Shown: positions 1-64,000 of the stretch, one piece after another | Numbering within the stretch: the first letter of the stretch is position 1 | How the letters are laid out: each line of letters opens with the position of its first letter | Source of the DNA: a virus | Lineage: Duplodnaviria; Heunggongvirae; Uroviricota; Caudoviricetes | Virus record (IMG/VR): IMGVR_UViG_2724679293_000007 | Coordinates: 1-64,000 of that record | Reading direction: 5' to 3' (one strand) | DNA length: 64,000 bases | Translations under genes and position numbers: made by a program | The notes under the pieces: generated by a model | Seen by the model: only the letters and a program-made list of their open reading frames with translations | Told to the model about the DNA's origin: nothing | The model's database searches: none

Positions 1-192
1 CGGGCGCAGGGGGTGGATGCTGCTATAGAAGCTGCAAAAAATCTGGTGGCCCAAGAATATGAGTATAAGGATTTCAAAGCGGCGCAGAGTGATTGCTGTA
101 TGTACCCTGGTTCAGACCTGGTAGGGAAGGTTGAAATGACTGAGTGGTTAGTTGACTTTGCTGCCCAGCTTCGCAAAGGAGGCAACCAGTGA
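1..192 (+). CDS. hypothetical protein, 3' fragment (gene starts upstream of window)
   Basis: Frame 1 open from window edge to TGA at 190-192; stop overlaps GTG start of next gene (GTGA coupling). Confidence 0.35.
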   Translation, partial: RAQGVDAAIEAAKNLVAQEYEYKDFKAAQSDCCMYPGSDLVGKVEMTEWLVDFAAQLRKGGNQ

Positions 193-917
193 GCGAAATT
201 AATTACCAGGCACTGCGTGAGGTGGCGGAACGTGCAATTCCAGCAATGGAACGCCTGTTAATGTTGCCAGCTGATGATGATTTGTTAAGTGAACAGGAAC
301 TTAAAGATTACGGTGTGGATATTGATGCGCTCAATGCCTTCAAATTTCTGACCGGACCAGAAACCGTGCTGGCACTACTGGATGAACGGGAAAGAAACCA
401 GCAATACATCAAACGCCGCGACCAGGAGAACGAGGATATTGCGCTTACGGTTGGGAAGCTGCGCGTTGAGCTTGAAGCAGAAGAGAAAACATCAGCAGCT
501 AGACTTGAGGCGCTCGACCGCACCCACAAAATGTTCCAACGGGAACAATGCAGGGCAGAGGCCGCAGAGAAGCGTATTGCTGAACTGGAGAAAAGCGAAG
601 AGCAACTCATTAACGAGCGTGACCATGCTGAGTCTGCTTTAGCTGATATGTATTTTGCAGCAACCGGGGATAGGCCTGAGTGGAGTAACTGGTTCGGTTT
701 TTCAGATGCAGTAGATGCCGTAGTTGACAGAATTGCTGATTTAGAAGCTAAACAGCCATCGCCAGTAGTACCTGAAGGACTGATTAAAGCGGTGCGTTTT
801 TATGAGCAGGTAAAGCGTGAGAATCCGCCAGTCGAAACCGGAGCATGGAAAGACGCTGTTGACTGGGTGCTCAAAGAGGCTTGCCAGTCTGTAAACATTG
901 GCATCAAAGGAGAGTGA
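189..917 (+). CDS. hypothetical phage protein (242 aa), coiled-coil rich
   Basis: ORF track; GTG start preceded by AAGGAGG; first gene of co-directional operon. Confidence 0.55.
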   Translation: MSEINYQALREVAERAIPAMERLLMLPADDDLLSEQELKDYGVDIDALNAFKFLTGPETVLALLDERERNQQYIKRRDQENEDIALTVGKLRVELEAEEKTSAARLEALDRTHKMFQREQCRAEAAEKRIAELEKSEEQLINERDHAESALADMYFAATGDRPEWSNWFGFSDAVDAVVDRIADLEAKQPSPVVPEGLIKAVRFYEQVKRENPPVETGAWKDAVDWVLKEACQSVNIGIKGE

Positions 918-918
918 T

Positions 919-1434
919 ATGGCGTTAACACACCGCGAACTCTGTCAGATTGCGTACAAGTTCCTTAAGCGCAACGGGTTCAAGGTTTGTTTTCATGACC
1001 GCTTTATAGCTGTAACCAGTACCGGAGAATAGCCAGATGCTATGGGATTCAGAAATTCAGCATCATGCCTGATAGAGGCGAAGTGTTCTCGTGCTGACTT
1101 GTTGGCAGATAGAAAAAAGCGTTTTCGTAAAAATCCGTCTCTTGGAATGGGCGACTGGCGATTCTTTATTAGTGAGCCGGGAATTATTTCAATTGAGGAT
1201 TTACCACCTGGCTGGGGATTACTTCACGTTGTTAACGGAAGAGTACGGAAAGTACATGGGTGGCCCAAGGGTAATTGCTGTTGGGGTAATCCTGACGATA
1301 AGCCATTTACTGGAAATAAGCAGGTTGAATGCGATTACATGTTATCTGCATTAAGGCGCATGGAGTTGAGAGGGCACCTTAATGAAATATATGACGGTGT
1401 AATTGTTAATAAGAAAGAAGGAAACGCGGCATGA
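919..1434 (+). pseudogene. PD-(D/E)XK-like nuclease-fold gene interrupted by in-frame amber codon (TAG 1030-1032); downstream part is ORF 1042-1434
   Basis: ATG 919 and ORF 1042 are in the same frame separated by a single TAG; joined product has D...E-x-K spacing (FHDRF ... IEAKCSR) typical of restriction-endonuclease-like fold. Confidence 0.4.
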
Positions 1435-1895
1435 TCACTATTACCAATAAGAAACAGTATCCCAGCGAGCAATATCTTAATGAGCTGATCACCAACATAG
1501 AGTTTGCTGCAAGGGCACCAGTTGAAGTCGTGAGAGCAATGGCAGCAGAGCTACAGAAGCGGCGCGAAGCTGATAGTGCAGAACCAGTTGCTTATATTTT
1601 CAAACATCCGGCCGGGAAATTATTCTGGGCTTTAACGGATGAAAGCAATAAAGAGCAAGCGGACGTTATTCCTGTTTATGCTGCCGCGCCTGCGTCGGTT
1701 GTGCCGGATAATGCATCAGAGCCTCTTGCTTATGCTTACAAAGAGCTTACGCCTGAGATTATGCGCAACCATTTAGCTGTATTCGAGCGATATGGAATAG
1801 CCCCAAACGATAGCACTACCACAATTCAGGCACTGCGAATCGCGCTGGATGGTATAGAGCGGAGCGACGCCATGCTTCAGGGTAAAGGAGGGTGA
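1431..1895 (+). CDS. hypothetical phage protein (154 aa)
   Basis: ORF track; ATGA overlap with upstream stop. Confidence 0.55.
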   Translation: MITITNKKQYPSEQYLNELITNIEFAARAPVEVVRAMAAELQKRREADSAEPVAYIFKHPAGKLFWALTDESNKEQADVIPVYAAAPASVVPDNASEPLAYAYKELTPEIMRNHLAVFERYGIAPNDSTTTIQALRIALDGIERSDAMLQGKGG

Positions 1896-1896
1896 T

Positions 1897-2106
1897 ATGG
1901 CTATTGCCGCAAGTTACACAATGCATCTCTATTGTGACTGCCGCCAGTGTACGGAAGGTGTATATCCAGTGCCAGACTTCGGTGAGTATATCGGTACGTC
2001 ATGGGCTGGCTGTGCAAAAGAGGCGCGCAAGGATGGCTGGCGAATAAGCAAAGACAAAACGCGTGCTTTTGCGCCCGGGCATAAAGTTTTGAGGATTAAC
2101 AAATGA
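1897..2106 (+). CDS. small Cys-rich protein (69 aa), possible zinc-binding
   Basis: ORF track; CxC..C..C pattern; GAGGG RBS. Confidence 0.45.
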   Translation: MAIAASYTMHLYCDCRQCTEGVYPVPDFGEYIGTSWAGCAKEARKDGWRISKDKTRAFAPGHKVLRINK

Positions 2107-2771
2107 CCACTATTACCAAAGAGCGACTGCTGACAATCAAGCAGTGGCGCGAAACATACGGACCGGGTAGCAACGTTGTACTGCCAGCAGAAGAAGCGGA
2201 AGAACTGGCACGGATTGCACTGGCATCGCTGGAAGCAGATCCCGTTAAACGAGTTAACTCAGATCAGATGCACCGAGTCTGCTTAGAAGCTAATCGCTAT
2301 TTAGATAAATATGACGCGATGGCGAAAGAGGTAAATAAGTTGCTTGGACGCATCGCCCCGCCAGCGCCGGTATTGCCTCATGAGTGGAGGCTGTCAAATG
2401 CACAGGCGTTTATCGAGCGATACTCTCCGCCTTCAGTGGAAGAAGCCGCACTATTTGCCTGGAACTCCTGCCGCGCCGCCATGCTTCATGGTGCCGAACC
2501 TGTAAGCCAGACTTACAAGTTGAACGAGCTGGCTGGCAACTATCCGGTAACTCCGGATGGTTGGATAAGCTGTAGTGAGCGAATGCCGGATAGCAAAACA
2601 GCCGTTCTTGTTGCCAGGGAGTTTGACAGGAAAGGTGACTGGCGAATGAAATGGGCGACTTACATCCCCGGGCATCCTGACGCTAATGATGGGTGGATAA
2701 TTCCTGGTGCGTCGTGGAAACCGTCACACTGGATGCCGCTACCAGAACCGCCGCAGGAGGTGAATCAATGA
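2103..2771 (+). CDS. hypothetical phage protein with DUF551-like C-terminus (222 aa)
   Basis: ORF track; C-terminal W..HWMPLPEPP motif recalled from DUF551 phage proteins; ATGA overlap. Confidence 0.55.
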   Translation: MTTITKERLLTIKQWRETYGPGSNVVLPAEEAEELARIALASLEADPVKRVNSDQMHRVCLEANRYLDKYDAMAKEVNKLLGRIAPPAPVLPHEWRLSNAQAFIERYSPPSVEEAALFAWNSCRAAMLHGAEPVSQTYKLNELAGNYPVTPDGWISCSERMPDSKTAVLVAREFDRKGDWRMKWATYIPGHPDANDGWIIPGASWKPSHWMPLPEPPQEVNQ

Positions 2772-2851
2772 GCTGGCCTGAAGCATTCACCACGGTAGGA
2801 ATTGTGATGGCGGCAGCACTGGGTTTGTATTCAATTTGTCGCTGGTGGTAA
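2768..2851 (+). CDS. possible small hydrophobic peptide (27 aa)
   Basis: ATG overlaps upstream stop (ATGA); MSWPEAFTTVGIVMAAALGLYSICRWW is one transmembrane-like helix; below ORF-track size cut-off. Confidence 0.25.
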   Translation: MSWPEAFTTVGIVMAAALGLYSICRWW

Positions 2852-2853
2852 CG

Positions 2854-3087
2854 ATGGGAAAAATAACTTTTGTAGTCGAATTTGAGGATGGTAAAGAGCC
2901 ACCTGTTAGCGCCAATCTTGATGTTGCTGGTGGCAGGCTTGTTTCGGTTCTATTTGGTGACTACCGAGATGATTTCTTCCAACCAGAAGAAGTTGATGTG
3001 GTGCGAGAGGCATTAAACGAGTTAAGTGTTGATAACGATGATGCTCATGCGGAAATCATCCAAAAAATGGAACTGCTAACTCACTAA
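2854..3087 (+). CDS. hypothetical acidic protein (77 aa)
   Basis: ORF 2836-3087 in track starts at TTG; in-frame ATG at 2854 with GGTGG RBS preferred. Confidence 0.45.
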   Translation: MGKITFVVEFEDGKEPPVSANLDVAGGRLVSVLFGDYRDDFFQPEEVDVVREALNELSVDNDDAHAEIIQKMELLTH

Positions 3088-3135
3088 ATTATCAATTATG
3101 GTGCTATCACCTACGACACCGAGAGAAAATTTATA

Positions 3136-3258
3136 ATGTCAAAAGTAAATGTTTTGATTTTTTCAGTAATTGTAGGTTTTGGTTTTTCTGCTGGAGTGCA
3201 TATTTATATTACGTGGGAAAAAATCATCAACTACGTATGGAGTTGTTTTATTAAGTGA
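3136..3258 (+). CDS. possible small membrane peptide (40 aa)
   Basis: ATG 3136 to TGA 3256-3258; MSKVNVLIFSVIVGFGFSAGVHIYITWEK.. single TM helix; AT-rich. Confidence 0.25.
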   Translation: MSKVNVLIFSVIVGFGFSAGVHIYITWEKIINYVWSCFIK

Positions 3259-3265
3259 GGTAAGT

Positions 3266-3559
3266 ATGTGGAGAGGTAATAGTCATGGCAAAAGCCAGAT
3301 GATACTTACCGAATATCAGTTTGACCATAAAACCAATAAATCACGTTCAGTATATTTGCTTCGGCACAATAGCCGCGTAAGGAATACCGTGCTGGAGCAA
3401 AATCTGACTGTTGAAATGGATAATTACGGGGGCTTCAAGCCAACAATTTCGCTTGATGATTTTCCTCGTGGTTTAAGCGAAAGAGAAGCAATGCTGAAAT
3501 TAGCAGAATGGCTACAAAGATTAAGCATTGCTATTGAAGATAACTGGTCTGAACCTTAA
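3266..3559 (+). CDS. hypothetical protein (97 aa)
   Basis: ORF 3179-3559 in track; start reassigned to in-frame ATG 3266 with GTGAGG RBS. Confidence 0.45.
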   Translation: MWRGNSHGKSQMILTEYQFDHKTNKSRSVYLLRHNSRVRNTVLEQNLTVEMDNYGGFKPTISLDDFPRGLSEREAMLKLAEWLQRLSIAIEDNWSEP

Positions 3560-3565
3560 ATTTAT

Positions 3566-3940
3566 ATGATGACACTAAAACATTTTCTTGACCGCCCATT
3601 ATGGGCGGCAGCAGCAGGCTATGACTTTAATTATATGGATTGCATGTCTTATACCGCCAATGCATACGACCATTCCTTCAGTCTGCTGTTTAATTCTTTA
3701 AGAATACTGCCGCAAACAGAAGTTGGAGAGCTTCATTTATGGCTATTGGGCTTTATCGCGGCTGGAGTTGGTATTGCTGTATGGCCTTTTATTTTCTGGC
3801 TGGTGGCTGTTGTAGTGTGGTTTAAGTGCAAGACATACCGGAGAAAGTATTTCTTAGGTGATGGAATGACTGATATTGCCAAAATGAACATTGAAAAATG
3901 GACTAAGGAATGTGAAAAGAAATGGCGCAAAAAGAAATGA
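3566..3940 (+). CDS. membrane protein (124 aa)
   Basis: ORF track; long hydrophobic segment LHLWLLGFIAAGVGIAVWPFIFWLVAVVVWF. Confidence 0.5.
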   Translation: MMTLKHFLDRPLWAAAAGYDFNYMDCMSYTANAYDHSFSLLFNSLRILPQTEVGELHLWLLGFIAAGVGIAVWPFIFWLVAVVVWFKCKTYRRKYFLGDGMTDIAKMNIEKWTKECEKKWRKKK

Positions 3941-4854
3941 CCAGAATCACTGAAGAGCGTATATCAGAGATTATTTCCCGTATCGAAATGTATGGTCACG
4001 GTGCTGGATATACGGCAGATGAAGTATTGGCACTTGCCCAAATGACTTTGGCGGCTTGCAAAGATGATAAAAAAATGAAGCTTATCGACTTGTTAGTGAA
4101 GGAGCTGCCTAAGTGCGGCGGGTGGCCTGATGGAATGAGTTATTGTTACCTACCCAGTGTCAATTTAATGGCACCATGCGCGACTTTTGCTTTTGGCTCA
4201 GACCACAAAAAAGACACTTTCTTTGGGCGCAATTTTTGTTGTGAGATTGAGCTTCCAATTGGTGACCTTGATAGCGATGAATACCAGTCAGTTGTCACTC
4301 GCGAACAATACGAATCAGCTCTCATAGCGTCGCAGAAAGTCGAGTTCAATGGTGATGAACTTGAAAGTAAGACTTACAGGTTGGATTTTGGGCAATGGCT
4401 GGAACAGCAACGCGGGAAAATCGATGTGGACTGTGGTTGTGTGTCCACTGAAACATTCATGCACTGGCTGCGGGTAGCTTACGAGGCTGGCAACTATCCG
4501 GATATTCCGGATAGTTCGGTGCCAGCGCCAGGAAAGGGCGTCACCGGTGAACGTATCCGAATTAAGCCGCATGTTTATCGCGAACTGGTTAACCGCCTCC
4601 ACGATACAGCGGTCAAGTGTGCTGGCACCCAGCAATTACGAGAAAGAATTAGCCGTGTTTTGGGCGACGTTATTACGCCAGATCATCATAAACAAGCCGA
4701 GAAAAGTGACCTGGAAAGGTGTCACCTTGAGGCGGCATTAAACATTAAGCCGGGGCATACGCTTGGCATTATTGATGCACTGTTGGTTCATAAGATGGCC
4801 AGGGCTTTATTGTCGTTGGTGGACGCTGGTGATACAAGCGAGGGTGAAGTATGA
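3922..4854 (+). CDS. hypothetical phage protein (310 aa)
   Basis: ORF track; overlaps neighbours at both ends. Confidence 0.55.
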   Translation: MAQKEMTRITEERISEIISRIEMYGHGAGYTADEVLALAQMTLAACKDDKKMKLIDLLVKELPKCGGWPDGMSYCYLPSVNLMAPCATFAFGSDHKKDTFFGRNFCCEIELPIGDLDSDEYQSVVTREQYESALIASQKVEFNGDELESKTYRLDFGQWLEQQRGKIDVDCGCVSTETFMHWLRVAYEAGNYPDIPDSSVPAPGKGVTGERIRIKPHVYRELVNRLHDTAVKCAGTQQLRERISRVLGDVITPDHHKQAEKSDLERCHLEAALNIKPGHTLGIIDALLVHKMARALLSLVDAGDTSEGEV

Positions 4855-5213
4855 GAGTTGCAGATCACATCAAACACCTTGAAAGAATTATCGAAAACGG
4901 TGAACTCTTAAGAGATCAGATGAGACGCACGGCAGAAGCCAGGGAGGCGATAATCCGCAGTCAGGCTGGTAAATTAAAGCAATTGTCAGAGATTAACACG
5001 CTATACAAGAACAGACGTAACCGGGCGGTGATGCGGCTTCAGAAAGCACGTAATGAAATTAAATTGGTGGAGGCAAAACTGAAAAAACAGATCCAGCGTT
5101 ACGATCAGCAAGATGCTTTTTATGCCGCCATCAAGGCGGCTGCTAATGAAATAGGCATCTGGAAGTTGCTGGTGGAGAAAGCAAAGACGAAGTTAAATGC
5201 CAACGAAAGCTGA
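4851..5213 (+). CDS. hypothetical coiled-coil protein (120 aa)
   Basis: ORF track; ATGA overlap; last gene of + operon. Confidence 0.5.
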   Translation: MRVADHIKHLERIIENGELLRDQMRRTAEAREAIIRSQAGKLKQLSEINTLYKNRRNRAVMRLQKARNEIKLVEAKLKKQIQRYDQQDAFYAAIKAAANEIGIWKLLVEKAKTKLNANES

Positions 5214-5288
5214 ACTACAGGTGCCCACCAGCACATACAGAAAATGATTGTTTCCACATCAAGGAGATTTTAATGTTTCACTGAAACA

Positions 5289-5426
5289 TTAAGTAAGCCA
5301 GTGCATAATTCCATTTTTTACTGACCTTAAAAGCAAAATCAAAACGATGATGAGGATAATAGCCAGAATCTGGCTAATAATAGGCGCATCTAAAAATGCA
5401 CTCAGGAACTGAAAAAAAGCGTTCAT
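5289..5426 (-). CDS. possible small hydrophobic protein (45 aa), candidate type I toxin-like peptide
   Basis: Minus-strand ATG 5426-5424 to TAA; MNAFFQFLSAFLDAPIISQILAIILIIVLILLLRSVKNGIMHWLT; AGGA upstream; sits in a 1-kb otherwise non-coding region. Confidence 0.25.
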   Translation of the reverse strand: MNAFFQFLSAFLDAPIISQILAIILIIVLILLLRSVKNGIMHWLT

Positions 5427-5468
5427 TCAGGTGGTTCCTTGTCAAATGTAAAGGTGCACTTGCTCACG

Positions 5469-5497
5469 TTGACGTAGAAACCCAACCCCTATATAGT
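5469..5497 (+). promoter_or_regulatory. sigma70-like promoter (TTGACG-17bp-TATAGT)
   Basis: Hexamers at 5469-5474 and 5492-5497 with 17-bp spacer. Confidence 0.3.
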
Positions 5498-5587
5498 TGG
5501 ATTCGGTGAATGAAAGTCGTTAACGTGAGCTTACGGCACATGTTTTCGGAAAAACATCAGGGAACGGCTAATTCCTTGATGCGGGTG

Positions 5588-5614
5588 GGGTCTGTAATGC
5601 AGACCCTATCTATT
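5588..5614 (+). terminator. possible intrinsic terminator (GGGTCTG-TAATG-CAGACCC then U-rich)
   Basis: 7-bp perfect stem, 5-nt loop, followed by TATCTATT; about 110 nt after the putative promoter. Confidence 0.3.
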
Positions 5615-6288
5615 AACGTCATGATTGCATCTCAAATTTTCTCCTTATCTTCAATTAATCTACATTCATTTCATCTGTTAGCCACCACAATATGTAGAAA
5701 ATGGCCCTCTTGCAAGTGCATAACTTTGTGGATAACTCAGGAAGGAAAAAGTGGCTTTCGCGCACCTTCGGTCAGACAAGGTGTCCGGGAAAGTCAACGC
5801 AAAGAAAAAAATTGTTAAAAATAACGTTTGTTGGAATTGTATATTTTTATCCCCTTCAATGGTTAGCATTCTATTAACATCTTTTTTTAGAGACAGAAAA
5901 ACATATCGTAACAACATATATACAGTGTTAAGAGGCGAGTATTATCCTGCGGTGGGAATTCTGGGCGCTGTTAGATTCGACTTTCTCAGCAGGATTACAT
6001 CGTCAACTTGCGACGTTGCCGTATGACTTTCGTGTGATAGGTGACAATGATGCGGCTAGTGAGTTACTTGTGAAGTTTTTCGGAAAAGGTTTTGTGGCCT
6101 CGGATCTTGATGAGCTACAGCAACATGAAGTGTCTAATTTGATTTTTAGCCATAGCCAATAAGCCTCCCTCCTCCATCAAGGCCACAATTTGTGACCTTA
6201 AACAATTTGTTTTCTGCTTTTTCTTATTTGAGAAAATAACGTTGTTGACAGCTAATAGGCTCGTTGTTGTTATACATGCCTGTATAGA

Positions 6289-6645
6289 TTATGACCGTAA
6301 ATTATTAGCGGATTTTAAGCCATATTCACCGTTGTAGAAATTACTTATGTTCCACTCATTAGGAAGTTCTTTTCTGTCCAATGTATAGTGGCGCACGATA
6401 TAACGATCTTCATCTTCTTCGATGGACAGGCGGACATAGCCAATGTGAATCACCGATACGGGCGGTGTTCGTATTGCATAGATGTCGCGGAGATATACCG
6501 GCAGCTCGACAAATGCATCAGGTGCATCTGTGATGCTCGTTTTTTCACAGTATTCATATAACGCATCGTTGATATCGTTAAGAGATTCATGATCGTATAT
6601 TTCCAGGTAATTACCGCGATAGCGATGGTACTCGACTTTAGCCAT
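6289..6645 (-). CDS. hypothetical protein (118 aa)
   Basis: ORF track; start ATG directly abuts stop of upstream gene (TGA-ATG). Confidence 0.5.
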   Translation of the reverse strand: MAKVEYHRYRGNYLEIYDHESLNDINDALYEYCEKTSITDAPDAFVELPVYLRDIYAIRTPPVSVIHIGYVRLSIEEDEDRYIVRHYTLDRKELPNEWNISNFYNGEYGLKSANNLRS

Positions 6646-6960
6646 TCAAAATCCCCTGTTATCGTTTTGCATTTCTCTAATCCGGTTCAGAACTACTTCG
6701 TGCTGGACTTGGATAGCGGCTTTTTCGTTTTCAAGCCGGGCAATAGACATCTCTAATTCTTTGCTGTACCAGGCGAGCCGGGCCAGGTTCATCCGGTTGT
6801 GGTCGAGAGTTGGAGACACTTCGACGCGATCCCTTTCTTCCTGCTTTAATGAGAAGAGATTCATCTCATCCCTTGAGGAAAATTCAGCAACAATTTCTTG
6901 TTGATGATCCGGTCGCTGCGGCATCCTCGCCAGTATAAATGGCGGTTCTTTTGAAAACAT
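6646..6960 (-). CDS. hypothetical protein (104 aa)
   Basis: ORF track; co-directional with neighbours. Confidence 0.5.
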   Translation of the reverse strand: MFSKEPPFILARMPQRPDHQQEIVAEFSSRDEMNLFSLKQEERDRVEVSPTLDHNRMNLARLAWYSKELEMSIARLENEKAAIQVQHEVVLNRIREMQNDNRGF

Positions 6961-7014
6961 GAATGTCGGTTCAGACCGTGTTTTTACCCAGCTTGCCTGC
7001 TGTCTTTCGGCAAG

Positions 7015-7230
7015 TTAACAGGCTTCATCATAGTTATCTGCCAAACAAAGCACGGATGGACGGTCCCACGCCCCACCATTCAGACAATAAACTACAATTT
7101 TCCCGTCAGGTTGTGTAACCCCATATGGATGGTCCCACCAGGCGTCCAGCTGAGTTTTAGAGCGTTTCTCGTTAGGAGTGCAGTCAAAATTTTTGGGCAA
7201 TACAGGATCGAGAGGAATGCGATTAGGCAT
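7015..7230 (-). CDS. hypothetical protein (71 aa), divergent from humD
   Basis: ORF 7015-7464 in track runs into humD promoter; start reassigned to Met 79 (ATG 7230-7228) with AAGGAA RBS. Confidence 0.45.
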   Translation of the reverse strand: MPNRIPLDPVLPKNFDCTPNEKRSKTQLDAWWDHPYGVTQPDGKIVVYCLNGGAWDRPSVLCLADNYDEAC

Positions 7231-7364
7231 AGCTAATTCCTTATTAACTGATTGGCAACGAGGTTGCGCTGATCCGTTGGTGATGAATAGTAGCAAAGAG
7301 CACAAAATCATCAGCGGTGGTTGATGTACGTAACGCGTTTGCACCAAAGGTGTCTCTTTAATGT

Positions 7365-7384
7365 ATACTGTATAAATGAACAGT
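7365..7384. promoter_or_regulatory. LexA (SOS) box TACTGTATAAATGAACAGTA
   Basis: Perfect CTGT-N8-ACAG consensus 21 bp upstream of humD start, between divergent genes. Confidence 0.6.
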
Positions 7385-7404
7385 ATTATTGGGGTGAAAA
7401 CGCT

Positions 7405-7794
7405 ATGGGCTTCCCTTCTCCTGCGGCGGATTATGTTGAAAGCCGAATTTCTCTTGATCAGCAACTAATCAGGCATCCATCAGCAACCTACTTCATGCGG
7501 GCAGCTGATAGCCATCACCGTGAGGGAATATTGCAGGGTGCTTTGCTGGTGGTTGATTCCTCGCTTACTCCGGTTGATGGTTCTCTGCTTGTGTGCGCTA
7601 TGGAGGGTGAATATCGCATAAAGAGATACAGGAAGTATCCGCGCCAGCACCTGGAGGATTTAAGCACCGGGAAGAAAGAGGCGTTACCAGTAGATGACGA
7701 TGGATGCACGGGCAGTAATGCTGTTTTTGGTGTGATCACTCATGTCATCAATGATGCCCGAAGTGGGGAGTTTGATGATTGTCCGGTTATTTAA
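7405..7794 (+). CDS. humD: HumD, UmuD'-like translesion synthesis subunit
   Basis: 129 aa product MGFPSPAADYVESRISLDQQLIRHPSATYFMRA.. matches recalled P1 HumD; preceded by LexA box. Confidence 0.85.
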   Translation: MGFPSPAADYVESRISLDQQLIRHPSATYFMRAADSHHREGILQGALLVVDSSLTPVDGSLLVCAMEGEYRIKRYRKYPRQHLEDLSTGKKEALPVDDDGCTGSNAVFGVITHVINDARSGEFDDCPVI

Positions 7795-7835
7795 GCTGCA
7801 AAGGGCTGGTGCTTTATGCCTGTGAGGTTTATGAT

Positions 7836-7860
7836 TGTGTACACATAACGAGTACACGAG
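7836..7860. promoter_or_regulatory. phd-doc operator palindromes (TGTGTACACA / GAGTACAC)
   Basis: Two GTAC-centred palindromes just upstream of phd start. Confidence 0.45.
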
Positions 7861-7866
7861 GTGTTT

Positions 7867-8088
7867 ATGCAATCCATTAACTTCCGTACCGCGCGCGGCA
7901 ACCTTTCTGAAGTGCTCAACAATGTTGAAGCCGGGGAAGAGGTTGAAATCACCCGCAGAGGCCGTGAGCCAGCAGTAATTGTCAGCAAGGCTACTTTCGA
8001 AGCCTACAAAAAAGCGGCGCTGGATGCTGAATTTGCATCCCTGTTTGACACCCTGGACTCCACCAACAAGGAACTGGTTAACCGATAA
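7867..8088 (+). CDS. phd: Phd antitoxin (prevent host death)
   Basis: 73 aa [44 protein letters not shown].. as recalled for P1 Phd; ORF track starts at upstream GTG 7861. Confidence 0.95.
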
Positions 8089-8468
8089 TGAGGCATATAT
8101 CACCGGAAGAACTTATTGCGCTTCATGATGCGAATATAAACCGCTACGGCGGCCTGCCTGGCATGTCAGATCCGGGCAGGGCAGAGGCCATTATCGGGAG
8201 AGTCCAGGCCAGAGTTGTGTACGAAGAGATTACCGACCTTTTCGAAGTCTCCGCAACCTACCTGGTGGCTACTGCGAGAGGGCATATATTCAATGATGCC
8301 AATAAGCGTACCGCGCTAAACAGTGCGCTGTTATTTCTACGCCGTAACGGGGTGCAGGTATTTGATTCACCTGAACTGGCAGACCTTACCGTAGGGGCTG
8401 CGACCGGAGAGATATCTGTATCTTCTGTCGCCGACACGTTACGTAGATTGTATGGTTCCGCGGAGTAG
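8088..8468 (+). CDS. doc: Doc toxin (death on curing), Fic-fold kinase
   Basis: 126 aa [39 protein letters not shown]..; 1-nt start/stop overlap with phd. Confidence 0.95.
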
Positions 8469-8472
8469 ATTA

Positions 8473-8652
8473 ATGGCACGTAAATACAACAAATTGTCCC
8501 GTGAAGCGTTAAAGATGCTTCTTGATGGCGTGAGTCGCCGCGAGGTAAAGCAATACCTGGTTGGTAAGCAAATTGGTGCCAGGACCGCTATTGCTGTGTT
8601 ATGCCGTCAGGAAATGGTTGTGCTTAAACAGAGAATGCCGGGCAGCAGATAA
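8473..8652 (+). CDS. pdcA: small protein downstream of doc (PdcA-like)
   Basis: ORF 8452-8652; ATG 8473 chosen to avoid overlap with doc; named by P1 synteny. Confidence 0.45.
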   Translation: MARKYNKLSREALKMLLDGVSRREVKQYLVGKQIGARTAIAVLCRQEMVVLKQRMPGSR

Positions 8653-8679
8653 AGCCCAATCAGTGATGAAAGGTGTGAT

Positions 8680-9723
8680 GTGAAAGCCGTAATTACTCCC
8701 TTTGTACAAAAAGAGCTTGGCGTCGCCACATTCAAAGTGGATCAGGAAGTCAGAAAGCTGGTGGAGGCTGGCCGTAAATTTATTATGGAGCCGGTGCCGC
8801 GTGAGTTAATCGAGCACATGGACGACGGCCTCGTTGTTTCCGAGCAAACTATGGCAACAAATGAGGCGTTGCAGCCGTTTTTTAACAGCGATGAACTGTT
8901 TCGCCGTATTGGTGGAATTGACGCGCTGGTGGCGTGGTTGCGCAGGAAAGAGGGGCAATGCCAGGCCGCAGATCGTAGCTGGTGTGACAACCATATTGTC
9001 CACGCAGAACGAGACAATAGCGCGGTGTTGCTGTGCTGGCATCACGATAACCATTACCGGATGCGTGGTTTTAATGAGCTGAAAGAAACGCTGCATAATA
9101 ATCGCGTTAACTGGATACTGGATGTCGCCCGTCAGGAAATGGGGCTTTCAGATGGCCATGATTTAAGTATTCAGGAACTGTGCTGGTGGGCTTTCATGCG
9201 CAACATGATGCACCTGATGCCGGAAGAAGTTTACCGTATATCAATAAATAAGATGAAAGCCGCAACGCAGGATAGCGGACCTCTGAAAGAGGCGGATATT
9301 CGCCCGTATGACGATCGCGCTACAGCATATGTTCAGATGATGGAAGAACGCGCCGCGCCGATGCGTGCAAAAGTATGCCCTGTGGATGTTGACTCCGACC
9401 CTGGCATGGCGCATTTCAAAATACCAAAACTGCAATCGCTAAAATTACCTGAGTACATGGACTTTGTTGCTTCCCGTCCATGCTGTGGGTGTGGAGCGGC
9501 GGGAGCTGGCGCTCACATTACGCCTTATATCGTTCGTCATAGTCGATTATGCGCGCATGACATTTACGCAATTCCTCTGTGCCAGTCATGCCAGCGTGAT
9601 ATTGAGCGTGACCGCGATAATTGGGAGAAGACGCACGGTAGGCTGGCGATGCATCAACGATTGTTCTTTGATTACGCGCTTGGAGTCGGCGCTATCACAA
9701 GTCACTCGTCGAGCGTTAGATAA
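8680..9723 (+). CDS. pdcB: PdcB-like protein (347 aa) with Cys-rich C-terminal motif
   Basis: ORF track, GTG start; C-x2-C pairs near C-terminus; named by P1 synteny. Confidence 0.55.
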
Positions 9724-9724
9724 A

Positions 9725-9741
9725 ATTGCTCTAATGTATTG
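9725..9741 (+). promoter_or_regulatory. C1 operator (ATTGCTCTAATGTATTG)
   Basis: 13/17 match to recalled C1 operator consensus ATTGCTCTAATAAATTT; upstream of lpa. Confidence 0.6.
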
Positions 9742-9811
9742 CTATTTATTTAATCGAGAGTATTATATTCCACGTTGATTAGTTGACATGGGCTAATCAG
9801 TAGGTGACAGG

Positions 9812-10264
9812 ATGTTACTTAACTGGCAGGGACGCCACTTCATGGAAATAAATCACTCACGAATAACATCGTACGAGATTGCGGATTACATGATCCGCAC
9901 TAAATCTCTTCTATCAGCGAAAGAACTCGCAGCAATTCTTGAAAAGGAATACCCGCACCTGGATGTCGATAAGCGCGATGTTTATCTGCGCTTAAAGGCT
10001 ATCGCTGTGTCTAAGTATTCGTCTGTTTTGATTGATGACAGTACACGCCCACGTAGATTTCAGATCCACTCTCTGAATCCTGAATTCTTTCGCCGCAGCC
10101 GCGCTCCGCGCCGGTTTGATGAAAAACTCCAGAACGAACTCTATATGACGCAGGACGAAAAGGAACGCCGGGAGCACCAGCCTTGGGTAATGGCGCGTCA
10201 ACTTTTCAATAAGGTGGCCCGTCAGCACCGTCATTACGGTAATGCCACATCCGCACGTATCTGA
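9812..10264 (+). CDS. lpa: Lpa, late promoter activator (gp10)
   Basis: 150 aa ORF between pdcB and pacA under a C1 operator, as in P1; alternative start at Met 11. Confidence 0.6.
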   Translation: MLLNWQGRHFMEINHSRITSYEIADYMIRTKSLLSAKELAAILEKEYPHLDVDKRDVYLRLKAIAVSKYSSVLIDDSTRPRRFQIHSLNPEFFRRSRAPRRFDEKLQNELYMTQDEKERREHQPWVMARQLFNKVARQHRHYGNATSARI

Positions 10265-10291
10265 TTGATTGCTTGCCCGTTCCGGGCCTTT

Positions 10292-10304
10292 TGACATGTG
10301 ACTT
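10292..10304 (+). promoter_or_regulatory. late-promoter element TGACATGTGACTT upstream of pacA
   Basis: Member of the recurring AAGTNACTT-like family seen upstream of several late genes in this window. Confidence 0.35.
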
Positions 10305-10349
10305 TCGTTACCCTCGCGTCAAAAAGAGTTTTTACGAAAGGAAGCATAA

Positions 10350-11543
10350 GTGACCTGGGACGATCACAAGAAGAATTTTGCTCGCCTGGCGCGAGATGGT
10401 GGTTACACCATCGCACAGTATGCCGCCGAGTTTAATCTTAACCCTAATACCGCACGTCGTTATCTCCGTGCCTTCAAAGAAGACACCAGGACAGCGGACA
10501 GCCGCAAGCCAAATAAGCCTGTCAGGAAACCACTAAAAAGCATGATCATTGATCACGCTAATGATCAACGTGCAGGTGATCACATTGTGGCTGAAATAGC
10601 TGAAAAACAAAGAGTTAATGCTGTTGTCAGTGCCGCAGTCGAGAACGCTAAGCGCCAAAATAAGCGCATAAATGATCGTTCTGATGATCATGACGTGATC
10701 ACCCGCGCCCACCGTACCTTACGTGATCGCCTGGAACGCGACACCCTGGATGATGATGGTGAACGCTTTGAATTCGAAGCTGGCGATTACCTGATAGATA
10801 ACGTTGAAGCGCGGAAGGCCGCGCGCGCTATGTTGCGTCGGTCCGGGGCCGATGTTCTGGAAACCACTCTTCTGGAAAAGTCTCTTTCTCATCTCCTTAT
10901 GCTGGAGAACGCCAGGGATACGTGTATTCGTCTGGTGCAGGAAATGCGCGATCAGCAAAAAGACGATGATGAAGGGACTCCGCCTGAATATCGTATCGCG
11001 AGCATGCTAAACAGCTGTTCCGCGCAGATAAGCAGCCTGATCAACACCATTTACAGCATCCGGAATAACTATCGAAAAGAAAGCCGGGAGGCGGAAAAGC
11101 ACGCTTTATCTATGGGGCAAGCTGGCATTGTTAAGCTGGCATACGAACGAAAGCGTGAAAATAACTGGTCAGTGCTGGAAGCAGCTGAATTCATCGAGGC
11201 GCATGGCGGGAAAGTGCCGCCCCTGATGCTGGAGCAAATCAAAGTCGATCTGCGTGCTCCTAAGACCAATACCGATGATGAGGAAAGGCAAACAGCCGTC
11301 GGTGGCCCTTCTCTTGAAGATCTGGACAAAGTTGCGCGAGAACGGGCCGCCAACCGCCGCGCCGATGCCGCATTGTGGATTGAGCAGCGTAGGGAAGAAA
11401 TCGCCGATATCGTTGATACAGGCGGTTATGGAGATGTTGATACTGAAGGTGTATCAAAAGACCCATGGCTGGAACAAGACCTGGACGAAGACGAGGAGGA
11501 AGACGAAGAAGTTACCCGCAAGCTATACGGGGATGATGATTAA
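10350..11543 (+). CDS. pacA: PacA, terminase small subunit (pac recognition)
   Basis: 397 aa, GTG start, [28 protein letters not shown]..; contains pac site; acidic C-terminus. Confidence 0.9.
10543..10701. other. pac packaging site: two clusters of TGATCA/G hexamers (Dam sites)
   Basis: Four hexamers at 10543-10582 and three at 10673-10701 (plus one at 10734) flanking a spacer, the 4+3 architecture recalled for P1 pac. Confidence 0.8.
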
Positions 11544-13027
11544 TGGCCAGAAGTTGCGTAACGGATCCACGTTGGCGCGAGCTGGTGGCGCTATATCGTT
11601 ATGACTGGATTGCGGCCGCTGATGTTTTGTTCGGCAAAACACCTACCTGGCAGCAGGATCTGATTATTGAGTCTGTGCAGGAACAGGGTAGCAAGACATC
11701 TGTTTCGTCTGGTCACGGTACCGGGAAATCAGACATGACTTCTATCATGATCATGTTGTTCATAATCATGTATCCCGGTGCCCGCGCCATTATCGTTGCG
11801 AACAAAATTCAGCAGGTAATGACCGGTATATTCAAGTACATCAAGATAAACTGGGCTACTGCCACCAGCCGTTTTCCATGGCTTGCTGATTATTTTGTCC
11901 TGACAGAAACCGCTTTCTATGAGGTTACTGGTAAAGGTGTATGGACTGTAGTACCGAAGGGCTTTCGTCTGGGAAGTGAAGAAGCTCTCGCCGGTGAACA
12001 CGCAGATCATCTTCTGTATATTATCGATGAAGCCTCCGGTGTCAGTGATAGAGCTTTCGGTATCATCACCGGTGCTCTTACCGGACAGGATAACCGCATC
12101 TTATTGCTGTCACAGCCTACACGCCCAAGCGGCTATTTCTACGATACACACCATAAACTGGCCAAGCGTCCTGGTAACCCTGATGGCGTTTATACGGCGA
12201 TCACGCTTAACAGTGAGGAATCACCGTTGGTAACGCCAGCATTTATCAAAATGAAGCTGGCGGAGTACGGCGGGCGTGATAACCCTATGTACATGATTAA
12301 GGTACGCGGCCTATTCCCTAAATCACAGGATGGCTTCCTTCTTGGACGTGATGAGGTTGAACGTGCAACGCGGCGGAAAGTCAAGATTGCAAAAGGATGG
12401 GGCTGGCTTGCATGTGTGGACGTTGCTGGTGGTACGGGACGAGATAAGTCCGTTATCAATATCATGATGGTGTCCGGCCAGCGAAATAAACGCCGTGTAA
12501 TCAACTATCGAATGCTGGAATACACAGACGTTACAGAAACGCAGCTTGCCGCCAAAATTTTCGCAGAATGTAATCCTGAGCGATTCCCAAATATCACCAT
12601 AGCGATAGACGGTGATGGGCTGGGTAAAGCAACGGCGGATCTGATGTACGAGTATTATGGTATTACCGTACAGCGTATACGCTGGGGTAAAAAGATGCAT
12701 AGCCGTGAAGATAAGAGCCTGTACTTTGATAAACGTGCTTATGCCAACGTTCAAGCCGCAGAGGCCGTAAAATCTGGTCGTATGAGACTGGATAAGGGTA
12801 ATGAAACTATTGAGGAAGCGTCGAAAATCCCTGTAGGGATTAACTCCGCAGGTCAATGGAAGGTGATGAGTAAGGAGGATATGAAGAAAAAACTCAACCT
12901 GCACTCACCAGACCATTGGGATACATATTGTTTCGCTATGCTGGCGGATTATGTTCCCCAGGATGAAGTGCTTAGCGTCGAAGACGAAGCGCAGGTTGAT
13001 GAAGCTCTGGCATGGCTTAATGAATAA
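11543..13027 (+). CDS. pacB: PacB, terminase large subunit
   Basis: 494 aa; start overlaps pacA stop (TAATG); position as in P1. Confidence 0.85.
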
Positions 13028-13051
13028 CTCATTGACCATGCCGGATAGAAA

Positions 13052-13903
13052 CTATTGCGCGCTTTCGGGGTTGTCGTTTACTGGCTGCCCCTTCTTAGTT
13101 TTACGGCTGCGCGTAACTGATGCGGCTGATTTGACCTTTTTCTCTTCGCGAGTGATGGCAATTTGTTTTTTTACATTTTCAATATCTGCCAGGCGATATA
13201 TTTTTGCCTGCGGCCAGCGGTCGCAGATGATCGGTTCTATAGAGTCATAAAGGCTAAATTTTGCTTTCTCGAATTCACCGTTGATGATGATTCCATCACG
13301 GAGAGTTTCATCGCAGATAAACACACCACACAGCGGCACATGGTAACTAACTGATTTACCATCATTGTAGTTAGGGCTACTGGAAATGTAATGGACGCGC
13401 AGCATTGTTTCGCTAAAGCCGTGTACACGCATACGGAATTTTTCATCCTCCGGGTACTGCTTCATTAGCTCTTTTGTTGCTTCCAGGTTCTCTATGTATT
13501 TCGCACTGTGCTCATTGATCCCCGCGCTTTTCTGGATGCGAATGTCCTTATCAATCAGGTGAATAATGCGGCCAGCGGTCATGTTGACGCTGTTCACAGC
13601 TTCTGTCTGATAAGTTGTAACCTTACGCACACCGCGAAGGATGTTAGGCACTGGATATAAAATAGTCTTTGGGATATTGAGGTCTGGGTACTGTTCCAGT
13701 TCTCGCGCCATTAAAGTCCATTTATCAATTTCAGCCTGAATGCTGTCCGTTTCTTTGAACGGCAGGACGACAACCGGGCGAACAGGACGACCGTCGCTGG
13801 CGGCATCAACGTGTTGGGCGCGTGCAACAGCTTTTTTTAGAAAGAGATCCCTGAAGCTGACGAACTCCTGGTACAGTTGTTCGCCGTAGACATAATTTAT
13901 CAT
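13052..13903 (-). CDS. c1: C1 repressor of lytic functions
   Basis: 283 aa MINYVYGEQLYQEFVSFRDLFLKKAVARAQ.. matches recalled P1 C1; cognate operators across the window. Confidence 0.9.
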   Translation of the reverse strand: MINYVYGEQLYQEFVSFRDLFLKKAVARAQHVDAASDGRPVRPVVVLPFKETDSIQAEIDKWTLMARELEQYPDLNIPKTILYPVPNILRGVRKVTTYQTEAVNSVNMTAGRIIHLIDKDIRIQKSAGINEHSAKYIENLEATKELMKQYPEDEKFRMRVHGFSETMLRVHYISSSPNYNDGKSVSYHVPLCGVFICDETLRDGIIINGEFEKAKFSLYDSIEPIICDRWPQAKIYRLADIENVKKQIAITREEKKVKSAASVTRSRKTKKGQPVNDNPESAQ

Positions 13904-13997
13904 TGATCCTCCTCCAGAATTGACATGGCCAACAACTCACAGCGGATTACACTGGGAGTTGTTGGCCACCATTATAGAAGGATCCAACGAAAATAAT

Positions 13998-14014
13998 AGA
14001 TTTATTAGTGCATT
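13998..14014 (-). promoter_or_regulatory. weak C1 operator-like site
   Basis: Reverse complement AATGCACTAATAAATCT, 14/17 to consensus; between coi and c1. Confidence 0.3.
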
Positions 14015-14223
14015 TATTGTGAGTCTGGCTGGTTAGTGGCCATGAGATATTCGATTGTGTCAGTGAGATCATCCAGGTCGTCTTGGGTGATGCGGTACTC
14101 CTGATTGGATATCTTTGAGTAGTGTTCAGCAATGGCGCGGGCAGCGTCGGTTTCGGCGGGGTCTACAGATAAAGCGTTAGAGCAATGTCTAACGTCGTCG
14201 ATGGTTGGTGGAATGAAAGCCAT
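14014..14223 (-). CDS. coi: Coi, C1 inactivator
   Basis: 69 aa ORF immediately upstream of c1 on same strand, size and position as P1 coi. Confidence 0.75.
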   Translation of the reverse strand: MAFIPPTIDDVRHCSNALSVDPAETDAARAIAEHYSKISNQEYRITQDDLDDLTDTIEYLMATNQPDSQ

Positions 14224-14461
14224 AATTATGCCTCACTGTATTGACAACACAGAGCCTGAAGCTCTGACCTACTGTTTCACCCATGATCCATGCTGGGGTA
14301 ATCTAACAACATTGCGCTGTGTGTAAGATGAGCAATGCATAGCTGTAATGCCGTTGTATAAGGTTTCCCTGTTTGCTCATTTCCTTCTGAGCCGCTCTAC
14401 AACGCTGAAGACACATTAAATAGTGAATCCAAAGTCGTATTACGAAACGGCGGCAAAACTA

Positions 14462-14478
14462 TAATTTATTAGAGCAAT
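14462..14478 (-). promoter_or_regulatory. C1 operator (reverse complement ATTGCTCTAATAAATTA)
   Basis: 16/17 match to consensus; upstream of coi-c1 operon (Op99 cluster in P1). Confidence 0.65.
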
Positions 14479-14544
14479 TGTCAAACAACTATGAAAAACA
14501 ATCCAGTTTTTGGCTGGTGGAGTGGGATTTTTCTCTCAAAATTT

Positions 14545-14561
14545 ATTGCTCTAATAATTCT
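14545..14561 (+). promoter_or_regulatory. C1 operator (ATTGCTCTAATAATTCT)
   Basis: 14/17 match to consensus, opposite orientation to site at 14462. Confidence 0.6.
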
Positions 14562-14604
14562 TGATTTTTATGCGCAGCTGGACGTAAACTCCTCTTCGGA
14601 CCTA

Positions 14605-14638
14605 ATAACTTCGTATAGCATACATTATACGAAGTTAT
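14605..14638. other. loxP: loxP recombination site
   Basis: Exact ATAACTTCGTATA-GCATACAT-TATACGAAGTTAT, 13-bp inverted repeats around 8-bp spacer. Confidence 0.97.
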
Positions 14639-14710
14639 CTTAAGGGTTATTGAACATGATCAATTTACCTGTAAATCCATACAGTTCAATACCTTATCAG
14701 GTCAAATAGT

Positions 14711-14730
14711 GATCACTTGATCATTTGATC
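14711..14730. promoter_or_regulatory. cluster of three GATC (Dam) sites upstream of cre
   Basis: GATCACTTGATCATTTGATC; P1 cre promoter region recalled as methylation-sensitive. Confidence 0.45.
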
Positions 14731-14827
14731 AAGGTTGCGCTACGTAAAATCTGCGAAATGTTGGCAGTGTTAGTGCTCCAGATTTCGCGTAGCGCACTTA
14801 GCACCACCAATCAATCAGAGGTGAAAA

Positions 14828-15049
14828 ATGGGATATTCAGCTGCTAAAGTGTCCACTCATATTGAGCTTGAGAAAAACCGTGGTTACTGGCGGGCAAAAG
14901 GGTTTGATCGTGATAGTTGTCAACTGTCATTATCGCGCGGTGAAGAGAAAATAGAACGCACGCGCGGTCGCTGGCGTTTCTATGACGAGAACCATAAACA
15001 GGTAAAGGCAGAGCCGATCCTGTACACTTTACTTAAAACCATTATCTGA
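14828..15049 (+). CDS. hypothetical basic protein (73 aa) between loxP and cre
   Basis: ORF track; GAGGTG RBS; function unknown. Confidence 0.4.
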   Translation: MGYSAAKVSTHIELEKNRGYWRAKGFDRDSCQLSLSRGEEKIERTRGRWRFYDENHKQVKAEPILYTLLKTII

Positions 15050-15056
15050 GTGTTAA

Positions 15057-16088
15057 ATGTCCAATTTACTGACCGTACACCAAAATTTGCCTGCATTACC
15101 GGTCGATGCAACGAGTGATGAGGTTCGCAAGAACCTGATGGACATGTTCAGGGATCGCCAGGCGTTTTCTGAGCATACCTGGAAAATGCTTCTGTCCGTT
15201 TGCCGGTCGTGGGCGGCATGGTGCAAGTTGAATAACCGGAAATGGTTTCCCGCAGAACCTGAAGATGTTCGCGATTACCTTCTATATCTTCAGGCGCGTG
15301 GTCTGGCAGTAAAAACTATCCAGCAACATTTGGGCCAGCTAAACATGCTTCATCGTCGGTCCGGGCTGCCACGACCAAGTGACAGCAATGCTGTTTCACT
15401 GGTCATGCGACGGATCCGAAAAGAAAACGTTGATGCCGGTGAACGTGCAAAACAGGCACTGGCGTTCGAACGCACTGATTTCGACCAGGTTCGTTCACTC
15501 ATGGAAAATAGCGATCGCTGCCAGGATATACGTAATCTGGCATTTCTGGGGATTGCTTATAACACCCTGTTACGTATAGCCGAAATTGCCAGGATCAGGG
15601 TTAAAGATATCTCACGTACAGACGGTGGGAGAATGTTAATCCATATTGGCAGAACGAAAACGCTGGTTAGTACCGCGGGTGTAGAGAAGGCACTTAGCCT
15701 GGGGGTAACTAAACTGGTCGAGCGATGGATTTCTGTCTCTGGTGTGGCTGATGATCCGAATAACTACTTGTTTTGCCGTGTCAGAAAAAATGGCGTAGCT
15801 GCGCCATCTGCCACAAGCCAGCTATCAACTCGCGCCCTGGAAGGGATTTTTGAAGCAACTCATCGATTGATTTACGGCGCTAAGGATGACTCTGGTCAGA
15901 GATACCTGGCCTGGTCTGGACACAGTGCCCGTGTCGGAGCCGCGCGAGATATGGCCCGCGCCGGAGTTTCAATACCGGAGATCATGCAAGCTGGTGGCTG
16001 GACCAACGTAAATATTGTCATGAACTATATCCGTAACCTGGATAGTGAAACAGGGGCAATGGTGCGCCTGCTGGAAGGTGGCGATTAG
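15057..16088 (+). CDS. cre: Cre tyrosine site-specific recombinase
   Basis: 343 aa MSNLLTVHQNLPALPVDATSDEVRKNLMDMFRDRQAFSEHTWKMLLSVCRSWAAWCKLNNRKWFPAEPEDVRDYLLYLQARGLAVKTIQQHL.. recognised as P1 Cre; loxP 419 bp upstream. Confidence 0.98.
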   Translation: MSNLLTVHQNLPALPVDATSDEVRKNLMDMFRDRQAFSEHTWKMLLSVCRSWAAWCKLNNRKWFPAEPEDVRDYLLYLQARGLAVKTIQQHLGQLNMLHRRSGLPRPSDSNAVSLVMRRIRKENVDAGERAKQALAFERTDFDQVRSLMENSDRCQDIRNLAFLGIAYNTLLRIAEIARIRVKDISRTDGGRMLIHIGRTKTLVSTAGVEKALSLGVTKLVERWISVSGVADDPNNYLFCRVRKNGVAAPSATSQLSTRALEGIFEATHRLIYGAKDDSGQRYLAWSGHSARVGAARDMARAGVSIPEIMQAGGWTNVNIVMNYIRNLDSETGAMVRLLEGGD

Positions 16089-16105
16089 CCATTAACGCGC
16101 AAATG

Positions 16106-16122
16106 ATTGCTCTAATTCTTTG
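16106..16122 (+). promoter_or_regulatory. C1 operator (ATTGCTCTAATTCTTTG)
   Basis: 13/17 match to consensus; upstream of cra. Confidence 0.55.
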
Positions 16123-16138
16123 ATATTTATGGCGGCAT

Positions 16139-16450
16139 ATGAGAAAGGATTTCAACATCGACGGAAAATATGTAGTGCTGTCTGTGAGCACTAATATTCA
16201 GTCGCCAGCCGTCATTGTCACTGTAAAGCTGAGCGATAGAATGCCTGATATTGACTCAATATCCGTTGCGTTCCCTGTCAGAAGTATGCGTAGTGCTGAA
16301 CATTTCGTGATGAATGCCACCGAGGAAGAAGCACGGCGCGGTTTTGCTAAAGTGATGTCTGAGTTTGGCGAATTTTTGGGGCACGTTGACAAAGCCCTCT
16401 CAATCAGTTCAGCAAGGTCCAAAGCATTAACAGCTTCCATGATGAAATAA
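16139..16450 (+). CDS. cra: Cra-like protein (cre-associated), 103 aa
   Basis: ORF directly downstream of cre as in P1. Confidence 0.55.
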   Translation: MRKDFNIDGKYVVLSVSTNIQSPAVIVTVKLSDRMPDIDSISVAFPVRSMRSAEHFVMNATEEEARRGFAKVMSEFGEFLGHVDKALSISSARSKALTASMMK

Positions 16451-16581
16451 AAAAAGCCTGGCAAGGAGCCAGGCTGCACAAAAGAGCGGGTTTGTATTCC
16501 GCATCCAATCAATCAAGAAGGAGTATAGCACACAGGTACTGAAGTGAAAAAATGTGATTCGCGATAAACAAAATCCCTACC

Positions 16582-16610
16582 ATTGCTCTAATTGATTGCT
16601 ATAATTGAGC
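16582..16610 (+). promoter_or_regulatory. tandem overlapping C1 operators (ATTGCTCTAATTGATTG and ATTGCTATAATTGAGC)
   Basis: Two operator-like copies offset by 13 bp upstream of ref, as recalled for P1 Op2a/b. Confidence 0.6.
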
Positions 16611-16696
16611 CGCAGTTTTTGTCAACTACGAAGACGTTGCCATTACTTAACTCCTTGACATCATTGGCGGCCATCAGGCCGCCTTTTTTTTGCCAT

Positions 16697-17257
16697 ATGA
16701 AAACAATCGAACAAAAAATTGAACAGCACCGTAAGTGGCAGAAGGCAGCCAGAGAACGAGCGATCGCTCGGCAACGGGAGAAGTTGGCTGATCCGGCCTG
16801 GCGAGAATCTCAATATCAGAAAATGCGGAATACTATCGACCGCCGTATCGCTAAACAGAAAGAGCGCCCACCAGCCAGCAAAACGCGGAAAAGCGCGGTA
16901 AAAATAAAATCTCGTGGCTTGAAGGGACGAACACCGACGGCGGAGGAGCGGCGCATAGCCAATGCTCTTGGCGCTCTCCCCTGCATTGCCTGCTATATGC
17001 ATGGAGTAATATCTGAAGAGGTGTCTCTGCACCATATCTCCGGTCGTACCGCGCCTGGTTGTCACAAAAAGCAATTGCCACTTTGTAGATGGCACCACCA
17101 GCATGCAGCACCGGCTGAAGTAAGAGAAAAATACCCCTGGCTGGTCCCTGTTCATGCCGATGGTGTGGTTGGAGGCAAGAAAGAATTCACCTTGCTGAAC
17201 AAGTCAGAGATGGAGTTGCTGGCTGACGCCTATGAGATGGCAAACAGCATGCACTAA
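16697..17257 (+). CDS. ref: Ref, recombination enhancement function (HNH nuclease)
   Basis: 186 aa from ATG 16697 (ORF track starts at upstream ATG 16592); Cys/His-rich HNH-like C-terminal half; C1-operator controlled. Confidence 0.8.
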   Translation: MKTIEQKIEQHRKWQKAARERAIARQREKLADPAWRESQYQKMRNTIDRRIAKQKERPPASKTRKSAVKIKSRGLKGRTPTAEERRIANALGALPCIACYMHGVISEEVSLHHISGRTAPGCHKKQLPLCRWHHQHAAPAEVREKYPWLVPVHADGVVGGKKEFTLLNKSEMELLADAYEMANSMH

Positions 17258-17292
17258 TAAATATATTATTTTTAATCTGAAATAATTGACAA

Positions 17293-17305
17293 CTGACAAG
17301 TGACT
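17293..17305 (+). promoter_or_regulatory. late-promoter element TGACAAGTGACTT
   Basis: AAGTGACTT core; between ref and mat. Confidence 0.35.
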
Positions 17306-17408
17306 TCAGTCAGAATCATCACATGCCCGGTACGGATGGATCCCTTTTCAAATATTCCATGGACGGCACAGTCTGAGTACCGGGCGCTACCTTCAGTTGT
17401 ATTGCTAA

Positions 17409-17436
17409 GCCGCCGCTGGTGGCTTTTCTTTTTTAT
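17409..17436 (+). terminator. intrinsic terminator (GCCGCC-GCT-GGTGGC + T-run)
   Basis: GC stem followed by TTTTCTTTTTT; lies inside the N-terminal extension of track ORF 17300-18088. Confidence 0.5.
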
Positions 17437-17446
17437 AAGGGGCGCT

Positions 17447-18088
17447 ATGGATAAGAAAATATGCGTTGTTTCGATGAGCGTCGGCAAACCGGCGTCAATG
17501 ACTGCCGCATGGATCAACAATGAGCTGATAATGGCTGAGCGGACCAGCTACCCTGAACGCCGCCGCGATATGGAACTCCAGCTGCTGCGCGAATTGCGAG
17601 AAAAAGAGGAAAAGGGTTTTATCGTGCTGGTGGAAGAGGAAAACAGCTTTATTACCGGTCGAGTTGGCCAGCGTGTAAGGTTGCGCGATCCCTTCATGAA
17701 CAGCAGGCCGGTACTAATTGAAGCAATGCAGATTTACAAGGCGCTGGAACGCCAGAAAGCGATCAAGTTACCGCGCAAAGAATCCGGCAAATACATCCTC
17801 CACCAAAGCATCTTCGATTCCGAACACGATAAAAAAGGCGATGAATTTTTCAACATCAACTGGAGCGAAATAACGACAGAGCATGTTCTGACGTTACTAT
17901 GTTGCTTTGCGACGGAATACAACAACGTTGCCAGCGCAGACTACATAAGGGCAATGGCTGGGGAAATTGATACCCATCAGGAACCATCGTTACTAAGCCC
18001 CCTGATTAATATAATTCGCGGTACCCATGCGCTGACACAAAAGCAAGTTCCGCAAGGATTGTTAACAGGAAAAGGAAATTTTTTTTAA
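17447..18088 (+). CDS. mat: Mat-like protein (maturation control)
   Basis: ORF track 17300-18088; start reassigned to ATG 17447 after the terminator; position as P1 mat. Confidence 0.55.
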   Translation: MDKKICVVSMSVGKPASMTAAWINNELIMAERTSYPERRRDMELQLLRELREKEEKGFIVLVEEENSFITGRVGQRVRLRDPFMNSRPVLIEAMQIYKALERQKAIKLPRKESGKYILHQSIFDSEHDKKGDEFFNINWSEITTEHVLTLLCCFATEYNNVASADYIRAMAGEIDTHQEPSLLSPLINIIRGTHALTQKQVPQGLLTGKGNFF

Positions 18089-18234
18089 CCGACTATTTGT
18101 TTAAAAACGGAGATCGTTGTTTACCATTTCTCCGTTTTCTATCAAGAGGGGCAACCTCTTTAAGAGAGTCAAAATTGTTTCTCCTTCATCGCTATCGCTG
18201 ATAACATCAGCTCAAAAAACGAAGGAGTTTTTCT

Positions 18235-18840
18235 ATGTCTGACACTTCGACAAACGAAATTGTACCACACCTACCATTAATCTTCGAAAATGAAGCTAAT
18301 GGGATTCTTCAGGATCTGGCCTGTACCCCATCGCTGATGGGGATGATGATGTTTGCGACAGAAGAGGAACTGAAAGCGGCACGAAGCCACATAATAGACG
18401 TATTTGAAGAGTGTTACCGAGCCGGACATTTACGCATTATGGGCTTTACTAATGAAGGACAGTTGTTCGGGTACGCCTTAATTTTTGGGCATCCATCAGG
18501 AAACTTACCATTGTACTGTCATAAAATTTATGTATATGAGCAATATCGTGGTAATGGACTTGGAAGTAAGATACTGGCAGAAATACTTGCATTTCCAAAT
18601 GAAGTCGGATTGATTTGCCAGTCTGCTTTAGTTCCTTTTTATGAATCAGCGGGGATGCACTTTAAAGGGAATTACACTACTCCACCAGTCGCTAATTTCA
18701 CAAAAACCCGAGGGATGTATGAGGGGCTTTGCGTGATGAGTACCAATAAGACGGACAAGATTAATGATATCCCCATCTTCATGTTAAATAATCGCGATAT
18801 TGATACCATTATACAAGCTATGGTATCGGCAAAAAAATAA
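18235..18840 (+). CDS. GNAT-family N-acetyltransferase (201 aa)
   Basis: Acetyl-CoA motif QYRGNGLGSKILAEIL; AAGGAG RBS; no partner gene; occupies the position where P1 carries res/mod. Confidence 0.7.
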   Translation: MSDTSTNEIVPHLPLIFENEANGILQDLACTPSLMGMMMFATEEELKAARSHIIDVFEECYRAGHLRIMGFTNEGQLFGYALIFGHPSGNLPLYCHKIYVYEQYRGNGLGSKILAEILAFPNEVGLICQSALVPFYESAGMHFKGNYTTPPVANFTKTRGMYEGLCVMSTNKTDKINDIPIFMLNNRDIDTIIQAMVSAKK

Positions 18841-18960
18841 CCCTACAGCTCCAAAATGCTGAAAAGATCACAAATGGTTTAATCTCCAAATGTTAAACAT
18901 GATTACTTCTGCATAAAACTTTTTCAGCCCGGTCGAGTGCCGGGCATAAACTCGGAAAGT

Positions 18961-19209
18961 TTAATCAGCATTCAGAAGCAACGCATTATCTATGATGATC
19001 TGCTCCCATTCTTCGAATGCCCGGTCGCGGACGCCCTGGGGGACACTGTTTGTTTTGAAATCGACGACCGTCCGCCATTTCCCGTCCGGACGGTACATGC
19101 GCAGAGCTTTACTTCCCCCTTCCCTGCGCACCTCAACGTTATGCTTATCAGCAAACTCTTGTAATGCTCGTAGCGTCCCATGCTTTACTGTGTAGTATCG
19201 CTTTTTCAA
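18961..19209 (-). CDS. lxc: Lxc-like small protein (82 aa)
   Basis: Size and position downstream of ulx/darB; named by recalled P1 synteny. Confidence 0.4.
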   Translation of the reverse strand: MKKRYYTVKHGTLRALQEFADKHNVEVRREGGSKALRMYRPDGKWRTVVDFKTNSVPQGVRDRAFEEWEQIIIDNALLLNAD

Positions 19210-19646
19210 GTTTTCTCTCCAGCCTGTGCCAAGGCTTCAACTTCCAAATCGTAAGACTCAAATTCATAGTCCTGGTCGTCAACTTCTTCAGGCACTGGCA
19301 GTAAATGCCAGGCTGAGTATATCTGACCATTATCAAAACGCTCCTGGCTGTAGAGCGTCGCGGCTATGAGTGTTAGAGCCGGGCGGTCATAACGGTAAAT
19401 TTTGCGAACGTCACGGTCAACGAGACGACCGAAATTACCATAACCGCGCTCCAGTAATAATTTTTTAATTTCCGGCCAGTATGGACCATAGCTGCGGTAC
19501 AGGCGGGGATTTTTCAGTAATCGCCCGCGTAGCCCTGACAGGAAGAAATCAACGTATTCGTCTTCTGTCTTTCCTAACAACGCCGTACGCAGCACCGCCT
19601 CAAGATATGTTTTATTCGGTTTTATTGTATCAGATAATGTGGCCAT
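19206..19646 (-). CDS. ulx: Ulx-like protein (146 aa)
   Basis: ORF between darB and lxc, overlapping stop/start; named by recalled P1 synteny. Confidence 0.4.
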   Translation of the reverse strand: MATLSDTIKPNKTYLEAVLRTALLGKTEDEYVDFFLSGLRGRLLKNPRLYRSYGPYWPEIKKLLLERGYGNFGRLVDRDVRKIYRYDRPALTLIAATLYSQERFDNGQIYSAWHLLPVPEEVDDQDYEFESYDLEVEALAQAGEKT

Positions 19647-19679
19647 ATTATGCGACGCCCGGCGAACCGGGCGCTCCTG

Positions 19680-22600
19680 TTATGCGTATTGTTGGATGAC
19701 GGCCAGAACGTCCGCCACGTTGTGTTTTGTCTCGATAATCCACCAGTTACCCGGGAAATCGCTGTTCTTCGCCTTCGCTGGCAGCCAGCGAGCGCCGAAT
19801 TTCGCCTTGATTGCGTCTTTCGCACGGAAAAGAACGCCTTTCATGCCTGAGGCTTCCTGAAGCCCAAATACCTCGCCAGCGGCGAATTTTGGTGCGTACA
19901 TCATCTTCAGGTCGGCGGTGGATACGCGATAATTCAGACCAAGAGACTGAGCTATGCTGGTGGCATCACCCTGTATTGATGATAACTCTTCTTGTTTCTC
20001 GTTTCTGGCGGCAATTTCTTCCTCCGTGATGTTGCCAAGGGCCAGGTTTATCCGATCAGCGTCGGCCTGTTTCTCTTCATCGGTGCGCCCGGCAAGAACC
20101 GTGTTAATTCTCTGCAATATCTCAACATGATTCTTGCGCATGCTGAGTAATTCCGGCGTAACCTCGTTAAGGTCCACCAGCCCAAGGATGGCAAGGTCAG
20201 TAAACATTGATACCAGGTTGTAGGTCATGCGATAGCTGAGTTGGCCATAGGCTGATGGCAACTGCACCGCATCCATTTTATAGGCATCCATAAATTTAGA
20301 GCCGTCGTTTACGACATCCGCAATTGCCGGTGTGATTTTTCCTGTGGTGGCGGCCACCCTGATTGCTGTTACCCACGATTGAGTCAGCGCGGCGACTGCA
20401 TGATTCAGATTGGCTTTCCGTTCTGCTGCAATGCGCGCACTTGCTGCGTCCATTGCCTGCTTGATCTCGTCTTTATTGCTGTAAATGCCAATGGTGCCAA
20501 ACTGTGCTGTGGTGATCTCATAATCTGACGCCCGGAACTCATTGGTACCGAAAATGGCATTGGTGACTTCAAGTTCAGAATCCCCGTTACGAGTAGACCC
20601 CTGGCTTGTTTTTTCCGGCATTCTGGCGATCGCATCCGCTATTTTCTCCTGAATTGCTTCAGGGGATAGCGTATCTCCGTATGACGCGATTACATCGCCA
20701 TAATTGGAGCCAAACAGTTCAACCAGGAATGCTTCTGCCGAACGGATCTGGCGGTTATTCCCTTCCGACATCATACCAAGCACCCATTTTGCAATTGACG
20801 ACTTCAGCGCGCCGTCACGGCGATCCGGGTAAACCGCATGCTTCAGTGGGTCCGTATAGGTACCAACAAAATCAATGCTATAGCCTGACTCTGTAGTCTG
20901 AACGCCGTATGAGTCAGTGATTTTGATCATGCCGCGCTGCTGGAAACGGTAGAAATCGTCACAGGAAACGATGTCGTTAATCCCGGCGATGGAGACGCCA
21001 CCACTGATTTTCTGCATAACAGCATCTTCATCGGGAGTTACATCAACCTGTTTATCCAGCGTCTTCACATCCCAGTTACCCGATTTGGTACCTTTGAAGG
21101 TAAAGATAATCTCCACGTCTGCGCGCTGGCTGTCGAAGTCCAGAGACTTAATGCGGACGATATCACCGGCACAATCATAGTATTGGCCTACACGCCATGA
21201 GCGATCGCCGATAACAAGGAACTCACTCGCATGGTTAACCAAGTCAGGATCAACATCCAGAATGCCTTTATTTATTGCATCCTCCACCAGCGGGCGCAGG
21301 CGTTTGATATCCGTCGCGGCCTTCTGAGTACGGTTCAATAATTTCTCATAGCGGGAGATGGCTTGAGAGATATTAGCCTTGCGCTGAATGGCGCTTTTCA
21401 ACGACGCGCGATACTGTGCTAACAACGTACGGTCTGTGTGATGGACGCTACCCCAGCGGGCTTTCCAGTCTGCGTTATCAGCTGCTTTGGCCATTACCGC
21501 CTGTTTGAATTTGGCGACCTCGGTGGTGGTCTTTTCAAGTTCCGCTTTGCTTCGCTCTAATTCAGCGGTAAGCACCTCCACATCCTCACCAGCTGCGTGC
21601 TGCGCCTTGATGTAGTTCTGAAGGTCGATAGTAGCCTGTTCTTTCTGGCGAGCGCGTTGCGCGGCTTTCGCCTTATCCATTTGAACCTGCATCATTGCCA
21701 GACGTTCACCGTCATCCTTCGCGGTATACATCTGCATTTCGATCATATCATTGGCGTCGGCGTTCTCCATTTCTGACTTATCTGAACGGAGGATATCGGA
21801 GATCCAGCCTGCTTTACGCTTCAGCGTCTTCAGTCGGTATTCATCGAAAGAACCCTTGCCGCAGTAGTAGTGAACGCGAACGCTTGCACGGTTGGAGCCA
21901 ACTCGGGCACCGCGACCGTTACGCTGTGCGATACTGGCTGGTGTCCATGGCAACGTCAGATGATGGATGTCAGTCGTTCCTCGATGCAGGTTGATACCGA
22001 CCTCGGCCTTTTTGTTGCAGATGATGATCGGAGTCCGGCCCTCCTGGAAGTCGGCAGCAATCTTTTCCAGCCCGCCCAGCGACATTTCATTTTGCTGCGC
22101 GATATAGGCGTCATACAGAGCCATTTGCTCGTTGTATTTCGCTATCTGCGCATCTGTTGGTTCATCCGGTAGCTCTTTCGGCGGTTTAACAGCTTTCAGT
22201 TTCTGACCGGTTTTACCTGCCTCGGCAACCGTCTGAGCATTCAGGATCCCCACCTTTGAAGGTTCAAGGTTAAGAGCATTGCAGATAATGCGCTTGAGCT
22301 TCTGGTGCTGCGTTTTTTCATCGGTGAAGATGATTTGCTTACCTTCCGGGAAAAACTCCTTCAGCGTGGCAATCAGCTTCGCGTATTTGGGCGTAACGGG
22401 GTGAGTTACGGTCTGTTCGTCAATGCCAAACCTGGCCAGGCGCTTATTCACTTCCTGCTCGAACGCTTCCGGAACCTGCAACTGAATAAACTCGCCCTTA
22501 TCTATCAGGGAGTATTGCGATTGCTGCGTGATTGAATCATCACTGTCGTCGTCTTCGCTGGTGGCTTGTTTAGGCAAACTGTCCGCCAGCTGCTGCACCG

Positions 22601-25600
22601 CATCGGCGTACTCCGGCAGGAAACGATAGGTGATCCGACGATAGTACAGGTCCATGTCAGTACATACGCGGTCCATATCCCTGATTATTGAGAAGATCGG
22701 ACGGGCTTTCTCGTGCTCAATCACGCCGTCTTCATTGACCGAGGTCGTTACGCCATTGTTGGCTTTGGCCGCCGCTTCCGCCTGCTGACGCAATTCTTCA
22801 TACGCCGCCAGTTGTTCTTCAGTAAGTGGTGCATCCTGCTGGTGTTCGTCCAGCTCCGGGATCTCCACGGTATCCTTAACGTCTTCCGCCGTTTTAAGCG
22901 TTACCCAGCGATGGAATATACCGCGCAGCGCATCAAGGTTTTCAAAGCCCACCAGCGCCATTTTTTCTTCAACTTCACCGCTGATTTTCTGTACCGTTTC
23001 CAGCCTGGTCTTGCCGAAGAATTTAACGAAGTCATCAGGACCGTAGATCCCCATCTTCTGCCAGTATTCCTTCGGCAGAACATGAGAAAGCATGTTGTAT
23101 GCATCGATCGGGGTGTTAACGACTGGCGTTGCAGTCAGGAGAACCGGCCCGCGCCCGCCATTCTTTTTCATCAGGTACGCGTTTTTAATTGCCATATCCC
23201 GCGCCGATTGCGCCACCGCGCTGGTGGGCAGATAGGCCAGTTGTGACGCTTCGCGACCATTTTTATAGCTATTGCGGTAGTTGTGACCTTCGTCGGCGAT
23301 CACACTATCGAAGCCCATATCCTCAAAGTACGGATACTTCTCTGCTTTTTCGGTGCCGGTATCTGAATACTCCGACAATACCCGGCGACGCGCGGCCTCT
23401 TTGCGGTGGGAGTCGGAGTCCATTGCGCTGGCTACGCGCCCGGCGGCAACGAAGTCATAAAGCATATCCTGTGCATGCTCATCTACGGTGTCATCACGTA
23501 GCGGAATGCGGGCGTATTGTTCTTTGGTAAACACGACTGCACGGTAATTTGAGTGCGGGATCGCGTTCATTCGCGCGGTGATAGTGGCTTCATCTGCCAG
23601 TTTAAGAGCATCACGCATAAGTGGAGTGCCATCAGTACCAAGGACAGGTTTACCGTTCTCATCGAGCACCGGCACCTGGCGAATCTGATCGCCATCCATC
23701 AGCACATCAAGACCGACGAACAGGTAGTTACTGAATGCCGCTTCACTCAGGAACTCTTTTGCTTCGTAATACCAGTTTTCCAGCACTGATTTAGGCACTA
23801 CATAAGCAGTACGGGTGGAGCGACCGTTCTCATAGTTGAACGCCTCAAGCGCCAGCGCGGTCGTCGTTTTACCCAGCCCGGTGCCGAAGCCCAGGATGCC
23901 GCGCCCATCTTCAGACAGTCGTCGCACCTCGCTATTCTGGTAATCAAATGGCTGGCGCTTACCGCTTAATCCCTTCAACCCAAGCGGATCGCCAGAGTGT
24001 TCATACGGAATATTGCTATTGAAAACATCGTTGTATTTGGCAACCAGCTCATCGTAGCGATCGTGTGTCTTGATCCACTTATTGAACTGGTCCTCAAGCA
24101 GTGCCATCTGCTCGCGGTAGCCGTTCGCCGTCGCGCTATCTTTGCCACCGATACGCGCACCATTGAGATACTTTTCCAGCTGTGCCGGGAACCCGGTCGC
24201 GTTTTCACCTGATTTACGGTCCCACTCGTAGCGGATCTCGCCTGTTTCTTTATCCTTGCGCTGGACGACACCGTATCGGTGTCCGACGAACAGACCATCA
24301 CCACCGTGATAGGTGTCAGAAACCATTTCGTCGCCTTCCAGCTGCACTGACTGCACATAGCGCAGATCCGGATAGCCGTTTTCCTGCAAAAACTCCAGAA
24401 TGACGGAACGGTCGAACCAACGGCTATTGAGCTTAAAGCGGATATTCTCTGCTGGCGTCTTGATGCGCTTCTCTTCGATCGCTGCCAGCTGATTAAGGAC
24501 GTTGTTCTTTACTGGACCGTCGGGGAGCGTGGCGAGGAATTCCTGTTTTGGAACCACTATCTCGTTAATGTCGCCGCTGGTGGCGCGGGCGAACGGAACA
24601 ATCCCGCCATACGGCGAAACCGCAATACCTGGGGTGCTGGCCAATAAATTAAGCAACTCTTCATCACTGGCTGGCAGTTCGCCGGTAAACGCAAGGCGGA
24701 AATCATCGAGCTGGATTGGATCGCGGGTAAGATCGCTATAGAGATAACGCAAGGTGTCCTGATAGCTGGTGGAGTCATAACTTGCGCTGGAATCATGCGT
24801 AACCAGCTTTCCTGTCAGCTCGTCAGAAATAGTGCCATCCAGCTTAATTGCACCACGGAAAGCAAACCAGGCGCGCGCACCGCTTCCCGATAATTTAGCT
24901 ATCGGACCGCGACCGGGGTTACCAAAACGGTCAATCTCTGCCTGCAAACGGGATACCAGAGAAAGGCGCTGCTGTTCGATTTGTTCAGCACTATGCCCGG
25001 CGGCCTTCATATCCTGATATTCAATTAACATCCGGCCAATCATTGCCCCGCGATACAAGCGTTCACGGTATTTTTCAGGCTGGCTGTTAATCCAGTCCAC
25101 CAGCTGCACCATATCGTCGCTGATTGATGTGGTGTACTTATCGCGGACATTTGCCATCTGGGTAAATGTCATACCGAGACGGCCTTCTGTTGTAGTCAGG
25201 TTACGCTGAAGAGCCTCCCAGCTATCCGCGCCATAACTGGCAGCATCAATCTTAAGCTCCTTACCAGCATCAGCTTCAATCCAGCGACCACCAGCATATT
25301 TTTGCCATACGCCATTAATCAGGCGCATTTCCCCTTCATCAACAACGTCTGCTGTCGGTGACGGTTCAGCCATATCTAGCAAAGACCAGTCGATACGACT
25401 TTCGAAACGATGAATCAGCTTCGCTTTAAGAGCCTGGTTATCAATCTGCCCGTCGGCACGAACCTCAATACGCCCCTGGAAGCCCTTTTCCTGGGTACCA
25501 TGAACAAACCGGCGGCCGTCCTTTTCAAACCACTTGCCAGAAATAAACGTTGGCCAAAGCACATTTGCCAATTCAAGAGTGCTTTCATCCACCAGGGGGA

Positions 25601-26447
25601 TTTTCTCAGCCATCTCTGCCGGATGTTTGCGCATCAGCACCACATCTACGACCGTACTGGTCCCGTTTGCGTCAAAAGTACCGGTAGGCAAGCGGTGGGC
25701 ACCAAGAAATTCAGCTTTCCGTGATAGGCGCAGGCGTAACCGCTTCATGTTTGAACCTGAAACAATGGACGGCGGCACAATCACGCACATGAATCCGCCT
25801 GGCTTTATCTTGTCCAGCATGCGGAGCATGAAGTAAGAACCCATGTCCGTTTCTTCTGCGTAAGGCTTATCGATGTTGCGTGTGTTATCACGACCACCGA
25901 ACGGAACGTTACCCACAACATGGTCGAATGAATCGTTAGGCGTGCTTACAGCCAGCTGTTCGAACGGGGAAATCTGTACGCTGTCTTCCGGGTGTAACAG
26001 CTGGTTTATACGACCGGAAACACTGCTGATCTCAGTTGCGGTCATCACCGTACCAACCGGTTTTGTCTCATTAAAAACGCCGGTGCCCGCCGATGGTTCC
26101 AGAGTGTTACCTACGTCCGCGCCATAGAGCTTCATGATCTCCCAGACACCTTCAGCGATAGGCTTTGGTGTGTAATATTCGGAGACGGACCCGCCAATGC
26201 CGCCTTCACCGGTGTACCCAGCCAGGATCTGGCGCTGTTCATCTGTCAGTGTCGCGCCGTCCACCAGCGAATTAAGCAAATCTATCGCCTTCTGATTCGC
26301 CTCCCGGCGCAGTCGGTCATAGCTTTTGCCTTCCACCTTTTCCACGCCGTATTTAATCGGCGCTCGGTGAGATGTTATTGCCCTAATGTATTTCAATATT
26401 TCGCTGACACTTGAACAGCGAAACACCCCCATAGATAGCTTGTTCAT
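19680..26447 (-). CDS. darB: DarB, giant antirestriction protein with methyltransferase and SF2 helicase domains
   Basis: 2255 aa; N-terminal MTase-like motifs (GNVPFGG), Walker A GFGTGLGKTT and DEGH box; size equals recalled P1 DarB. Confidence 0.85.
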   Translation of the reverse strand: MNKLSMGVFRCSSVSEILKYIRAITSHRAPIKYGVEKVEGKSYDRLRREANQKAIDLLNSLVDGATLTDEQRQILAGYTGEGGIGGSVSEYYTPKPIAEGVWEIMKLYGADVGNTLEPSAGTGVFNETKPVGTVMTATEISSVSGRINQLLHPEDSVQISPFEQLAVSTPNDSFDHVVGNVPFGGRDNTRNIDKPYAEETDMGSYFMLRMLDKIKPGGFMCVIVPPSIVSGSNMKRLRLRLSRKAEFLGAHRLPTGTFDANGTSTVVDVVLMRKHPAEMAEKIPLVDESTLELANVLWPTFISGKWFEKDGRRFVHGTQEKGFQGRIEVRADGQIDNQALKAKLIHRFESRIDWSLLDMAEPSPTADVVDEGEMRLINGVWQKYAGGRWIEADAGKELKIDAASYGADSWEALQRNLTTTEGRLGMTFTQMANVRDKYTTSISDDMVQLVDWINSQPEKYRERLYRGAMIGRMLIEYQDMKAAGHSAEQIEQQRLSLVSRLQAEIDRFGNPGRGPIAKLSGSGARAWFAFRGAIKLDGTISDELTGKLVTHDSSASYDSTSYQDTLRYLYSDLTRDPIQLDDFRLAFTGELPASDEELLNLLASTPGIAVSPYGGIVPFARATSGDINEIVVPKQEFLATLPDGPVKNNVLNQLAAIEEKRIKTPAENIRFKLNSRWFDRSVILEFLQENGYPDLRYVQSVQLEGDEMVSDTYHGGDGLFVGHRYGVVQRKDKETGEIRYEWDRKSGENATGFPAQLEKYLNGARIGGKDSATANGYREQMALLEDQFNKWIKTHDRYDELVAKYNDVFNSNIPYEHSGDPLGLKGLSGKRQPFDYQNSEVRRLSEDGRGILGFGTGLGKTTTALALEAFNYENGRSTRTAYVVPKSVLENWYYEAKEFLSEAAFSNYLFVGLDVLMDGDQIRQVPVLDENGKPVLGTDGTPLMRDALKLADEATITARMNAIPHSNYRAVVFTKEQYARIPLRDDTVDEHAQDMLYDFVAAGRVASAMDSDSHRKEAARRRVLSEYSDTGTEKAEKYPYFEDMGFDSVIADEGHNYRNSYKNGREASQLAYLPTSAVAQSARDMAIKNAYLMKKNGGRGPVLLTATPVVNTPIDAYNMLSHVLPKEYWQKMGIYGPDDFVKFFGKTRLETVQKISGEVEEKMALVGFENLDALRGIFHRWVTLKTAEDVKDTVEIPELDEHQQDAPLTEEQLAAYEELRQQAEAAAKANNGVTTSVNEDGVIEHEKARPIFSIIRDMDRVCTDMDLYYRRITYRFLPEYADAVQQLADSLPKQATSEDDDSDDSITQQSQYSLIDKGEFIQLQVPEAFEQEVNKRLARFGIDEQTVTHPVTPKYAKLIATLKEFFPEGKQIIFTDEKTQHQKLKRIICNALNLEPSKVGILNAQTVAEAGKTGQKLKAVKPPKELPDEPTDAQIAKYNEQMALYDAYIAQQNEMSLGGLEKIAADFQEGRTPIIICNKKAEVGINLHRGTTDIHHLTLPWTPASIAQRNGRGARVGSNRASVRVHYYCGKGSFDEYRLKTLKRKAGWISDILRSDKSEMENADANDMIEMQMYTAKDDGERLAMMQVQMDKAKAAQRARQKEQATIDLQNYIKAQHAAGEDVEVLTAELERSKAELEKTTTEVAKFKQAVMAKAADNADWKARWGSVHHTDRTLLAQYRASLKSAIQRKANISQAISRYEKLLNRTQKAATDIKRLRPLVEDAINKGILDVDPDLVNHASEFLVIGDRSWRVGQYYDCAGDIVRIKSLDFDSQRADVEIIFTFKGTKSGNWDVKTLDKQVDVTPDEDAVMQKISGGVSIAGINDIVSCDDFYRFQQRGMIKITDSYGVQTTESGYSIDFVGTYTDPLKHAVYPDRRDGALKSSIAKWVLGMMSEGNNRQIRSAEAFLVELFGSNYGDVIASYGDTLSPEAIQEKIADAIARMPEKTSQGSTRNGDSELEVTNAIFGTNEFRASDYEITTAQFGTIGIYSNKDEIKQAMDAASARIAAERKANLNHAVAALTQSWVTAIRVAATTGKITPAIADVVNDGSKFMDAYKMDAVQLPSAYGQLSYRMTYNLVSMFTDLAILGLVDLNEVTPELLSMRKNHVEILQRINTVLAGRTDEEKQADADRINLALGNITEEEIAARNEKQEELSSIQGDATSIAQSLGLNYRVSTADLKMMYAPKFAAGEVFGLQEASGMKGVLFRAKDAIKAKFGARWLPAKAKNSDFPGNWWIIETKHNVADVLAVIQQYA

Positions 26448-26458
26448 TGGTAATCCTT

Positions 26459-26470
26459 AACAAGTGACTA
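26459..26470 (+). promoter_or_regulatory. late-promoter element AACAAGTGACTA in darB-prt divergent region
   Basis: AAGTGACTA core plus ACTAGT palindrome, 53 bp upstream of prt start. Confidence 0.35.
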
Positions 26471-26513
26471 GTGTTAAATTCCGTTCAAACACGATGCGAA
26501 TTATTCTAATTAA

Positions 26514-29244
<2,731 letters not shown>

Positions 29245-29257
29245 CCACCAAAAATAA

Positions 29258-29280
29258 CCCCGGCGGCTGCCGGGGTTCTC
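29258..29280. terminator. hairpin terminator CCCCGGC-GGCT-GCCGGGG
   Basis: 7-bp GC stem between convergent pro and the lyz-side genes. Confidence 0.5.
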
Positions 29281-29288
29281 GTTAACTA

Positions 29289-29543
29289 TTATCGCTTTCG
29301 CCTGCGTGCCATATATTTGCGCACCGCGCGGCGTGGACAATCTGAAGCGGTTTCTTTCTGCTGCATCAATCTTGCAGCCATGCTCAAAAATGTCAGGCAC
29401 AGCCGAAGCCCGGCATATAATAGCGGTTCCAGTGGCCACGTCTCATTGAGCACATATACCGCCATGAAAATCGAGTCGAACACTATCGCCGCCAGCGATA
29501 ACTTCATTGTCGAAAGTCGGCGGAGCTGCCGGAGTTTATTCAT
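29289..29543 (-). CDS. small membrane protein (84 aa), possible lysis accessory
   Basis: Start overlaps lyz stop by 8 nt; hydrophobic core; basic C-terminus. Confidence 0.4.
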   Translation of the reverse strand: MNKLRQLRRLSTMKLSLAAIVFDSIFMAVYVLNETWPLEPLLYAGLRLCLTFLSMAARLMQQKETASDCPRRAVRKYMARRRKR

Positions 29544-30093
29544 TGACCAGCCCCGTCAGGCAAAGCTGGCGTTCTTTTCCACGGCGAATCTTTAACCCGG
29601 GCAGGGGGACGCCGTTACTGTTCACGAAATCAGGGAGATGGTTACACATATTCACCCATTCCCCTTTCTGCGCCCACTTGTGGATGGACGTTTCTACTCG
29701 CATGCCTCGCGCTTTGCTGTAGTAGGTCCGTAAACTATTGCATCCCATATTGAATGCCGCGCTTGTCATTGCGCTGAAGGCATTATCGGGCATGTCTTTG
29801 CCCCGGAAGTGCTGGTTAATACAGCGTTCAGCGATCAGGATATTCTTTTCCCAATCAGCGGCGATTTGCTGGTCGGTTTTTCGCACGCCAGGCGTTACCC
29901 CGTGTGTATTACCAATCCCGTCAGTCCATACACCCGCCGGGCACATGTATGGATCACGTCGGCAACCTTCAGCGTTTCCGATAAGCTCAAGCCCCGCCTG
30001 GTTGGTTCGCACATTGCCATTACCCATCACGATGGTAATCATCACCGCAATAGCGCAAATTGCACCGCCTCCTGCGGCTGTTTTTCCCTTCAT
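29536..30093 (-). CDS. lyz: Lyz, SAR (signal-anchor-release) endolysin
   Basis: 185 aa from internal Met: MKGKTAAGGGAICAIAVMITIVMGNGNVRTNQAGLELIGNAEGC.. matches recalled P1 Lyz; track ORF has a 33-aa upstream extension. Confidence 0.9.
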   Translation of the reverse strand: MKGKTAAGGGAICAIAVMITIVMGNGNVRTNQAGLELIGNAEGCRRDPYMCPAGVWTDGIGNTHGVTPGVRKTDQQIAADWEKNILIAERCINQHFRGKDMPDNAFSAMTSAAFNMGCNSLRTYYSKARGMRVETSIHKWAQKGEWVNMCNHLPDFVNSNGVPLPGLKIRRGKERQLCLTGLVNE

Positions 30094-30192
30094 AAAGACC
30101 TCATAAGCGAATTTTTTACGCTCCAGGACAAACACCCATTCACAGCCAATACCGACTGACTCGATCCCTTTAGAAGGCACAGGATAATGCAA

Positions 30193-30204
30193 ATCACTTG
30201 TTAG
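30193..30204 (-). promoter_or_regulatory. late-promoter element upstream of lyz (reverse complement TAACAAGTGATT)
   Basis: AAGTGATTT core on minus strand. Confidence 0.35.
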
Positions 30205-30226
30205 CTATGTTTCAAAGATATACATT

Positions 30227-30243
30227 ATTGCTCTAATTGATTT
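30227..30243 (+). promoter_or_regulatory. C1 operator (ATTGCTCTAATTGATTT)
   Basis: 14/17 match to consensus, 20 bp upstream of ssb start. Confidence 0.6.
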
Positions 30244-30262
30244 ATTTTATTAGGTAAGATAA

Positions 30263-30751
30263 GTGGCACAACGCGGTGTAAACAAAGTCATCCTGATTGG
30301 TACCCTGGGGCAAGACCCGGAGATCAGGTATATACCAAATGGCGGCGCGGTCGGAAGACTCAGCATCGCAACGAATGAATCATGGCGCGACAAGCAAACG
30401 GGCCAACAGAAAGAGCAAACAGAATGGCATAAAGTCGTCTTGTTCGGAAAACTTGCTGAAATTGCGAGTGAGTATTTACGAAAAGGTTCTCAGGTATACA
30501 TCGAAGGGAAACTTAAAACCCGTAAGTGGACAGATGACGCCGGTGTAGAACGTTACACGATGGAAATTATCGTCAGCCAGGGCGGCACCATGCAAATGAT
30601 CGGCGCTCGCCGTGACGATTCACAGTCCTCAAATGGCTGGGGGCAATCAAACCAACCTCAAAACCACCAGCAATACAGTGGTGGCGGTAAACCTCAGAGC
30701 AACGCCAATAACGAACCTCCAATGGACTTTGACGACGATATTCCGTTTTAG
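30263..30751 (+). CDS. ssb: single-stranded DNA-binding protein
   Basis: 162 aa, GTG start; [51 protein letters not shown].. and acidic tail DFDDDIPF closely resemble E. coli SSB. Confidence 0.95.
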
Positions 30752-30791
30752 GATTTACCTAAGACGTTTATGTAATTAATTATCTATCAGG

Positions 30792-30818
30792 CCCCTGTTA
30801 ATACAGGGGATTTTTATT
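30792..30818 (+). terminator. intrinsic terminator (CCCCTG-TTAATA-CAGGGG + T-run)
   Basis: Perfect hairpin then ATTTTTATTT after ssb stop. Confidence 0.6.
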
Positions 30819-30999
30819 TCTAGTAACTATAAGAGGTGTTAATTATTAATTGACAATCTTTAGTGTTTCGCGCACCTTGCAAGTATCCAATATTTACTGA
30901 TTGTGGATGCATAAAGAAGATCCACAGCGTTACAAATTTGTATTTCTTTCTTCAGCAATTAAGCAGGCGACTTGCTCTATCCTGCCCAAAGGAACACGT

Positions 31000-32355
31000 A
31001 TGACACACTGCAAAGAAAATACTTGGTATGAGCGTCAAGGGTACAATACAACCCGCCCGAATGAGATAAGGTCGGAGTATGAACGTGATCTTTCCCGGTT
31101 AATCCACTCTTCCGCTTTTAGGAGATTACAATCGAAGACGCAGGTGTTGGGATTGGGCGAAAGCGATTTCTACCGTACGCGGTTAACTCACTCTATGGAA
31201 GTAGCGCAAATTGGCGGCGGTATCTTGTCTCAGTTGTCTAAGCACGATACAGATGAGGGGGGTAAATTCTTACCTGACCCAAGCCTGATGCAGGCTATCT
31301 GCCTTGCTCATGATATAGGACATCCCCCCTTCGGTCATGGTGGTGAGGTCGCACTAAACTACTGCATGAGATCCTATGGCGGCTTTGAAGGTAACGGGCA
31401 GACACTGCGTATACTCTCCAAACTGGATAAGTACACCGAAACCAATGGGCTGGATCCCACCCGTAGACTTATTTTAGGCGTACTGAAATATCCAGCAAGC
31501 TATTCAGAGGTCGTCAATGAGAGGGCTTACAGCCAGTTACAGCCAAGAAGCAATGAGTGGTTGTTTAAATCATCCGAATTTAAGCCCCCGAAATGTTACC
31601 TGGACTCTGAGGAGAACACTGTTAGATTCGCACTCCAACCTTTTGATAGTGGTGATGTTAAGTTATTCAAAACGGTAAAAACTACCGCGTTGAATAAGCA
31701 CAAGAAAACAATATATAAAGCACTGGATACAACGATTATGGACTTGGCTGATGAGATATCCTACTCACTCCATGATCTTGAAGACGCAATTTCTCTGAAG
31801 ATGATCGACAAAAAAATGTGGGAGGAGCACTTCGAGGACAAGTCCCATTTATTTGCAGCTTGCCAATGCGACTCGTTTAATCTAAAAGCCGATGATGTAG
31901 CTGAAAAACTGTTCGGCGAAAGTTATCTACGCAAGGAGTGCATAGGGACACTTGTTCATCTGATGATCACTAGCGTTAAGCTTGAAGTGCAGAACTCTGA
32001 TTTCAAAAGTAAAATTTTACGCTATAAAGTGGCACTTCCTGCCGCGGTAGAAGAGTTACGTAAAGCCATTTTTGAGCTGGTTAAGAACAAAGTTATTCAG
32101 CACGAAAACGTCCAACTATTAGAGTTCAAAGGTCAGAAACTGATTGTGGAACTATTCAATGTACTGGCAAATGACCCAATACGTTTTCTCCCGACAGAAA
32201 CCCGAAAGAAATATAATCAAGAGGAAGCAAAAGGTGATGATAAAAAAATGCGCGTCATTTGCGACTATGTTTCAGGCATGACAGATGATTACGCTACTAG
32301 ACTGTATGAGAAAATATTTGTACCGAGAAAAGGCTCTATTTTTGATAGACTCTGA
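31000..32355 (+). CDS. dGTPase-family HD-domain dNTP triphosphohydrolase (Dgt-like)
   Basis: 451 aa from ATG 31000 (track ORF starts at 30901); motifs RLTHSMEVAQIG, HDIGHPPFGH, DLEDAI and C-terminal SGMTDDYA align to E. coli Dgt from memory. Confidence 0.8.
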   Translation: MTHCKENTWYERQGYNTTRPNEIRSEYERDLSRLIHSSAFRRLQSKTQVLGLGESDFYRTRLTHSMEVAQIGGGILSQLSKHDTDEGGKFLPDPSLMQAICLAHDIGHPPFGHGGEVALNYCMRSYGGFEGNGQTLRILSKLDKYTETNGLDPTRRLILGVLKYPASYSEVVNERAYSQLQPRSNEWLFKSSEFKPPKCYLDSEENTVRFALQPFDSGDVKLFKTVKTTALNKHKKTIYKALDTTIMDLADEISYSLHDLEDAISLKMIDKKMWEEHFEDKSHLFAACQCDSFNLKADDVAEKLFGESYLRKECIGTLVHLMITSVKLEVQNSDFKSKILRYKVALPAAVEELRKAIFELVKNKVIQHENVQLLEFKGQKLIVELFNVLANDPIRFLPTETRKKYNQEEAKGDDKKMRVICDYVSGMTDDYATRLYEKIFVPRKGSIFDRL

Positions 32356-32522
32356 TCTTTTTCTATTATATAGTACGTAGCCGGGTTCCAGAACCGCATA
32401 AAATTAGATCTGGATATAATTCATTTAATTATCTGTTATATGCCAAACATAACGGTATATAATAGTGGATTAGATGTTACAACTTGACGCAGAATAAATA
32501 GCTTTTATTGGCGCATGATGCA

Positions 32523-32546
32523 AACCCCGCAATGAAGCGGGGTTTT
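32523..32546. terminator. bidirectional hairpin terminator (CCCCGC-AATGAA-GCGGGG-TTTT)
   Basis: Between convergent dGTPase gene and the 122-aa gene. Confidence 0.6.
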
Positions 32547-32562
32547 AACTGTGGTAAATGAG

Positions 32563-32931
32563 TTATAATCTTTTAATCAGGCTCTCAATATTAGTTGGTT
32601 CAAAGTAATGCTTATTAACCTCTCCATTTATGAGGAAACCGTCTTTTAGTAGTCGGTCTAGCTCACGCTCTGCTTCTTTGTTGAACATACCTGGATATAT
32701 TCTCTTGTACAACTGAAATGTACCATTCATATTCCTGTAAGCATTCTCAGCAATTTCAATGGAGATTTCATTTCCGGCGTTAAATACAGGAATGAATATC
32801 TCAAGAATATCATTCTTTAACTTCTGTTTAAGTTTCTTTTTTTCAACAATATTAGAATAAAAGATACCTAAAAAAAATGTGCAGATACCAGGAAGCCAAT
32901 TATTAACGAAAACCTCAGACAAAGCGTCCAC
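32563..32931 (-). CDS. small protein with N-terminal transmembrane helix (122 aa), AT-rich
   Basis: ORF track; WLPGICTFFLGIFYSNIV hydrophobic segment; low GC relative to backbone. Confidence 0.5.
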   Translation of the reverse strand: MDALSEVFVNNWLPGICTFFLGIFYSNIVEKKKLKQKLKNDILEIFIPVFNAGNEISIEIAENAYRNMNGTFQLYKRIYPGMFNKEAERELDRLLKDGFLINGEVNKHYFEPTNIESLIKRL

Positions 32932-33137
32932 TATCTTACTCCAGAGTTAAGATTGATTCTCATAACGCACAAACTCCGTTCAAGGCGATTTTTATATTAC
33001 AAACTATACATAAACGCTGATCAATATCTCCAGATTTTGTGTGCCTGTGCATGAATATGCACTAATCATAATCGACCAGAACTTCCGTTAATCGCTAAAC
33101 TCGAACGATTCTAGCCACATAGACGATCTGTTAGTAT

Positions 33138-33446
33138 CTAATATACAAACTGATCCACATGATCACCCAAGTCATCGTCGTCGTCCTCATCGCCACCATC
33201 TACTGCTGGCCAATCAACAAACCAGCCAGCGTAAAGATGCAGCGTTCGGAGAACATCACTTGCGGGAGCATCAAGGGTGTTAACGAATCCCATATAGCTA
33301 TTGGGATTTGCCCCAGCTATGGCTTCAGCGATCATGTCCTCGGTAATGTCACCGGAGATAATGCTTAAACGCCCGGAAACTTCTTCGTTATCATCAAATT
33401 CGATAATGGCATCTCCACCTAATGGCGCTGCGATTTTAATCTGCAT
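33138..33446 (-). CDS. acidic protein (102 aa), last gene of dar operon
   Basis: ORF overlapping ddrB stop; run of D/E at C-terminus. Confidence 0.5.
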   Translation of the reverse strand: MQIKIAAPLGGDAIIEFDDNEEVSGRLSIISGDITEDMIAEAIAGANPNSYMGFVNTLDAPASDVLRTLHLYAGWFVDWPAVDGGDEDDDDDLGDHVDQFVY

Positions 33447-36423
33447 TATTTAGCTCCTTTGCCACACCTAATAACAGTTCCAGCAATCCGTCACCATTCA
33501 TCAGTGATGCGGCAGCGGCCTCTTTGTCATGATACAACTGAAGAGCCATAGAGAATACTTCCGTTGCTGACGTTTTGGAAATAGTCGGTGATTTCTGCCG
33601 AATTTTCTCGGTGTTACTTACTGAGGCTGGTGGGTATACCTTCGCCATATAAATATTACTCAATCGAGATCTGAAGCACCATTCAGGCTTGCCACGCCCA
33701 CCGATATTAACGAAAGATGGTTTATCCCCTTCAACATTGGCCTTCAGGAATGACCGGGCTTTCTCTAACAAACCAGGGTTACTGTACTCAAGATGATGAC
33801 CCAGCTCGTGCCACAGTGCACTTGCAGTTTCATCGTTCAAATTGACAGCAACAACACCATTAAGATTTGCATATGCCCTTCCCTGGTGGTGAACCACCTT
33901 TGATAAGGTCGAAATTTTACCGCCGGTCAGGCGATAAATATCAGCAAGTTCCTTGCGCAGGTCTATCCCACCATTCTGTCCAGCGCGGGCTTCTTCCACT
34001 TCTTCCGTGATAAAAGAGTCGGCCCACTCAAGAGCTTTTTCTTCAGATACGGATGAGTTTGCGATCGCACTGTTCATGGCAGATAACACTTTCTCGTGGA
34101 CCGAACCCATACTTCGCTGATTCATTTGCCAGCGTGTCTGCGGGTTATATGAGAATCGCTTAAGTAGTTGGTCAAGCTGCTCAAGTTCTTCTTCACTGAC
34201 ATACTTTTTAGCCTCACCAATAATGCCAGGGAGAATATTGCCGTTAGGATTAAACGCTCGCGAAAGGAAGAGTTTCAGCGCCCCCATGCCCTCCGATGCT
34301 TCAATATCACCAATAACCCGGTTAACAATGGCCGCACTCTTCGGATTAGCATCCGCCAACGCTCTGGCTACGATTTGCAGGGACGATACGACCTCACGCT
34401 GCATATCCGTCCTGATCTCATCAATAAACTCTGGCGTTATGCCGTGCTCTTTAAGGATATCCCTGCCTTCCGCCGTTACCCCATCGATATCACCGACATG
34501 TTTATTAACCCGACTTTGCAATGCCTTAAATGCCTTCAGAATTCCACGGGCATCATCCGCTTTACTAACGGCCTTCCTGAATGCTGGCAAGAAGTCAGAG
34601 TTAACCTCATTTTGTTGATCGGCCCACTGAATGGAGGCTTCTTTCATCTCGTCCAGAGTCAGATCACCCAACGCGGTATGGTCTGTGAATATGAGCGACA
34701 ACCTCTGAACCATTTCTGCCAATGGTGATGCCGAATGCGCCGCGCTAAGGAATGCTTTCACCCTGGTTGGGCGAATGGAAAACCAGTCAATAGCTGGTGG
34801 CATATCTCCGTTTTTTATCGCCTGCGCTATCTCGTCAAAGCCATCGCGCCCAAGGGAGGATGCGTGATTTAACAAGCCGCGAAGTAACGAATTGCTGATA
34901 CCGAATAATCGGCACCATTTTTTCACGTCGGCAACAGGCATTCGAACAAAATGCGCAAGCACTTGAACAAGCTGTTCATCCTGGGGATCTGTACGGGAAA
35001 GCAGCCTGATCAGATGAATAATGTCTTTGATGCCGGATGCCCGATGTAATAGCAAGCTGGTATATGGAGCAACACCGTTGTAACTACCGCCAGAAGCTGA
35101 CTCGAAAAGACCGCCAGATATCCCTTGCATACCTTCGTTTTCCAGTTCCTGAGATACTTGGCGAAGGATATCCTGTAACGACACATCGCCGCCGCCAAAC
35201 ATATCCCCGAGCGCCTGGCCCTGGTGCTGTAACTCATCATTGATACGTTGCGCCATCAACTTAAAGGCGGTGGCCATACGCTTCGCGCTACGGTTATTCG
35301 CGACGATGAACAACGCGAGTGCTTTCACTTCCGGGGCCGTTTCGCTGAACATATCCCCCTGAGCAATAACATCGGTAATATGCTGGCCTGACTCCTTCGA
35401 TTGCCTTACCAGGTCTACCGCATCTTTCAATGCCGCCAGCGCCTTTTTATCGAGGCTATCCGCTGTCTCAATGCCATCAACAATAGTTGTCACAGCCTGC
35501 TTGTGCGCTTCTCCTGATAAAGCCTGCATCTGGACAAAATCATTGGCTGCCGCATTAAGCGCCGTCAGAACATTACGCATATCCGGATCAGGTTCTTCTG
35601 CAACCATCCTTACCAGGCGCGCATCCTTATATGCCTTGGCAAAGATCGCGTTTTGTATACGGTCAACAAGTTGCCGCGTTGGTCGCCCATCTTCCGTTAC
35701 AAGGCCAGCAGCCTGTGTGGCACCAACTTGCGTCATGAATCCGCGAATAAACGCGTCATTACTGCGGCTAAGCAGATCTCCGCTTTCTGACGGATTAAAC
35801 AGCGCCATCATCGCCGGTGTTATGCTGTCGGCATCAACAAAAGCCTTTTCACTGGCTGCCATTTCCTGAAGATCAGAAATATTTGAGTCCTTGGCAAACT
35901 GAACGCGGTCAACCTTAGTTAACCGGCGGCGCACCAGTACAGGAGCCGTCATTGATTCAACCTTTTCAGGTCGTATGCCGAATTCGGTCGCATGTTCAAT
36001 CAGGTACTCACGATACCGATCCGCATTGCCGTCCTGATAGGCTTTAATGATTCCCATGGTCCGTCCATTACCTGACTCAACGGCATTGTCCTCACCAATT
36101 ATCGGCGCGCCATGGCTGGATAAACCGGAATCGGTAAGCTGAGCAGGCCGCAAATCTTTGGATATCTGGTTAACCTGAAGAAGGCTGGATGCGCGGGTCC
36201 GGTCGCGCGGCTGAAGTTCCTGGGGATAGTCAGGATTAATTTTCCCATCCAGAGTATTGGATACCAAAAGAGCTGAGGCATCGACGATATCAAACGCTGT
36301 TTTTACCTCGTCTCCCTTCGCTGTCACCACATACGAAACCCGCCCATAATCGGGCAGGTTCTTAAGCAGCTCGATCAGCGTTTCTATGCTGGTGGCAATT
36401 ACCACCTGATCGCTTAAGCTCAT
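33436..36423 (-). CDS. ddrB: DdrB-like antirestriction/head internal protein (995 aa)
   Basis: Large ORF downstream of ddrA/darA; size matches recalled P1 DdrB. Confidence 0.65.
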   Translation of the reverse strand: MSLSDQVVIATSIETLIELLKNLPDYGRVSYVVTAKGDEVKTAFDIVDASALLVSNTLDGKINPDYPQELQPRDRTRASSLLQVNQISKDLRPAQLTDSGLSSHGAPIIGEDNAVESGNGRTMGIIKAYQDGNADRYREYLIEHATEFGIRPEKVESMTAPVLVRRRLTKVDRVQFAKDSNISDLQEMAASEKAFVDADSITPAMMALFNPSESGDLLSRSNDAFIRGFMTQVGATQAAGLVTEDGRPTRQLVDRIQNAIFAKAYKDARLVRMVAEEPDPDMRNVLTALNAAANDFVQMQALSGEAHKQAVTTIVDGIETADSLDKKALAALKDAVDLVRQSKESGQHITDVIAQGDMFSETAPEVKALALFIVANNRSAKRMATAFKLMAQRINDELQHQGQALGDMFGGGDVSLQDILRQVSQELENEGMQGISGGLFESASGGSYNGVAPYTSLLLHRASGIKDIIHLIRLLSRTDPQDEQLVQVLAHFVRMPVADVKKWCRLFGISNSLLRGLLNHASSLGRDGFDEIAQAIKNGDMPPAIDWFSIRPTRVKAFLSAAHSASPLAEMVQRLSLIFTDHTALGDLTLDEMKEASIQWADQQNEVNSDFLPAFRKAVSKADDARGILKAFKALQSRVNKHVGDIDGVTAEGRDILKEHGITPEFIDEIRTDMQREVVSSLQIVARALADANPKSAAIVNRVIGDIEASEGMGALKLFLSRAFNPNGNILPGIIGEAKKYVSEEELEQLDQLLKRFSYNPQTRWQMNQRSMGSVHEKVLSAMNSAIANSSVSEEKALEWADSFITEEVEEARAGQNGGIDLRKELADIYRLTGGKISTLSKVVHHQGRAYANLNGVVAVNLNDETASALWHELGHHLEYSNPGLLEKARSFLKANVEGDKPSFVNIGGRGKPEWCFRSRLSNIYMAKVYPPASVSNTEKIRQKSPTISKTSATEVFSMALQLYHDKEAAAASLMNGDGLLELLLGVAKELNNAD

Positions 36424-36435
36424 CCCTGTTACGCC

Positions 36436-36801
36436 TTATGCTGCCTCTTCAATGTTGGCGGCTATCCATGCCGCCGTGTGCTGTTTAACCTGGTCCAGGT
36501 CGATGTATGTGCCAACATATTGACTCAAGTCCTGCAAGGTACCGATAAATGCATCTGTGCTCTGATCGACGAATTTATCAGCCAGGAAATCAGCAACCAG
36601 TTTTGGCACACCATCATGTTCCGAAGGTTGTTTTTCCTCGCCACTACCACCGCCGGACGCGCCGTACCCCATCTGTTGCATGATCTGGTCAATTTCATCG
36701 CTGATATCCAGCAACTCCATGCCACTCGCGGTAGCAGCTTTGGACATCAGAGAATCCAACTTGTCGCTGAGGTCCATTAACTCAATAGCTGATAGTGTCA
36801 T
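36436..36801 (-). CDS. ddrA: DdrA-like protein (121 aa)
   Basis: Overlaps darA stop; size matches recalled P1 DdrA. Confidence 0.6.
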   Translation of the reverse strand: MTLSAIELMDLSDKLDSLMSKAATASGMELLDISDEIDQIMQQMGYGASGGGSGEEKQPSEHDGVPKLVADFLADKFVDQSTDAFIGTLQDLSQYVGTYIDLDQVKQHTAAWIAANIEEAA

Positions 36802-38717
36802 GCCGCTACCCCCGCTTTCTGGATTGCTACCAGCAGATCAGCCAGGTGGCGAGCAGCGCCATTAACCAGCTCTTCGTTTTCCTCAAAACGCCCGGCAGCC
36901 TGAAGGGCTGCAATCGCTTCCCGGACATTACCCCGGGCGTTACGGATCTCCGCCATGTCAGTGCTTTGCATATCCATCACGTTATTGAGATATTCAATGG
37001 CTTTATTAGCCTCTGCATCTGCTTCGCTAACCGTTTCATCAGGCTGTGCCGGGGCAGGTTCTGGCTGAGTAATCTCACCGACTTCGGCCTGCAATGCATT
37101 GATCATGCTCTGCACCATTTTCTCGGTGCCAGCGCCCCCCGGAAACGCAATATTGGGGAAAGTTTTTTGAAACTGAGTTTTCAGCATTACGCGGAACTCG
37201 TCTGGTGAGCTGGTGGCCAGCTCCAGAGCTTTTTGTGCATATTTGCCAAACGGACCATTAGTAAGTGTCTTCGCCAGGAAGTCGAAAGAATCCTCGCGAG
37301 GCAATAACTTCAGGTCGTACTCACTCATTTGCTGATCAGAAAGCGGGGTATCGTAAGTAGCAATGCCGTAGCGTGCATATTCATAATACGGGTCACCTTC
37401 ATCAGGGCGCGGCAGAATTGCTTTGTTACCTTCAGGTATTGCGCCAGGGGCCGCCGGACGCATTTGCAGGGCATATCGATATGCACCTACAGAGACTTCT
37501 GGTTCAGGCGAAGAGCTACCGGTATCCTCCGCTGGTTCAGGTTCGACGTTTTCCGGTTTATGTTCTTCTGGTTGGACCAGGTATTCCGATACATTACCCG
37601 CTTTATAGGCTTTAAACAGCTTGCCGATCGCATCTGCCATGTCCACACCCTGTATGGATTTAGCCTTGATCATGTACACGCTGCCATCCGAATCGGTTAA
37701 CTGGATATACCCTTCGCCGTCCTCAATGAATTGCTTCATTGATGCACCATTACTGAGCGTCACTTCCCCGTTCATATGCATACGATTTTTGATACTGGCA
37801 AGGCGATCCATCATCGCGCGAGAGTGTCCACCAGTCATCCCTGCAGGAGCAATGGTATCGCGCCCACCAGTGCGATTGAGCTGATCAATCTCCGTCTGCA
37901 AACGCTCATTCTCTTCATAAAGAGAATCCGCTTCCGATGCAACAGCGTTAATTTTCTGCTCCAGATCTGCCTTCTGCCCTTCTACCGCTGCCACCTGATC
38001 CACGAGGTCGCTCATGGCATCCTCTTTCTGGTCACTGTCAGCCTGTAGTTGGGTTATTTCATCAACAAGGGCTTTTTTCTTCTTCTGCGCACGCTGGAAT
38101 TTTGCCGAGTTTTTCTCTGCAAGGTTGGCAAGTTTCATGGTGACCTGCGCCAGCGTCATATCACGTCCACTCATCGGAGCAACTGTGTGAGTAACGTCTT
38201 TTTTATTCAGTAAGAACTGGAAAGCAACCAGCGTATCGCTATTGGTGATCCGGTTTTCCGCTGTCGGGCTATGAAACAGAATGCTGATAGTCTGACCATC
38301 ACTGAGCGGAATAATGGCTGGCAAGACCGGCAGCCCGTTAACGTTACGTGCCCGGCCAATTTCAGCGCCGCCGATCGCGCGCGCGCCGCTCTGGGCCACA
38401 TCCCCCGTTTTATCACTCCCCGCAGAGATTCCGGTACCATTCAGCTTCTGGTTCAATGCCCGGACAAATGCCTGCATGGTCCGGTGTAACTGCAAACGAG
38501 TAGAACTAATCGCCTCCAGTAAATCCGTAGCACACCAGTGGATCGGCGTGTCATAGAAGAACGTAGCCTCGATTTCCTCCAGGGTGTTGGATTCCGTCAT
38601 CAGATAGCGGTCCTCACCGGCCATTAATGCGCGATATTCATCATCAGTCACTGGCGGGGGAAGCACGTCAAGCCCAGGCTTGATCGTCACCCCTTTATTG
38701 ATATTGAACTGTTCCAT
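36798..38717 (-). CDS. darA: DarA antirestriction protein (639 aa)
   Basis: Size and operon position (lydA-lydB-hdf-darA-ddrA-ddrB) as recalled for P1. Confidence 0.7.
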   Translation of the reverse strand: MEQFNINKGVTIKPGLDVLPPPVTDDEYRALMAGEDRYLMTESNTLEEIEATFFYDTPIHWCATDLLEAISSTRLQLHRTMQAFVRALNQKLNGTGISAGSDKTGDVAQSGARAIGGAEIGRARNVNGLPVLPAIIPLSDGQTISILFHSPTAENRITNSDTLVAFQFLLNKKDVTHTVAPMSGRDMTLAQVTMKLANLAEKNSAKFQRAQKKKKALVDEITQLQADSDQKEDAMSDLVDQVAAVEGQKADLEQKINAVASEADSLYEENERLQTEIDQLNRTGGRDTIAPAGMTGGHSRAMMDRLASIKNRMHMNGEVTLSNGASMKQFIEDGEGYIQLTDSDGSVYMIKAKSIQGVDMADAIGKLFKAYKAGNVSEYLVQPEEHKPENVEPEPAEDTGSSSPEPEVSVGAYRYALQMRPAAPGAIPEGNKAILPRPDEGDPYYEYARYGIATYDTPLSDQQMSEYDLKLLPREDSFDFLAKTLTNGPFGKYAQKALELATSSPDEFRVMLKTQFQKTFPNIAFPGGAGTEKMVQSMINALQAEVGEITQPEPAPAQPDETVSEADAEANKAIEYLNNVMDMQSTDMAEIRNARGNVREAIAALQAAGRFEENEELVNGAARHLADLLVAIQKAGVAA

Positions 38718-38718
38718 G

Positions 38719-39330
38719 TTAATTTCCTGCTTTCAGTTGCTTAAGACGGCGTTTGAGTTCGCCATTTCTGGCCTTTTCGTTATTGAGTCGGCCTGTCTCC
38801 TTATCCAGCTTCGCCCGCAAATCAGTGATCTGCTGTTGATTGAAAGACACCGAATTCTGCGCGGACTTATAAGCGGCAACCACCTGAGCATTCCGCTGTT
38901 TTGCTTCTTGCAGGCGCTGAAAGTTGGATTTAACTGCCGGTTTCTTGTCTACCGGATTGGCTACACGCTTCGCTTTGGCGATCAGTGATTTCTGGAATTT
39001 TGCGGAGTTTTTGCGGGCCGCCTGTCCCATGACGGTACCAAGCGTCTTGATATCCGGCGACTGAGCGTTAGGAATAGCTTTTCCATTCAGTTTCACAGAC
39101 GATATATCGCCAGTATCGTTTACCTGTATGGCAAGGATTTGTCCGTCGTTAAGAACCAGCTTTGCGGTTTTAACTTTAACGCCATCTTTCGTTGTTGCGC
39201 GGTTGCTGGAGTCAACCTCAATTACCGTAACCCCGGTTTTATTGATCGCCGCGATAAGGGATTTCAGCCCCTTTTCATTAACCTGGTCAAAATCGACCGT
39301 TGCATACTTATTTTTCGTCATCTGACACAT
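38719..39330 (-). CDS. hdf: Hdf-like head morphogenesis protein (203 aa)
   Basis: ORF between lydB and darA; alternative start at Met 4 (39321). Confidence 0.55.
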   Translation of the reverse strand: MCQMTKNKYATVDFDQVNEKGLKSLIAAINKTGVTVIEVDSSNRATTKDGVKVKTAKLVLNDGQILAIQVNDTGDISSVKLNGKAIPNAQSPDIKTLGTVMGQAARKNSAKFQKSLIAKAKRVANPVDKKPAVKSNFQRLQEAKQRNAQVVAAYKSAQNSVSFNQQQITDLRAKLDKETGRLNNEKARNGELKRRLKQLKAGN

Positions 39331-39751
39331 CCTGTGCGAGATTTATTACGTAACTTCTGCGGATTTGCTGAGTAACAGGGAAAATCCGATACAACGGGTT
39401 AATGAACGAGTCGCCATGCGTAACCATGACGTTGAAATGCCACAGTCGCTCTCCTTTACCCATATATTCAGTGGGTATGTACAACCATTCACTGTTTTCG
39501 CCCTGTTCAGCCGACGTCAGACAACGTTGTTCGCCTTCAATCACTGTCGTCGGCTTCTGAACATCGCGGATCCAATATCTGACCGTTGCGCCGCGCAAAA
39601 ACGGGAATTTAGACCGGTATTTGAACGGCACCCGGATGAAACCCGGTTTAATTTCCACATCACCAAGTTCTAAATGCGTGATGTCCTTGCGTTTTAGCAA
39701 ATAGCGATCGGCTAAGGCTAACGCAAGAACGCATACACCCCAGCCAATCAT
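39308..39751 (-). CDS. lydB: LydB-like lysis regulator (antiholin)
   Basis: 147 aa ORF overlapping lydA stop (ATGA), as in P1 lysis cassette. Confidence 0.6.
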   Translation of the reverse strand: MIGWGVCVLALALADRYLLKRKDITHLELGDVEIKPGFIRVPFKYRSKFPFLRGATVRYWIRDVQKPTTVIEGEQRCLTSAEQGENSEWLYIPTEYMGKGERLWHFNVMVTHGDSFINPLYRIFPVTQQIRRSYVINLAQDVSDDEK

Positions 39752-40077
39752 TTCCCGCCTCCCTTTTTCACCAAACTTGTAAGAACATTCAGAATGCTAT
39801 CGATATTCACTCGTTTCATCCCTGAAATCACCTCATGACCGTTATTGCTGGCTATCGTTACCATTAAGTACGTAATTGATAACTCCCAGCCCTCGTGTTG
39901 CCCCAATAGGTACGCCACCGCGCCAGCTGTCACTGCAACAAAGATCTCCGTAACCAATCCCAACAAATTGCCAGACTGGCGACCGTCTCGGACATCCATC
40001 AGGAACGTGCCTATCCCACCAATTACTGAAAGCAGGAGCGCAATAGCAACTGGAGCTAATTCCTGTGTGTCAAGCAC
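39748..40077 (-). CDS. lydA: LydA holin
   Basis: 109 aa with three hydrophobic segments and charged C-terminus KKGGGK; first gene of dar operon. Confidence 0.7.
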   Translation of the reverse strand: MLDTQELAPVAIALLLSVIGGIGTFLMDVRDGRQSGNLLGLVTEIFVAVTAGAVAYLLGQHEGWELSITYLMVTIASNNGHEVISGMKRVNIDSILNVLTSLVKKGGGK

Positions 40078-40105
40078 AAGTTCCCTCCTACGTTGTCAGG
40101 AGGTA

Positions 40106-40118
40106 ATGGTATGCAAAG
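40106..40118 (-). promoter_or_regulatory. late-promoter element for dar operon (reverse complement GAGAAGTTACTTT)
   Basis: AAGTTACTT palindrome about 35 bp upstream of lydA start. Confidence 0.4.
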
Positions 40119-40543
40119 TAACTTCTCATCTGGTTGTTCATAATTTGCCAATACATTCGTAAATCAAGTGAAAAACCCATATTTTGGTTATTCTTAATAC
40201 AAAATGGCTATTCCAACTACATATCAAAAAAGCAACCACATCCAAAAATGAGTTTCCCCACTGAACTTCTGCAAGACAAAAACCAACAAAACCACCTTTT
40301 ATGGCAAGCAGCCATGCTTCAAGCCAATGTAAAAAACATGGCTTATAAGCTCCACGCCTAACTCCAGTAAGAAATAAATAGGTTCCACTAATAATGGACA
40401 TTAAAAAAATCAAAATCTGCATAAGCTCCTCCCGGATCTAACAAAAATCAAGCAGGAACCTATTCAGATTGTTATTTCTGTGCATAACGCTTTGTTCTTT
40501 AAAATTCGCAGACTCATAAGAACAACGCATTAGAGTAAAAATC

Positions 40544-41104
40544 ATGCTGATCGGCTATGTACGCGTATCAACAAATGAACAAAACACTGCTTTGCAACGA
40601 AATGCCCTTGAAAGCGCAGGATGTGAGCTAATTTTTGAGGATAAGGCGAGCGGCAAAAAGACTGAACGCCCTGGGCTAAAAAAGGTTTTGCGTATGCTTT
40701 CCAGAGGTGACACCCTGGTCGTATGGAAGTTAGATCGTCTTGGGCGCAGCATGCGTCACTTGGTTGTGCTGGTGGAAGAGCTGCGTGACAGAGGAATTAA
40801 TTTCCGGAGTCTCACTGACTCTATCGACACCAGTACACCAATGGGGCGCTTTTTCTTTCACGTAATGGGGGCGCTGGCAGAAATGGAACGTGAGCTTATC
40901 GTTGAACGTACACGCGCTGGACTTGATGCAGCTCGCGCAGAAGGTCGTATAGGTGGGCGTCGGCCTAAATACCAAGAAGAAACATGGCAGCAAATGCGGC
41001 GATTGCTCGAGAAGGGCATCCCCCGTAAGCAGGTTGCAATCATCTATGATGTGGCTGTTTCCACGCTTTATAAGAAGTTTCCGGCGTCATCATTTCAATC
41101 CTAA
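40544..41104 (+). CDS. cin: Cin serine DNA invertase
   Basis: 186 aa [45 protein letters not shown].. resolvase/invertase N-terminus with catalytic Ser-10 and C-terminal HTH. Confidence 0.95.
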
Positions 41105-41121
41105 ACCTTGGTTTAAGAGAA
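41096..41121. other. cixL crossover site
   Basis: CAATCCTAAACCTTGGTTTAAGAGAA; same ACCTTGGTTT core as cixR and resembles Gin gix site. Confidence 0.6.
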
Positions 41122-41686
41122 CTTGGCACAAGCGGTGAAAAGATCCCCCTGTTGAGCACGGCTAACACATGGAGCGCACGCCAGACTTTCAACGGTGGGA
41201 TCACCGGGGCGCTGGCGGGGAACGCCGACACCGCGACGAAATTAAAAACAGCCAGAAACATTAATGGCGTCAGGTTCGATGGTTCGGCTGACATTAATAT
41301 CAATACTCTGGTATCTCGCGGTCGCGTAACGGCCCTGGAGGCGAATGCACAGGGAACATCCGGGATTCAGCTGTATGAGGCATACAACAATGGCTACCCT
41401 TCCCCCTATGGCAATGTGCTTCACCTTAAAGGTGCCACCGCTGCTGGCGAAGGTGAGTTATTCATTGGCTGGAGTGGCACGAGCGGTGCCCATGCGCCCG
41501 TACATATCCGTTCGCGGCGGGATACTGATTCTGCCAACTGGTCTGAATGGGCGCAGGTCTATACGTCAAAAGATTCAATTCCCGGCGTCAATGCCAAAGG
41601 GAATCAGGACACCTCTGGTAATGCGGCTACAGCGACCAAGTTGCAGACAGCATGTACTATCAATGGCGTCTCGTTTGATGGTTCTA
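41108..41686. repeat. left inverted repeat of C segment (about 579 bp)
   Basis: Mirror-image identical ORFs in the track (41242-41424 minus vs 46235-46417 plus) and shared peptide [10 protein letters not shown]...GVSFDGSK in Sv' and S. Confidence 0.85.
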
Positions 41687-42768
41687 AAGATATTGAACTT
41701 AACCCACGGTCTATAGGCACAATCAACTCCACAACAATGTCTTTTAGTGGTGGTGCAGGATGGTTCAAGCTGGCAACTGTAACCATGCCGCAGGCAAGTT
41801 CTGTTGTTTCAATTACGTTGATTGGTGGCGCGGGATTTAACGTGGGGTCACCTCAACAGGCAGGTATATCTGAACTTGTTTTGCGTGCAGGTAACGGTAA
41901 TCCGAAGGGGATTACTGGTGCTTTATGGCAGCGCACATCGGCAGGGTTTACAAATTTTGCGTGGGTCAATACTTCTGGTGACACTTACGATATTTACGTT
42001 GCTATTGGAAATTATGCGACTGGTGTAAATATTCAATGGGATTATACCAGTAATGCCAGCGTAACGATTCATACTTCACCAGCATATTCTGCTAATAAGC
42101 CGGAAGGATTAACGGACGGTTCTGTTTATTCGCTGTATATTTCGCCGCATGAACTTTATCCGGTTGGCGCACCGATCCCTTGGCCATCAGATACCGTTCC
42201 GTCTGGTTATGCCCTGATGCAGGGGCAGACTTTTGACAAATCTGCATACCCGAAACTTGCAGCCGCTTATCCGTCAGGTGCGATCCCTGATATGCGTAGC
42301 TGGACGATTAAGGGCAAGCCCGCCAGTGGTCGTGCAGTATTGTCTCAGGAACAGGACGGCATTAAATCGCACACCCACAGCGCCAGTGCATCCAGTACGG
42401 ATTTGGGGACGAAAACCACATCGTCGTTTGATTACGGTACTAAAACGACCAGTTCATTTGATTACGGCACAAAAACTACGAATAGCGCTGGAAATCATTC
42501 ACACAATATACCTGTTGGTCACACTGGCGCGGGGAATGGTGTATCAGCCGGTTATAACGCTGCGTTAGGTACTGGTACCACGTCGAGCGCAGGAGGGCAT
42601 GCTCACAATGTATATATCGGTGCCCATAACCACACTATCGGCATTGGTGCTCATGCCCATTCTGTCATTATTGGTCCCCACGGACACACCATCACCGTTA
42701 ACGCTACGGGTAACGAAGAAAACACCGTAAAAAACATCGCATTTAACTATATTGTGAGGCTTGCATAA
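41152..42768 (+). CDS. Sv', alternative tail-fibre C-terminal segment (silent in this orientation)
   Basis: No own start; first about 179 aa identical to the IR-encoded part of S, then unique C-terminus with [10 protein letters not shown] repeats and His-rich HxH motifs. Confidence 0.7.
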
Positions 42769-43346
42769 TGACATTCAGAATGAGTGAACAATCACGGACC
42801 ATAAAAATTTATAATCTACTGGCTGGAACCAATGAGTTTATTGGTGAAGGTGATGCATACATTCCACCTCATACAGGTCTGCCTGCAAACAGTACCGATA
42901 TTGCCCCGCCAGATATTCCGGCTGGCTTCGTGGCCGTTTTCAACAGTGATGAGGCATCGTGGAATCTCGTTGAAGACCATCGGGGAAAAACCGTCTATGA
43001 CGTGGCTTCCGGCGACGCGTTATTTATTTCTGAACTTGGCCCATTACCGGAAAATGTCACCTGGTTATCCCCGGAAGGGGAGTTTCAGAAGTGGAACGGC
43101 ACAGCCTGGGTGAAAGATGCAGAAGCAGAAAAACTGTTCCGGATCCGGAAGGCGGAAGAAACAAAAAACAGCCTGATGCAGATGGCCAGTGAGCATATTG
43201 CGCCACTTCAGGATGCCGTAGATTTGGATATTGCGACGGAGGAAGAGGCATCGTTACTGACTGCATGGAAGACATATCGGGTATTGTTGAATCGTGTTGA
43301 TACAGCAGTAGCAGCGGATGTTGAGTGGCCAGTCGCCCCGCAATAA
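42768..43346 (+). CDS. U', alternative tail-fibre assembly chaperone
   Basis: 192 aa, Tfa-like C-terminus ([12 protein letters not shown]); start overlaps Sv' stop. Confidence 0.7.
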
Positions 43347-43353
43347 AAAGATA

Positions 43354-43381
43354 AAGCCATCGATAGAAATATTGATGGCTT
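43354..43381. terminator. hairpin terminator (AAGCCATC-12nt-GATGGCTT)
   Basis: 8-bp stem between convergent U' and the acetyltransferase gene; U-rich on minus side. Confidence 0.45.
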
Positions 43382-43389
43382 TATGTACT

Positions 43390-54000: not shown

Positions 54001-54486
54001 CTTACTCCCTGACTTTCCAATAAAACGACCACGCGCATCGCGTTGGTTTTGGCTTTTTTGCGTACCGCCTTTTTGACCGAACATTTCGCGGGCGTGTTCG
54101 GCTGCTTCGGTCCGTTGCGCCTTTACATCTTCTGTTATAGCCTTCCTGCCTCGTTTTTTACCCTTTCGCGTAGTTGATTTGGCCTGCGGTTCCTGTAGAG
54201 CAACATCCTCCTGAACTACACGAGGAACGTCCCCTAAATTAAGCCGTTTCATTGCCTCAACAATAGGGTCCACTGATGGCGCATTGGCCACAAAGTCTGG
54301 CCGGGAATTTTCGATTGTGCGATTTAATGCCGACACACTGCGAGAGACAGGATCAACAGTTGCAACGCGTCCCCCTTTCAAATCTTCAACAGCTTCCCGG
54401 ATACCTGCAAGCTCTTCCAGCTCTTTTGCGCTGGCGGTTTCAACTGTCCTTATAACATCGTCAATGTTGGCGTTTTTTCTTTCCAT
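51058..54486 (-). CDS. sit: Sit, tail tape-measure-like protein with lytic transglycosylase domain
   Basis: 1142 aa; SLT motif ...AIAATESGGDPNAKSPLTRSPDGKLSGGALGMFQF..AYNAG..; Gly/Ala/Lys-rich repeats. Confidence 0.8.
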   Translation of the reverse strand: MERKNANIDDVIRTVETASAKELEELAGIREAVEDLKGGRVATVDPVSRSVSALNRTIENSRPDFVANAPSVDPIVEAMKRLNLGDVPRVVQEDVALQEPQAKSTTRKGKKRGRKAITEDVKAQRTEAAEHAREMFGQKGGTQKSQNQRDARGRFIGKSGSKAAAEDARAERAEKTRRKEDDERLNAESGLLKKLSKVAEGIGNPSETRAVDALGYAVAGPLWAAGKELGGISKEVGGSLNGARKSIADVIRGNDDNSRKKGFFRRKSQSSADVVQVNTQKRTVQELQDQTSEIKEGNDKILSALDQIAKNTGKKKGGLLSKLFSLLGKGAGGIASLIFGRGALKKVGSMALGALGIKKVASLLGFGGKKAAAKEAGELATRGAGKLATKGLGKLGVKALAKGVLRAIPLVGTVVGGIYDAVTGWNDTEAQRRTFGLKDGEDPSFQQKAAYTLANVLDMGGLVSGISSAIGGVLKSLGFEDIGNMLQSFSTESIAQAIDSGITNLETYISNLGDTISTTFNDYTAKIGDAISAWFSDTTKSLNEKLDAIKDFFTVDNLKKVFSDAIDSAIDFIKNPGKYIKEAGSNLWSAAKELSGEVADAAVQSTPVAWVASKLVNKADAKEVTPELKTPAKERQEGNAPKTEYTPKKANIVTRVVNASLDTAKDSNKTVKETANQIINANAVETGNRALQKIDKAIGQNSSSSSSRNTTGTRNDIQKAADTYNNGNLDVKVGSLGAEGKANLDKLAPYFAELENKYGLPEGTLYAIAATESGGDPNAKSPLTRSPDGKLSGGALGMFQFTSIARKETGISEPDAFDPVKSAEAAALLMSKYLKQANGDLNEAITAYNAGFGTINKWKKGTGDLSKENREYAIKVNTHRARYLGGEIYTPGAGAQGGAQYGVRGPLPDNAVIDQSTGLAFTPGDSPFEKGGLVDKIGNAVGVNDLVNKFMNGRGMRREVVQGTLEERARGRGTATAAGNVYVDTPMPVEEARPVANNSSYFDQLGAQMGIDGLYDKLINARGMRSNNSPQPASTSQVTTAANDLQQPTGRMQIDGQVISDLGGSGAKPTMQLADNTVSLDGETKRLFAQMTSLLARIEEHTKDSAKGQGTVVKVSTPQPGVMRTVPLSIDDPLMNDYARVD

Positions 54487-54567
54487 GATCTTATCGCCTA
54501 CCGTTTCGGTTTAAGTTTTTCTTCCAGTTTCTCCAACAGGAAAAACGCATAGGATTCAGTAAGCCTT

Positions 54568-55449
54568 TCAGCGTCCTGAATCGGTATACCCCCATACAAA
54601 ACCAGGTTGGACACTAAGGTCTGATAGCTTTTCAATCCCCACCTGTGGAATGAAGTCGGTAGCCCGAAAGGGCACCCACAGACGGGTATATGCACCCTCT
54701 GTGGACTCCTTTTTATCCTGATTTGGGCATTTATGCGGCGGGAGACGAAGACGCATTTCACCTTTATCGATGTAGCACGGTAAACCATGTTCGAGCTTTT
54801 CATGAGCCAGTCGGATGTGTGCCGCCAGCTTCATAAATTCAGTATCAATGGCCATCCGTTTAATCGTTTCATAACGACGCTCAGCCTGATCTTCACGAGT
54901 ACCGCTAACATCGTTATAAAGCTCACACTGATAAGCGAATTCCCAAAAACGCAAATCAACGATCGCTTCTTTGAATTCCGCGTCGTCTTCAGGTGGCAAT
55001 GCTGCACGGCGCATCTCCAGCATTTCCATTGCCCAACCATCAAGCGGCACGATACGCCATTGATAAGGTACTCCCTCTACAGACACCTCAATATCGTCAA
55101 TGAAAGGTTCCACTTCCAGGACCTGGATATCTTCAGCCAGAGCATTCATATCACAATCGTAATAATGCTCTTTACCACAATGTTTACAGGTGTAGGTGAA
55201 TGTCTCGACCGGTGTTTCACGGGAGCCGGTAAATATCCACCATAACGCGGTAATCCGGTCCTGCGCCGTCCATGTCAGGGGATCATGTTTCGCGGGTTCA
55301 GCCAGCAAGGCTTTTAAATACGCCGTTGTCTGTTGTTCTTGTTCCTCCGGTGTTATCGAGTTGAAACGCATCGCATCAGCAATATTTGGCTGACGGAACT
55401 GGATCAATTCAGTTGGCCGCGATGGTAGCGGGAAAAGAGGTAAAAGCAT
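54568..55449 (-). CDS. tail morphogenesis protein (PmgB-like, 293 aa)
   Basis: ORF between tub-like and sit genes. Confidence 0.45.
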   Translation of the reverse strand: MLLPLFPLPSRPTELIQFRQPNIADAMRFNSITPEEQEQQTTAYLKALLAEPAKHDPLTWTAQDRITALWWIFTGSRETPVETFTYTCKHCGKEHYYDCDMNALAEDIQVLEVEPFIDDIEVSVEGVPYQWRIVPLDGWAMEMLEMRRAALPPEDDAEFKEAIVDLRFWEFAYQCELYNDVSGTREDQAERRYETIKRMAIDTEFMKLAAHIRLAHEKLEHGLPCYIDKGEMRLRLPPHKCPNQDKKESTEGAYTRLWVPFRATDFIPQVGIEKLSDLSVQPGFVWGYTDSGR

Positions 55450-55463
55450 CCTTGCTCCTTAAT

Positions 55464-56075
55464 TCAAAGAGAAAAGCTAAAGCCCAGAAGGGAAGCCAAA
55501 GAACTTGAGGATTGGTTAAACGTGCTGTGCAATGCGAAGGTCATTGGGAATGACTTAAATTCAGTAACCTGATCTCGCGCATAGGTGACATCGCCGGTAG
55601 TGACCGGGAATACCGTCATCTCATTTTCCAGTTTGGTTAAACCGGAAGACAGTAACCGATAAATACGCACATTGAGCAAATATTTAGACGGTATATTCCC
55701 GGTACCGTCCGGATTGATCACCCGACTTTTTGCCGTCTTAAACCAGTCCAAAACGAGGCCATCAACGGTATCCCTGACCATCATTGTTATCTGCCCAGGC
55801 GAACGCTCCGTTGGTTGAAGGATATTCCCTCCGCCGATTTTAATCGTTTCATATTCGATGCTGTAATCGTGGTAGGTAATATCTTTGGCAAAGAAGTCTG
55901 CCCCCTCCAGTCCATCAACTTCGACAGAGAACTGCCATCCTTGCGCGAACAACATTTTGTTCATGATGATTGACGTCAGCTTACCAACTTCCCGCTCACC
56001 AACGCCGGAGCCAAATAATGTCGTCGTTAATGCCGAAGATACATAAGACTTTACTGATGCAACATTAAGTCCCAT
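55464..56075 (-). CDS. tub: tail tube protein (Tub-like, 203 aa)
   Basis: Size and position upstream of sit cluster. Confidence 0.5.
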   Translation of the reverse strand: MGLNVASVKSYVSSALTTTLFGSGVGEREVGKLTSIIMNKMLFAQGWQFSVEVDGLEGADFFAKDITYHDYSIEYETIKIGGGNILQPTERSPGQITMMVRDTVDGLVLDWFKTAKSRVINPDGTGNIPSKYLLNVRIYRLLSSGLTKLENEMTVFPVTTGDVTYARDQVTEFKSFPMTFALHSTFNQSSSSLASLLGFSFSL

Positions 56076-56085
56076 ATCAACGACC

Positions 56086-56676
<591 letters not shown>

Positions 56677-56805
56677 TTACCCGATTCTACGAGTTGTCAT
56701 TTGTTACCGGTCAGTCTACACATTTCAGATGCTGCGTTAAAAAACCCAAGTACTTCAAGTAGCACATCGTCATCAACACCCAGCCCCAAGATACGGTGAT
56801 AAAAT

Positions 56806-57873
56806 TCAAGCCTTAAGAGGCTTTGTGTATGTTCGTGTAATCCATCCAGTAATAAACTCGTCCCCTGATTTAACCTGCACGAAAAGCCATTGGCGATCTT
56901 TTTTATCTAAAACAGCCACTATAGTATTTTTGCCAATGCATTCAATCACCTCACTATTTATAGAAGGACTGACGTGTAATCTTACGTTCTCACCAGTTAT
57001 AAAACGAAAACCATTGAGATCTTCCCAACTAATTTCTTTGTTTTCTTTAATTAATTGTTGTTTTGATATTGGTTTATCCTCAAACAGAGATATAAAATAT
57101 GATTCTGCCTTGTGTATTCCCAGCAAGGTTTTCTCTTTTCCGTAATCAATAAAAGCACCAAACACAACTTGAGAAAATATAACCATTAGTAACCATTGCA
57201 GTGGATAAGGAAGCTCTTTAAATGAATCAACAAACTTTGAGCTAGGTTTATTTAATCCTTTATTTTGAACATTACTTTTGGTGTGTGATGTTTCAGTAGC
57301 ACCTTCAGCATAAGCCTGCGCAATAGATGAAATCCCCTGCTCTATTATTTGATGTAATGAAGCATTTCTTGTTCTAGCATAGTGATCTAGTACTTTCTTT
57401 ATGTCTTGGCTTACATCTGTTTTATAACTTGCACTTTGTTGTAATTCTTTAAGTATCGCTTGCATGTTATTTAAACCAGCTTGCTTATTAAGCACCTCAA
57501 GCTGTTTTCGTAATGGCATAGCTATTTCGGCCTGTTTCCTTAGCATTTGAATATATCTATTTGCGTCATGAGGGAAAAGAGCCTGAGTCTGTTTCTGTAA
57601 AATCGCGATATGTTCACGATACTTGCTGCCTATTCCAGCCAAGTTCGGCATACTAGCCAATTGTTTTCGAAGAGAGTTACTAATTACAGCTTGTCTATTC
57701 AATCTTGTCATATTTTGAAAAGAATGTTTTTCTATTCCTAATTGTTTTTGCAAGATCGCTACGTGATCTTTGTATGATGGAATGAGCACTGACTGTTTAT
57801 ACAGTAACTTCAACTCATTAGAATTAGTAATTTTTGTCATATTATTCCATTTATATAATAGAATATTACGCAA
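56806..57873 (-). CDS. membrane-anchored protein with internal repeats and C-terminal SH3b-like domain (355 aa), AT-rich
   Basis: Repeated HxAILQKQ / LRKQL segments, one TM helix (LQWLLMVIFSQVVFGAFIDY), C-terminal pattern like bacterial SH3 (GFRFITGENVRLHVSPS..WLFVQVKSGDEFITGWITRTY). Confidence 0.55.
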   Translation of the reverse strand: MRNILLYKWNNMTKITNSNELKLLYKQSVLIPSYKDHVAILQKQLGIEKHSFQNMTRLNRQAVISNSLRKQLASMPNLAGIGSKYREHIAILQKQTQALFPHDANRYIQMLRKQAEIAMPLRKQLEVLNKQAGLNNMQAILKELQQSASYKTDVSQDIKKVLDHYARTRNASLHQIIEQGISSIAQAYAEGATETSHTKSNVQNKGLNKPSSKFVDSFKELPYPLQWLLMVIFSQVVFGAFIDYGKEKTLLGIHKAESYFISLFEDKPISKQQLIKENKEISWEDLNGFRFITGENVRLHVSPSINSEVIECIGKNTIVAVLDKKDRQWLFVQVKSGDEFITGWITRTYTKPLKA

Positions 57874-57914
57874 CCAATGTTTTATTGATTGCGTTAATCT
57901 TTAACACAGAAAGA

Positions 57915-58391
57915 TCATTTGCCTCGTTTAATACATCCATCCATTTTGGCTTGTTGATACAACTTACTTAGCCCAGAAAGAGGGAATGTAGCAATTTTTT
58001 CATTATCAACATAAGCATCAATCATATTAGCATTTGAATCTGCTGCATCTTGCCAAAAGGCATACCACCAAGAATCTCCAACCATTGATCCAAGATTGCT
58101 AAAAGGATATTGCTCACCATCTATAGTTAATACTATTTTATTCTTGTCAGCATTATACTCTTTTTTATTATTCGACGAACTTAGCAACAAGCCTAAACTA
58201 CCTGCACTATCTGGTGAACCATACATGAATCCCATATCACATAAAAAACTTATCTTATCACCATTATGATTATGGATTGTATATTCTCTCCCCCCTCTCT
58301 CTTCAATTACATTCCATTGTAGAGGATCAATTTTTGCAAATGTTCCTGCTGAAACTAACGATACAAATAATAAAAACCATCTCATATTCAT
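57915..58391 (-). CDS. secreted/periplasmic protein with signal peptide (158 aa), AT-rich
   Basis: N-terminus MNMRWFLLFVSLVSAGTFA then charged mature region; two Cys. Confidence 0.55.
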   Translation of the reverse strand: MNMRWFLLFVSLVSAGTFAKIDPLQWNVIEERGGREYTIHNHNGDKISFLCDMGFMYGSPDSAGSLGLLLSSSNNKKEYNADKNKIVLTIDGEQYPFSNLGSMVGDSWWYAFWQDAADSNANMIDAYVDNEKIATFPLSGLSKLYQQAKMDGCIKRGK

Positions 58392-58413
58392 TCTTTTCGC
58401 TTCTTATCTGTAA

Positions 58414-58764
58414 TTATTCTGCAATATCATTTGCCCATTGCACGGCAGCAAAATGAGTACCCAAACCACTCAGGAAAGCAATTACCCCCAAAACAATACT
58501 TGCTGCTGTTGATTCAAACAAAGTACCAATACTATAGCCAATAGCTCCCCATACTAAGCTAAATACAATCATCAATGGTATTGCCAGAAATTTTATTCTT
58601 AAACTAAAAATCAGTCCAAGAAAAGAACCGCCAAAGGCCCACCATGATTTAGACATTAAACCTATCAGTATTGACAGAATTCCTATTTCAATAAAGAGAA
58701 TATTAGATTGCTCTTCATTGAATTTCGCATTTGTTACACCTTTACGAACATGTTCAGATGACAT
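58414..58764 (-). CDS. integral membrane protein (116 aa, about 3 TM helices), AT-rich
   Basis: Three hydrophobic segments; first gene of the three-gene minus-strand operon. Confidence 0.5.
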   Translation of the reverse strand: MSSEHVRKGVTNAKFNEEQSNILFIEIGILSILIGLMSKSWWAFGGSFLGLIFSLRIKFLAIPLMIVFSLVWGAIGYSIGTLFESTAASIVLGVIAFLSGLGTHFAAVQWANDIAE

Positions 58765-58910
58765 GATTAACTATCTCCTGCCACAGATAAAACGCCTTAA
58801 AATAACATTTTGTAGCATAAAGTTTCACCATGCAATGGTCAAAATCTTTGACCCATATCAATTAAACTCATACATTTTAGTTACCAGGGAAATAATTTAC
58901 ATGGTTGCAA

Positions 58911-58927
58911 GTTGCTCTAATTATTTT
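58911..58927 (+). promoter_or_regulatory. C1 operator (GTTGCTCTAATTATTTT), Op51-like
   Basis: 13/17 match; between divergent cargo operon and c4-icd-ant. Confidence 0.6.
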
Positions 58928-59125
58928 ATTTTTTTAGCTTCATATGCTACATTAACTTGCTTGCGTGCTAATGCATTTTCGGTTTATCCTAAACAGGCAT
59001 CTTAGTAAAACGGATGCCGGGATTGGAACCCCGGATAATGCAAAAGGCGACACAGACGCCAAAAGCGTCTTTTTTTGTGTCATGCCATCGCACAGCCATA
59101 CGTAGCACATAGCTCCGAGATCAAT

Positions 59126-59205
59126 GGTAGTGCTGGCTGGGCTGCCGAAAGGCAGGCCGGTTCCCTTTTGCGCCGGTAGTTCCAACCCAGTCAGTGCTAC
59201 CGCCA
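59126..59205 (+). ncRNA. c4: c4 antisense repressor RNA (immI), tRNA-like precursor
   Basis: About 77-80 nt; long terminal stem (59126-59141 pairs with 59186-59201) ending GCCA, internal GNRA hairpin CTGCC-GAAA-GGCAG, exposed GGUUCC elements complementary to GGAACC targets at 59021-59030 and 59211-59219. Confidence 0.55.
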
Positions 59206-59261
59206 TTGAGATTGGAACCTCACGCGGTAGCTCCTTAAATTAGCAAAAGGAGGCTGCCATT

Positions 59262-59483
59262 GTGGCTACTATCCCTACCCCTACTCATCCTGAATTTATC
59301 TGGCGCTTTTACTCCTGCCAAAAACACCACTATCACTTCGTTATCGCAGCAACAGAAGACGAAGCACGCTCTCAATTGCCTGATGGCCCCTGCATTTTTA
59401 CTGCCCGTTTTTCAACTAACTCGCGCAATTCACTTAGTTACTGGAACCTCCCCTTCTCTGCCGACGTTCAGGGGGGTTTATGA
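59262..59483 (+). CDS. icd: Icd (interference with cell division), 73 aa
   Basis: GTG start with AAGGAGG RBS; 73 codons overlapping ant start (ATGA), as recalled for P1. Confidence 0.55.
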   Translation: MATIPTPTHPEFIWRFYSCQKHHYHFVIAATEDEARSQLPDGPCIFTARFSTNSRNSLSYWNLPFSADVQGGL

Positions 59484-60523
59484 AAAAACCTCTCGTCACC
59501 CGGAATGAAATAGCCGAAGCGATCGCCCTGCATACTGCCTGTATGCCGACACGGGAGATCCCCGGCGCAATTGCCAACTATTTCATGATAACCAAGCGTT
59601 TTTATACCCGGATAGATAAGGCTGTGATCAACAGGCTACTGATAGCCGAGATCAGGGATTATTTGATTGAACAAGGACGTCTACGTTACGCAACAGTGGC
59701 AGCAGAAATGAGAAAGGAGGCACATAGAATGACCGGTAATAATTTGAATGTTGAAAAACCAGCACCTGTTGCTTCAGCTACGCCAGCACCAGCCGTGAAT
59801 GTCATCCCCAACACCGGAGACACAATCGACAGCCAAACATTGTTGAAGATGGTCAATGAGGCACGCAAGTTATGTGGAGAACCATTGGTTAGAAACAATA
59901 AATTCATCGAAAAAATACTCGACGAATTAGAAGGTGAGGACGGTTACACAAAAAGTGCAACCGTGCCGCCAGGTGGCGGTACGCCTATGGTTGTCATAAC
60001 CATGACCTACAAACAAGCCCTGCGAGTTGCCGCGCGCGAGTCAAAAGCGGTCCGCCGTTCGCTGATCGACAAACTGGAAGAATTGCAGCAGGCAAACTCC
60101 CCTGCCCCATCGATCCCCCAAACATTACCAGAAGCCCTACGCCTGGCTGCCGAGTTAGCAGAACAGAAAATGCAGTTGGAACAACAGCTGGTGGCCGCAG
60201 CCCCTAAAGTCGATTTTGCCGACCGGGTATCAGTGGCCAATGGAATCCTGATCGGGAACTTTGCAAAGGTCGTTGGACTTAAGCAAAACGCCCTTTTCTC
60301 ATGGTTGCGCCAGAACGGCATTCTCATGGCTTTTGGTGCGCGCAAAAACGTACCGCGCCAGCAGTACATTAATGCCGGGTATTTCACGGTGAAAGAAGTG
60401 GTGCTGGATGATGAAAATGGCTACCAGATACGGCTGACGCCCCAATTAACGGGTAAAGGCCAGCAGTGGTTAACTCGCAAGCTACTTGATGCTGGTTTGT
60501 TAAAACCAGTAGCAATAGGTTAA
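59480..60523 (+). CDS. ant: Ant antirepressor (Ant1), KilA-C/Ant C-terminal domain
   Basis: 347 aa; C-terminal 135 aa homologous to KilA C-terminus; downstream of c4 and icd. Confidence 0.75.
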   Translation: MKKPLVTRNEIAEAIALHTACMPTREIPGAIANYFMITKRFYTRIDKAVINRLLIAEIRDYLIEQGRLRYATVAAEMRKEAHRMTGNNLNVEKPAPVASATPAPAVNVIPNTGDTIDSQTLLKMVNEARKLCGEPLVRNNKFIEKILDELEGEDGYTKSATVPPGGGTPMVVITMTYKQALRVAARESKAVRRSLIDKLEELQQANSPAPSIPQTLPEALRLAAELAEQKMQLEQQLVAAAPKVDFADRVSVANGILIGNFAKVVGLKQNALFSWLRQNGILMAFGARKNVPRQQYINAGYFTVKEVVLDDENGYQIRLTPQLTGKGQQWLTRKLLDAGLLKPVAIG

Positions 60524-60600
60524 TAAAAGAAAAAACCTGCCAGCAAACTGGCAGGTTTCTGAGCAGATCGTCCAACCCGATCTGGATCGAGTTAGAAAAA

Positions 60601-60617
60601 TTTGCTCTAATAAATTT
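60601..60617 (+). promoter_or_regulatory. C1 operator (TTTGCTCTAATAAATTT), Op53-like
   Basis: 16/17 match to consensus, 70 bp upstream of kilA. Confidence 0.7.
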
Positions 60618-60686
60618 CGTTTTCTAAGTGCAAAGAATCACCATTTCGAGCTGGTGATTGAAGGTTGATGCAAATTTGGAGAAAAA

Positions 60687-61487
60687 ATGCAACAAACATT
60701 CAATGCGGATATGAATATATCAAACCTTCATCAAAATGTCGATCCTTCAACCACTCTGCCCGTTATTTGTGGTGTTGAAATTACGACCGACCGCGCTGGC
60801 CGTTACAACCTTAATGCTCTACACAGAGCGAGCGGACTCGGTGCCCATAAAGCGCCAGCTCAATGGCTAAGAACGCTGTCAGCTAAACAGCTCATCGAAG
60901 AGCTTGAAAAAGAAACTATGCAGAATTGCATAGTTTCGTTCGAAGGCCGTGGCGGCGGCACTTTTGCCCATGAATTGCTCGCTGTGGAGTACGCAGGCTG
61001 GATTTCTCCCGCGTTTCGGCTGAAGGTAAACCAGACATTTATCGACTATCGAGCTGGAAGATTACAACCTGCTATTCCGCAGAGTCTCCCTGAAGCTCTC
61101 CGTTTGGCTGCCGACCTGGCAGAGCAAAAGCAACGGCTGGAGCAAAAAATGCTTATGGATGCACCTAAAGTCGAATTCGCCGAACGCGTTGCTACCGCCA
61201 GCGGGGTTCTAATCGGCAACTATGCCAAAGTGCTCGGCCTGGGCCAAAACTATCTCTTCACCTGGTTGCGTGATAACGGAATTCTGATCGCAACCGGAGA
61301 ACGCAGGAACGTCCCCAAACAAGAATACATCTCCCGTGGGTATTTCCCCCTTAAAGAAACCGTGATCGATACAAGCAATGGAAGCAGGATTTCTTTCACG
61401 ACTCGTATAACCGGCAAAGGTCAGCAGTGGCTGATGAAGCGATTGCTTGATGCTGGTGTGCTGGTACCTGTCGCGGCAACGCGCTAA
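60687..61487 (+). CDS. kilA: KilA (KilA-N plus KilA-C domains)
   Basis: 266 aa; C1-operator controlled; precedes repL as in P1. Confidence 0.75.
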   Translation: MQQTFNADMNISNLHQNVDPSTTLPVICGVEITTDRAGRYNLNALHRASGLGAHKAPAQWLRTLSAKQLIEELEKETMQNCIVSFEGRGGGTFAHELLAVEYAGWISPAFRLKVNQTFIDYRAGRLQPAIPQSLPEALRLAADLAEQKQRLEQKMLMDAPKVEFAERVATASGVLIGNYAKVLGLGQNYLFTWLRDNGILIATGERRNVPKQEYISRGYFPLKETVIDTSNGSRISFTTRITGKGQQWLMKRLLDAGVLVPVAATR

Positions 61488-61516
61488 CAGACGTAGTAAG
61501 AACCACCAGCATTGTA

Positions 61517-62362
61517 ATGCTGGCTAAAGTCACTTTCCTGAGCTGTATAACGATGAGCGATTTTACTTTTTCTGGCTATGAATTGGCCTGCTTTGTAACA
61601 CACTCCGGTCTATCCCGTAGCGCCGGGCATATCCTGTCGCAATGTGCAAATCTCGCGGCAACAACCAGTGAATACTTCATTCACAAGCCTCACCGCCTGA
61701 TCGCGGCAGAAACTGGTTATAGCCAATCAACCGTCGTTCGTGCATTCCGTGAAGCTGTAAACAAAGGAATCCTGTCTGTAGAGATTGTTATCGGCGATCA
61801 CCGTGAACGTCGCGCTAACCTGTACCGGTTTACACCATCCTTTTTGGCCTTCGCACAACAAGCCAAAAATGCGCTGATTGAAAGCAAATTAAAGATCTCT
61901 TCAGCGGCAACCAAGGTTAAAGCTGTTCTCGCTAAGACATTGGCTTTATTTAATTTTTTATCCACACCCCCATGTCAAAATGATACCCCCTCCCCCTGTC
62001 AGGATGACGTGGCAATAAAGAATAAGAAGTCACAAGTTAAAAAAACAAAAAGATCAGTTTCCGGCGGTGCCGGAACGAGCAGACTCAAAAAATTGACTTC
62101 ATGGATCGCTGAGGCAAAAGCAAAGGCTGACAATCTGCGGTTATCCAAAAAACGCGCTCAAAAACATGAGTTCAAGCAGAAAGTAGAGGCGGCAGCGCGG
62201 AAATATGCTTACCTGAAGAACAAGCGTTCTCCTGATATTTGCGGGATATCAAACTTCGATAATCTGCCGCATTGCATGACGGTAAACAAAGCTCTTAATG
62301 CGGTTTTAGCCAAAAATAAAGATAACGAACAATGGGGTATACCGGCAGGATTCAGAGGGTGA
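61517..62362 (+). CDS. repL: RepL, lytic replication initiator (oriL inside gene)
   Basis: 281 aa, size and position after kilA match recalled P1 RepL. Confidence 0.75.
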   Translation: MLAKVTFLSCITMSDFTFSGYELACFVTHSGLSRSAGHILSQCANLAATTSEYFIHKPHRLIAAETGYSQSTVVRAFREAVNKGILSVEIVIGDHRERRANLYRFTPSFLAFAQQAKNALIESKLKISSAATKVKAVLAKTLALFNFLSTPPCQNDTPSPCQDDVAIKNKKSQVKKTKRSVSGGAGTSRLKKLTSWIAEAKAKADNLRLSKKRAQKHEFKQKVEAAARKYAYLKNKRSPDICGISNFDNLPHCMTVNKALNAVLAKNKDNEQWGIPAGFRG

Positions 62363-62365
62363 TAG

Positions 62366-62382
62366 ATTGCTCTAATCTGGAG
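62366..62382 (+). promoter_or_regulatory. C1 operator (ATTGCTCTAATCTGGAG)
   Basis: 11/17 match, conserved ATTGCTCTAAT half; just after repL stop. Confidence 0.5.
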
Positions 62383-62412
62383 TCACCTGGCGTTTTCAGT
62401 TTGAGGTCGGAG

Positions 62413-62658
62413 ATGCAATCTGATTTTTTACAGTTAGCGATCGCTTTTGCAGGATATGTTTGTATTGGCTTCTGTGTATACATGATCAGCCGAAAAATGC
62501 TTGTCGATATCGACCGCAAAGAACGAGCAGAGGAGATCTTAGTATGGATTTTCTTTGGCGCGGTCTGGCCATTAGGGATCATGTTTGCTGCAACATTTCT
62601 TCTGATGTGGATATTCACCCTTCCAGGTGATTTCTATAGAAAAAAAGCCAGACATTGA
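62413..62658 (+). CDS. small membrane protein (81 aa)
   Basis: Track ORF 62332-62658 overlaps repL; start moved to ATG 62413 with GAGG RBS; two hydrophobic helices. Confidence 0.45.
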   Translation: MQSDFLQLAIAFAGYVCIGFCVYMISRKMLVDIDRKERAEEILVWIFFGAVWPLGIMFAATFLLMWIFTLPGDFYRKKARH

Positions 62659-62781
62659 TACAATCGTTGCGGGTGCTTGAGGCTATCTGCTTCAGGCATG
62701 ACCCGAAAAGCAGATAGAAGAAAGCCCCAGATAACATTACGCGTCCTGCAAGACGCTTAACATTAATCTGAGGCCATATCT

Positions 62782-62988
62782 ATGCTTAGCATACGTAGAT
62801 TAGCCTCTTACCGACCAAAAGGTCAAGGAGAAGCAGGCTATGAAGCAGCAAAAAGCGATGTTAATCGCTCTGATCGTCATCTGTTTAACCGTCATTGTGA
62901 CGGCACTGGTAACGAGGAAAGACCTCTGCGAGGTACGAATCCGAACCGGCCAGACGGAGGTCACTGTCTTCACAGCCTACGAATCTGA
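62782..62988 (+). CDS. mok: mok-like overlapping reading frame (modulator of killing)
   Basis: 68-aa frame starting upstream of hok and overlapping it out of frame, the arrangement of hok/sok loci. Confidence 0.35.
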   Translation: MLSIRRLASYRPKGQGEAGYEAAKSDVNRSDRHLFNRHCDGTGNEERPLRGTNPNRPDGGHCLHSLRI

Positions 62989-62995
62989 AAGGTAA
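62840..62995 (+). CDS. hok: Hok-family type I toxin (51 aa)
   Basis: MKQQKAMLIALIVICLTVIVTALVTRKDLCEVRIRTGQTEVTVFTAYESER closely matches recalled Hok; below ORF-track size cut-off. Confidence 0.85.
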   Translation: MKQQKAMLIALIVICLTVIVTALVTRKDLCEVRIRTGQTEVTVFTAYESER

Positions 62996-63300
62996 GAGAC
63001 CTGGCGGGGAGTGATCCCCGCCACTCTTCGTGTGTCTGGTAACCTCAATGCACCCTTTTCTCCCCAATAGTGTAAAACACAATGAAGTAGAAGGAGTTAT
63101 TTCACATCATGCAAAGATTCAGACCATATCTCCCAATAGCCTTCGCGACATGATGACTTTCAGAAATATCTAGCTGTTAACAAAATTCCATACTTGCTTT
63201 GCTAATACCACCTAGATTATATATGGAAAAATACACCTAAAACTTAAACAAATTATATCCACAACAAACATCCATCTATTAGGATTAAAATTAATTTAAT

Positions 63301-63342
63301 AATAAATAATACAACACCGGTTCATTTTCTAACAAACCGGTG
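63301..63342 (-). terminator. intrinsic terminator after MazG-like gene (CACCGGTT-12nt-AACCGGTG + U-rich)
   Basis: 8-bp stem followed on minus strand by TTGTATTATTTATT. Confidence 0.55.
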
Positions 63343-63349
63343 GGCACCA

Positions 63350-63964
63350 TTATTGGAATAACTTACTGATTACATTAAAAACATTAAGGGCGTTACTTGC
63401 CACACTAGACATCTTGGCTGAATTTTTTTCGATTGAGTCAAGAACACTTTCGACTTCCGATAAAGTTCTTCTGCTATCTGCATCTTTTCCTGAGTCTATC
63501 GCATCTTTAATTGCAGATATAGCAGACTCTAAATTCTCCTTAAACTCACCTGTCGTCTCATCCTTCAAGAGAAGTTCTAACTCTTGTTTAAGTTTTTCCA
63601 ATGATGCTCTTTTCTCATCAGTTTTACTAATCTTCCCTGAATAACTGACACAAACACATTCTCTTTTATTGCAGACAGGACAACCATTTAGATAATAACT
63701 TTCAAACGCCTCGCCAAGATCATCATCTTTAAAAATAATCCCCCATAAAGAAAACAACCAAGCATATATATCAGCACACTCTTCATGAAGATTTTCTTTG
63801 TTGTAATTTTTATCTTCAATTGATTTAGCATAAGCCTCTTGCAACTCACCCAACTCTTCGAATAACCTGGATGAATGATAAAACCCACCAAAAGTAGACC
63901 AAATGGTTCTATTCGACGGATAGATATCATTAATCATTCGTGGCGCATAAGGCGGAAATTGCAT
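63350..63964 (-). CDS. MazG-like NTP pyrophosphohydrolase domain protein with CxxC..CxC motif and helical C-terminus (204 aa), AT-rich
   Basis: EELGELQEAY...(17 aa)...EECADIYAWLFSL fits the EExxE...ExxD all-alpha NTP-PPase signature; low GC. Confidence 0.55.
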   Translation of the reverse strand: MQFPPYAPRMINDIYPSNRTIWSTFGGFYHSSRLFEELGELQEAYAKSIEDKNYNKENLHEECADIYAWLFSLWGIIFKDDDLGEAFESYYLNGCPVCNKRECVCVSYSGKISKTDEKRASLEKLKQELELLLKDETTGEFKENLESAISAIKDAIDSGKDADSRRTLSEVESVLDSIEKNSAKMSSVASNALNVFNVISKLFQ

Positions 63965-64000
63965 AGGTTTAATAGCGTTATATTTATTGAAAAGCTCATC

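Follow-up and report, generated by a model that had tools for sequence, protein, structure and literature searches.

The locus at positions 919 to 1434 of the window (the whole 64,000-nt stretch of DNA analysed here) raised the question of whether two neighbouring reading frames represent one broken gene and, if so, what broke it and what was lost with it. An earlier note had described a frame that opens with ATG at 919, meets TAG at 1030-1032 and continues in phase into an ORF at 1042-1434, the joined product being 171 aa long; this layout was confirmed from the sequence. The whole gene (919..1434, + strand), an orthologue of P7 upf89.0, comprises 171 codons plus stop and is interrupted at codon 38. 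Its start codon (919-921) is preceded by a Shine-Dalgarno region, AAAGGAGAG (906..914, + strand), which was kept in all homologues and whose GGAG (909-912) lies 6 nt 5' of the ATG. The 5' part (919..1029, + strand; codons 1-37) encodes helix alpha1 (residues 5-18), strand beta1 (residues 23-26) and the conserved residues H5 and E37. The amber codon (1030..1032, + strand) is followed by codons 39-41 (Pro-Asp-Ala; 1033..1041, + strand), which supply the 'PD' of the motif discussed below and include the invariant D40 (1036-1038). The 3' ORF (1042..1434, + strand) covers codons 42-171, or 130 aa counted from Met42 at the in-frame ATG 1042-1044, and carries E53-A54-K55 (1075-1083), a helix with the SRxDF motif and the conserved residues G78, R81, W99, G100 and L101.

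The gene is tightly embedded in its operon. The upstream gene (189..917, + strand), which is Ead/Ea22-like (PF13935), ends with TGA at 915-917, 1 nt before ATG 919. The TGA of the split gene (1432-1434) overlaps, as ATGA, the ATG at 1431 of the downstream gene (1431..1895, + strand; 154 aa, no family match), and because of this overlap translation of the latter may be coupled to that of the 3' ORF. Start and stop codons closely abutted or overlapped each other throughout the operon.

A megablast search with the region matched 152 phage records. The four annotated records that were fetched (P7 upf89.0, phage EC.W1-9, Stx2 phage 1717 and Shigella phage Ss-VASD) all displayed an uninterrupted 516-nt ORF, 98.6-99.6 % identical to the window and with CAG (Gln38) at codon 38; the comparison with homologues that the earlier note had proposed thus revealed a sense codon in each. 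At the stop, the sole difference in the alignment with these copies was C versus T at position 1030, and P7 upf89.0 was identical to the window at 514 of 516 nt. The best matches among PLSDB plasmids and complete E. coli genomes were 99.8 % identical to the window gene and, in the two that were checked (NZ_CP117721.1 and NZ_CP009051.1), the single mismatch was again position 1030. The fetched loci contained 107 copies of full length; 104 of them had CAG, and each of these was open. The window copy is one step away from the commonest intact CAG haplotype and matches it at every base but 1030; the break is therefore best read as a recent point mutation, in line with the recent pseudogenisation that the earlier note had listed among its explanations. 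These alignments indicate that both ORFs belong to a single gene and exclude a chance juxtaposition. Deamination at a Dcm site was considered as the cause of the C-to-T change and rejected: the mutated C sits in AACAGCC and not in CCWGG.

P7 Upf89.0 (AAQ07564.1), gp06 of Stx2 phage 1717 and gp12 of Ss-VASD are the same gene as that of the window. These orthologues share its neighbours, with Ead/Ea22-like genes on the 5' side and DUF551-type genes on the 3' side, as well as the same overlapping start and stop signals. Copies from P7, from Stx-converting phages and from other lambdoid phages are intact, with CAG at codon 38, whereas the window copy displays TAG. For P7-type copies the only annotations were 'unknown function' and 'hypothetical protein', except for one RefSeq copy from P7 labelled 'minor tail protein', a designation for which no support was found in this analysis. 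A literature search found no paper mentioning upf89.0.

Annotation of intact copies was not always faithful to their DNA. RefSeq/PGAP calls the CAG copies of NZ_CP117721.1 and NZ_CP009051.1 (both at 1001-1516 of the fetched loci L145 and L146) a 'frameshifted' pseudogene over the first 179 nt; the former annotation adds a separate 111-aa ORF and the latter carries no feature over the remainder of the gene. In both, the DNA forms an uninterrupted 171-codon ORF. The label seems to be an artefact of annotation, passed on from reference proteins that are truncated, and such 99.8 %-identical 'frameshifted' entries, first taken as candidates for further broken alleles, were discarded as intact CAG copies.

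What the intact gene encodes was not apparent from direct searches. The joined protein displayed no Pfam match at E <= 1, no NCBIfam match at E <= 10 and no PADLOC match, and a PDB search with the single sequence returned noise only. In PHROGs it matched two strong families of unknown function and, weakly, one 'DNA repair protein' family. A family alignment of 88 sequences, reaching down to about 35 % identity, was more informative. D40, D60, G78, R81 and W99 were invariant in it; H5, E37, P39, G43, E53, K55, S57, R58, F61, D64, K67, R70, G100, L101, E137, R146 and R147, together with L8 and L16, were nearly so, P39, E53 and K55 being conserved in at least 90 % of these diverse sequences. Residue 38 was variable (Q, K, A, I, R, T and others). 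The resulting consensus, ...GE-x-PD-aiGF...liE-c-K-SR-x-DF-laD..., is a textbook PD-(D/E)XK signature. The D...E-x-K arrangement suggested earlier was correct as regards E53 and K55; its aspartate, D27 of FHDRF, was not conserved, and the aspartate of the motif is instead D40, in E-Q-P-D.

The profile built from this alignment matched the structure 3dnx (SPO1766, MmcB-like) with an E-value of 1.9e-4; D40, E53 and K55 lined up with the D...ECK-SRADF of 3dnx and with the PD...EMK of Hjc. Against Hjc resolvases the same profile reached an E-value of about 0.06, and no Hjc score exceeded a curated threshold. When members were compared singly to Pfam, 49 of the 88 displayed weak Hjc matches and 26 weak MmcB-like matches (best E 2.9e-4). 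AlphaFold2, run on the 88-sequence alignment, gave a model with a pLDDT of 94.9 and a pTM of 0.88. Its elements are ordered alpha1-beta1-beta2-beta3-alpha2-beta4, which contains the alpha-beta-beta-beta-alpha-beta core of PD-(D/E)XK enzymes; D40 lies just before beta2, as expected for the conserved aspartate at the start of that strand, and E53 and K55 form the (D/E)-x-K at the end of beta3. The whole domain matched 3dnx structurally, the two having an ECK-SRADF-AD motif in common, and Foldseek comparison with viral models retrieved phage proteins named MmcB-like. The PD-(D/E)XK fold proposed in the earlier note is thus supported by alignment, profile and model alike.

From its sequence and predicted structure, the intact 171-aa product appears to be a small protein with a PD-(D/E)XK nuclease fold and a presumed nuclease activity, D40 at the start of beta2 and E53 and K55 in beta3 being the predicted metal-binding and catalytic residues, probably helped by E37; the family would function like a minimal PD-(D/E)XK nuclease. 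SPO1766 is its nearest solved relative, and it can be considered distant kin of MmcB-like proteins. The gathering threshold of the MmcB-like Pfam family (PF06319) was reached neither by the joined protein nor by its 88 relatives. The window protein also differs from that family by C-terminal elements of its own (G78, R81, W99-G100-L101, E137 and R146-R147) and by being encoded in an early accessory operon of a phage. Similarity to archaeal Hjc (PF01870), VRR-NUC and type II restriction endonucleases was weaker than to 3dnx, and comparison with archaeal Hjc revealed no sign of junction resolution in the sequence and fold data. Pfam scans of longer, fused relatives yielded no informative partner domain, with one TniB and one DUF551 match. 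MmcB of Caulobacter is a PD-(D/E)XK endonuclease that contributes to tolerance of mitomycin C and crosslinks (PMC9578287); an SOS-regulated role in tolerance of such DNA damage is established for the Caulobacter protein only (PMC9578287).

The position of the stop is unfavourable for such a protein. A single natural C-to-T transition turned Gln38 (CAG) into amber (TAG), two codons before the invariant D40. Translation from ATG 919 would then end after 37 residues, releasing a peptide limited to alpha1 and beta1, and re-initiation at ATG 1042, if any, would give a 130-aa fragment (residues 42-171) devoid of alpha1 and beta1 of the core fold. P39 and D40 fall in the gap between both fragments and, because D40 is in neither, nuclease activity should be lost; loss of function is the outcome that sequence and model lead us to expect. 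Since the family accepts many residues at position 38, a readthrough product would probably be active. In E. coli, UAG terminates relatively weakly when a C follows, and near-cognate reading of UAG by tRNA-Gln would insert glutamine. A small amount of full-length protein may accordingly be produced from the TAG allele, with the wild-type residue at position 38. Programmed readthrough or recoding of the TAG is not supported: no conserved stop was present in the 88-sequence alignment, and TAG occurs in only ~0.3 % of copies.

The same TAG was found in at least nine other assemblies from different projects (NCBI, ENA and Logan). Both the exact 130-aa product and the exact 37-aa product were on record in a collection of 15 billion proteins, the former on 46 contigs and as a result of several different upstream lesions. 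The stop was read directly in the DNA of a 96-kb contig (L125, GCA_014980385.1), a Logan contig (L128, DRR688719) and an ENA contig (L131, ERZ2436884), as well as in chromosomal lambdoid prophages (L135-L137) and in the complete chromosomes NZ_CP074756.1, NZ_CP074760.1 and NZ_CP074819.1. A BLAST query of 60 nt centred on the stop recovered the exact TAG allele in three of 971 gene-carrying records from 5,426 complete E. coli genomes, namely the chromosomes of strains DEC9B, F2_407_2_2 and 7_33_46A, and in none of 295 PLSDB plasmids. A 39-mer scan of IMG/VR displayed no TAG against at least 120 CAG, and an exact-pattern scan of a collection with one genome per species contained no TAG allele either. 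These empty scans had suggested a private allele or an error, a view overturned by the exact-protein look-ups and the 60-mer search. The allele frequency is about 0.3 %, ~99.7 % of copies using CAG. The three complete genomes are from two bovine isolates and one human isolate and ERZ2436884 is a metagenome-style assembly; the recorded sources of carriers are all bovine, human or gut metagenome. In DEC9B and F2_407_2_2, the PGAP label of the gene is 'frameshifted; internal stop'.

TAG copies displayed at least three upstream contexts and three backgrounds differing by synonymous SNPs. This could mean that the allele spreads or recurs more than a neutral null allele would, and recombination among mosaic phages would account for the multiple contexts and backgrounds equally well. 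Taken together, the sequence records indicate that TAG is a real, natural and heritable allele.

Many recorded 37-aa 'products' do not stem from amber alleles; they are CAG copies cut off where a contig ends. Seven contigs from draft or metagenome assemblies (L138-L144) stop at one point, 112-113 nt into the gene and ~127 nt past the conserved AAAGGAGAGTGATATG, where upstream contexts diverge. These ends fit assembly breaks at k=127 on the mosaic boundary that coincides with the ribosome-binding site; such truncated CAG copies inflate the database count of '37-aa products'.

As for the replicon, the first 12-20 kb of the window were 96-98 % identical to P1-like phages and phage-plasmids (SJ46, P1, P7, RCS47 and many E. 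coli and Salmonella plasmids of about 95 kb), the matched genes including pacA, lpa, humD and c1. The classical P1 record AF234172 matched window positions 4479-11946 only and lacks the split gene. The latter belongs to a variable accessory module of Ead/Ea22-like genes, the split gene itself and DUF551-type genes, which is also found in the early-left region of lambdoid prophages; this is an 'early, non-essential' module common to lambdoid prophages and P1-like phage-plasmids. Region 906..914 is a mosaic boundary, on which the upstream contexts of different phages converge. Window positions 1-1429, that is the Ead/Ea22-like genes and the amber-split gene, differed from the prophages of DEC9B and F2_407_2_2 (loci L147, NZ_CP074760.1, and L148, NZ_CP074756.1) by a single SNP at 1290. 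In both strains the point equivalent to window position 1430 is the exact insertion site of an IS3-family element. The near-identity over 1-1429 reflects a recent exchange that followed the nonsense mutation: the module has travelled, already broken, between a chromosomal lambdoid prophage lineage and the P1-like plasmid.

The intact gene, for its part, is under purifying selection, as judged from a pN/pS of ~0.14 (56 synonymous and 29 non-synonymous variant alleles among 57 haplotypes), from the large size of its family and from the open state of all CAG copies. The family comprised 2,533 clusters at 50 % identity (exhaustive HMMER search, E <= 1e-3), and 921 of 5,426 complete E. coli genomes (~17 %) carried the gene. 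Other lesions were nevertheless encountered: a 2-bp deletion near window-equivalent position 1016 (L126), deletion fusions with junctions near 1010 and 1019 (L127 and L130), and IS insertions near 988 (L129) and in the DEC9B group. Repeated loss combined with selection is what one would expect of a prophage accessory gene that is useful yet can be dispensed with, and we infer such a gene here. The lesions of L126, L127, L129 and L130 are independent and equivalent to window positions ~988-1020, and three of the four are crowded into some 10 nt shortly before the amber codon. Such clustering may be due to chance or to ascertainment, these loci having been retrieved via the exact 130-aa product.

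Considering these data together, the window very probably holds a recent, natural and rare nonsense allele that inactivates a non-essential accessory gene, related to MmcB-like genes of the PD-(D/E)XK type, in a P1-like phage-plasmid. Several other explanations had to be weighed against it. The difference of a single base from hundreds of intact copies is what a sequencing or assembly error would produce, the true genome then having CAG and an intact gene. Such an error, which the earlier note had contemplated, is effectively ruled out by the recurrence of the same TAG in multiple contexts and synonymous backgrounds, in assemblies of independent projects; complete chromosomes match window 1-1429 save one SNP, and a random error would not recreate a known segregating allele on the matching haplotype. 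A laboratory amber allele, or expression restricted to a suppressor host or dependent on a phage-borne suppressor tRNA, had also been envisaged. Amber mutants are classical tools of P1 genetics and, given the range of residues tolerated at position 38, the product would be active whichever suppressor was at work. Against this, the classical P1 record lacks the gene, ~99.7 % of copies carry CAG, and no tRNA gene, hence no suppressor tRNA, was present within the 64-kb window; the bovine, human and metagenome origin of several carriers makes a laboratory allele very unlikely. Altogether, an artificial or suppressor-dependent allele retains as negligible a probability as an error.

Two further explanations grant the locus a residual function. 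According to one, the 130-aa product made from ATG 1042 by termination and re-initiation is a functional short protein and the upstream part is dispensable. ATG 1042 lies 10 nt past the stop with a GGAG 14 nt 5' of it, and the exact 130-aa ORF has been kept after five different upstream lesions, although that set was itself selected by this product. The missing 41 residues, however, include D40, which is invariant, and H5, L8, L16, E37 and P39, which are nearly so, together with alpha1 and beta1 of the core fold, and full-length relatives over 2,533 clusters keep the N-terminal region. No natural homologue starting at Met42 with a ribosome-binding site of its own was seen, and the case named in the earlier note as refuting a split gene, homologues that genuinely begin at ATG 1042, was thus not encountered. 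A short functional protein is therefore highly improbable. According to the other, the allele is attenuated rather than null, low near-cognate readthrough of UAG-C inserting glutamine and providing traces of nuclease, possibly to the advantage of the carrier. Full expression might be costly to a lysogen, the remaining ORF is perfect, TAG occurs in several contexts and synonymous backgrounds, and the C after the stop is a weak context for termination. The rarity of the allele (about 0.3 %) speaks against attenuation, as do the plain deletions and frameshifts of other lineages and the IS3-family insertion at the 3' end of the gene in chromosomal carriers, where this additional insertion suggests a gene that is simply decaying. 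Attenuation is accordingly unlikely, though it keeps a small chance. Its bolder form, in which Q38am is a selected 'dimmer switch' that lets tRNA-Gln readthrough supply a trace of a potentially toxic nuclease while the module spreads horizontally between lambdoid and P1-like replicons, likewise has a slim chance at best.

Inactivation by a rare nonsense mutation thus remains the preferred reading. With a sense codon in its orthologues, required residues predicted to be removed and a stop that is a real allele, the window locus qualifies as a nonsense pseudogene. Like ordinary pseudogenes of this kind in prophages, it has an ORF that is undamaged save for a stop made by one base change, and its allele is rare; its sole distinctive point is that the broken module is common to a chromosomal lambdoid prophage and a P1-like plasmid. 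Little is at stake in the amber itself, an ordinary feature that knocks out, naturally and rarely, an accessory gene the phage can do without; in other genomes this lesion already bears the RefSeq label 'internal stop'. What is new is a confident assignment of fold and active site for a very widespread family of 'hypothetical' phage and prophage proteins devoid of a Pfam model, whose presumed nuclease nature is made testable by the predicted catalytic residues D40, E53 and K55. In addition, a lambdoid prophage and a P1-like plasmid that carry the same broken module provide a clean example of recent module exchange between these phage types.

Further along the operon, a 69-aa ORF (window positions 1897-2106, + strand), without Pfam match, displays several cysteine and histidine residues (CDCRQC...); the 154-aa gene precedes it and the DUF551 gene follows.

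Follow-up and report, generated by a model that had tools for sequence, protein, structure and literature searches.

The stretch of DNA analyzed here (64 kb in all, henceforth the window) is from a P7/P1-like phage-plasmid, and its positions 5214-6288 match the pmgV-upfMNO-hot interval of P1. The genes on either side of this gap, at 4851-5213 on the plus strand and at 6289-6645 on the minus strand, are convergent, and a preliminary description made from the sequence alone held that the gap lacks convincing long open reading frames (ORFs). This assessment holds; the plus-strand ORFs annotated here in P1 and P7 (upfM/Upf91.3 and upfN/Upf91.4) contain a frameshift or stops in a divergent lineage of relatives, and with their frames broken there we rejected plus-strand coding by either. 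The elements that the preliminary description had placed in the gap are all present in the sequence, essentially where it put them. A promoter scan found three promoter-like sites in the region against 4.8 expected, which is not above chance, and what raises the features of the gap above chance is their conservation rather than the number of such sites. Three lineages, down to ~77% nucleotide identity, have kept a 45-residue ORF with its Shine-Dalgarno (SD) sequence, the promoter PupfN and a three-hairpin RNA of ~110 nt; a palindrome, a mini-ORF and the annotated plus-strand upfM and upfN are not conserved across them. In P1-like plasmids this region is known as a hot spot of recombination (PMC9603915), and a mosaic structure is evident among the relatives.

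The minus strand carries, at 5289-5426, an unannotated ORF of 45 codons (MNAFFQFLSAFLDAPIISQILAIILIIVLILLLRSVKNGIMHWLT) whose product is a candidate toxin or small membrane protein. The preliminary description had called the ORF highly hydrophobic, and its best 19-residue window (residues 15-33) indeed has a Kyte-Doolittle hydropathy of 3.1; one transmembrane helix is predicted at about the same residues, and the C-terminal tail is basic and polar. An SD sequence (AAGGA, 5436-5440) is located 9 nt upstream of the ATG (5426-5424), and the ORF is like those of type I toxins in being shorter than 60 residues, hydrophobic, single-transmembrane and furnished with its own SD. Absence or disruption of the ORF in relatives was looked for; instead, it was intact, with 45 codons and zero indels, in all 57 loci that were extracted from phage, plasmid and viral-contig records and that span the three lineages. 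An additional 15 loci, found in metagenome contigs via the peptide, encode it at 100%, 96% or 59% identity.

In the divergent lineage the ORF has 76% nucleotide identity with that of the window (33 of 135 nt differ), with a dN/dS of 0.41. It is feasible that such a short frame is open by chance, as in simulations with 33 random substitutions it was still open in 13% of the runs, and the 19 amino-acid changes are about as frequent as random substitution would produce. Gene callers also almost never call the ORF, and its database matches are frameshifted variants only. However, synonymous changes are enriched (12/33 versus ~22% expected), and the 138 nt of the ORF are free of indels although indels occur in both flanks. 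The hydrophobic character of the peptide and its N-terminal motif FFQFLSAFLxAP are preserved across lineages, and the five other frames over the ORF are all closed by stops, the annotated upfM that overlaps it on the plus strand being frameshifted in the divergent lineage. Furthermore, that lineage retains an SD (GAGGA) at the right spacing, 8 nt before the ATG, despite only 61% identity in the surrounding 36 nt. Judged from these sequence comparisons, the evidence that the ORF is coding is moderate.

Relatives of the peptide outside P1-like elements were not found in any of our searches. There was no match in Pfam below E = 0.25 or, for the window version of the peptide, in NCBIfam, the best match in PHROGs was insignificant (E = 0.058), and no profile of Hok/Gef, Ldr, TisB, Ibs, Fst or other curated type I toxin families matched it. 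A phmmer search of 1.8 billion representatives recovered only frameshifted copies of the peptide itself; a word-index search, the full phmmer search and tblastn against phages returned nothing beyond the same three lineages or such copies, and when metagenome contigs were scanned for the peptide pattern, no lineage other than these three emerged. Two candidate matches were discarded, one to a Bacteroidetes MAG (the only match in a 19-mer scan of GTDB representative genomes), which is a chance match, and a weak tblastn match at 37726-37812, which is spurious and antisense to a gene of 639 aa. No terminator is present after the ORF. The literature searched contains no description of the 45-residue ORF, of the plus-strand RNA or of a product of the nrdA-like promoter discussed below.

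Upstream of the ORF, and directed away from it, the plus strand has a sigma70-type promoter (TTGACG-17-TATAGT, 5469-5497) that matches the consensus at 10/12 positions and is the PupfN of the P1 annotation, in agreement with the sigma70-like promoter reported earlier at this site. Its transcription start is predicted at ~5501-5505. The divergent lineage matches the promoter segment 5463-5503 at 97.6% identity, and for PupfN with the initial 47 nt of the RNA the identity is 94-98%, compared with 76% in the neighboring ORF and 61% in the stretch just upstream of the ORF. Based on fold and conservation, the product would be a candidate antisense RNA of ~110 nt (5504-5612) with three hairpins, HP1 (5517-5549), HP2 (5555-5581) and HP3 (5583-5611). 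Its predicted fold (-44 kcal/mol, z = -4.83 relative to shuffles) is better than that of the complement of the same stretch (-29.6 kcal/mol, z = -2.73), and many of its G-U pairs fit the plus strand only. Differences between lineages in HP2 are confined to the loop; in HP3 one U-A pair is replaced by C-G, a compensatory change, and two G-U pairs by A-U. Lineage diversity is limited to three, and covariation in the RNA rests on that single pair.

A small RNA of ~110 nt ending in a hairpin terminator at 5588-5614 had been proposed here, and the conserved promoter and the predicted structured RNA agree with the first part of that proposal. As for the second, the hairpin is present, with a 7-bp GC-rich core (GGGTCTG-TAATG-CAGACCC, 5588-5606) followed by the tail TATCTATT to 5614, but HP3 is only a borderline terminator: there is an interruption in the tail (UAUCUAUU), which could also become part of an extended stem, and the terminator scan did not flag the site. 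As HP3 has no clean U-tract, the 3' end of the RNA is uncertain. An Rfam cmscan of 4500-7000 on both strands gave no matches at E <= 1, and in the same interval there was no covariance-model match to Sok, IstR, OhsC, OrzO, RdlD, Sib, SymR or other Rfam sRNA families. Searches with a covariance model of the plus-strand RNA itself turned up neither a paralog within the window nor a relative in Cyrano, PhiR41_1 or K-12. PupfN is bracketed by an inverted repeat (GCTCACGTTGACG/CGTTAACGTGAGC, arms 5462-5474 and 5518-5530) whose 13-nt arms are 92% complementary; the 10 bp at its core do not vary, and the divergent lineage lacks the outer 2 pairs. Such a repeat might serve as an operator pair, or as a long-range stem in the RNA. 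Since a purely cis-antisense RNA needs no high sequence conservation, the degree of primary-sequence conservation suggests that something else, such as protein binding or trans targets, may constrain it, and it could also be that the conserved island is a short recombination patch.

What the preliminary description missed is, by homology, a counterpart of the Escherichia coli nrdAB promoter with two DnaA boxes (5687-5735) that faces the ORF. The segment 5697-5825 has its homolog in the ypaB region, which precedes nrdA on the E. coli chromosome, and 130 nt of the window are 94.6% identical to the K-12 sequence, the values for P1 and the divergent lineage being 81.7% and 77-78%, respectively. 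The left 64 nt of the segment (the query ended at 5760) have matches in all 5426 complete E. coli genomes. The promoter, on the minus strand at 5687-5715, comprises a -35 element TTGCAA (5715-5710), a 17-nt spacer and a -10 element TATTGT (5692-5687), in the same register as the nrdAB promoter of K-12 (TTGCAA-17-TATCTT), and its transcription start is predicted at ~5679; GenBank M95666 already annotates an "nrdA-like promoter" on this strand in P1. Like the native nrdAB promoter it matches the consensus at 8/12 positions, and for that reason it is missing from the list of the promoter scan. Directly upstream of the -35 element, at 5715-5735, are two DnaA boxes (TTATCCACA, 5735-5727, and TTATGCACT, 5723-5715, both on the minus strand), which are invariant across the three lineages and K-12 and are also noted in the P1 annotation. 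The features of an nrdAB-type promoter (DnaA boxes, -35 TTGCAA, 17-nt spacer, a TATnnT -10 element and nrdAB homology) were therefore all found.

The nrdA homology stops at the -10 element, and as a consequence the NrdR boxes of nrdAB are absent here (PMC12176259). Boxes 1 and 2, which are expected downstream of the -10 element, have no counterpart, and by eye a TATATAG at 5490-5496 does not have the spacing of the 16-bp NrdR box (PMC12176259). Remote homology of the downstream leader to the nrdA 5' UTR was likewise rejected, having no blastn support beyond the -10 element. The nrdAB operon itself is under repression when DnaA-ATP is high, and replication stress induces it (PMC11853086); DnaA is listed among the regulators of nrdA (PMC12176259). 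The promoter in the window points at the 45-residue ORF, and there is no other annotated or conserved minus-strand gene downstream of it.

If transcription starts at the nrdA-like promoter, the ORF would be preceded by a leader of ~250 nt (5427-5679, minus strand), as judged from the position and orientation of the promoter. The terminator scan found no minus-strand terminator-like site in this leader, and the predicted fold is stable for both the leader (z = -3.25) and the whole mRNA (z = -4.47). The plus-strand RNA would be fully cis-antisense to the leader, with the provision that both transcripts are predicted and that their complementarity is complete only if the mRNA starts at this promoter. 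The overlapping minus strand is the only outstanding complement of the RNA within the 64-kb window, no trans targets elsewhere in it being above shuffles. Also within the leader is a conserved island (5619-5647, minus strand), composed of UAAGGAG (5647-5641), 10 nt and an AUG (5630-5628) that opens a 3-codon ORF, which in the divergent lineage is a bare start-stop; 36 of the 38 positions of 5613-5650 are identical in that lineage, apart from a 17-nt insertion at the edge. The island may act as a ribosome standby site or in 5'-3' closure of the mRNA. In the consensus fold, UCUCCUUG (5260-5267, minus strand), just 3' of the ORF, pairs with UAAGGAGA of the leader (5647-5640) in a helix of 8 pairs, of which 7/8 are retained in the divergent lineage, and we consider this modeled 5'-3' pairing weak and tentative. 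A 12-nt inverted repeat (5254-5265/5573-5584) that a single-sequence fold suggested for the same closure was rejected, as by eye its arms are without covariation. Sequestration of the SD of the ORF was also rejected, both by codons 7-8 (judged by eye) and by a UUCC of the leader, where only 4-5 bp and one ambiguous covarying pair were found.

The plus strand of 5260-5267 is the site that the preliminary description took for a strong SD (AAGGAG, 5261-5266), serving a 3-codon mini-ORF (ATGTTTCACTGA, 5273-5284) that overlaps a perfect palindrome (AATGTTTCA-C-TGAAACATT, 5272-5290). The palindrome is present and its arms extend to 11 bp (TTAATGTTTCA-C-TGAAACATTAA, 5270-5292), overlapping the stop codon of the 45-residue ORF (5289-5291); the 64-kb window has two perfect palindromes whose arms reach 11 bp or more, compared with ~0.17 expected from Markov-1 simulations. 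However, it is not conserved: among the viral contigs the largest P1-type group lacks 1 nt of it, and in the divergent lineage it is degenerate. A weaker hairpin with one compensatory pair survives, and there is no U-tract after the palindrome on either strand. The mini-ORF also exists, with a spacer of 6 rather than 7 nt, but is not conserved either. With the ATG and the symmetry lost in other lineages, we rejected both as conserved functional sites.

The right half of the gap (5826-6288), also missed by the preliminary description, is by homology a set of recombination scars with remnants of genes and regulatory sequences. Positions 5826-5945 (plus strand) are a remnant of the humD upstream region that includes a degenerate half LexA box and ends at the position of the humD ATG in phage Cyrano; over 5711-5945 the window has 81.7% identity with the stretch of Cyrano (OV696614) that immediately precedes its S24 peptidase (humD-like) gene. 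This is followed at 5951-6162 (plus strand) by the 3' remnant of a gene, in which a 48-residue ORF (6016-6162) matches the C-terminus of PHROG 17952, "DNA primase" (E = 2.4e-26, profile positions 22-68 of 68). The full gene encodes 174 aa in phage PhiR41_1, and in P7 an IS903 is inserted within this stretch.

We suggest, at a little short of even odds, that the 600 nt on the left side of the gap are a single conserved module, in which two transcription units converge and overlap. Our reading of it, to which we assign a probability of roughly 0.45, is a new type I toxin-antitoxin-like module of hok/sok or ldr/rdl geometry, that is, an antisense-controlled membrane peptide that is possibly also controlled by DnaA. 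The sequence itself shows the features listed above and how far they are conserved, the relationship to the nrdA region by homology, and a predicted fold with one covarying pair. The preliminary description had also seen a type I toxin/antisense layout in this region, and the small ORF and the opposed, conserved sRNA promoter are in keeping with that; the short trans pairing that its comparison with tisB-istR and shoB-ohsC implies is not supported. We infer two active promoters, a translated ORF, a toxic peptide product and DnaA control of the nrdA-like promoter. The nrdAB-promoter homolog, with two DnaA boxes and no NrdR boxes, would fire on the minus strand at ~5679 to produce a transcript with a structured ~250-nt leader, followed by the 45-codon ORF with its own SD and yielding a single-pass membrane peptide. 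PupfN, inside the leader, would fire in the opposite direction to produce the three-hairpin RNA of ~110 nt, perfectly complementary to leader nucleotides ~65-175. This antisense RNA, along with collisions of the convergent polymerases, would keep the peptide off, via duplex formation, cleavage or a translation block. By analogy with nrdAB, low DnaA-ATP or replication stress would induce the nrdA-like promoter and so lead to synthesis of the peptide; decay of the antisense RNA would be an alternative trigger. The peptide would then insert into the inner membrane and cause cell arrest or death. Counting against this reading are the moderate coding evidence, the 8/12 consensus match of the nrdA-like promoter, covariation in one pair across three lineages, the uncertain 3' end of the RNA, the absence of a terminator after the ORF, the lack of resemblance of the peptide to any known toxin family, and the presence of phd-doc in P1.

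An account that we consider unlikely, and yet take seriously, is that the plus-strand element is a promoter with an attenuator-like leader for hot or humD, or a trans-acting sRNA with host targets, and that the 45-residue ORF is real but non-toxic, or not controlled by this RNA. The next plus-strand gene downstream is a replication/repair gene, hot in P1 and in the IncY lineage and humD in other relatives, and the window retains the remnant of the humD upstream region. In addition, the P1 annotators gave PupfN to plus-strand ORFs, read-through of HP3 is plausible given its weakness as a terminator, and a seed or a protein-binding leader would typically show the strict conservation seen in the 5' 47 nt of the RNA. 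Conversely, the window/P7 lineage has no intact plus-strand gene downstream of PupfN and yet the element is unchanged, hot has its own late promoter directly upstream, any read-through RNA must cross the opposing nrdA-like promoter, and no trans target stands out within the phage-plasmid.

Rather improbable, in our view, is that the ORF is an untranslated chance frame and that the 190-bp core is a DNA-level regulatory site (a promoter set between operator-like inverted repeats and DnaA boxes, e.g., for DnaA titration or sensing) or a recent recombination patch. The inverted repeat that flanks PupfN like an operator pair would suit a DNA site, and a patch would be in keeping with a mosaic recombination hot spot, but variation in the core obeys the logic of an RNA helix on the plus strand, and the features of the ORF described above argue against a chance frame. 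Very improbable is a locus of the tisB-istR, shoB-ohsC or zorO-orzO type, in which the mRNA starts near the ORF and a divergent sRNA pairs with it in trans via a short patch: the ORF and the sRNA promoter are divergent and 43-70 nt apart, but the best duplexes with such a short mRNA (5498 down to 5284) reach -17 to -21 kcal/mol, no better than shuffled RNAs, at sites that differ in each lineage, no minus-strand promoter-like site occurs between 5427 and 5500, no direct repeat joins the two units within the conserved parts, and there is no Rfam match to IstR, OhsC or OrzO and no Pfam match to toxin families. Pairing in trans with the translation-initiation region of the ORF was rejected on the same grounds, being no better than shuffles and lineage-specific in its sites.

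Returning to the antisense-controlled peptide module, its components have several known counterparts. The promoter resembles that of E. coli nrdAB over 130 nt at 94.6%, including the two DnaA boxes, the -35 TTGCAA, the 17-nt spacer and a -10 element in register; it differs in the absence of NrdR boxes 1 and 2, of the nrdA leader and of the nrdA gene (PMC12176259), and in facing a small ORF and an opposing promoter. As in hok/sok of plasmid R1 and ldrD/rdlD of E. coli, a small single-pass membrane peptide would be encoded behind a long structured leader, and as in hok/sok a short, constitutively promoted and fully complementary antisense RNA is predicted to arise from within the leader, well upstream of the toxin SD. 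The locus is also plasmid-borne, and its possible 5'-3' closing helix is reminiscent of the fold-back inhibition of hok. However, the peptide has no sequence similarity to Hok/Gef or Ldr, no mok-like overlapping frame is coupled to the ORF, the antisense RNA would have ~110 nt and three hairpins, compared with the 64 nt of Sok RNA, and the mRNA would be made from a homolog of the nrdAB promoter that has DnaA boxes.

The locus is similar to tisB/istR-1 (and to dinQ/agrB, zorO/orzO and shoB/ohsC) in its small hydrophobic ORF, long leader and an sRNA gene pointing away from the ORF. The sRNA would also act far upstream of the ribosome-binding site, and the toxin promoter appears to be wired to a signal of DNA metabolism, LexA for tisB and, judging by the boxes, DnaA here. 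The transcripts of tisB/istR-1-type loci do not overlap and pair via ~18-21 nt of trans complementarity, whereas here there is no such patch and complementarity exists only through overlap; the nrdA-like promoter has no LexA box, and no Rfam or Pfam match places the locus in this family. Antisense regulation also has a precedent in P1-type phages in the c4 RNA that regulates ant (immI), c4 being the only P1 antisense RNA mentioned in the papers searched (bioRxiv 10.64898/2025.12.28.696737). It differs in locus, in target (an antirepressor) and in mechanism, and has no sequence relation to the RNA described here.

Few phages are used as widely or annotated as well as P1, and P1-like phage-plasmids often carry resistance genes in E. 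coli and Salmonella. That P1/P7-type phage-plasmids encode an unrecognized family of type I toxin-antitoxins, with the toxin mRNA made from a captured host nrdAB promoter and opposed by a convergent antisense RNA, is a possibility we regard as doubtful. With a module of ~500 bp in which the two promoters and the ORF can readily be mutated, the idea is directly testable; if the model is wrong, the long non-coding region would still be explained as a conserved regulatory core with recombination scars. If it is right, the annotation of P1 and P7 would be wrong, with a minus-strand peptide gene and an antisense RNA taking the place of upfM, upfN and upfO (Upf91.3 and 91.4 in P7), and the "nrdA-like promoter" noted in 1993 would gain a product. 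The type I toxin-antitoxin repertoire would gain a family whose toxin promoter is apparently wired to DnaA rather than LexA, and a membrane toxin would be tied to the replication-initiation status of the host (DnaA-ATP level or replication stress). P1 already has one addiction module, phd-doc, and this locus would be a second addiction or stress-response module beside it, hidden for decades under the misannotated upfM and upfN.

The gap at 5214-6288 lies within a segment of the window (5000-6500) that shares 99.6-99.7% identity with phage P7 and several P1-like records, while the match to P1 (NC_005856) is limited to 5000-5766. Its P1 counterpart is the pmgV-hot interval, where upfM, upfN, and upfO are annotated as plus-strand "unknown" ORFs alongside several predicted promoters; in P7, which carries an IS903 insertion at about window position 6035, the annotated ORFs are Upf91.3, 91.4, 91.6, and 91.7. 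A CRISPRi screen found upfN and upfO non-essential for lytic growth (PMC10695390), and upfM is tabulated in the same paper as non-essential based on an earlier deletion survey. The pmgT-to-humD block counts among the eight hypervariable regions recognized in P1-like phage-plasmids (PMC9603915). On the right side of the gap, 5711-5945 corresponds by homology to the stretch immediately preceding humD in phage Cyrano (OV696614), ending at the position of humD's ATG and with its LexA box reduced to half, and 5951-6162 represents the 3′ portion of a gene found intact in PhiR41_1, with a match to the C-terminus of PHROG 17952 "DNA primase" (E = 2.4e-26). Judged from these homologies, the length of the gap is due to recombination scars in a hypervariable region and not to a single large functional non-coding element. 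Nearby, the lxr/Upf94.2 homolog at 6646-7230 (minus strand; 194 residues in P7, 190 in P1) is split into two ORFs by an in-frame TAA replacing Glu72 of P7, P1, and the IncY plasmid, and is likely a pseudogene or a sequencing error.

Only three lineages make up the relatives of the region: a window/P7 type, a P1 type at ~96% identity, and a divergent type (~77-81%) carried by IncY and other phage-plasmids, in which a type I restriction-modification locus, hsdM/hsdS, forms the left flank in place of pmgTUV; scans of viral contigs, metagenome contigs, PLSDB plasmids, and all complete E. coli genomes revealed none more distant. In two divergent loci, L003 and L004 (positions 1-2022), the module stands upstream of the hsdM/hsdS locus, and in L004 humD follows it, then host-derived apbC(mrp) and metG.

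All of the features in the preliminary description were found where it had placed them. The palindrome is, however, longer than described (11-bp arms, 5270-5292), and the three-codon mini-ORF (plus strand, 5273-5284) does have its Shine-Dalgarno sequence, with the spacer to the ATG corrected to 6 nt. With 2 present in the 64 kb where 0.17 would be expected, palindromes this long are commoner than chance predicts, the second being AACTATCCGGATATTCCGGATAGTT at 4492-4516, with 11-bp arms, within a 310-residue ORF (3922-4854). Alignment across the lineages showed neither the palindrome nor the mini-ORF to be kept. Promoter-like sites are no more numerous than expected by chance, and significance must therefore rest on comparison with relatives.

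The hydrophobic 45-codon ORF at 5289-5426 (minus strand), for which conservation across P1-like genomes had been proposed as a check, keeps its start and stop positions and is free of indels in 57 of 57 extracted loci, and is encoded in 15 additional metagenome loci. The window and the divergent lineage are separated by 33 differences in 135 nt (12 synonymous; dN/dS 0.41), with I/V/L/F exchanges predominating, and the N-terminal FFQFLSAFLxAP motif and the basic tail past the predicted helix are retained, as is the Shine-Dalgarno sequence (AAGGA, GAGGA in the divergent lineage) amid surroundings only 61% identical. All five other frames contain stops; under simulated random substitution, which produces amino acid changes about as numerous as those observed, the frame stays open in 13%. 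These comparisons give moderate evidence that the ORF is coding. The peptide has no match among curated toxin families and no detectable relatives outside P1-like elements. The annotated plus-strand ORFs upfM/Upf91.3 and upfN/Upf91.4 were ruled out as conserved ORFs, being frameshifted and interrupted by stops, respectively, in the divergent lineage. P1's predicted "P1upfM" promoter corresponds to CTGAAA-17-CATAAT at 5281-5309 (plus strand), which would read antisense through the entire 45-codon ORF and which has lost its -10 in the divergent lineage.

The best-conserved part of the region relative to the divergent lineage is a core at 5463-5650, with flanks 61-76% identical. Within it, identity is 97.6% over the segment of PupfN (5469-5497, plus strand), already annotated in P1 as "predicted sigma 70 promoter PupfN" and thus not new, 93.8% over the first 47 transcribed nucleotides of the predicted plus-strand RNA (5504-5612), 84.7% over its hairpins HP2-HP3, and 36 of 38 positions over 5613-5650. 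From ~5504 the plus strand is predicted to form three hairpins (-44 kcal/mol, z = -4.83; 0 of 200 shuffles as stable), whereas the complementary strand folds far less well (-29.6 kcal/mol, z = -2.73); the stems contain many G-U pairs, whose complements on the opposite strand would be C-A mismatches. When six distinct variants are compared, HP3 has one compensatory replacement of U-A by C-G and two of G-U by A-U, HP2 varies in its loop, and three pairs break. UAUCUAUU follows the HP3 core, making a borderline terminator that the terminator scan did not flag. The RNA has no Rfam match, and a covariance model built from the alignment found no second copy in the window or related loci.

The segment 5697-5760 matches the ypaB region upstream of nrdA in all 5426 of 5426 complete E. 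coli chromosomes. The minus-strand alignment places DnaA boxes TTATCCACA (5735-5727) and TTATGCACT (5723-5715) before the nrdAB -35 TTGCAA (5715-5710), which is followed, after a 17-nt spacer, by TATTGT (5692-5687) exactly where K-12 has the -10 TATCTT. Similarity stops at this -10, and therefore NrdR boxes 1 and 2 (layout in PMC12176259) and the nrdA leader are absent. The homology is not a new recognition, as GenBank M95666 (1993) already annotates an "nrdA-like promoter" and a "dnaA box" on this strand of P1; no product is assigned to the promoter in P1 or P7 annotations. Over the full 130 nt (5697-5825) the window is 94.6% identical to K-12, compared to 81.7% for P1 and 77-78% for the divergent lineage (77% for IncY), and this greater nearness of the window/P7 lineage suggests recent recombination or gene conversion with the host chromosome. 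The host's small ORF ypaB has its counterpart in the plus-strand ORF 5701-5877, which is Upf91.6 in P7. Cyrano (~1395-1530 of its locus) also possesses an nrdA-like promoter, TTGCAT-17-TATCTT, accompanied by DnaA boxes, and, ~75 nt downstream, a strong bidirectional terminator, AAAAAGCCCAGTTGACTAGGCTGGGCTTTTT, so that this locus, from which the 45-codon ORF is absent, may produce an sRNA of ~80 nt under DnaA-box control.

The 45-codon ORF is the sole conserved reading frame downstream of the nrdA-like promoter on the minus strand, and the scan found no terminator-like site between them; a transcript from ~5679 would therefore have a leader of ~250 nt. It would also overlap the entire predicted plus-strand RNA, the two promoters being convergent and ~175 nt apart. 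The arrangement resembles the cis-antisense type I systems hok/sok and ldr/rdl in its long, stable, structured predicted toxin mRNA (here z = -4.47) and its short predicted antisense RNA, here from a near-consensus promoter inside the leader. In the mRNA's consensus fold, UAAGGAGA at 5647-5640, a conserved stretch close to the 5′ end, pairs with UCUCCUUG at 5267-5260, immediately past the end of the ORF, in a predicted 8-bp helix (7 of 8 in the divergent lineage) that would weakly recall hok fold-back inhibition. The leader also contains, at 5557-5630 (minus strand), a chain of overlapping mini-ORFs, AUGCAAUCAUGA, a 21-codon ORF (5622-5557) sharing AUGA, and then UGAUG; the 21-codon frame is open in the divergent lineage, and since its changes are mostly non-synonymous this openness probably reflects conserved RNA structure and not coding.

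The likeness to tisB-istR and shoB-ohsC drawn in the preliminary description is not supported, as complementarity in trans is not above shuffled controls, no minus-strand promoter is nearby, and the RNA's sole outstanding complement within the window is the overlapping strand. It is feasible that the conserved island is a recombination patch. A further role for PupfN, driving plus-strand hot or humD from upstream through a regulatory leader, is conceivable, as one of these is the next plus-strand gene in most relatives. An RNA acting purely as a cis-antisense could tolerate drift in its primary sequence, and the conservation seen here suggests extra constraints, candidate sources being trans targets and the inverted repeat (5462-5474/5518-5530) that brackets PupfN in the fashion of an operator pair. 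A literature search, which did not extend to the principal P1 genome paper, found no paper on the ORF, the candidate antisense RNA, or a P1 type I toxin-antitoxin. We place the full model of antisense control, likeness to type I toxin-antitoxins, and an nrdA-like promoter at about 0.45, slightly short of even odds. High DnaA-ATP represses nrdAB and perturbed replication induces it (PMC11853086); by analogy, the mRNA promoter would respond to DnaA status or replication stress. The module is thus a candidate type I toxin-antitoxin-like system in which a small membrane peptide would be under antisense control, and its promoter is unusual in carrying DnaA boxes.

Follow-up and report, generated by a model that had tools for sequence, protein, structure and literature searches.

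Which genes of a P1-like phage-plasmid stand under its immunity repressor, and whether that control extends to the cargo carried beside them, is the question raised by copies of a C1 operator-like motif scattered between positions 9,725 and 62,382 of a 64,000-nucleotide stretch of viral DNA (the window). In P1, each asymmetric 17-bp operator is bound by C1, whose binding is strengthened by the co-repressor Lxc, and once bound it obstructs RNA polymerase at a promoter overlapping or adjoining the operator; in the prophage, lpa, coi/c1, ref, mat, ssb, c4-icd-ant, and kilA-repL are thereby kept off or at a reduced level. P1, P7, and SJ46 are about 93-98% identical to the window, which belongs to a P1-like phage-plasmid. 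In the blastn map, collinearity with P1 at 93-98% identity runs across the window, interrupted by discrete replaced segments, and the segments that lack P1 homology coincide with variable regions known from P1-like phage-plasmids, which include simABC and rlfAB (PMC9603915). The element encodes both its cognate C1, which shares 282 of 283 residues with P1 C1.100, and the Lxc co-repressor.

The consensus scored was the asymmetric 17-bp sequence ATTGCTCTAATAAATTT, with the core TGC(T/A)CTAAT; it is shared with the P1 C1 regulon (Op2a/b, Op21, Op51, Op53, Op55, Op94, Op99a-e), for which 22 dispersed operators bound by C1 have been described (PMC8546580). At three mismatches or fewer, nine matches are present in the window against 0.33 expected, a count reached by none of 100 shuffles, and the exact 10-mer TTGCTCTAAT occurs also at 16107 and 62367. 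The weight-matrix scan that the initial annotation had proposed, run on the window with a matrix derived from the 20 operators that the P1 record (AF234172) annotates, gave 12 sites scoring 14 bits or more where 0.6 would be expected by chance; ten of the 12 are annotated P1 C1 binding sites if the Oc4 (Op51) equivalent at 58911 is counted. The view that the copies arose by chance, as an AT-rich word recurring in an AT-rich mobile element, draws on the lower scores: at 10 bits or more, 19 sites face 7.45 expected, the weak sites 16595, 58861, 3569, and 6298 fall within the chance range, and the extended -10 box TGnTATAAT is one base off the operator core, which explains look-alikes such as 16595. 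Against the excess of nine matches over 0.33 and of 12 sites over 0.6, ten of them at annotated positions, chance has a negligible probability as an account of the set and, on these sequence counts, is already refuted for the strong sites. The motif core is present at all eleven coordinates of the initial annotation, which together do lie far above chance, but the description as ten good matches is overstated: 16595 (10.4 bits) and 62366 (5.4 bits) match in the core only.

The identity of the strong sites is given by their P1 counterparts. The C1 binding sites annotated in AF234172 are Olpa, Oc1a-e, Oref, Omat, Ossb (Op21), Oc4 (Op51), OrepL (Op53), and Orlf (Op55), the experimental status of each P1 operator being taken here from the GenBank notes. 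The blastn map and side-by-side sequences assign window positions 9725, 13998, 14170, 14462, 14545, 16582, 17248, 30227, and 60601 to P1 Olpa, Oc1a, Oc1c, Oc1d, Oc1e, Oref, Omat, Ossb, and OrepL, respectively, with the same gene spacing; eight are identical in sequence, and Ossb (ATTGCTCTAATTGATTT) lies one base from P1 21015-21031, at the same distance from ssb (Table 1). Operator positions at lpa, c1/coi, cre, ref, mat, ssb, c4, and kilA-repL are thus common to P1 and the window. Among 40 P1-like contigs, the OrepL sequence of the window recurs in 38, and the other two differ from it by one base. The reading favored here takes direct observations as its basis, namely collinearity and identity with annotated P1 operators, a near-identical C1, and the cassette boundaries: the motif copies very probably constitute the C1 operator set of a P1-like phage-plasmid, inherited site by site from a common ancestor with P1, and C1 would be expected to bind them in this element as well.

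The general proposal of the initial annotation, that C1 operators place lytic and early genes under the immunity repressor, is thus borne out by the P1-annotated counterparts. Its further claim, that sites at ssb, after repL, and at c4 go beyond the expected ones, is wrong, because each corresponds to an operator annotated in AF234172: Op21, 20 bp before ssb; Op55, 4 bp after repL; and Op51, between the divergent sim genes and c4. The finding is therefore ordinary, and C1 wiring of these three places is already known from the P1 and P7 GenBank annotations. The site just upstream of ssb was correctly placed, 30227-30243 ending 19 nt before the GTG at 30263; a consensus promoter scan around it gave no candidate, though P1 annotates P1ssb and P2ssb on near-identical sequence; scans of this kind carry little weight either way. 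The minus-strand site at 13998, described as weak, is in fact identical to P1 Oc1a/Op99a at 22.9 bits, while the Oc1b half-site, Oc1c, Omat, and a match inside darB had been overlooked.

Table 1. Operators, operator-like sites, and associated genes of the window (bits, weight matrix; mismatches, relative to the 17-bp consensus).
Feature	Coordinates	Strand	Bits	Mismatches	Sequence or remark
Olpa (Op94), upstream of lpa	9725..9741	+	19.0	3	ATTGCTCTAATGTATTG; identical to P1 89904-89920
c1, C1 immunity repressor (reads operators)	13052..13903	-			Collinear with P1 93231-94082
Oc1ab (Op99a/b), bivalent, c1 promoter	13987..14014	.			Region identical to P1 94166-94193
Oc1b half-site, weak	13987				Part of Oc1ab
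Oc1a (Op99a)	13998-14014	-	22.9	3	Identical to P1 Oc1a/Op99a
Oc1c (Op99c)	14170..14186	-	14.4		ATTGCTCTAACGCTTTA; identical to P1 94349-94365
Oc1d (Op99d), at coi/c1 promoter P1coi	14462..14478	-	25.1	1	Identical to P1 94641-94657
Oc1e (Op99e), adjoins lox, cra/cre side	14545..14561	+	24.2	2	Identical to P1 94724-94740
Operator-like site, 16 nt before c8 start codon	16106..16122	+	18.3	4	ATTGCTCTAATTCTTTG; no annotated P1 operator
Oref (Op2a), ref operator	16582..16598	+	20.6	3	Identical to P1 1962-1978
P2ref -10 region, ref promoter	16595..16611	+	10.4	6	TGCTATAAT
Omat (Op2b), before mat	17248..17264	+	20.0		CATGCACTAATAAATAT; identical to P1 2628-2645 site
lxc (bof), C1 co-repressor	18961..19209	-			82-aa ORF; collinear in position with P1 lxc 9750-9998
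Motif match inside darB 5' end, unannotated	26377..26393	+	16.5		ATTGCCCTAATGTATTT
Ossb (Op21), upstream of ssb	30227..30243	+	22.8	2	ATTGCTCTAATTGATTT
ssb, single-stranded DNA-binding protein	30263..30751	+			161/162 residues as P1 Ssb; PHROG 44 match
AT-rich three-gene cargo, P1 simABC slot	56806..58764	-			116-aa membrane protein, 158-aa protein, 355-aa SH3_3 protein
Oc4 (Op51) equivalent, c4-icd-ant operon	58911..58927	+	18.9	3	GTTGCTCTAATTATTTT
immI operon leader	58997..59207	+			isrK-like RNA 58997-59075, C4 antisense RNA 59120-59207; Rfam RF01394 58.5 bits, RF01695 76.7 bits
icd, ant1/ant2 (antirepressor)	59262..60523	+			Pfam ANT domain 1.3e-30; collinear with P1 icd, ant
OrepL (Op53), kilA-repL operator	60601..60617	+	23.5	1	TTTGCTCTAATAAATTT; identical to P1 49810-49826
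kilA, repL (lytic replicon)	60687..62362	+			Pfam KilA-N and ANT domains; collinear with P1
Orlf (Op55) remnant	62366..62382	+	5.4	6	11-bp core ATTGCTCTAAT only; 3' half CTGGAG
81-aa membrane protein gene, 3' of repL	62413..62658	+			Likely start ATG 62413 after GGAG; full-length PHROG 3772 match (function unassigned)
hok/sok type I toxin-antitoxin	62671..62845	+			After small membrane protein gene; Rfam sok RF01794 113.9 bits

It is of note that two sites fall outside the operator model (16595 and the 62366 remnant) and that two others, 16106 and 26377, have no P1-annotated counterpart. The tandem pair reported at 16582/16595 holds for its first member, which is Oref; 16595 is rejected as an operator, the identical P1 sequence being annotated as the -10 box of P2ref (1980-1985). 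The match within darB exceeds expectation (0.15 sites of at least 16 bits per window) and is identical in P1 (17166-17182), where the annotation is empty. Upstream of c8, the window has the core-perfect ATTGCTCTAATTCTTTG where P1 has ATTGCTATAATTATTTG, a TATAAT variant that is not operator-like; of 49 P1-like viral contigs, 43 keep the core intact at this position.

Two sites bear on whether C1 control reaches genes that P1 does not have. The one reported directly after repL is right in position, 3 nt past the stop codon that ends at 62362, but not as a good operator match, scoring 5.4 bits against 17.2 for P1 Orlf. Its alignment with Orlf covers the first 11 bp, and just this core is kept because P1 homology stops at 62376, inside the operator, rlfAB having been replaced by the small membrane protein gene and hok/sok (matching phage records annotate hok/mok genes at the latter locus); P7, unlike the window, has a full-length Op(rap), ATTGCTCTAATTATAAC, followed by rapAB. 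The site would thus be a leftover of Orlf/Op55 from the exchange of the rlfAB module for the small membrane protein and hok/sok module, an allele common to 66 of 80 P1-like contigs. Were the core still a working C1 operator, acting as roadblock or promoter block, the 81-aa membrane protein and hok/sok would be under direct C1 control. The two alleles part exactly where the core ends, possibly because selection has preserved it, the 3' half of P1 Orlf is also poor (TATAAC), and the exact 11-mer is present in 80 of 80 contigs picked via the repL end; since the search pattern itself required the 11-mer, however, this last count is no independent test of conservation. The six mismatches of 17 all lie in the 3' half, every stand-alone P1 operator reaches at least 14.4 bits, and a consensus scan found no promoter candidate overlapping the site. 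The same type of scan, which is weak evidence, found neither promoter nor terminator candidates between repL and the 81-aa gene, so that read-through from OrepL/kilA already explains any C1 dependence. Direct control through the remnant is therefore unlikely, and the 81-aa gene, if C1-controlled at all, would owe this chiefly to transcription running on from the kilA promoter, itself under OrepL.

At 58911, the initial annotation correctly described a site between c4 and a divergent operon, flanked by the minus-strand ORF start at 58764 and by the C4 RNA, and suggested that the repressor may also gate cargo expression. This cargo has no homology to P1 in the blastn map (56806..58764), and many P1-like plasmids of E. 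coli carry it at 99-100% identity; its proteins match PHROGs 15014, 3429, and 7086, of unassigned function in PHROG, the SH3_3 match being weak, and the 158-aa protein has a hydrophobic N-terminus that reads as a putative export signal. Bidirectional action, in which bound C1 also represses or gates the divergent operon (58764-56806), finds some ground in the fact that 58911 is the sole strong C1 site within the 147-bp intergenic region, in the use of C1 operators in both orientations elsewhere in P1, and in the predicted -35 of P1 PsimA, which lies just 5 bp from Oc4 and makes some cross-talk conceivable. In the window, however, the sole leftward promoter candidate, TTGACC-17-TATGCT (58842-58814), lies with the edge of its -35 at a distance of 69 bp from the operator, which is thus upstream of that -35, whereas C1 control of the cargo would call for an operator overlapping or downstream of its promoter. 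What the operator does overlap is a rightward promoter candidate, TTTACA-17-AATTAT (58896-58924; 9/12), the consensus scan being weak evidence here too. Control of the cargo would also call for an operator inherited with it, but the cassettes of RCS47, JL22, P1, P7, and SJ46 share the operator without this cargo. Similarity to the RCS47 and JL22 ant cassettes begins exactly at the operator, the left flank being unrelated among cargo types; the operator occupies this position in 39 of 40 P1-like contigs, across many unrelated left flanks; its distance to the divergent gene start varies from 70 bp (P1) through 147 bp (window) to 282 bp (P7); and no second strong operator is available nearby for looping, 58861 scoring only 10.5 bits, in the chance range. 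Gating of the cargo is thus unsupported, given the rightward promoter overlap, the cassette-edge position, the 39/40 conservation, and the roughly 70 bp to the leftward candidate, and bidirectional action appears improbable. The site at 58911 is the left edge of a portable c4/ant unit; on the preferred reading, it would be a part of the c4-icd-ant cassette and act on rightward transcription.

The mobility of this cassette is apparent from related elements. The operator aligns with Oc4 of P1, P7, and SJ46 and with that of the second RCS47 ant cassette, differing from P1 Oc4 at three of 17 positions (G1, T12, T14) and also from P7 Op(c4), TCTGCTCTAATAAATTT; the predicted promoter hexamers may be spaced from it differently than in P1. 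The window's immI variant is distinct from that of P1 in carrying an isrK-like element and C4; its operator, isrK-like leader, and C4 RNA are 88-94% identical to the second c4/ant cassette that RCS47 and JL22 carry between pacB and c1 and to the immI leader of D6. The RCS47/JL22 cassette is an extra copy beside immC, whereas that of the window occupies the canonical immI position, and in D6 similarity starts only at 58996, downstream of the operator, the D6 locus examined having no C1-type operator of at least 9 bits. The operators Op(c4), Op(rep), and Op(rap) occupy the corresponding positions around immI and the lytic replicon of P7 (AF503408), which in place of sim carries membrane/lipoprotein cargo divergent from c4 (upf50.0, upf50.5), with genes unlike those of the window, which itself has an unrelated three-gene cargo there; cargo swapping beside Op(c4) is therefore already documented. 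Two module junctions coincide with an operator core, one where the c4/ant cassette begins on its left side and one where rlfAB and hok modules alternate, and the conserved core may serve as a microhomology point for module exchange.

As a discovery, the operator set has little value, since it re-derives the P1 C1 map in a close relative. Its value lies in annotation: for a lineage of P1-like plasmids that is common in clinical and environmental settings, it records which operators of P1 persist, which have changed, and which are gone, and it shows sim-slot and rlf-slot cargo sitting directly next to C1 operators with no evidence of C1 control. Small refinements of the P1 regulon come from the site upstream of c8 and from the truncated Orlf: it is tentatively possible, though rather doubtful, that in most P1-like phage-plasmids, this one included, the C1 regulon lies slightly off the P1 textbook map, with a possible extra c8 operator and a degraded Orlf/Op55. 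If the site at 16106 is functional, c8, a putative lysogeny-establishment gene, would come under direct C1 control.

The operator copies carried by this P1-like phage-plasmid constitute the known P1 regulon of the immunity repressor C1, and the interpretation given to them in the initial annotation is right in kind but not new, its one new element, gating of the cargo by C1, being unsupported. Binding of 22 dispersed operators with this consensus by C1 has been described (PMC8546580), and C1 binding sites are explicitly annotated in the P1 record, whose sequences were compared side by side with those of the window (see table).

The motif copies themselves are real, the core being present at all eleven coordinates originally listed. 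The asymmetric consensus ATTGCTCTAATAAATTT, with up to three mismatches allowed, was found nine times in the window, as opposed to 0.33 expected, a count reached in 0 of 100 shuffles, which rules out a chance origin; the exact 10-mer core was also found at 16107 and 62367. A scan of the whole replicon had been proposed; a weight matrix trained on the 20 monovalent operators annotated in P1 was applied to the window, where 12 sites scored 14 bits or more, versus 0.6 expected. The P1 operators Odmt, Oban, O26, Oppp, OpmgRa/b, and OpmgT lie outside the window. Most of the copies first described as good matches hold, the exceptions being those at 16595 (six mismatches, 10.4 bits) and 62366 (six mismatches, 5.4 bits), while the copy at 13998(-), taken as weak, in fact scores 22.9 bits and matches Oc1a/Op99a at every base. 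Three sites had been overlooked, namely 14170(-), which is Oc1c, 17248(+), which is Omat/Op2b, and the motif match at 26377(+). The site at 16595 was rejected as an operator, the same sequence being annotated in P1 as the -10 element of P2ref; look-alikes such as this one occur because the operator core TGCTCTAAT differs from an extended -10 box (TGnTATAAT) by one base.

C1 operators of the window with their P1 counterparts, and blocks collinear with P1 (blastn)
Feature	Window position	Strand	P1 counterpart	Comparison with P1
Operator	9725		Olpa/Op94	identical
Operator	13987-14014		Oc1ab	identical
Operator	14170	-	Oc1c	identical
Operator	14462	-	Oc1d	identical
Operator	14545		Oc1e	identical
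Operator	16582		Oref/Op2a	identical
Operator	17248	+	Omat/Op2b	identical
Operator	30227		Ossb/Op21	one substitution; 19-nt gap to ssb start unchanged
Operator	60601		OrepL/Op53	identical
Collinear block	4479-5834		85182-86535	
Collinear block	6663-14621		86842-94800	
Collinear block	14622-18089		1-3469	
Collinear block	18945-30749		9734-21537	
Collinear block	33139-40134		24245-31240	
Collinear block	45926-56705		35856-46629	
Collinear block	59289-62376		48497-51585	

Megablast of window 9000-17000, a match that includes pacAB, c1, cre, and lpa, gave approximately 98% identity to vB_EcoM-813R1 and SJ46, and approximately 93% to P1 and P7. The collinear blocks were obtained by blastn of the window against the AF234172 genome of P1, reassembled from five stretches, and positions 1-4478, 18090-18944, 30750-33138, 56706-59288, and 62377-64000 are without P1 homology. 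P1-like phage-plasmids have eight variable regions, and these five segments correspond to five of them, namely pmgT..humD, res-mod, isaA-isaB, simABC, and rlfAB (PMC9603915). Segment 1-4478 carries lambdoid accessory genes (EaA in matching records) and is a variable region in which the P1 sequence upstream of pmgT has been replaced; in the matrix scan it holds no counterpart of P1 OpmgRa/b or OpmgT and no operator of at least 12 bits, its sole site scoring 10.8 bits at 3569. The EcoP1 res-mod genes (P1 3469-9734) are absent, and an unrelated stretch of approximately 0.85 kb at 18090-18944, bearing a 201-aa ORF (18235-18840), is found instead. An Rfam IS009 match (43111-43309, 192.7 bits) lies within the invertible segment, in its tail-fibre assembly region. 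PLSDB contains no plasmid that matches the window over its full length; the best records cover 79-85% of 40000-64000, and CP099272 is identical to the window in the sim-slot region and different elsewhere.

The operator that precedes ssb had been put forward as unexpected. Its P1 counterpart, Op21, was reportedly discovered biochemically in 1989, and P1 ssb is said to have been later reported as repressed in lysogens. The site is already part of the P1 annotation, where the GenBank record lists a [quoted passage not shown], 20 bp before ssb, and cites the earlier database entry PP1OP21A; full-text literature searches returned nothing specific on Op51 or Op21.

The site that follows repL, also held to lie beyond the expected set, has a precedent in P1 as well: Orlf (former Op55) is annotated at P1 51575-51591, 4 bp after repL, and Op(rap) is annotated at the equivalent position in P7. 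The window copy, at 62366-62382, is reduced to the core, since P1 homology stops at 62376, within the operator, and ATTGCTCTAAT alone is retained; the 3' half reads CTGGAG, as opposed to TATAAC in P1 Orlf, and the matrix score is 5.4 bits versus 17.2 for the latter. This truncated allele, in which the core ATTGCTCTAAT is followed by CTGGAGTCACC(T/A)GGCGTTTTCAG, was found in 66 of 80 P1-like viral contigs collected via the repL end, and the P1/P7 allele (TATAACC after the core) in the other 14. Several different cargos come after the 23-nt stretch common to the truncated allele, which points to a second cargo junction 23 nt downstream of the core, and this recurrent junction follows CTGGAGTCACCTGGCGTTTTCAG. 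The notion that operators act as recurrent recombination junctions has a low probability, the core coinciding with two junctions only and the post-repL cargo junction lying 23 nt off. In the window, this cargo starts with a gene for an 81-aa membrane protein (PHROG 3772; likely start at 62413), followed by hok/sok. The interval between repL and the 81-aa gene holds no promoter candidate and no terminator candidate, and the kilA promoter is controlled by OrepL; thus, read-through from that promoter would be the simplest route to a C1 dependence of this gene, if any exists. The hok/sok type I toxin-antitoxin locus (62671-62845; Rfam sok, 113.9 bits) is located in place of P1 rlfAB, and a 204-aa ORF at 63350-63964 (-), with a weak PHROG match to nucleoside triphosphate pyrophosphohydrolase (MazG-like), is absent from the corresponding position of CP099272.

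The operator at 58911, on the c4 side, had been considered both unexpected and a possible gate for expression of the neighboring cargo, a minus-strand, AT-rich operon of three genes (56806-58764) in the slot that holds simABC in P1. Alignment identifies it as the counterpart of P1 Oc4/Op51 and P7 Op(c4), and of a site in SJ46, with the core and the promoter-proximal right side being conserved and the left side not at all. Downstream lie an isrK-like element (58997-59075; Rfam, 58.5 bits) and, directly after it, the C4 antisense RNA (59120-59207), and the immI leader variant of the window (immI being the region with c4-icd-ant) is common to D6 and to the second c4/ant cassette of RCS47 and JL22. 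Direct control of the cargo by C1 appears quite improbable, with several observations against it. The operator overlaps a rightward promoter candidate (TTTACA-17-AATTAT, 58896-58924), and the leftward direction offers a single candidate, at 58842-58814, whose -35 edge is 69 bp from the operator. Similarity to the extra c4/ant cassette of RCS47 and JL22, which sits between pacB and c1 in these elements, with its operator 4 bp past pacB in RCS47, begins at 58912, no more than one base from where the operator starts, so that the operator forms the left boundary of the immI cassette and does not belong to the cargo. Furthermore, an operator scoring 12 bits or more is present at the Oc4 position in 39 of 40 P1-like contigs with enough sequence upstream of it, the core TGCTCTAAT being invariant and positions 1-3 and the left flanks variable, and the distance to the divergent gene is 70 bp in P1 (simA), 147 bp in the window, and 282 bp in P7. 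The matrix scan revealed no second strong operator near 58911 that could serve as a looping partner. The three products of the cargo operon are a membrane protein of 116 aa, a 158-aa protein with a hydrophobic N-terminus that resembles an export signal, and an SH3_3 protein of 355 aa, and each falls in a PHROG family without known function; the SH3_3 domain match is weak (Pfam, PHROGs), and no defence or resistance role is assignable from Pfam and PHROGs. Many E. coli P1-like plasmids carry this cargo at 99-100% identity.

Two further operator-like sequences deserve mention. The c8 start is preceded, at a distance of 16 nt, by the site at 16106-16122 (ATTGCTCTAATTCTTTG), where P1 has ATTGCTATAATTATTTG, a TATAAT variant with no operator annotated. 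In a set of 49 P1-like viral contigs, collected with the cre 3' end as anchor, the core is intact in 43, while the P1 variant and CTCTGAT occur in three each. The window variant scores 18.3 bits versus 17.8 for the P1 variant, a near-tie that arises because pseudocounts under-penalise the invariant C7, so that the matrix alone does not decide on this site; it is plausibly an additional putative operator in most P1-like elements. The match at 26377-26393 (ATTGCCCTAATGTATTT) scores 16.5 bits, falls within darB at its 5' end, and is identical in P1 (17166-17182), where the record annotates nothing.

The repressor itself is encoded by c1 (13052-13903, minus strand), whose product shares 282 of 283 residues with P1 C1.100, so that its DNA-binding specificity should be that of P1 C1, and the gene for the co-repressor Lxc is also present in the window. 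In P1, C1 occupies each asymmetric operator in a complex that is stabilised by Lxc, and once bound, C1 obstructs RNA polymerase at promoters overlapping the operator or adjacent to it. Operators, their positions relative to genes, and repressor are conserved between the window and P1, and this P1-type conservation suggests that C1 would bind and repress in the same manner in this element.

Follow-up and report, generated by a model that had tools for sequence, protein, structure and literature searches.

Accessory cargo in the ssb-hxr slot of a P1-like phage-plasmid: a predicted stand-alone anti-phage dGTPase and an independent small gene

The P1-like phage-plasmid analysed here (64,000 nucleotides of the IMG/VR virus record IMGVR_UViG_2724679293_000007, hereafter the window) carries accessory cargo in the variable slot between ssb and hxr. 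This segment, 30752-33137, replaces the isaA-IS1-isaB segment of P1. Taking all the evidence together, the slot very probably holds two unrelated items, a stand-alone anti-phage dGTPase that came from the chromosomal yjcB-ssb island and an independent gene, ORF122. The features of the segment and of its two anchors are listed in Table 1.

Table 1. Features of the ssb-hxr interval (positions in the window)
Feature	Position	Strand	Remarks
ssb, P1-type	30263..30751	+	Left anchor of the slot; Pfam SSB 2.6e-39; 98.7% identity to P1 ssb up to 30749
Chromosome-type ssb 3' flank	30752..30819	+	Carries the ssb terminator hairpin 30792-30809
Probable remnant of ssb-linked chromosomal islands (start of their first integrase with the DNA upstream of it)	30820..30941	+	Contains the inverted repeat 30902-30926
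Conserved 5' region of the dGTPase gene	30942..30999	+	Homology block with the chromosomal dGTPase locus from 30942
Predicted anti-phage dGTPase (dGTP triphosphohydrolase), 451 aa	31000..32355	+	NF041026, PADLOC dGTPase, Pfam HD and HD_assoc
AT-rich spacer between the modules	32356..32455		Homology in cassette-bearing P1-like plasmids only
3' flank of the ORF122 module	32456..32562	-	79% identity to the flank of the homologous gene at metagenome locus L017; hairpin 32523-32546
ORF122, small orphan protein with hydrophobic N-terminus, 122 aa	32563..32931	-	PHROG 26730; convergent to the dGTPase gene
Upstream region of ORF122	32932..33137	-	Patchy conservation with Salmonella and metagenome loci
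hxr	33138..33446	-	Right anchor; last gene of the dar/ddr operon; P1 homology from 33139; PHROG 2292

In a comparison with P1, homology ends at 30749 and restarts at 33139, which agrees with the limits of 30752-33137 that an initial annotation had given the cassette. That annotation had also placed the insertion at the position of IS1 in P1, and this is borne out by the P1 gene order, ssb-isaA-IS1-isaB-hxr-ddrB. Other cargo of the same slot comprises isaA-IS1-isaB in P1, the nmpC/ompC porin in P7 and its relatives, and DUF2829 and hypothetical-protein variants, all delimited, like the dGTPase cassette, by the ssb stop codon on one side and the hxr stop codon on the other.

A member of the anti-phage dGTPase family

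The dGTPase ORF opens with an ATG at 31000 and stops at 32355, the RefSeq start and stop being identical. The initial annotation had described a 451-aa ORF with four dGTPase motifs (RLTHSMEVAQIG, HDIGHPPFGH, DLEDAI and SGMTDDYA), and all of these were found where it had located them. The protein scores 572.2 bits against NCBIfam NF041026 (cut-off 400), 563.4 bits against NCBIfam NF003701 (cut-off 383), 1.8e-148 against the PADLOC dGTPase model (PDLC02374) and 370 bits against the TIGR01353 superfamily, and contains the Pfam domains HD and HD_assoc. Its catalytic residues are not mutated: H64, H104, D105, H113, E116 and D259, read from alignments with 9P8W, are all kept, leaving the metal-binding/catalytic set (H...HD...D and the H/E dyad) intact. 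The dN/dS of the gene is 0.12.

We then compared the protein with its named relatives. The prototype is Sp-dGTPase (Shewanella putrefaciens CN-32, Tal et al. 2022, PDB 9P8W), which shares the family, the HD and HD_assoc domains, a length of about 450-460 aa and identical catalytic motifs, and is likewise a single-gene, stand-alone system. Tal et al. delimit the defence-associated clade at 45% identity or more to Sp-dGTPase with at least 90% of the length covered; the plasmid enzyme is 59% identical over nearly the full length (residues 19-451 of 451 against 14-462 of 462, an aligned stretch of 433 residues). The two differ in host, in genomic setting, which here is that of phage-plasmid cargo, and by short indels in the region of residues 82-90, around residue 230 and near the C-terminus. 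By itself Sp-dGTPase hydrolyses dGTP in vitro, and its HD aspartate mutant D101A loses defence (Tal et al. 2022); D101 aligns with D105 here. A second member, the dGTPase of E. coli G177, protected E. coli against phages (Tal et al.). The relatives tested in that study were over-expressed from pBAD. Among homologues above 45% identity, 53% lie beside defence genes (Tal et al.). The plasmid gene is itself set in a cargo slot of a mobile element, and the yjcB-ssb defence island is home to its nearest non-plasmid relative.

E. coli Dgt (PDB 4X9E; NCBIfam NF003429) belongs to the same superfamily and shares the HD-domain dGTP triphosphohydrolase chemistry. The plasmid protein differs from this housekeeping enzyme: it passes the anti-phage models and fails the Dgt equivalog model NF003429, with 141.8 bits in three short stretches against a cut-off of 405, and its similarity to 4X9E (87.6 bits) is confined to query residues 13-124, at the N-terminus. 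An identity as housekeeping Dgt was rejected on these two grounds. Dgt and Sp-dGTPase are themselves 24% identical (Tal et al.). Clover, composed of the dGTPase CloA and the nucleotidyltransferase CloB, also uses a dGTP-depleting HD effector in phage defence, but requires the adjacent CloB, which makes the inhibitor p3diT. CloA is a distant relative, scoring 82-89 bits over the N-terminal part only, and in ORF122, the sole neighbour of the dGTPase gene in the cassette, Pfam, NCBIfam and PADLOC gave no domain; we rejected membership of Clover for both reasons. Judged by its sequence, the 451-aa protein is thus a stand-alone member of the already described anti-phage dGTPase family, in the clade of Sp-dGTPase and Ec-G177. 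The core of the initial annotation, which had read the gene as a defensive, nucleotide-depleting dGTPase carried as slot cargo, is supported by all the family tests run.

The activity, specificity and phage range of the plasmid dGTPase are taken from relatives that are 59-80% identical to it. As in these characterised relatives, the HD-domain enzyme would split dGTP into deoxyguanosine and triphosphate. Drainage of the dGTP pool would then block DNA replication of a superinfecting lytic phage, so that the lysogen, and hence the resident plasmid-prophage too, would be protected. The dGTPase would do so in the absence of any partner gene.

It could instead be proposed that the enzyme serves the physiology of the plasmid-prophage and not the exclusion of other phages, for instance by dNTP-pool tuning, mutation avoidance (as host Dgt), control of copy number or lysogeny, or a part in post-segregational stress. 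Adjacency to a replication gene, ssb, fits such a role, and housekeeping dGTPases that affect genome integrity do exist (Tal et al., discussion). We nevertheless consider it very unlikely given the scores against the Dgt and anti-phage models, and given that the closest relatives sit in defence islands and have been shown to restrict phages. Moreover, the gene is present in only ~10% of P1-like plasmids, indicating that it is dispensable for P1 biology.

Two modules in one slot

The dGTPase gene and ORF122 fall into separate homology blocks, 30942-32359 and 32456-32986, respectively. The chromosomal dGTPase lacks ORF122 and, conversely, none of eight other genomic contexts of ORF122 contains an HD or dGTPase gene. 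Several of these eight have type III or type IIG restriction-modification genes, an ABC-ATPase, Mrr or HEPN as neighbours. By these sequence comparisons the cassette consists of two independent single-gene modules, adjacent only because they share a landing slot. ORF122 moves by itself among the variable and defence regions of mobile elements.

The alternative is a single two-gene system in which the dGTPase would be under the control of ORF122, as a membrane sensor, a regulator or an antidote; the enzyme might, for instance, be kept inactive in the lysogen or while P1 itself is growing lytically. A dGTPase restrained by a partner has a precedent in CloA/CloB of Clover, and in P1-like plasmids the two genes always occur together (ORF122 in 52 records and the dGTPase in 53, essentially the same set). 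This co-occurrence is, however, explained by a single near-clonal cassette of at least 99% identity. The genes are convergent, each with its own flanks, and their homology blocks stand apart; a chromosomal dGTPase 80% identical to the plasmid enzyme manages without ORF122, as do Sp-dGTPase and Ec-G177 dGTPase, which are active without any partner; and ORF122 has neither a nucleotidyltransferase nor any other enzymatic domain. We rejected ORF122 as a partner on the strength of the separate blocks and the eight dGTPase-free neighbourhoods, and give a two-gene system hardly any credence.

Between the two genes the initial annotation had described a bidirectional terminator. The hairpin, AAACCCCGC-N6-GCGGGGTTT at 32523-32546, is present and stable on either strand (+ strand: -15.9 kcal/mol, z -3.1; - strand: -17.0 kcal/mol, z -4.1), but the T-runs that follow its stem are short (4 T on the + strand, 3 on the - strand), it was not called in the terminator scan and, by homology, it is part of the ORF122 module. 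The + strand has a promoter-like site at 32342-32369 (10 of 12 positions matched).

ORF122 corresponds to the convergent, AT-rich 122-aa ORF of the initial annotation, at the coordinates given there. It starts with GTG, preceded by GGAG, and has a GC content of 33%, against 47% for the whole window. Upstream of it are a palindrome, GTGCATgaatATGCAC, at 33047-33062 and a promoter-like site on the - strand at 33032-33003. The protein matches PHROG 26730 (function unknown) at 2.3e-77 from residue 2 to residue 122, i.e. over the full length of a 122-position profile. A profile search of 1.84 billion representatives resolved this very small family into 14 clusters at 50% identity and returned no remote family for ORF122, and there was no Pfam, NCBIfam or PADLOC match; the earlier remark that the protein has no obvious family was correct, PHROG 26730 being the only one. 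Homologues with 55-99% identity occur in Salmonella, Enterobacter, Yersinia, Vibrio, Marinomonas and Rheinheimera. Members of PHROG 26730 are 122-133 aa long, with a hydrophobic N-terminus followed by an invariant KLKNDILEIFIPVFNxG core. Because its dN/dS is about 0.1 (0.08-0.10), ORF122 is, as far as sequence can tell, a real and conserved gene.

The N-terminal transmembrane helix attributed to ORF122 at the outset is plausible but borderline: the Kyte-Doolittle maximum over 19 residues is 1.39, at residues 7-25, followed by the Lys-rich stretch EKKKLKQKLK. An AlphaFold2 model (pLDDT 75) is helical, with a continuous helix from residue 2 to residue 55 (pLDDT 56-80). Foldseek searches with this model against PDB and BFVD gave no match at E 0.001 or better; the best viral matches were weak (E 0.25-0.8) and included an unnamed protein and a 'holin'. 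The protein is probably membrane-anchored. Reasoning by guilt by association from the eight neighbourhoods, we tentatively suggest that its likeliest role may be a separate lysogenic-conversion function, e.g. superinfection exclusion or a membrane defence-type function. A more specific proposal is that ORF122 represents an undescribed stand-alone phage-exclusion or counter-defence gene, a single-gene module found among the mobile-element defence islands of gammaproteobacteria, which in P1-like plasmids would raise a second, membrane-level barrier beside the dGTPase; as it stands, we find this doubtful. Less likely is a version in which ORF122 would spare the resident phage from its own dGTPase.

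Origin and spread of the cassette

The nearest non-plasmid relative, the dGTPase of an island in E. coli ABWA45, is 80% identical in amino acids and 79% in nucleotides to the plasmid enzyme, the nucleotide identity including ~58 nt before the start codon. The island enzyme is in turn 98% identical to the E. coli G177 dGTPase over the 133 aa available. Both the island and the plasmid genes lie downstream of an ssb gene. In the chromosome, the dGTPase lies at the distal end of an ~18-19 kb island that also has three integrases, Detocs-like genes and mazE/abrB; the plasmid cassette lacks the whole interval from the integrase start to the dGTPase, and there the gene is followed by the unrelated ORF122 module and not by abrB-yjcB as in the chromosome. 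The yjcB-ssb defence island has been published (PMC11728103).

We examined the left junction of the cassette. Firstly, the SNPs are of the P1 type up to the ssb stop codon and of the chromosome type from exactly that point on; the 68 nt that follow (30752-30819) are 98.5% identical to the 68 nt directly past the chromosomal ssb1 stop of E. coli MIN9. Within them lies the ssb terminator, CCCCTGT-N4-ACAGGGG followed by a T-run, which was called in the terminator scan (-12.9 kcal/mol, z -3.8). The first 36 nt of the flank exist as two alleles, each matching a different chromosomal allele. Secondly, 30788-30941 corresponds, at 73-74% identity, to the intergenic region between ssb and the integrase, together with ~30 nt of the integrase gene, in E. 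coli KMi029 and ABWA45. The chromosomal ssb flank is particular to the dGTPase cassette, being absent from the other slot cassettes compared; isaA-type variants instead keep P1's own 200 nt past ssb. Because the left end of the cassette is made of chromosomal ssb-downstream DNA and an integrase-upstream remnant, these data suggest that the dGTPase module was captured from a collapsed chromosomal yjcB-ssb defence island (integration hotspot 39), beside the host's own ssb. The module would have entered the plasmid through a crossover in the conserved 3' end of ssb, and an internal deletion of ~17 kb, from the first integrase of the island to the dGTPase upstream region, would have taken place before or after it. 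The model is drawn from the left junction only; for 32360-32455 and the hxr side, which make up the right junction, there is no counterpart in chromosomes.

The conserved block directly upstream of the dGTPase probably comprises its native promoter, leader and ribosome-binding site; a scan for the sigma-70 consensus upstream of the gene gave no match at its threshold. Further upstream, the initial annotation had pointed out an inverted repeat, TGTGGAT-N11-ATCCACA, as a possible regulator-binding site. The repeat is present and exact, but its frequency is at chance level: when the 248-nt upstream region is shuffled with its dinucleotides kept, 25% of the shuffles have at least one perfect inverted repeat with 7-nt arms, and the whole cassette contains 6 of these where shuffled sequences have 3.5 +/- 2.5. 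It is also outside the conserved dGTPase upstream block, and its counterpart in homologous chromosomal sequences is not an inverted repeat. We rejected it as an operator for these reasons. To our reading it is also unlike the P1 C1 operator, which is asymmetric. An Rfam scan of 30600-33300 yielded sub-threshold chance matches only.

The cassette was found at 99% identity or more in 52 of 514 P1-like plasmids and in 64 of 5426 complete E. coli genomes. Its hosts, from many sources and countries, include E. albertii, E. fergusonii and Cronobacter. The dGTPase ORF is intact in all cassette-bearing plasmids checked, although with near-clonal copies such intactness says little on selection within P1. 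One record, that of phage vB_EcoM-673R5, has the gene split by two deletions of 1 nt each, in homopolymer runs (G6 and C6); we rejected counter-selection as the cause, since homopolymer deletions of this kind are probable sequencing errors.

These observations bear on whether the cassette is a recently acquired, silent passenger, the remnant of a decayed island that is unexpressed in the P1 context. The truncated integrase-upstream remnant at the left flank, the lack of a consensus promoter in the sigma-70 scan, near-clonality, which would have allowed little time for decay, and the split gene in one phage record could all be read in this way. Set against them are the retention of the ~58-nt native upstream block, the intact ORF in the plasmids checked and the spread of the cassette over many hosts, sources and countries, and the split itself has the form of a typical sequencing error. 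A silent passenger is, in our judgement, highly improbable.

The presence of a dGTPase on P1-like phage-plasmids is already known. RefSeq uses the name 'anti-phage deoxyguanosine triphosphatase' in dozens of P1-like plasmids, and a 2025 preprint, a survey of P1-like phage-plasmids, counts dGTPase among the common defences of those from E. coli (bioRxiv 10.1101/2025.09.12.675607). Because of these two sources, the novelty implied by the initial annotation was too high. Searching the literature with the protein accessions and PHROG ids returned nothing.

The dGTPase is one more case of a temperate element with nucleotide-depletion immunity and adds little new in this respect. Self-protection is a question here, since a phage with this gene has to copy a 95-kb genome of its own even though the enzyme it encodes is constitutively active in vitro. 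The junctions trace a specific path along which defence cargo of the chromosome may reach a phage-plasmid, with the plasmid ssb acting as a homology anchor to the chromosomal ssb-yjcB hotspot, and the existence of two flank alleles suggests that exchange has happened more than once. Should this hold more widely, the conserved, housekeeping-like genes of phage-plasmids might be sites where the entry of defence genes can be predicted.

The dGTPase gene of the cassette

The initial annotation had recognised a 451-aa dGTP triphosphohydrolase by its motifs, all of which are indeed present, and had proposed an enzyme of the defensive rather than the housekeeping type. The protein comprises the Pfam domains HD and HD_assoc, and it matches the NCBIfam model NF041026, ‘anti-phage deoxyguanosine triphosphatase’, with 572 bits (cut-off 400), NF003701 with 563 bits (cut-off 383) and the PADLOC dGTPase model with 1.8e-148, whereas it scores only 142 bits against the E. 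coli Dgt equivalog model, below the cut-off of 405. Its best solved structure is that of the Shewanella putrefaciens CN-32 enzyme, Sp-dGTPase (PDB 9P8W, 530 bits), to which it is 59% identical over essentially its full length, while the alignment to the housekeeping E. coli Dgt (PDB 4X9E) is confined to the N-terminal ~110 residues. The catalytic set H64, H104-D105, H113/E116 and D259, as read from the 9P8W alignments, is intact. The defensive assignment is supported: the protein neither clusters with housekeeping Dgt nor has mutated HD residues.

Sp-dGTPase, which is active by itself in vitro, is the prototype of the family: when it is expressed, dGTP is depleted, deoxyguanosine rises and T7 is blocked, and the D101A mutant is inactive (Tal et al.). 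The same study found the family to be defence-associated at the 45% identity level, which the window protein exceeds, and reported that the dGTPase of E. coli G177 likewise protected E. coli against phages. The window protein is 83% identical to the available G177 fragment and 80% identical to a chromosomal enzyme of E. coli ABWA45, itself identical to G177 dGTPase at 131 of 133 available residues. Comparison with the chromosomal homologue yields a dN/dS of 0.12; the gene is under purifying selection.

Two regulatory elements proposed earlier fared less well. The inverted repeat upstream of the gene, suggested as a regulator binding site, is exact, but its frequency is not above chance, it lies upstream of the point at which similarity to the chromosomal dGTPase locus starts, and the chromosomal sequences aligned with it do not form one; a role as operator is unsupported. 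The hairpin described as a bidirectional terminator is also exact, is stable on both strands and is conserved with ORF122 homologues, 16 nt past the ORF122 stop and 167 nt past that of the dGTPase gene, but its T-runs are short and a terminator scan did not call it. A clear terminator does follow ssb, so transcription from the C1-controlled ssb promoter probably does not reach the dGTPase gene; a sigma-70 consensus scan upstream of the gene returned no site. Separately, a good promoter-like site overlaps the 3’ end of the dGTPase gene and faces the hairpin, and the adjoining 177 nt, which have no Rfam match, fold unusually strongly. The region 32342-32552 could produce a short non-coding RNA that would be antisense to nothing, or be no more than AT-rich junction DNA.

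Features of the window discussed in the text
Feature	Position	Strand	Description
GNAT acetyltransferase ORF	18235-18840	+	201 aa
Terminator after ssb	30792-30809		
Inverted repeat	30902-30926		TGTGGAT-N11-ATCCACA
dGTPase homology block	30942-32359		
dGTPase ORF	31000-32355	+	ATG to stop; 451 aa; motifs RLTHSMEVAQIG, HDIGHPPFGH, DLEDAI, SGMTDDYA
Promoter-like site	32342-32369	+	TTGATA-16-TATTAT, 10/12 matches
Strongly folding segment	32376-32552		-51.6 kcal/mol, z -4.4
ORF122 homology block	32456-32986		includes hairpin
Hairpin	32523-32546		
ORF122	32563-32931	-	122 aa; GTG start 7 bases after GGAG
Palindrome	33047-33062		GTGCAT-gaat-ATGCAC

ORF122, an independent orphan gene

As anticipated for a small protein without an obvious family, ORF122, convergent with the dGTPase gene, has no match in Pfam, NCBIfam or PADLOC; its PHROG family, 26730, is of unknown function. 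That the gene is real is shown by homologues of 122-133 aa and 55-85% identity in Salmonella, Enterobacter, Yersinia, Vibrio, Marinomonas and Rheinheimera, which share the invariant core ILEIFIPVFN and give dN/dS values of 0.08-0.10. With 14 clusters among 1.84 billion representatives, the family is very small. A hydrophobic N-terminus (Kyte-Doolittle maximum 1.39) precedes a Lys-rich stretch, and the AlphaFold2 model is all-helical (pLDDT 75) and matches no fold in PDB or BFVD significantly.

ORF122 has no link to dGTPases. The DNA homology blocks of the two genes are separate, the chromosomal dGTPase locus has no ORF122 neighbour, and ORF122 is solitary in variable regions in eight other contexts: a Salmonella integrative element, a Yersinia Mu-like prophage, Marinomonas, an Enterobacter plasmid, a metagenomic island, Rheinheimera, Vibrio and an E. 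coli chromosomal island. Its neighbours in these eight contexts often include genes for restriction-modification, Mrr, HEPN or ABC-ATPase proteins, and never one for an HD protein. The constant pairing of the two genes in P1-like plasmids reflects a single, nearly clonal cassette.

Some neighbours of ORF122 are of anti-restriction type. In the Yersinia prophage (loci L009-L012, 1-8399), the homologues closely follow a giant MuF/LPD polyvalent (head-packaged) protein; in Salmonella (locus L008, 4868-8384), genes of the ArdA-type anti-restriction, DUF1281 and methylase kinds are nearby; and in P1-like plasmids ORF122 adjoins the dar/ddr anti-restriction operon. Such neighbours may be there by chance, or may point to a role in counter-defence instead of defence. 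A palindrome is located ~115-130 nt before the ORF122 start, where the DNA aligns in patches with that preceding the Salmonella and metagenome homologues; it may be an operator of the module.

The ssb-hxr slot and the origin of the cassette

The window belongs to a P1-like element, in which homology to P1 ends at 30749, 2 bases short of the end of ssb, and restarts at 33139, 1 base past the hxr stop codon; P1 itself has isaA, IS1 and isaB in this interval. The cassette boundaries and the IS1 position given for P1 in the initial annotation are therefore correct. The interval is polymorphic across P1-like plasmids: apart from the dGTPase cassette, its contents include isaA-type variants (with the annotation DUF2829 or hypothetical protein), an OmpC/NmpC porin, of which P7 is an example, and inserts of larger size. 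At ≥99% identity, the cassette is present in 52 of the 514 PLSDB plasmids matching its flanks and in 64 of 5426 complete E. coli genomes, there always on replicons of ~80-190 kb, mostly ~95 kb and IncY-type. The only deposited phage genome with the cassette is that of the Punavirus vB_EcoM-673R5 (locus L026, ON470615.2), in which the dGTPase (1301-2654) is annotated as two CDS owing to two 1-nt deletions, in a G6 and a C6 run (window equivalents 31252-31257 and 31319-31324); these are most likely long-read homopolymer errors, not inactivation.

The left junction is chimeric. The 68 nt past the ssb stop are 98.5% identical to those past chromosomal ssb1 of E. coli MIN9; bases of P1 type give way to those of chromosome type exactly at the stop codon, within the conserved ...GATATTCCGTT... 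tail. The next ~120 nt, ending at 30941, share 73-74% identity with the DNA that separates chromosomal ssb from the first integrase in islands integrated at this site, and the similarity reaches roughly to the integrase start codon. In ABWA45, such an island runs on for ~17 kb and closes with the 80%-identical dGTPase, abrB/mazE and yjcB, the same architecture as the published 18-kb ‘yjcB-ssb defense island’ of integration hotspot 39, which carries Detocs, dGTPase and mazE (PMC11728103). Together, these similarities make the cassette look like a yjcB-ssb-type island with an internal deletion: everything from the integrase start to the dGTPase upstream region would have been lost, and the collapsed island joined to P1 at the ssb 3’ end. 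No chromosomal counterpart of the right-hand junction was found, and the capture model is thus supported on the left side only. The first 36 nt after ssb (30752-30787; 2965-3000 of comparison locus L004) exist as two alleles among cassette-bearing plasmids, that of the MIN9 chromosome in this window and pUTME-12-1, and that of the KMi029 chromosome in pTetA_020022 and most others, which suggests repeated exchange with the chromosome. The chromosome-type flank is absent from other cargo types in the slot.

Between its Detocs-like genes and dGTPase, the ABWA45 island (locus L024, 4082-8258) holds genes for a DNA adenine methylase, an 8-oxoguanine DNA glycosylase, a dehydrogenase, a 7-cyano-7-deazaguanine synthase-like protein, a PfkB kinase and a small ORF, which looks like a DNA-modification or defence module. 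Elsewhere in the window, ~850 bp (18094-18944) with a GNAT acetyltransferase gene replace the P1 EcoPI type III res/mod genes and IS5 (P1 3473-9733), so that the element is without P1’s own restriction system; no recognised defence gene other than the dGTPase was noticed in it. Unrelated DNA at 56706-59288, with ORFs of 355 (weak SH3_3 match), 158 and 116 aa and no Pfam or PADLOC family, replaces the simC/simB/simA-c4 superimmunity region (P1 46630-48496). Segments 41704-44423 and 40129-40537, in the tail-fibre variable (C-segment) region and near lydC/cin, have no P1 match.

Proposed role

Interpretation of the enzyme as an anti-phage dGTPase is supported. This central finding is already known, since RefSeq names the gene ‘anti-phage deoxyguanosine triphosphatase’ and a 2025 phage-plasmid survey lists dGTPase among the defences commonest on E. 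coli P1-like elements (bioRxiv 10.1101/2025.09.12.675607). The proposed origin of the cassette from an ssb-linked island is new in this analysis, and only this ssb-anchored capture route and the ORF122 family might merit more attention. By analogy with its characterised relatives, the enzyme would hydrolyse dGTP to dG and triphosphate; in the lysogen, the dGTP pool would drop and DNA replication of superinfecting phages would be blocked.

Follow-up and report, generated by a model that had tools for sequence, protein, structure and literature searches.

A c4-family RNA with an uncharacterised pair of recognition boxes in the immI region of a P1-like plasmid prophage

The window analysed in this work, a stretch of 64,000 nucleotides of viral DNA, carries an operon in which a C1 operator, a leader, c4, icd, ant1/2, kilA and repL follow each other in this order. 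The operator, the leader and its promoter, c4, the boxes and hairpins described below, icd and ant1 are all placed on the plus (+) strand. The first of the c4-controlled genes is icd (59262-59483), which has a GTG start and encodes a protein of 73 aa; from residue 8 onward this protein shares 97% identity with Icd of P1. Its Shine-Dalgarno sequence AAGGAGG, as read from the sequence, is found at 59247-59253, 8 nt 5' of the GTG at 59262, and not at 59246-59252 where the original prediction had put it. The gene ant1 (59480-60523; 347 aa) gives a Pfam ANT/KilAC match of 106 bits and has 95.8% DNA identity to P1. Its start overlaps the icd stop (ATGA, 59480-59483), and ant2 corresponds, following the P1 annotation, to an in-frame internal start at 59729 within ant1. 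Further downstream of c4 there are a kilA-like gene (60687-61487) and repL (61517-62362).

The 721 bases around c4 are 100% identical to the E. coli IncY plasmid CP099272.1 (97.7 kb), and a coverage of 80% or more of this 721-base stretch is reached by 49 plasmid records. Moreover, nine operator-like C1 sites were found in the window, against 0.33 expected; besides the one that precedes the leader there is another at 60601-60617, before kilA. Given the plasmid match, the icd-ant1-kilA-repL genes and the nine C1 operator-like sites, the window is a P1-like plasmid prophage and c4 lies within its immI region. Members of the cassette family, at an identity of 90% or above, were found in 303 out of 5,426 complete E. 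coli genomes, nearly always on a plasmid. Related leader-c4 modules were found in 264 phage records, mostly of Stx-converting phages, and some of these records annotate isrK and C4.

The C1-repressor operator at 58911-58927 (GTTGCTCTAATTATTTT) is Op51/Oc4-like, with three mismatches to the P1 consensus ATTGCTCTAATAAATTT, and its position equals that of Oc4 in P1 and of Op(c4) in P7. It is followed by a candidate promoter for the leader (58961-58990), the putative counterpart of P1c4/P51b, which consists of a -35 box TTGCGT (58961-58966), an 18-nt spacer and a -10 box TATCCT (58985-58990) and would start transcription near 58997. A sigma-70 scan returned weak candidates only, and the promoter is proposed from conservation in four sequences: the window, RCS47, D6 and Stx F039 all share the TTG and TAT cores without change, while the sequence further upstream diverges. 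In addition, 58997 is the nucleotide aligned with the first position of the isrK model, and the similarity to D6 and Stx begins at that same point.

The leader itself (58997-59076) is a terminated RNA of the IsrK family and the equivalent of the a1/b1 element of c4. The Rfam isrK model (RF01394) matches over its full length (1-77) at 58997-59075 with 58.5 bits, the gathering score being 50, whereas c4-a1b1 (RF03163) remains below threshold (18.1 bits vs 46.7, at 58984-59037). The layout is nevertheless the same as in c4-a1b1, with two hairpins and a1 in the loop of the second; in the leader these are followed by a single strand bearing b1 and then by the terminator. According to the fold and to the isrK and c4-a1b1 consensus structures, a CCGGG/CCCGG hairpin (59017-59034) displays a1 in its 8-nt loop AUUGGAAC. 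The intrinsic terminator (59054-59076; AGACGC-CAAAA-GCGUCU followed by U7) was found by a terminator scan and is the 3' hairpin of isrK. Of the features that might go with the Hfq binding of IsrK RNAs, the leader shows the U7 tail and A/U-rich single strands. For the P1 leader the two scores are reversed, with 51 bits for c4-a1b1 and 35.1 bits for isrK. Because the same two hairpins align and the scores change places between P1 and the window, Rfam isrK and c4-a1b1 are, judging from the sequences, one element in two sequence branches.

Since 1990 the role of a1 and b1 has been no more than a proposal. By analogy, the leader of the window is probably a decoy for c4 that competes with a2 and b2, the targets described below. 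The original proposal was that a1/b1 compete with a2/b2 for c4 (Weinberg et al. supplement, PMC2864571), and a 2025 review still treats IsrK and c4 as separate RNAs.

Downstream of the leader, the Rfam C4 model (RF01695; gathering score 45 bits) matches over its full length (1-87) at 59120-59207 (+) with 76.7 bits (E = 3e-13). A covariance model of our own, built from four sequences, scored 101.6 bits on the plus strand of this locus vs 13.8 on the minus strand, and a search with this model found no second copy of c4 in the 64-kb window. The mature c4 antisense RNA is predicted to have 80 nt (59126-59205), the segment being given by the Rfam match and the fold and its ends by alignment with the 77-nt c4 of P1 and P7. 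It folds into a terminal stem of 16 bp (59126-59141 with 59186-59201, including three G-U pairs) that is followed by an unpaired 3' GCCA at 59202-59205. Within this stem are a first hairpin with a GNRA loop (CUGCC-GAAA-GGCAG), a second hairpin, referred to as hairpin 2, and an 8-nt single-stranded linker; a GNRA or UNCG tetraloop is common in the c4 family (PMC2864571 supplement). The fold has an energy of -46.4 kcal/mol (z = -5.4), a stability that was reached in 0 of 200 shuffled sequences. The original prediction had described a segment of about 80 nt at 59126-59205, with a 16-bp stem ending in GCCA and a GNRA-capped hairpin, and folding bears this out. Its identification of the segment as a c4 repressor like that of P1/P7 is likewise upheld, by the 76.7 bits of Rfam C4 and by the immI operon context, and its placement between an Op51-like operator and icd agrees with the operator-like site at 58911-58927 and the icd start at 59262.

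Homologues were collected in two steps, first by scanning viral contigs for a pattern and then by searching with our own model; this gave at least 75 c4 genes, at least 57 of them distinct. In the alignment of 57 distinct homologues, among the matches listed, 97.8% of the cells of the c4 stems are paired, and 20 of the 27 stem pairs show changes on both sides. These values were matched by none of 500 shuffles, and when the partner columns were slid only 31-55% of the cells remained paired. Pairing and covariation are far beyond these controls, which makes the fold a conserved RNA structure. The tail that follows the terminal stem is also conserved across the c4 family as RCC or RCCA, and the 16-bp stem followed by GCCA gives this c4 the features of an RNase P substrate.

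Two recognition boxes are carried by this structure. The a' box (GUUCCAA, 59179-59185) occupies the single-stranded linker with an unpaired probability of 1.00, and the b' box (CCUUUUGC, 59164-59171) the loop of hairpin 2 with an unpaired probability of 0.87; they covary with a2 and b2, respectively. The target a2 (UUGGAAC, 59212-59218) is complementary to a' at 7/7 positions, and b2 (GCAAAAGG, 59243-59250) to b' at 8/8; b2 overlaps the Shine-Dalgarno sequence of icd. Both targets have a counterpart in the leader, namely a1 (UUGGAAC, 59023-59029), the complement of a' with an unpaired probability of 0.99, and b1 (GCAAAAGG, 59040-59047), again 8/8 complementary to b'. The 10-mer GATTGGAACC has exactly two copies in the 64-kb window (0.14 expected), one at 59021-59030 in the loop of the CCGGG/CCCGG hairpin and the other at 59210-59219, which confirms the GGAACC boxes that had been predicted upstream and downstream of c4.

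The part of the original prediction that concerns c4 itself needs correction. Two exposed GGUUCC tracts had been described; the first (59159-59164) is half buried, its GGU being taken up by the hairpin 2 stem (mean unpaired probability of the tract, 0.40), and the second reads AGUUCC. Moreover the first tract falls within the motif GGUUYCC, which is constant in the family whatever the target and shows no covariation with it. The idea that these tracts pair with the targets stands for the second, in the form of the true a' box GUUCCAA at 59179-59185, whereas the other pair, b' with GCAAAAGG, had been missed.

The complementarity recurs at homologous positions in the family. Among the matches listed, a perfect a'-a2 complement of at least 7 nt lies 0-6 nt past c4 in 53 of 56 distinct loci, and a b'-b2 complement of at least 7 nt lies over the Shine-Dalgarno sequence, about 30-38 nt past c4, in 49 of them. 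A cognate a1 of at least 7 nt was found in 48 of these 56 listed loci; b1 is less consistent than the other boxes, only 31 of the 56 having a complement of this length. When each c4 was set against the flanks of other types, non-cognate pairings reached 7 nt in 5.6% of cases for a2 and in 2.8% for b2, among the loci listed. These figures come from complementarity at the level of the boxes, at homologous positions. It replaced RNAduplex, which did not separate cognate from non-cognate combinations when the whole c4 was run against the whole target or leader of the window, P1, P7, D6 and Stx F039, because the program unfolds the c4 stem.

The same can be seen in a four-way alignment, where a' and a2 change together: GUUCCAA/UUGGAAC in the window, GUCUCAA/UUGAGAC in D6, GUCCUAA/UUAGGAC in Stx F039 and CUGUCAA/UUGACAG in P1. 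The b' and b2 boxes co-change as well, being CCUUUUGC/GCAAAAGG in the window, CCUUGAUUG/CAAUCAAGG in Stx F039 and UCACUAAC/GUUAGUGA in P1. In P7 the boxes are CUGCUAA for a' (target UUAGCAG) and UCACAAUC for b', and the targets match. Complementarity is thus retained in the homologues through compensatory changes and not lost in the alignment, an outcome that the original prediction had made its own check. Its statement that the recognition sequences define immI specificity is also in keeping with these data, P1, P7, D6 and the window each having a different a'/b' pair.

The boxes are highly diverse: at least 17 a' heptamers, at least 37 b' loops and at least 49 combinations of the two were counted in the 56 distinct loci, although the box-type frequencies are not representative, since the homologues are the matches listed from one pattern scan. 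The a' of the window is a common type, which occurs with seven different b' loops among the matches listed. In contigs carrying two or three c4 genes the box pairs always differ, again among the matches listed. Because of the many combinations and of these multi-c4 contigs with their ever different pairs, the c4 family resembles a naturally occurring collection of orthogonal RNA repressors.

[quoted passage not shown] This type of regulator is well known; the RNA of the window adds one more member to the c4 family, with an uncharacterised pair of boxes whose sequences are unlike those of P1 and P7. What the present data show directly is that it belongs to the family, how it folds, that its boxes are complementary to their targets and covary with them, and in which gene context it stands. 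Processing, translational block, transcriptional polarity, immunity and the decoy role of the leader are carried over to the window from the experiments with P1, P7 and Gifsy-1 and are expected here by analogy.

On this basis, transcription would start behind the C1 operator and first yield the leader with a1 and b1, ending at the intrinsic terminator, while read-through transcripts would continue into c4, a2 and b2, icd and ant1/ant2. The long terminal stem with its GCCA may mimic the acceptor end of a tRNA, and by analogy RNase P would cut the precursor between U59125 and G59126, which would be the 5' end of c4. In the mature c4 of about 80 nt, a' would then pair with a2 and b' with b2 on the mRNA. 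As b2 covers the icd Shine-Dalgarno sequence, icd would remain untranslated; and as the ant1 start lies within the icd stop, ant1 would be coupled translationally to icd through the ATGA overlap, with the consequence that no anti-repressor would be made and C1 repression would hold. In P1 the untranslated mRNA also undergoes premature termination. The specificity of immunity would be set by the a'/b' pair, and since P1 and P7 have other pairs, the element should, from its box sequences, be heteroimmune to both phages at immI. That c4 is a substrate of RNase P in P1/P7 is stated in a passage of PMC2190699 that cites Hartmann 1995, and c4 has been reported to block ant fully (PMC8198154).

The predicted structure of the precursor adds a further aspect to this mechanism. 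An alternative hairpin (59196-59231) can be formed between the 3' strand of c4, GCUACCGC, and the downstream segment GCGGUAGC (59224-59231), with an inner UGAG/CUCA stem and a2 in the loop. In 24 homologues having it in the same register, among the matches listed, 90.6% of the cells are paired and 8 of the 12 pairs show changes on both sides. In the precursor fold a2 is partly masked, with an unpaired probability of 0.27, and the icd Shine-Dalgarno sequence is held in a predicted local hairpin, with an unpaired probability of 0.15. This local hairpin over the Shine-Dalgarno sequence was judged by eye not to be conserved in Stx F039 or P1 and was not counted as a feature. Since both a2 and the Shine-Dalgarno sequence are masked in the predicted precursor fold, repression could partly be structural and act in cis.

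A stronger form of this idea, in which the c4-like segment acts mainly in cis within the read-through mRNA, the short leader is an activator in trans and a diffusible c4 is secondary, seems unlikely to us, yet it deserves to be weighed. It follows the IsrK model of Gifsy-1, where alternative structures of the RNA that spans leader, c4 and targets hold translation of the downstream genes off. It draws on the conserved alternative hairpin, by which the 3' strand of c4 and the downstream segment enclose a2, on the ability of the c4 flanks to pair together and so mask part of a2 in the precursor, and on the match of the leader to Rfam isrK above threshold. In Gifsy-1 the read-through transcript is translationally inactive and the short IsrK acts in trans, raising AnrP translation by about 100-fold or more, and the pairing between IsrK and the orf45 region is backed by compensatory mutations (PMC4825925). 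The same study, however, detects a stable processed RNA, STnc1160, from the c4-like segment downstream of IsrK, which it treats as orf45 (PMC4825925). Moreover, the annotation of P1 and P7 describes the c4 product as an RNA of 77 nt whose action is on targets within the icd-ant mRNA, and the terminal stem and RCCA resembling an RNase P substrate are conserved throughout the family, which argues for release of the RNA. The two modes are mutually compatible, and action in cis is a possible additional layer on a diffusible c4.

The immI switch of P1-type plasmid prophages might also be a circuit of three RNAs and not two, in which the terminated leader, as a true sRNA of the IsrK type, acts as a sponge for c4 and a hairpin over a2 depends on excision. 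We put this forward tentatively, as a conjecture that is plausible and still somewhat short of being favoured. The isrK and c4-a1b1 elements, IsrK/orf45/STnc1160 of Gifsy-1 and a1b1/c4 of P1 would then be a single module; the alternative hairpin would make the accessibility of a2 depend on the excision of c4, and the ratio of terminated leader to processed c4 would set the anti-repressor output. If this were true, the a1/b1 sites would gain a function.

It is highly improbable that the segment is the gene of a small protein of the Ash family (ORF 59124-59243, 39 aa) and not of an RNA regulator. The 39-aa translation does match Pfam Phage_ASH (PF10554) with 33 bits against a cut-off of 26, PGAP calls this CDS in about 300 E. 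coli genomes, and the start codons of orf45 matter for anrP translation in Gifsy-1 (PMC4825925). In the 88-nt class the frame is open through c4, except for two variants with a stop at the very end of c4. A conserved reading frame under protein-level constraint is not seen: in 57 variants, among the matches listed, the ORF that begins at the c4 AUG has a length of between 12 and over 130 codons, the one in P1 being closed by a stop after the 14th, and the lengths of c4 range from 80 to 91 nt with differences that are not multiples of three. The substitutions are compensatory in the stems and not synonymous. The AUG, in addition, spans the predicted RNase P site at the base of the 16-bp stem and has only a weak GAG at the Shine-Dalgarno position upstream. 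The Ash ORF is best read as an RNA gene that was translated by gene callers, and the RefSeq label "ash family protein", given to c4 as a CDS with no ncRNA feature, is a systematic annotation error worth correcting.

That the segment represents a decayed tRNA gene or what is left of a tRNA-like attachment site, or that its complementarity is due to chance, can practically be dismissed: the long stem ending in GCCA does resemble an acceptor end and a single 7-nt box would recur by chance in 64 kb, but ARAGORN finds 0 tRNA or tmRNA in 58000-60000, which led us to reject a tRNA, the E value of the Rfam C4 match is 3e-13, covariation of the boxes with their targets is seen at constant positions across 56 loci among the matches listed, and GATTGGAACC occurs at the two target sites only, vs 0.14 expected.

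For an antisense c4 repressor, the pair GUUCCAA/CCUUUUGC would mean an immI specificity distinct from those of P1 and P7. This bears on exclusion and coexistence among P1-like phage-plasmids, which are frequent carriers of resistance genes. The equivalence of isrK with the a1/b1 element links the literature on P1 immunity with that on the prophage sRNAs of Salmonella and EHEC, and makes the old hypothesis of a1/b1 as a decoy directly testable. The practical value of the c4 finding is modest.

The closest known system as regards the operon is c4 of phage P1, where the order (C1 operator, a1, b1, c4, a2, b2, icd, ant1/ant2, kilA and repL) is the same as in the window and the P1 record annotates the targets a1, b1, a2 and b2. 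The RNA has the same three-helix fold, in which the linker holds a' and the hairpin 2 loop holds b', b2 likewise lies over the icd ribosome binding site, and icd (from codon 8) and ant1 are 96-97% identical to those of the window. P1 nevertheless aligns with the window only from 59289 onward (95.8% DNA identity), the cassette made up of leader, c4 and targets being too diverged for detection by blastn. The boxes are GUUCCAA/CCUUUUGC in the window and CUGUCAA/UCACUAAC in P1, the predicted length of c4 is 80 nt as against 77 nt, the loop of the first hairpin is GAAA as against UUCG and the 3' tail is GCCA as against ACC. The leaders differ too, that of the window scoring as isrK and that of P1 as c4-a1b1.

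Phage P7 is the classical heteroimmune partner of P1, from which it differs in the a'/b' boxes. Its c4 has the same architecture and context as that of the window, with other boxes (CUGCUAA/UCACAAUC), and its cassette, unlike that of the window, is 94% identical to the one of P1.

The closest relatives of the cassette are the second c4-icd-ant modules of D6, RCS47 and JL22, with 86-88% identity when compared from 58912 (or 58997) to about 59288. They have a leader of the isrK type, as in the window. The second module of D6 has the same b' (CCUUUUGC) as the window, whereas a' is GUCUCAA in both D6 and RCS47, against GUUCCAA in the window, and b' is CCUUUGAC in RCS47. In D6, RCS47 and JL22 the module stands at a second locus, besides a P1-type c4 at immI, while in the window it stands at immI and is the only c4; in RCS47 it is placed between pacB and c1, before a different ant gene. 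As P1 aligns only from 59289 and the cassette is closest to these second modules, the immI of the window is, by sequence comparison, a mosaic, in which a cassette of the D6/RCS47 type has replaced the P1-type one and is fused to P1-type icd/ant.

Gifsy-1 and the Stx phages have, like the window, a terminated leader of the IsrK family directly 5' of a C4-family RNA and an anti-repressor gene, and their leader also carries boxes complementary to the c4-like segment. Unlike the window they are lambdoid prophages without the C1 operator, and their anti-repressor is of the Rha/AnrP type, without icd. Gifsy-1 itself was not found among the phage matches listed. In an IsrK-type locus of our set (L006), a1 corresponds to U26-U32 with G at 28 and 31, and the partner C residues in a' have the spacing of 3 nt that the mutants call for, but stand at 165/162 vs 162/159 for the mutant positions of Gifsy-1, where IsrK G28A was combined with C162U and G31A with C159U (PMC4825925). 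A mapping of these mutants onto a1/a' is suggestive only.

The published model for Gifsy-1 has orf45 acting in cis, and the analogue that it names is CI/seqA of phage P4 and not c4 of P1 (PMC4825925). The P4 system, as described there, is similar to that of the window in that an immunity RNA, CI, is processed from a leader and pairs upstream and downstream, with seqA and seqC (PMC4825925). It differs in the outcome, which in P4 is premature transcription termination of the replication genes and not a block of the ribosome binding site (PMC4825925).

The c4 RNA gene is labelled in the RefSeq and GenBank annotation as a coding sequence for an "ash family protein" (59124-59243, plus strand), and the translation of this segment does match the Pfam family Phage_ASH (PF10554) with 33 bits. 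In roughly 300 complete genomes of E. coli the homologous segment carries the same label, and their annotation shows no ncRNA feature there. Since the open reading frame of 59124-59243 is not kept among c4 variants, the Phage_ASH family appears, from these sequence comparisons, to have been built at least in part on c4-type RNA genes read as protein.

Among the matches listed, several phages have two or three c4 genes. These were found in RCS47 (L126, 3214-3301), in D6 (L002, 774-853 and 1325-1412) and in the viral contigs L042, L009, L021, L023 and L037. In D6, a further c4-like match, which lies upstream of the second module, is weak at 44.6 bits. In every multi-copy contig among these matches the pairs of recognition boxes, a' and b', are unlike between the copies; in L042, for example, a' reads GUUCCAA, CUGCGAA or ACGCCAA, each with a different loop. 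Such unlike pairs within each contig fit orthogonal regulators inside one genome.

The 3' strand of c4 can also pair with the segment downstream of it, forming a predicted alternative hairpin at 59196-59231 (plus strand). The last 8 nt of the 3' strand of the terminal stem, GCUACCGC, are the perfect complement of GCGGUAGC at 59224-59231, and the downstream target a2 (59212-59218) sits in the 8-nt loop of this hairpin, which is closed by UGAG/CUCA. In 24 same-register homologues, the choice of which by register may have introduced a selection bias, 90.6% of the cells were paired and both sides had changed in 8 of the 12 pairs. This pairing was matched by none of 500 shuffles, and slid controls gave 34-49%. 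With S3 as the 3' strand of c4 and S3' as its downstream partner, the elements follow the order a' - S3 - a2 - S3', which is that of an H-type pseudoknot.

Three segments around c4, GUAGCACAUAGCUCC (59101-59116), GGUAGUGCUGGCU (59124-59140) and GCGGUAGCUCC (59224-59234), are similar to each other, with TAGCTCC present twice (at 59110 and 59228), and the c4 3' strand is a possible pairing partner for each of them. They may be a remnant of a duplication that would have given rise to the a1/b1 and a2/b2 copies; alternatively, they may offer extra alternative pairings within the precursor.

The leader of the window (58997-59075) scores 58.5 bits with the Rfam model isrK and 18.1 bits with c4-a1b1, whereas the P1 leader (L001, 921-1015) reaches 35.1 bits with the former and 51 bits with the latter. 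One and the same element is modelled twice in Rfam, as isrK (RF01394) and as c4-a1b1 (RF03163), of which only the latter is placed inside the C4 clan (CL00128). The P1 leader, too, has at its 3' end a terminator-like hairpin with a U-run behind it. Elsewhere in the window, Rfam also identified an IS009 RNA (43111-43309, plus strand), which scores 192.7 bits, and a hok/sok-type sok antitoxin RNA (62671-62845, plus strand), which scores 113.9 bits.

Sites resembling the C1 operator, which differ from the P1 consensus at 1-3 positions, were found at 60601-60617 and at seven other positions (9725, 13998, 14462, 14545, 16582, 26377 and 30227). The site at 60601 precedes a kilA-like gene, as does Op53 in P1. 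Upstream of immI, where P1 has simABC, the window has three unrelated minus-strand genes (56806-58764), encoding a protein annotated as SH3-domain-containing (56806-57873), a 158-aa protein with an N-terminus judged by eye to be signal-peptide-like (57915-58391) and a 116-aa protein, hydrophobic by eye and with no Pfam match (58414-58764). A mosaic junction lies within icd: the cassette of operator, leader, c4 and target together with icd codons 1-7 (58912-59288) is of the type that D6, RCS47 and JL22 have in their second module, whereas from 59289 onward the remaining icd and ant1, at 96-97% identity, are of the P1 type. In the window icd begins with GTG; in D6, RCS47 and the Stx phage F039 its start codon is ATG.

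Follow-up and report, generated by a model that had tools for sequence, protein, structure and literature searches.

The stretch of DNA analysed here (the window; 64,000 nucleotides) belongs to an IncY P1-like plasmid-prophage, and the locus downstream of its repL gene is, as judged from its sequence, a hok/mok/sok type I toxin-antitoxin (TA) module of the HokD/HokW (prophage) clade and not of the R1 plasmid clade. The gene order is c4/icd/ant, kilA, repL, an ORF for an 81-aa membrane protein, hok/sok, a MazG-like gene on the minus strand, and bplB. In canonical P1 the repL-bplB interval holds rlfA-rlfB-pmgF, and a survey of 77 P1-like phage-plasmids describes this interval as the hypervariable 'region 5', with hok unmentioned there. 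The features of the locus are collected in Table 1.

Table 1. Features of the hok/mok/sok locus and its neighbours, in window coordinates.
Feature	Position	Strand	Details
repL	61517-62362	+	upstream of hok, co-oriented
81-aa membrane ORF	62413-62658		between repL and hok/sok
Predicted mok-hok promoter	62637-62664	+	-35 TAGAAA 62637-62642, 16-nt spacer, extended -10 TGaTACAAT
Extended -10 of this promoter	TG 62656-57, hexamer 62659-62664	+	consensus scan; putative function
mok-hok mRNA	62671-63058	+	predicted +1 = G62671; runs to just past fbi
tac GGGUGCUUGAGG	62671-62682	+	folds, Rfam tac-stem, covariation
ucb / anti-SD AAGCCCC	62721-62728	+	Rfam consensus structure alignment, window MFE
Sok-target stem-loop	62723-62775	+	Rfam alignment and folds; 3' arm contains mok SD
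mok SD GAGG	62770-62773	+	invariant in 70/70 close relatives
mok leader ORF	62782-62988	+	68 codons, +1 frame relative to hok, ATG 58 nt upstream of hok ATG
Sok promoter	62797-62826	-	-35 TTGACC 62826..62821, 18-nt spacer, -10 TAATCT 62802..62797
Predicted Sok RNA	~62790 to ~62720	-	~71-75 nt; ends placed to within ~3 nt
Sok parts	62790..62776; 62775..62723	-	free ~15-nt 5' tail; long hairpin, then U-rich tail (fold)
CUCUUAC	62805-62811	+	long-range pairing with GUAAGAG 62992-62998, which includes hok stop codon
hok SD AAGGAG	62825-62830	+	read from sequence; invariant in alignment A1
hok toxin gene	62840-62995	+	51 aa, HokD/HokW clade, N-terminal TM helix, Cys30, Tyr47
Tyr47 codon TAC in UACG motif	62978-62980	+	candidate TadA A-to-I editing site (Tyr to Cys)
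GC-rich 3' stem-loop GGCGGGGAGUGAUCCCCGCC	63003-63022	+	helix 11, 4 compensatory pairs
fbi CCUCAAUGCACCC	63043-63055	+	complementary to tac, one bulged U
AT-rich MazG-like cassette, left part	63059-64000	gene on -	cut by window end

The original prediction placed a 51-aa Hok homologue and an overlapping upstream mok-like frame on the plus strand, and both are present at exactly the coordinates it gave. The Hok ORF, whose translation is MKQQKAMLIALIVICLTVIVTALVTRKDLCEVRIRTGQTEVTVFTAYESER, matches the Pfam HOK_GEF profile from end to end (1-42 of 42, E=2.4e-22, 78.7 bits against a gathering score of 22) and PHROG 251, 'MokW-like host killing' (E=4.9e-32). The NCBIfam Hok subfamily model scored 49.5, under its cutoff of 73, and NCBIfam and PADLOC gave no usable match for Hok, the MazG-like protein or the 81-aa ORF. 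The hok sequence carries no frameshift or stop, the two defects that had been named as counting against it. For comparison we fetched 132 loci and aligned the 106 unique modules among them, as well as a non-redundant set of 46 (A1). The UACG motif at Tyr47 lies in invariant columns of A1 (T308-A313), and TadA A-to-I editing is mentioned in a preprint for hokC, hokD and hokE.

The mok frame has no stop before hok and gave no protein-family match, as expected of an overlapping leader frame; its ATG, like its SD, is invariant among 70 relatives. In the numbering of the predicted transcript mok starts at nt 112 and hok at nt 170, and in R1 the two starts are at nt 116 and nt 174, the same 58-nt offset (PMC9841398). 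In R1 toxicity is lost when the GAGG mok SD is mutated, and mok translation only needs to reach the hok SD (PMC9841398), which in the window overlaps the -35 element of the Sok promoter on the opposite strand.

The frame relation between mok and hok varies across the family. Mok is in frame with hok, to give a 70-aa extended Hok, in 77 of the 106 unique modules, an R1-type IncFII copy included, and is +1 relative to hok in 17, with all P1-like copies being +1; the single-base indels that switch the frame also shift the spacer of the Sok promoter from 17 to 18 nt. Such toggling is tolerated because mok need be translated only as far as the hok SD. We considered whether the +1 arrangement is a frameshift defect of an ancestral in-frame 70-aa ORF and rejected this, both because R1 itself is +1 with the 58-nt offset and because of this limited requirement for mok translation. 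In most relatives the +1 frame runs through hok without a stop, irrespective of the frame in which mok lies, and its openness therefore says nothing about selection.

Upstream, the hok -10 element aligns with TAGAAT, TAAGAT and TATAAT of relatives and lies 7 nt upstream of the conserved GGGUGC at the start of the transcript. The Rfam model RF01794 matches 62671-62845 over its full length (113.9 bits, gathering score 59, E=1.5e-26). This is the only hok leader in the 64-kb window, and no second hok/sok copy was found within it. The Rfam 'sok' match is on the plus strand and could be taken for Sok on the wrong strand, a reading that we discarded: the 157-nt model contains the tac stem and ends at the hok AUG, so that with its plus-strand match it represents the hok leader in sense orientation, whereas the middle part of the match, reverse-complemented, corresponds to Sok. 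Homology with lambdoid prophage hok loci covers ~62659-63056, essentially the whole transcript.

The tac/fbi fold-back, which the original prediction had proposed as a check, is present both in the MFE fold of the window and in the RNAalifold consensus. In the MFE fold of 62671-63062 tac is closed on fbi (-156 kcal/mol, z=-7.6), and when the RNA is trimmed at its 3' end a hairpin of the metastable type appears at the 5' end. Three partners can be assigned to tac: as long as the RNA is full-length it pairs with fbi, after processing it pairs with ucb, and in the metastable hairpin of the nascent transcript it pairs with the segment immediately downstream. The alternative tac-ucb structure of the leader is represented by the full-length RF01794 match, with its tac stem, the 5' stem that lies between tac and ucb, and the target hairpin. 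In R1, ucb masks the mok SD when closed and pairs with tac when open, and mutagenesis there indicates that the 3' stem-loop protects the processed mRNA against 3' exonucleases (PMC9841398). The Sok-target stem-loop of the window has a 16-nt extension relative to the Rfam consensus.

RNAalifold was run on A1 independently of the window's own fold, and its consensus again pairs tac with fbi and also contains the 5' stem, the target hairpin, the long-range helix and the 3' hairpin. The tac-fbi helix is paired in 99.3% of cells in A1, and at its position 4 we observe 32 U-A, 11 C-G and 2 U-G pairs, with one pair broken. The CUCUUAC/GUAAGAG helix (RNAalifold helix 4) is paired in 99.1% of cells, and the Sok-target helix (helix 3) contains four pairs with compensatory changes, for example G-C in 24 modules and A-U in 21. 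Taking all helices together, 97.8% of cells are paired, compared with 38-43% when the partners are slid by 1-3 columns; double-sided compensatory pairs number 21, as against 4-12 in the slid controls, and none of 500 shuffles matched the observed covariation values. The sequence and structure elements of the module and their conservation are shown by this analysis.

A Sok promoter and a complementary RNA, the absence of which had been named as counting against the module, can both be predicted from the sequence. Sok had been put on the minus strand at roughly 62740-62810; the strand is correct and the interval overlaps the RNA, but it takes in the promoter and omits the 3' third. We place Sok as in Table 1 because of three observations. 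The CA at 62790-91 is invariant among 70 relatives, which fits a start on the Sok strand at G62790; the hairpin and U-tail form a stable fold (-32.9 kcal/mol, z=-6.2); and sokW, the antitoxin RNA of the hokW-sokW locus in the Stx2 prophage Sp5 of E. coli O157:H7 Sakai, is described as having a 71-nt sequence complementary to the hokW 5' UTR (Sp5 study). The sokW northern probe used in that study covers the equivalent of 62762-62791 in the window, and the predicted 5' tail of Sok is complementary to the mok initiation region.

A strict promoter scan, with a threshold of at least 4 of 6 matches in each hexamer, found no Sok promoter. We rejected the conclusion that the promoter is absent, since homology with R1 and sokW shows that the -10 element of the family is always weak (TAnnCT), and the miss is therefore an artefact of the threshold. 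At 18 nt the spacer of the window promoter is suboptimal, and its -10 element is a 3/6 match, but this element aligns with the TAACCT of sokW, and the placement of the promoter is secure. In the 'promoter-less' sokW of the Sp5 study TAGGTTAGCC was changed to CCGGCTCGCC with primers YO-421/422, corresponding to this -10 TAACCT, and antitoxin activity was lost.

By homology with R1 hok/sok and Sp5 hokW-sokW, from which we infer the RNA half-lives, the toxicity in the host and the killing phenotype, the module would act as follows. The constitutive promoter would give rise to a ~390-nt mok-hok mRNA in which tac pairs with fbi, generating a stable and untranslatable RNA with the mok SD masked by ucb. 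Slow 3' trimming would remove fbi, and pairing of tac with ucb would then expose the mok SD and the Sok-target hairpin. As long as the element is present and quiescent, the short-lived Sok would pair with the mok initiation region, blocking translation of mok and hence the coupled translation of hok, and would bring about cleavage by RNase III. When Sok synthesis stops, whether through plasmid loss or through transcription shut-off, the stored mRNA would be translated and Hok would depolarise the inner membrane. We regard an intact, working TA module as very probable, and the best explanation for the locus, which we consider likely, is that an intact hok/mok/sok of the prophage clade occupies the variable repL-bplB slot as a piece of cargo, with post-segregational killing beside phd-doc as its most probable payoff.

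The organisation is closely similar to that of R1 hok/sok (parB), with which the window shares a toxin of ~50 aa, a mok frame starting 58 nt upstream in the +1 frame, a Sok lying over the mok initiation region, the tac/fbi fold-back, the ucb anti-SD, the 3' protective hairpin and a transcript of ~390 nt. The sequences are considerably more distant, with 42% aa identity between the two Hok proteins and ~49% nt identity between the mRNAs. The Sok hairpin of the window is longer by its 16-nt extension, the R1 copy has a terminator after fbi whereas the window variant does not, and R1 is a conjugative IncFII plasmid whereas the host element here is a plasmid-prophage.

A terminator immediately after fbi is present in R1, in lambdoid copies and in most P1-like copies, the last having the bidirectional terminator AAAAAAGCTCCCGAAGGAGCTTT ~12 nt after fbi. 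Scanning the window revealed no plus-strand terminator downstream of hok up to 63400, the 20 nt that hold hok's bidirectional terminator being replaced by the 1548-nt MazG-like cassette; the same terminator-less variant is found in two of the fetched loci (L003 and L055). A terminator after fbi is a feature of the prototype and not a strict criterion of the family. Since there is no intrinsic terminator, the 3' end of the hok mRNA is undefined in this variant, and transcription probably continues into the MazG-like gene in antisense orientation, the end of the RNA then being set by Rho or exonucleases; the pool of stable full-length hok RNA may therefore be altered. The loss of the terminator had been overlooked in the original prediction.

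The lost terminator is one of several observations consistent with the module being a selfish or silent passenger, either hard to lose or hitch-hiking, that is poorly expressed or inert like the chromosomal hok genes of E. coli. Chromosomal hok loci are reported to be inactive for killing, with a preprint summarising hokA, hokB and hokC as giving no post-segregational killing. Some P1-like copies have an IS186-type insertion in the 3' hairpin, at the site that is also hit in a K-12-type hokC copy, which argues that the module is dispensable, and laboratory P1 and P7 do not carry the module. However, both ORFs and all of the regulatory elements are intact in the window, the module is nearly invariant over hundreds of plasmids, HokD-type peptides are toxic when expressed, according to the same preprint, and the homologous hokW-sokW is a working TA pair. 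We consider an inert passenger unlikely.

Of the relatives studied by experiment the closest is hokW-sokW of Sp5, which belongs with the hokD/hokW loci of other lambdoid elements (Rac, Stx phages). These loci, annotated mok/hok, are of the same clade as the module and have 86-91% nt identity to it over the whole transcript. The HokD-type toxin is identical to the window Hok at 48 of 51 positions (94%; T42A, S49P, R51E), and hokW-sokW has the same extended Sok hairpin. Differences lie in the mok frame, which in lambdoid copies is mostly in frame with hok (a 70-aa N-extended Hok) and in the window is +1, and in the Sok promoter, which is TTGCCT-17-TAACCT in lambdoid copies and TTGACC-18-TAATCT here. 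The target of the Sok 5' tail also differs, the lambdoid copies have their own terminator, and their setting is the nin/Q region as opposed to downstream of repL. The hokD (relF) gene of the Qin prophage in E. coli K-12 encodes a toxin nearly identical to the window Hok, but of the 411-nt query only positions 167-396 find a match in the K-12-type locus, which therefore has no promoter, tac, mok start or sok, whereas the window copy is complete.

The kinship with lambdoid loci raises an alternative, or an additional role: that the module aids lysis on induction, inactivation of C1 leading to loss of Sok, early permeabilisation of the inner membrane by Hok, and faster lysis and release of phage. 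The hokW-sokW locus accelerates lysis on induction of Sp5; sokW disappears, HokW appears ~1 h before endolysin, and without the locus the phage yield is halved. In the window 300 nt separate hok from repL, which precedes it in the same orientation, and only a weak 5-bp hairpin lies between them. The nearest C1 operator-like site is at 60601-60617, upstream of kilA, and our search for operator-like sites found none between repL and hok, where P1 has Op55. Hok is thus co-oriented downstream of kilA-repL with no intervening operator, and release of Hok coupled to induction is therefore a serious possibility, whether in place of addiction or in addition to it. In a crude test, the upstream neighbour was co-oriented with hok in 55 of 70 unique viral loci. 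A possible trigger is read-through from the C1-repressed kilA-repL operon that interferes with the convergent Sok promoter, although this mechanism is speculative and the cause of sokW loss is unexplained even in Sp5. Against a role in lysis, P1 already has a holin, an endolysin and genes for the control of lysis, laboratory P1 and P7 lyse normally without the module, and the effect on phage in Sp5 is only ~2-fold. A contribution to lysis is possible, and we hold it tentatively.

A more elaborate proposal, which seems to us rather doubtful, is that the module is wired to the lysis-lysogeny switch of P1 and that its Sok tail carries a diversifying specificity code. De-repression of kilA-repL could lead to read-through, with occlusion of the convergent Sok promoter and release of Hok. 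If so, a single cassette would be an addiction module for the lysogen and would hasten lysis after induction, and the same read-through logic could account for the loss of sokW when Sp5 is induced. The second element concerns the 17-nt target of the Sok tail (62776-62792), in which diversity is 0.32, compared with 0.03 in both the hok coding sequence and the Sok hairpin. This segment, ~10 times more variable than the rest, may be a rapidly diversifying specificity code by which several hok/sok copies coexist in one cell without cross-talk. Related hok copies are present in 4722 of 5426 complete E. coli genomes; the number of places per genome has a median of 2 and reaches 9 at most.

The location of the module within a hypervariable cargo region that here also holds a MazG-like gene is also compatible with anti-phage exclusion (abortive infection), in which a lytic phage shuts off host transcription, Sok is depleted, and Hok kills the cell before the invading phage can finish its cycle, to the protection of clonal hosts. 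As cited in the Sp5 study, R1 hok/sok on a high-copy plasmid lowers T4 plating by 42% and plaque size by ~85%. The T4 effect so cited is weak and seen only at high copy number, however; PADLOC gave no match, and hok is, as one survey has it, not enriched near defence systems. We consider exclusion very unlikely as the function of the module.

Returning to post-segregational killing, several points argue in its favour. The module resides on a low-copy IncY plasmid-prophage that already uses phd-doc, which the original prediction had noted at 7867-8468 and which is borne out by matches to PhdYeFM (2.8e-13) and Fic/DOC (5.3e-9); moreover, ~477 plasmid records retain near-identical DNA. The points against are that the module belongs to a prophage/chromosomal clade, that chromosomal hokA, hokB and hokC gave no such killing, that hokW-sokW acts in lysis and not in maintenance, that the terminator is lost, that the Sok promoter is weak, and that some P1-like copies are disrupted by IS186. 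On balance we see an even chance that the module contributes to plasmid addiction; for a single-copy plasmid-prophage the most probable payoff would be post-segregational killing alongside phd-doc. The two systems reside together on this element, and each is expected to kill or arrest a cell from which the element has been lost, but phd-doc, part of the conserved P1 core, has a protein antitoxin and a Fic-family kinase toxin, whereas hok/sok, in the rlfA-rlfB-pmgF slot of hypervariable region 5, has an RNA antitoxin and a membrane toxin.

The family is a textbook one, the hok/sok of P1-like elements is already known, and its exact sequence is annotated in RefSeq and GenBank. Identical DNA is found in several E. 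coli plasmids, in which PGAP labels the product 'type I toxin-antitoxin system toxin HokD', and one GenBank 'Punavirus P1' record labels the region 'MokW'; the enrichment of hok in prophages is likewise a subject of published survey work. The ~477 plasmid records hold the module at 95% identity or more, and 516 hold this repL, an overlap of ~90% that is approximate because it compares two separate plasmid counts. These numbers indicate that the module is the rule in natural P1-like elements.

There is nothing new in kind here, and yet the locus offers a good natural test of whether a prophage-clade hok/sok serves in post-segregational killing, as a lysis aid, or in both. Reports of P1-like phage-plasmids that carry ESBL and other resistance genes are growing in number. 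Natural P1-like elements usually carry two TA systems, one controlled by RNA and one by protein, whereas laboratory P1 and P7 have phd-doc only, and strategies of curing or displacement that are based on laboratory P1, like models of P1 stability, may therefore underestimate the persistence of these elements in the wild.

Three P1-like relatives (L058, L061, L067) and one K-12-type hokC locus (L018) carry an IS186-type terminus (…GATCCC/ATAAGCGCTAACTTAAGGGTTG…) just past the hok stop codon. The insertion falls within the hok mRNA's GC-rich 3' hairpin and splits fbi, the 3' fold-back element, from the transcript. Because unrelated copies have been hit in the same hairpin, this suggests that the hairpin is an insertion hot spot at which hok loci are inactivated. 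Within hok itself, the Tyr47 codon (62978–62980) is part of an invariant UACG motif. For hokC, hokD and hokE, TadA has been reported to perform A-to-I editing at the corresponding codon, and the resulting Tyr-to-Cys change supplies the second cysteine of a disulfide that the literature links to toxicity.

Downstream of hok the window carries an AT-rich cassette, inserted at the exact position occupied in other P1-like elements by the bidirectional terminator of hok. Among the sampled loci it is confined to the window, L003 and L055, and its gene would be entered antisense by hok transcription. The 330-aa product is named 'MazG-like' by PGAP; the sole support for that name here is a weak match to PHROG 2245 (NTP-pyrophosphohydrolase, 3.5e-6), and searches of Pfam, NCBIfam and PADLOC returned no match to the protein.

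On the upstream side, an 81-aa open reading frame has its stop codon within the hok promoter. It is matched over its full length by PHROG 3772 (unknown function, 6e-54), is without a match in Pfam, NCBIfam or PADLOC, and appears in plasmid records as a hypothetical protein directly upstream of hokD. A scan of the window with ATTGCTCTAATAAATTT, allowing up to three mismatches, identified nine sites resembling operators of the P1 repressor C1, compared with 0.33 expected by chance. One of these (60601–60617, one mismatch) is upstream of kilA; no such site was found after repL, whereas P1 has the operator Op55 at that place. Three Rfam RNAs were also recovered at gathering level.

Features of the window and of the related locus L003
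Feature	Coordinates	Strand	Remarks
MazG-like cassette	63059–64000	gene on minus	AT-rich; 1548 nt; runs past window end
MazG-like gene, full copy	L003:6751–7743	minus	330-aa product
81-aa ORF	62413–62658	plus	between repL and hok; two predicted TM segments
isrK	58997–59075		Rfam, 58.5 bits; immI region upstream of icd/ant
C4 antisense RNA	59120–59207		Rfam, 76.7 bits; immI region upstream of icd/ant
IS009	43111–43309		Rfam, 192.7 bits
C1-operator-like sites	9725, 13998, 14462, 14545, 16582, 26377, 30227, 58911, 60601

In the hok loci of relatives (L001–L132), the mok start was scored at -57/-58 relative to the hok ATG. It is in frame with hok in 77 of the 106 unique modules, giving a 70-aa N-extended Hok that is often the annotated protein, and in the +1 frame in 17 of the 106; the difference arises from 1-nt indels, which also change the Sok promoter spacer. 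Many of the 70-aa 'Hok family toxin' entries in databases are in-frame mok-hok readings. Near-identical E. coli-type hok sequences also occur on very short contigs of two assemblies from outside the enterobacteria, Acinetobacter idrijaensis (L015, 275 bp) and Xanthomonas pisi (L027, 431 bp), and one with 88.6% identity is in an 'Actinobacillus phage' record (PP818812); these probably reflect contamination or mis-assigned hosts and not true distribution.

Rfam RF01794, 'sok antitoxin (CssrC)', matches 62671–62845 on the plus strand. Despite its name, the model describes the sense 5' leader of the hok mRNA from the tac stem to the hok AUG, and automated annotation that relies on it will assign 'sok' to the wrong strand and make it about double its true length. 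The target of the single-stranded 5' tail of Sok (62776–62792) covers mok codons 1–4 and the spacer after the SD. In an alignment of 70 close relatives this target is about 10 times as variable as the hok coding sequence or the Sok hairpin, and the same set shows no variation in the mok ATG or at the probable Sok start. A possible explanation for such variability is that antisense specificity has diversified between copies residing in the same cell.
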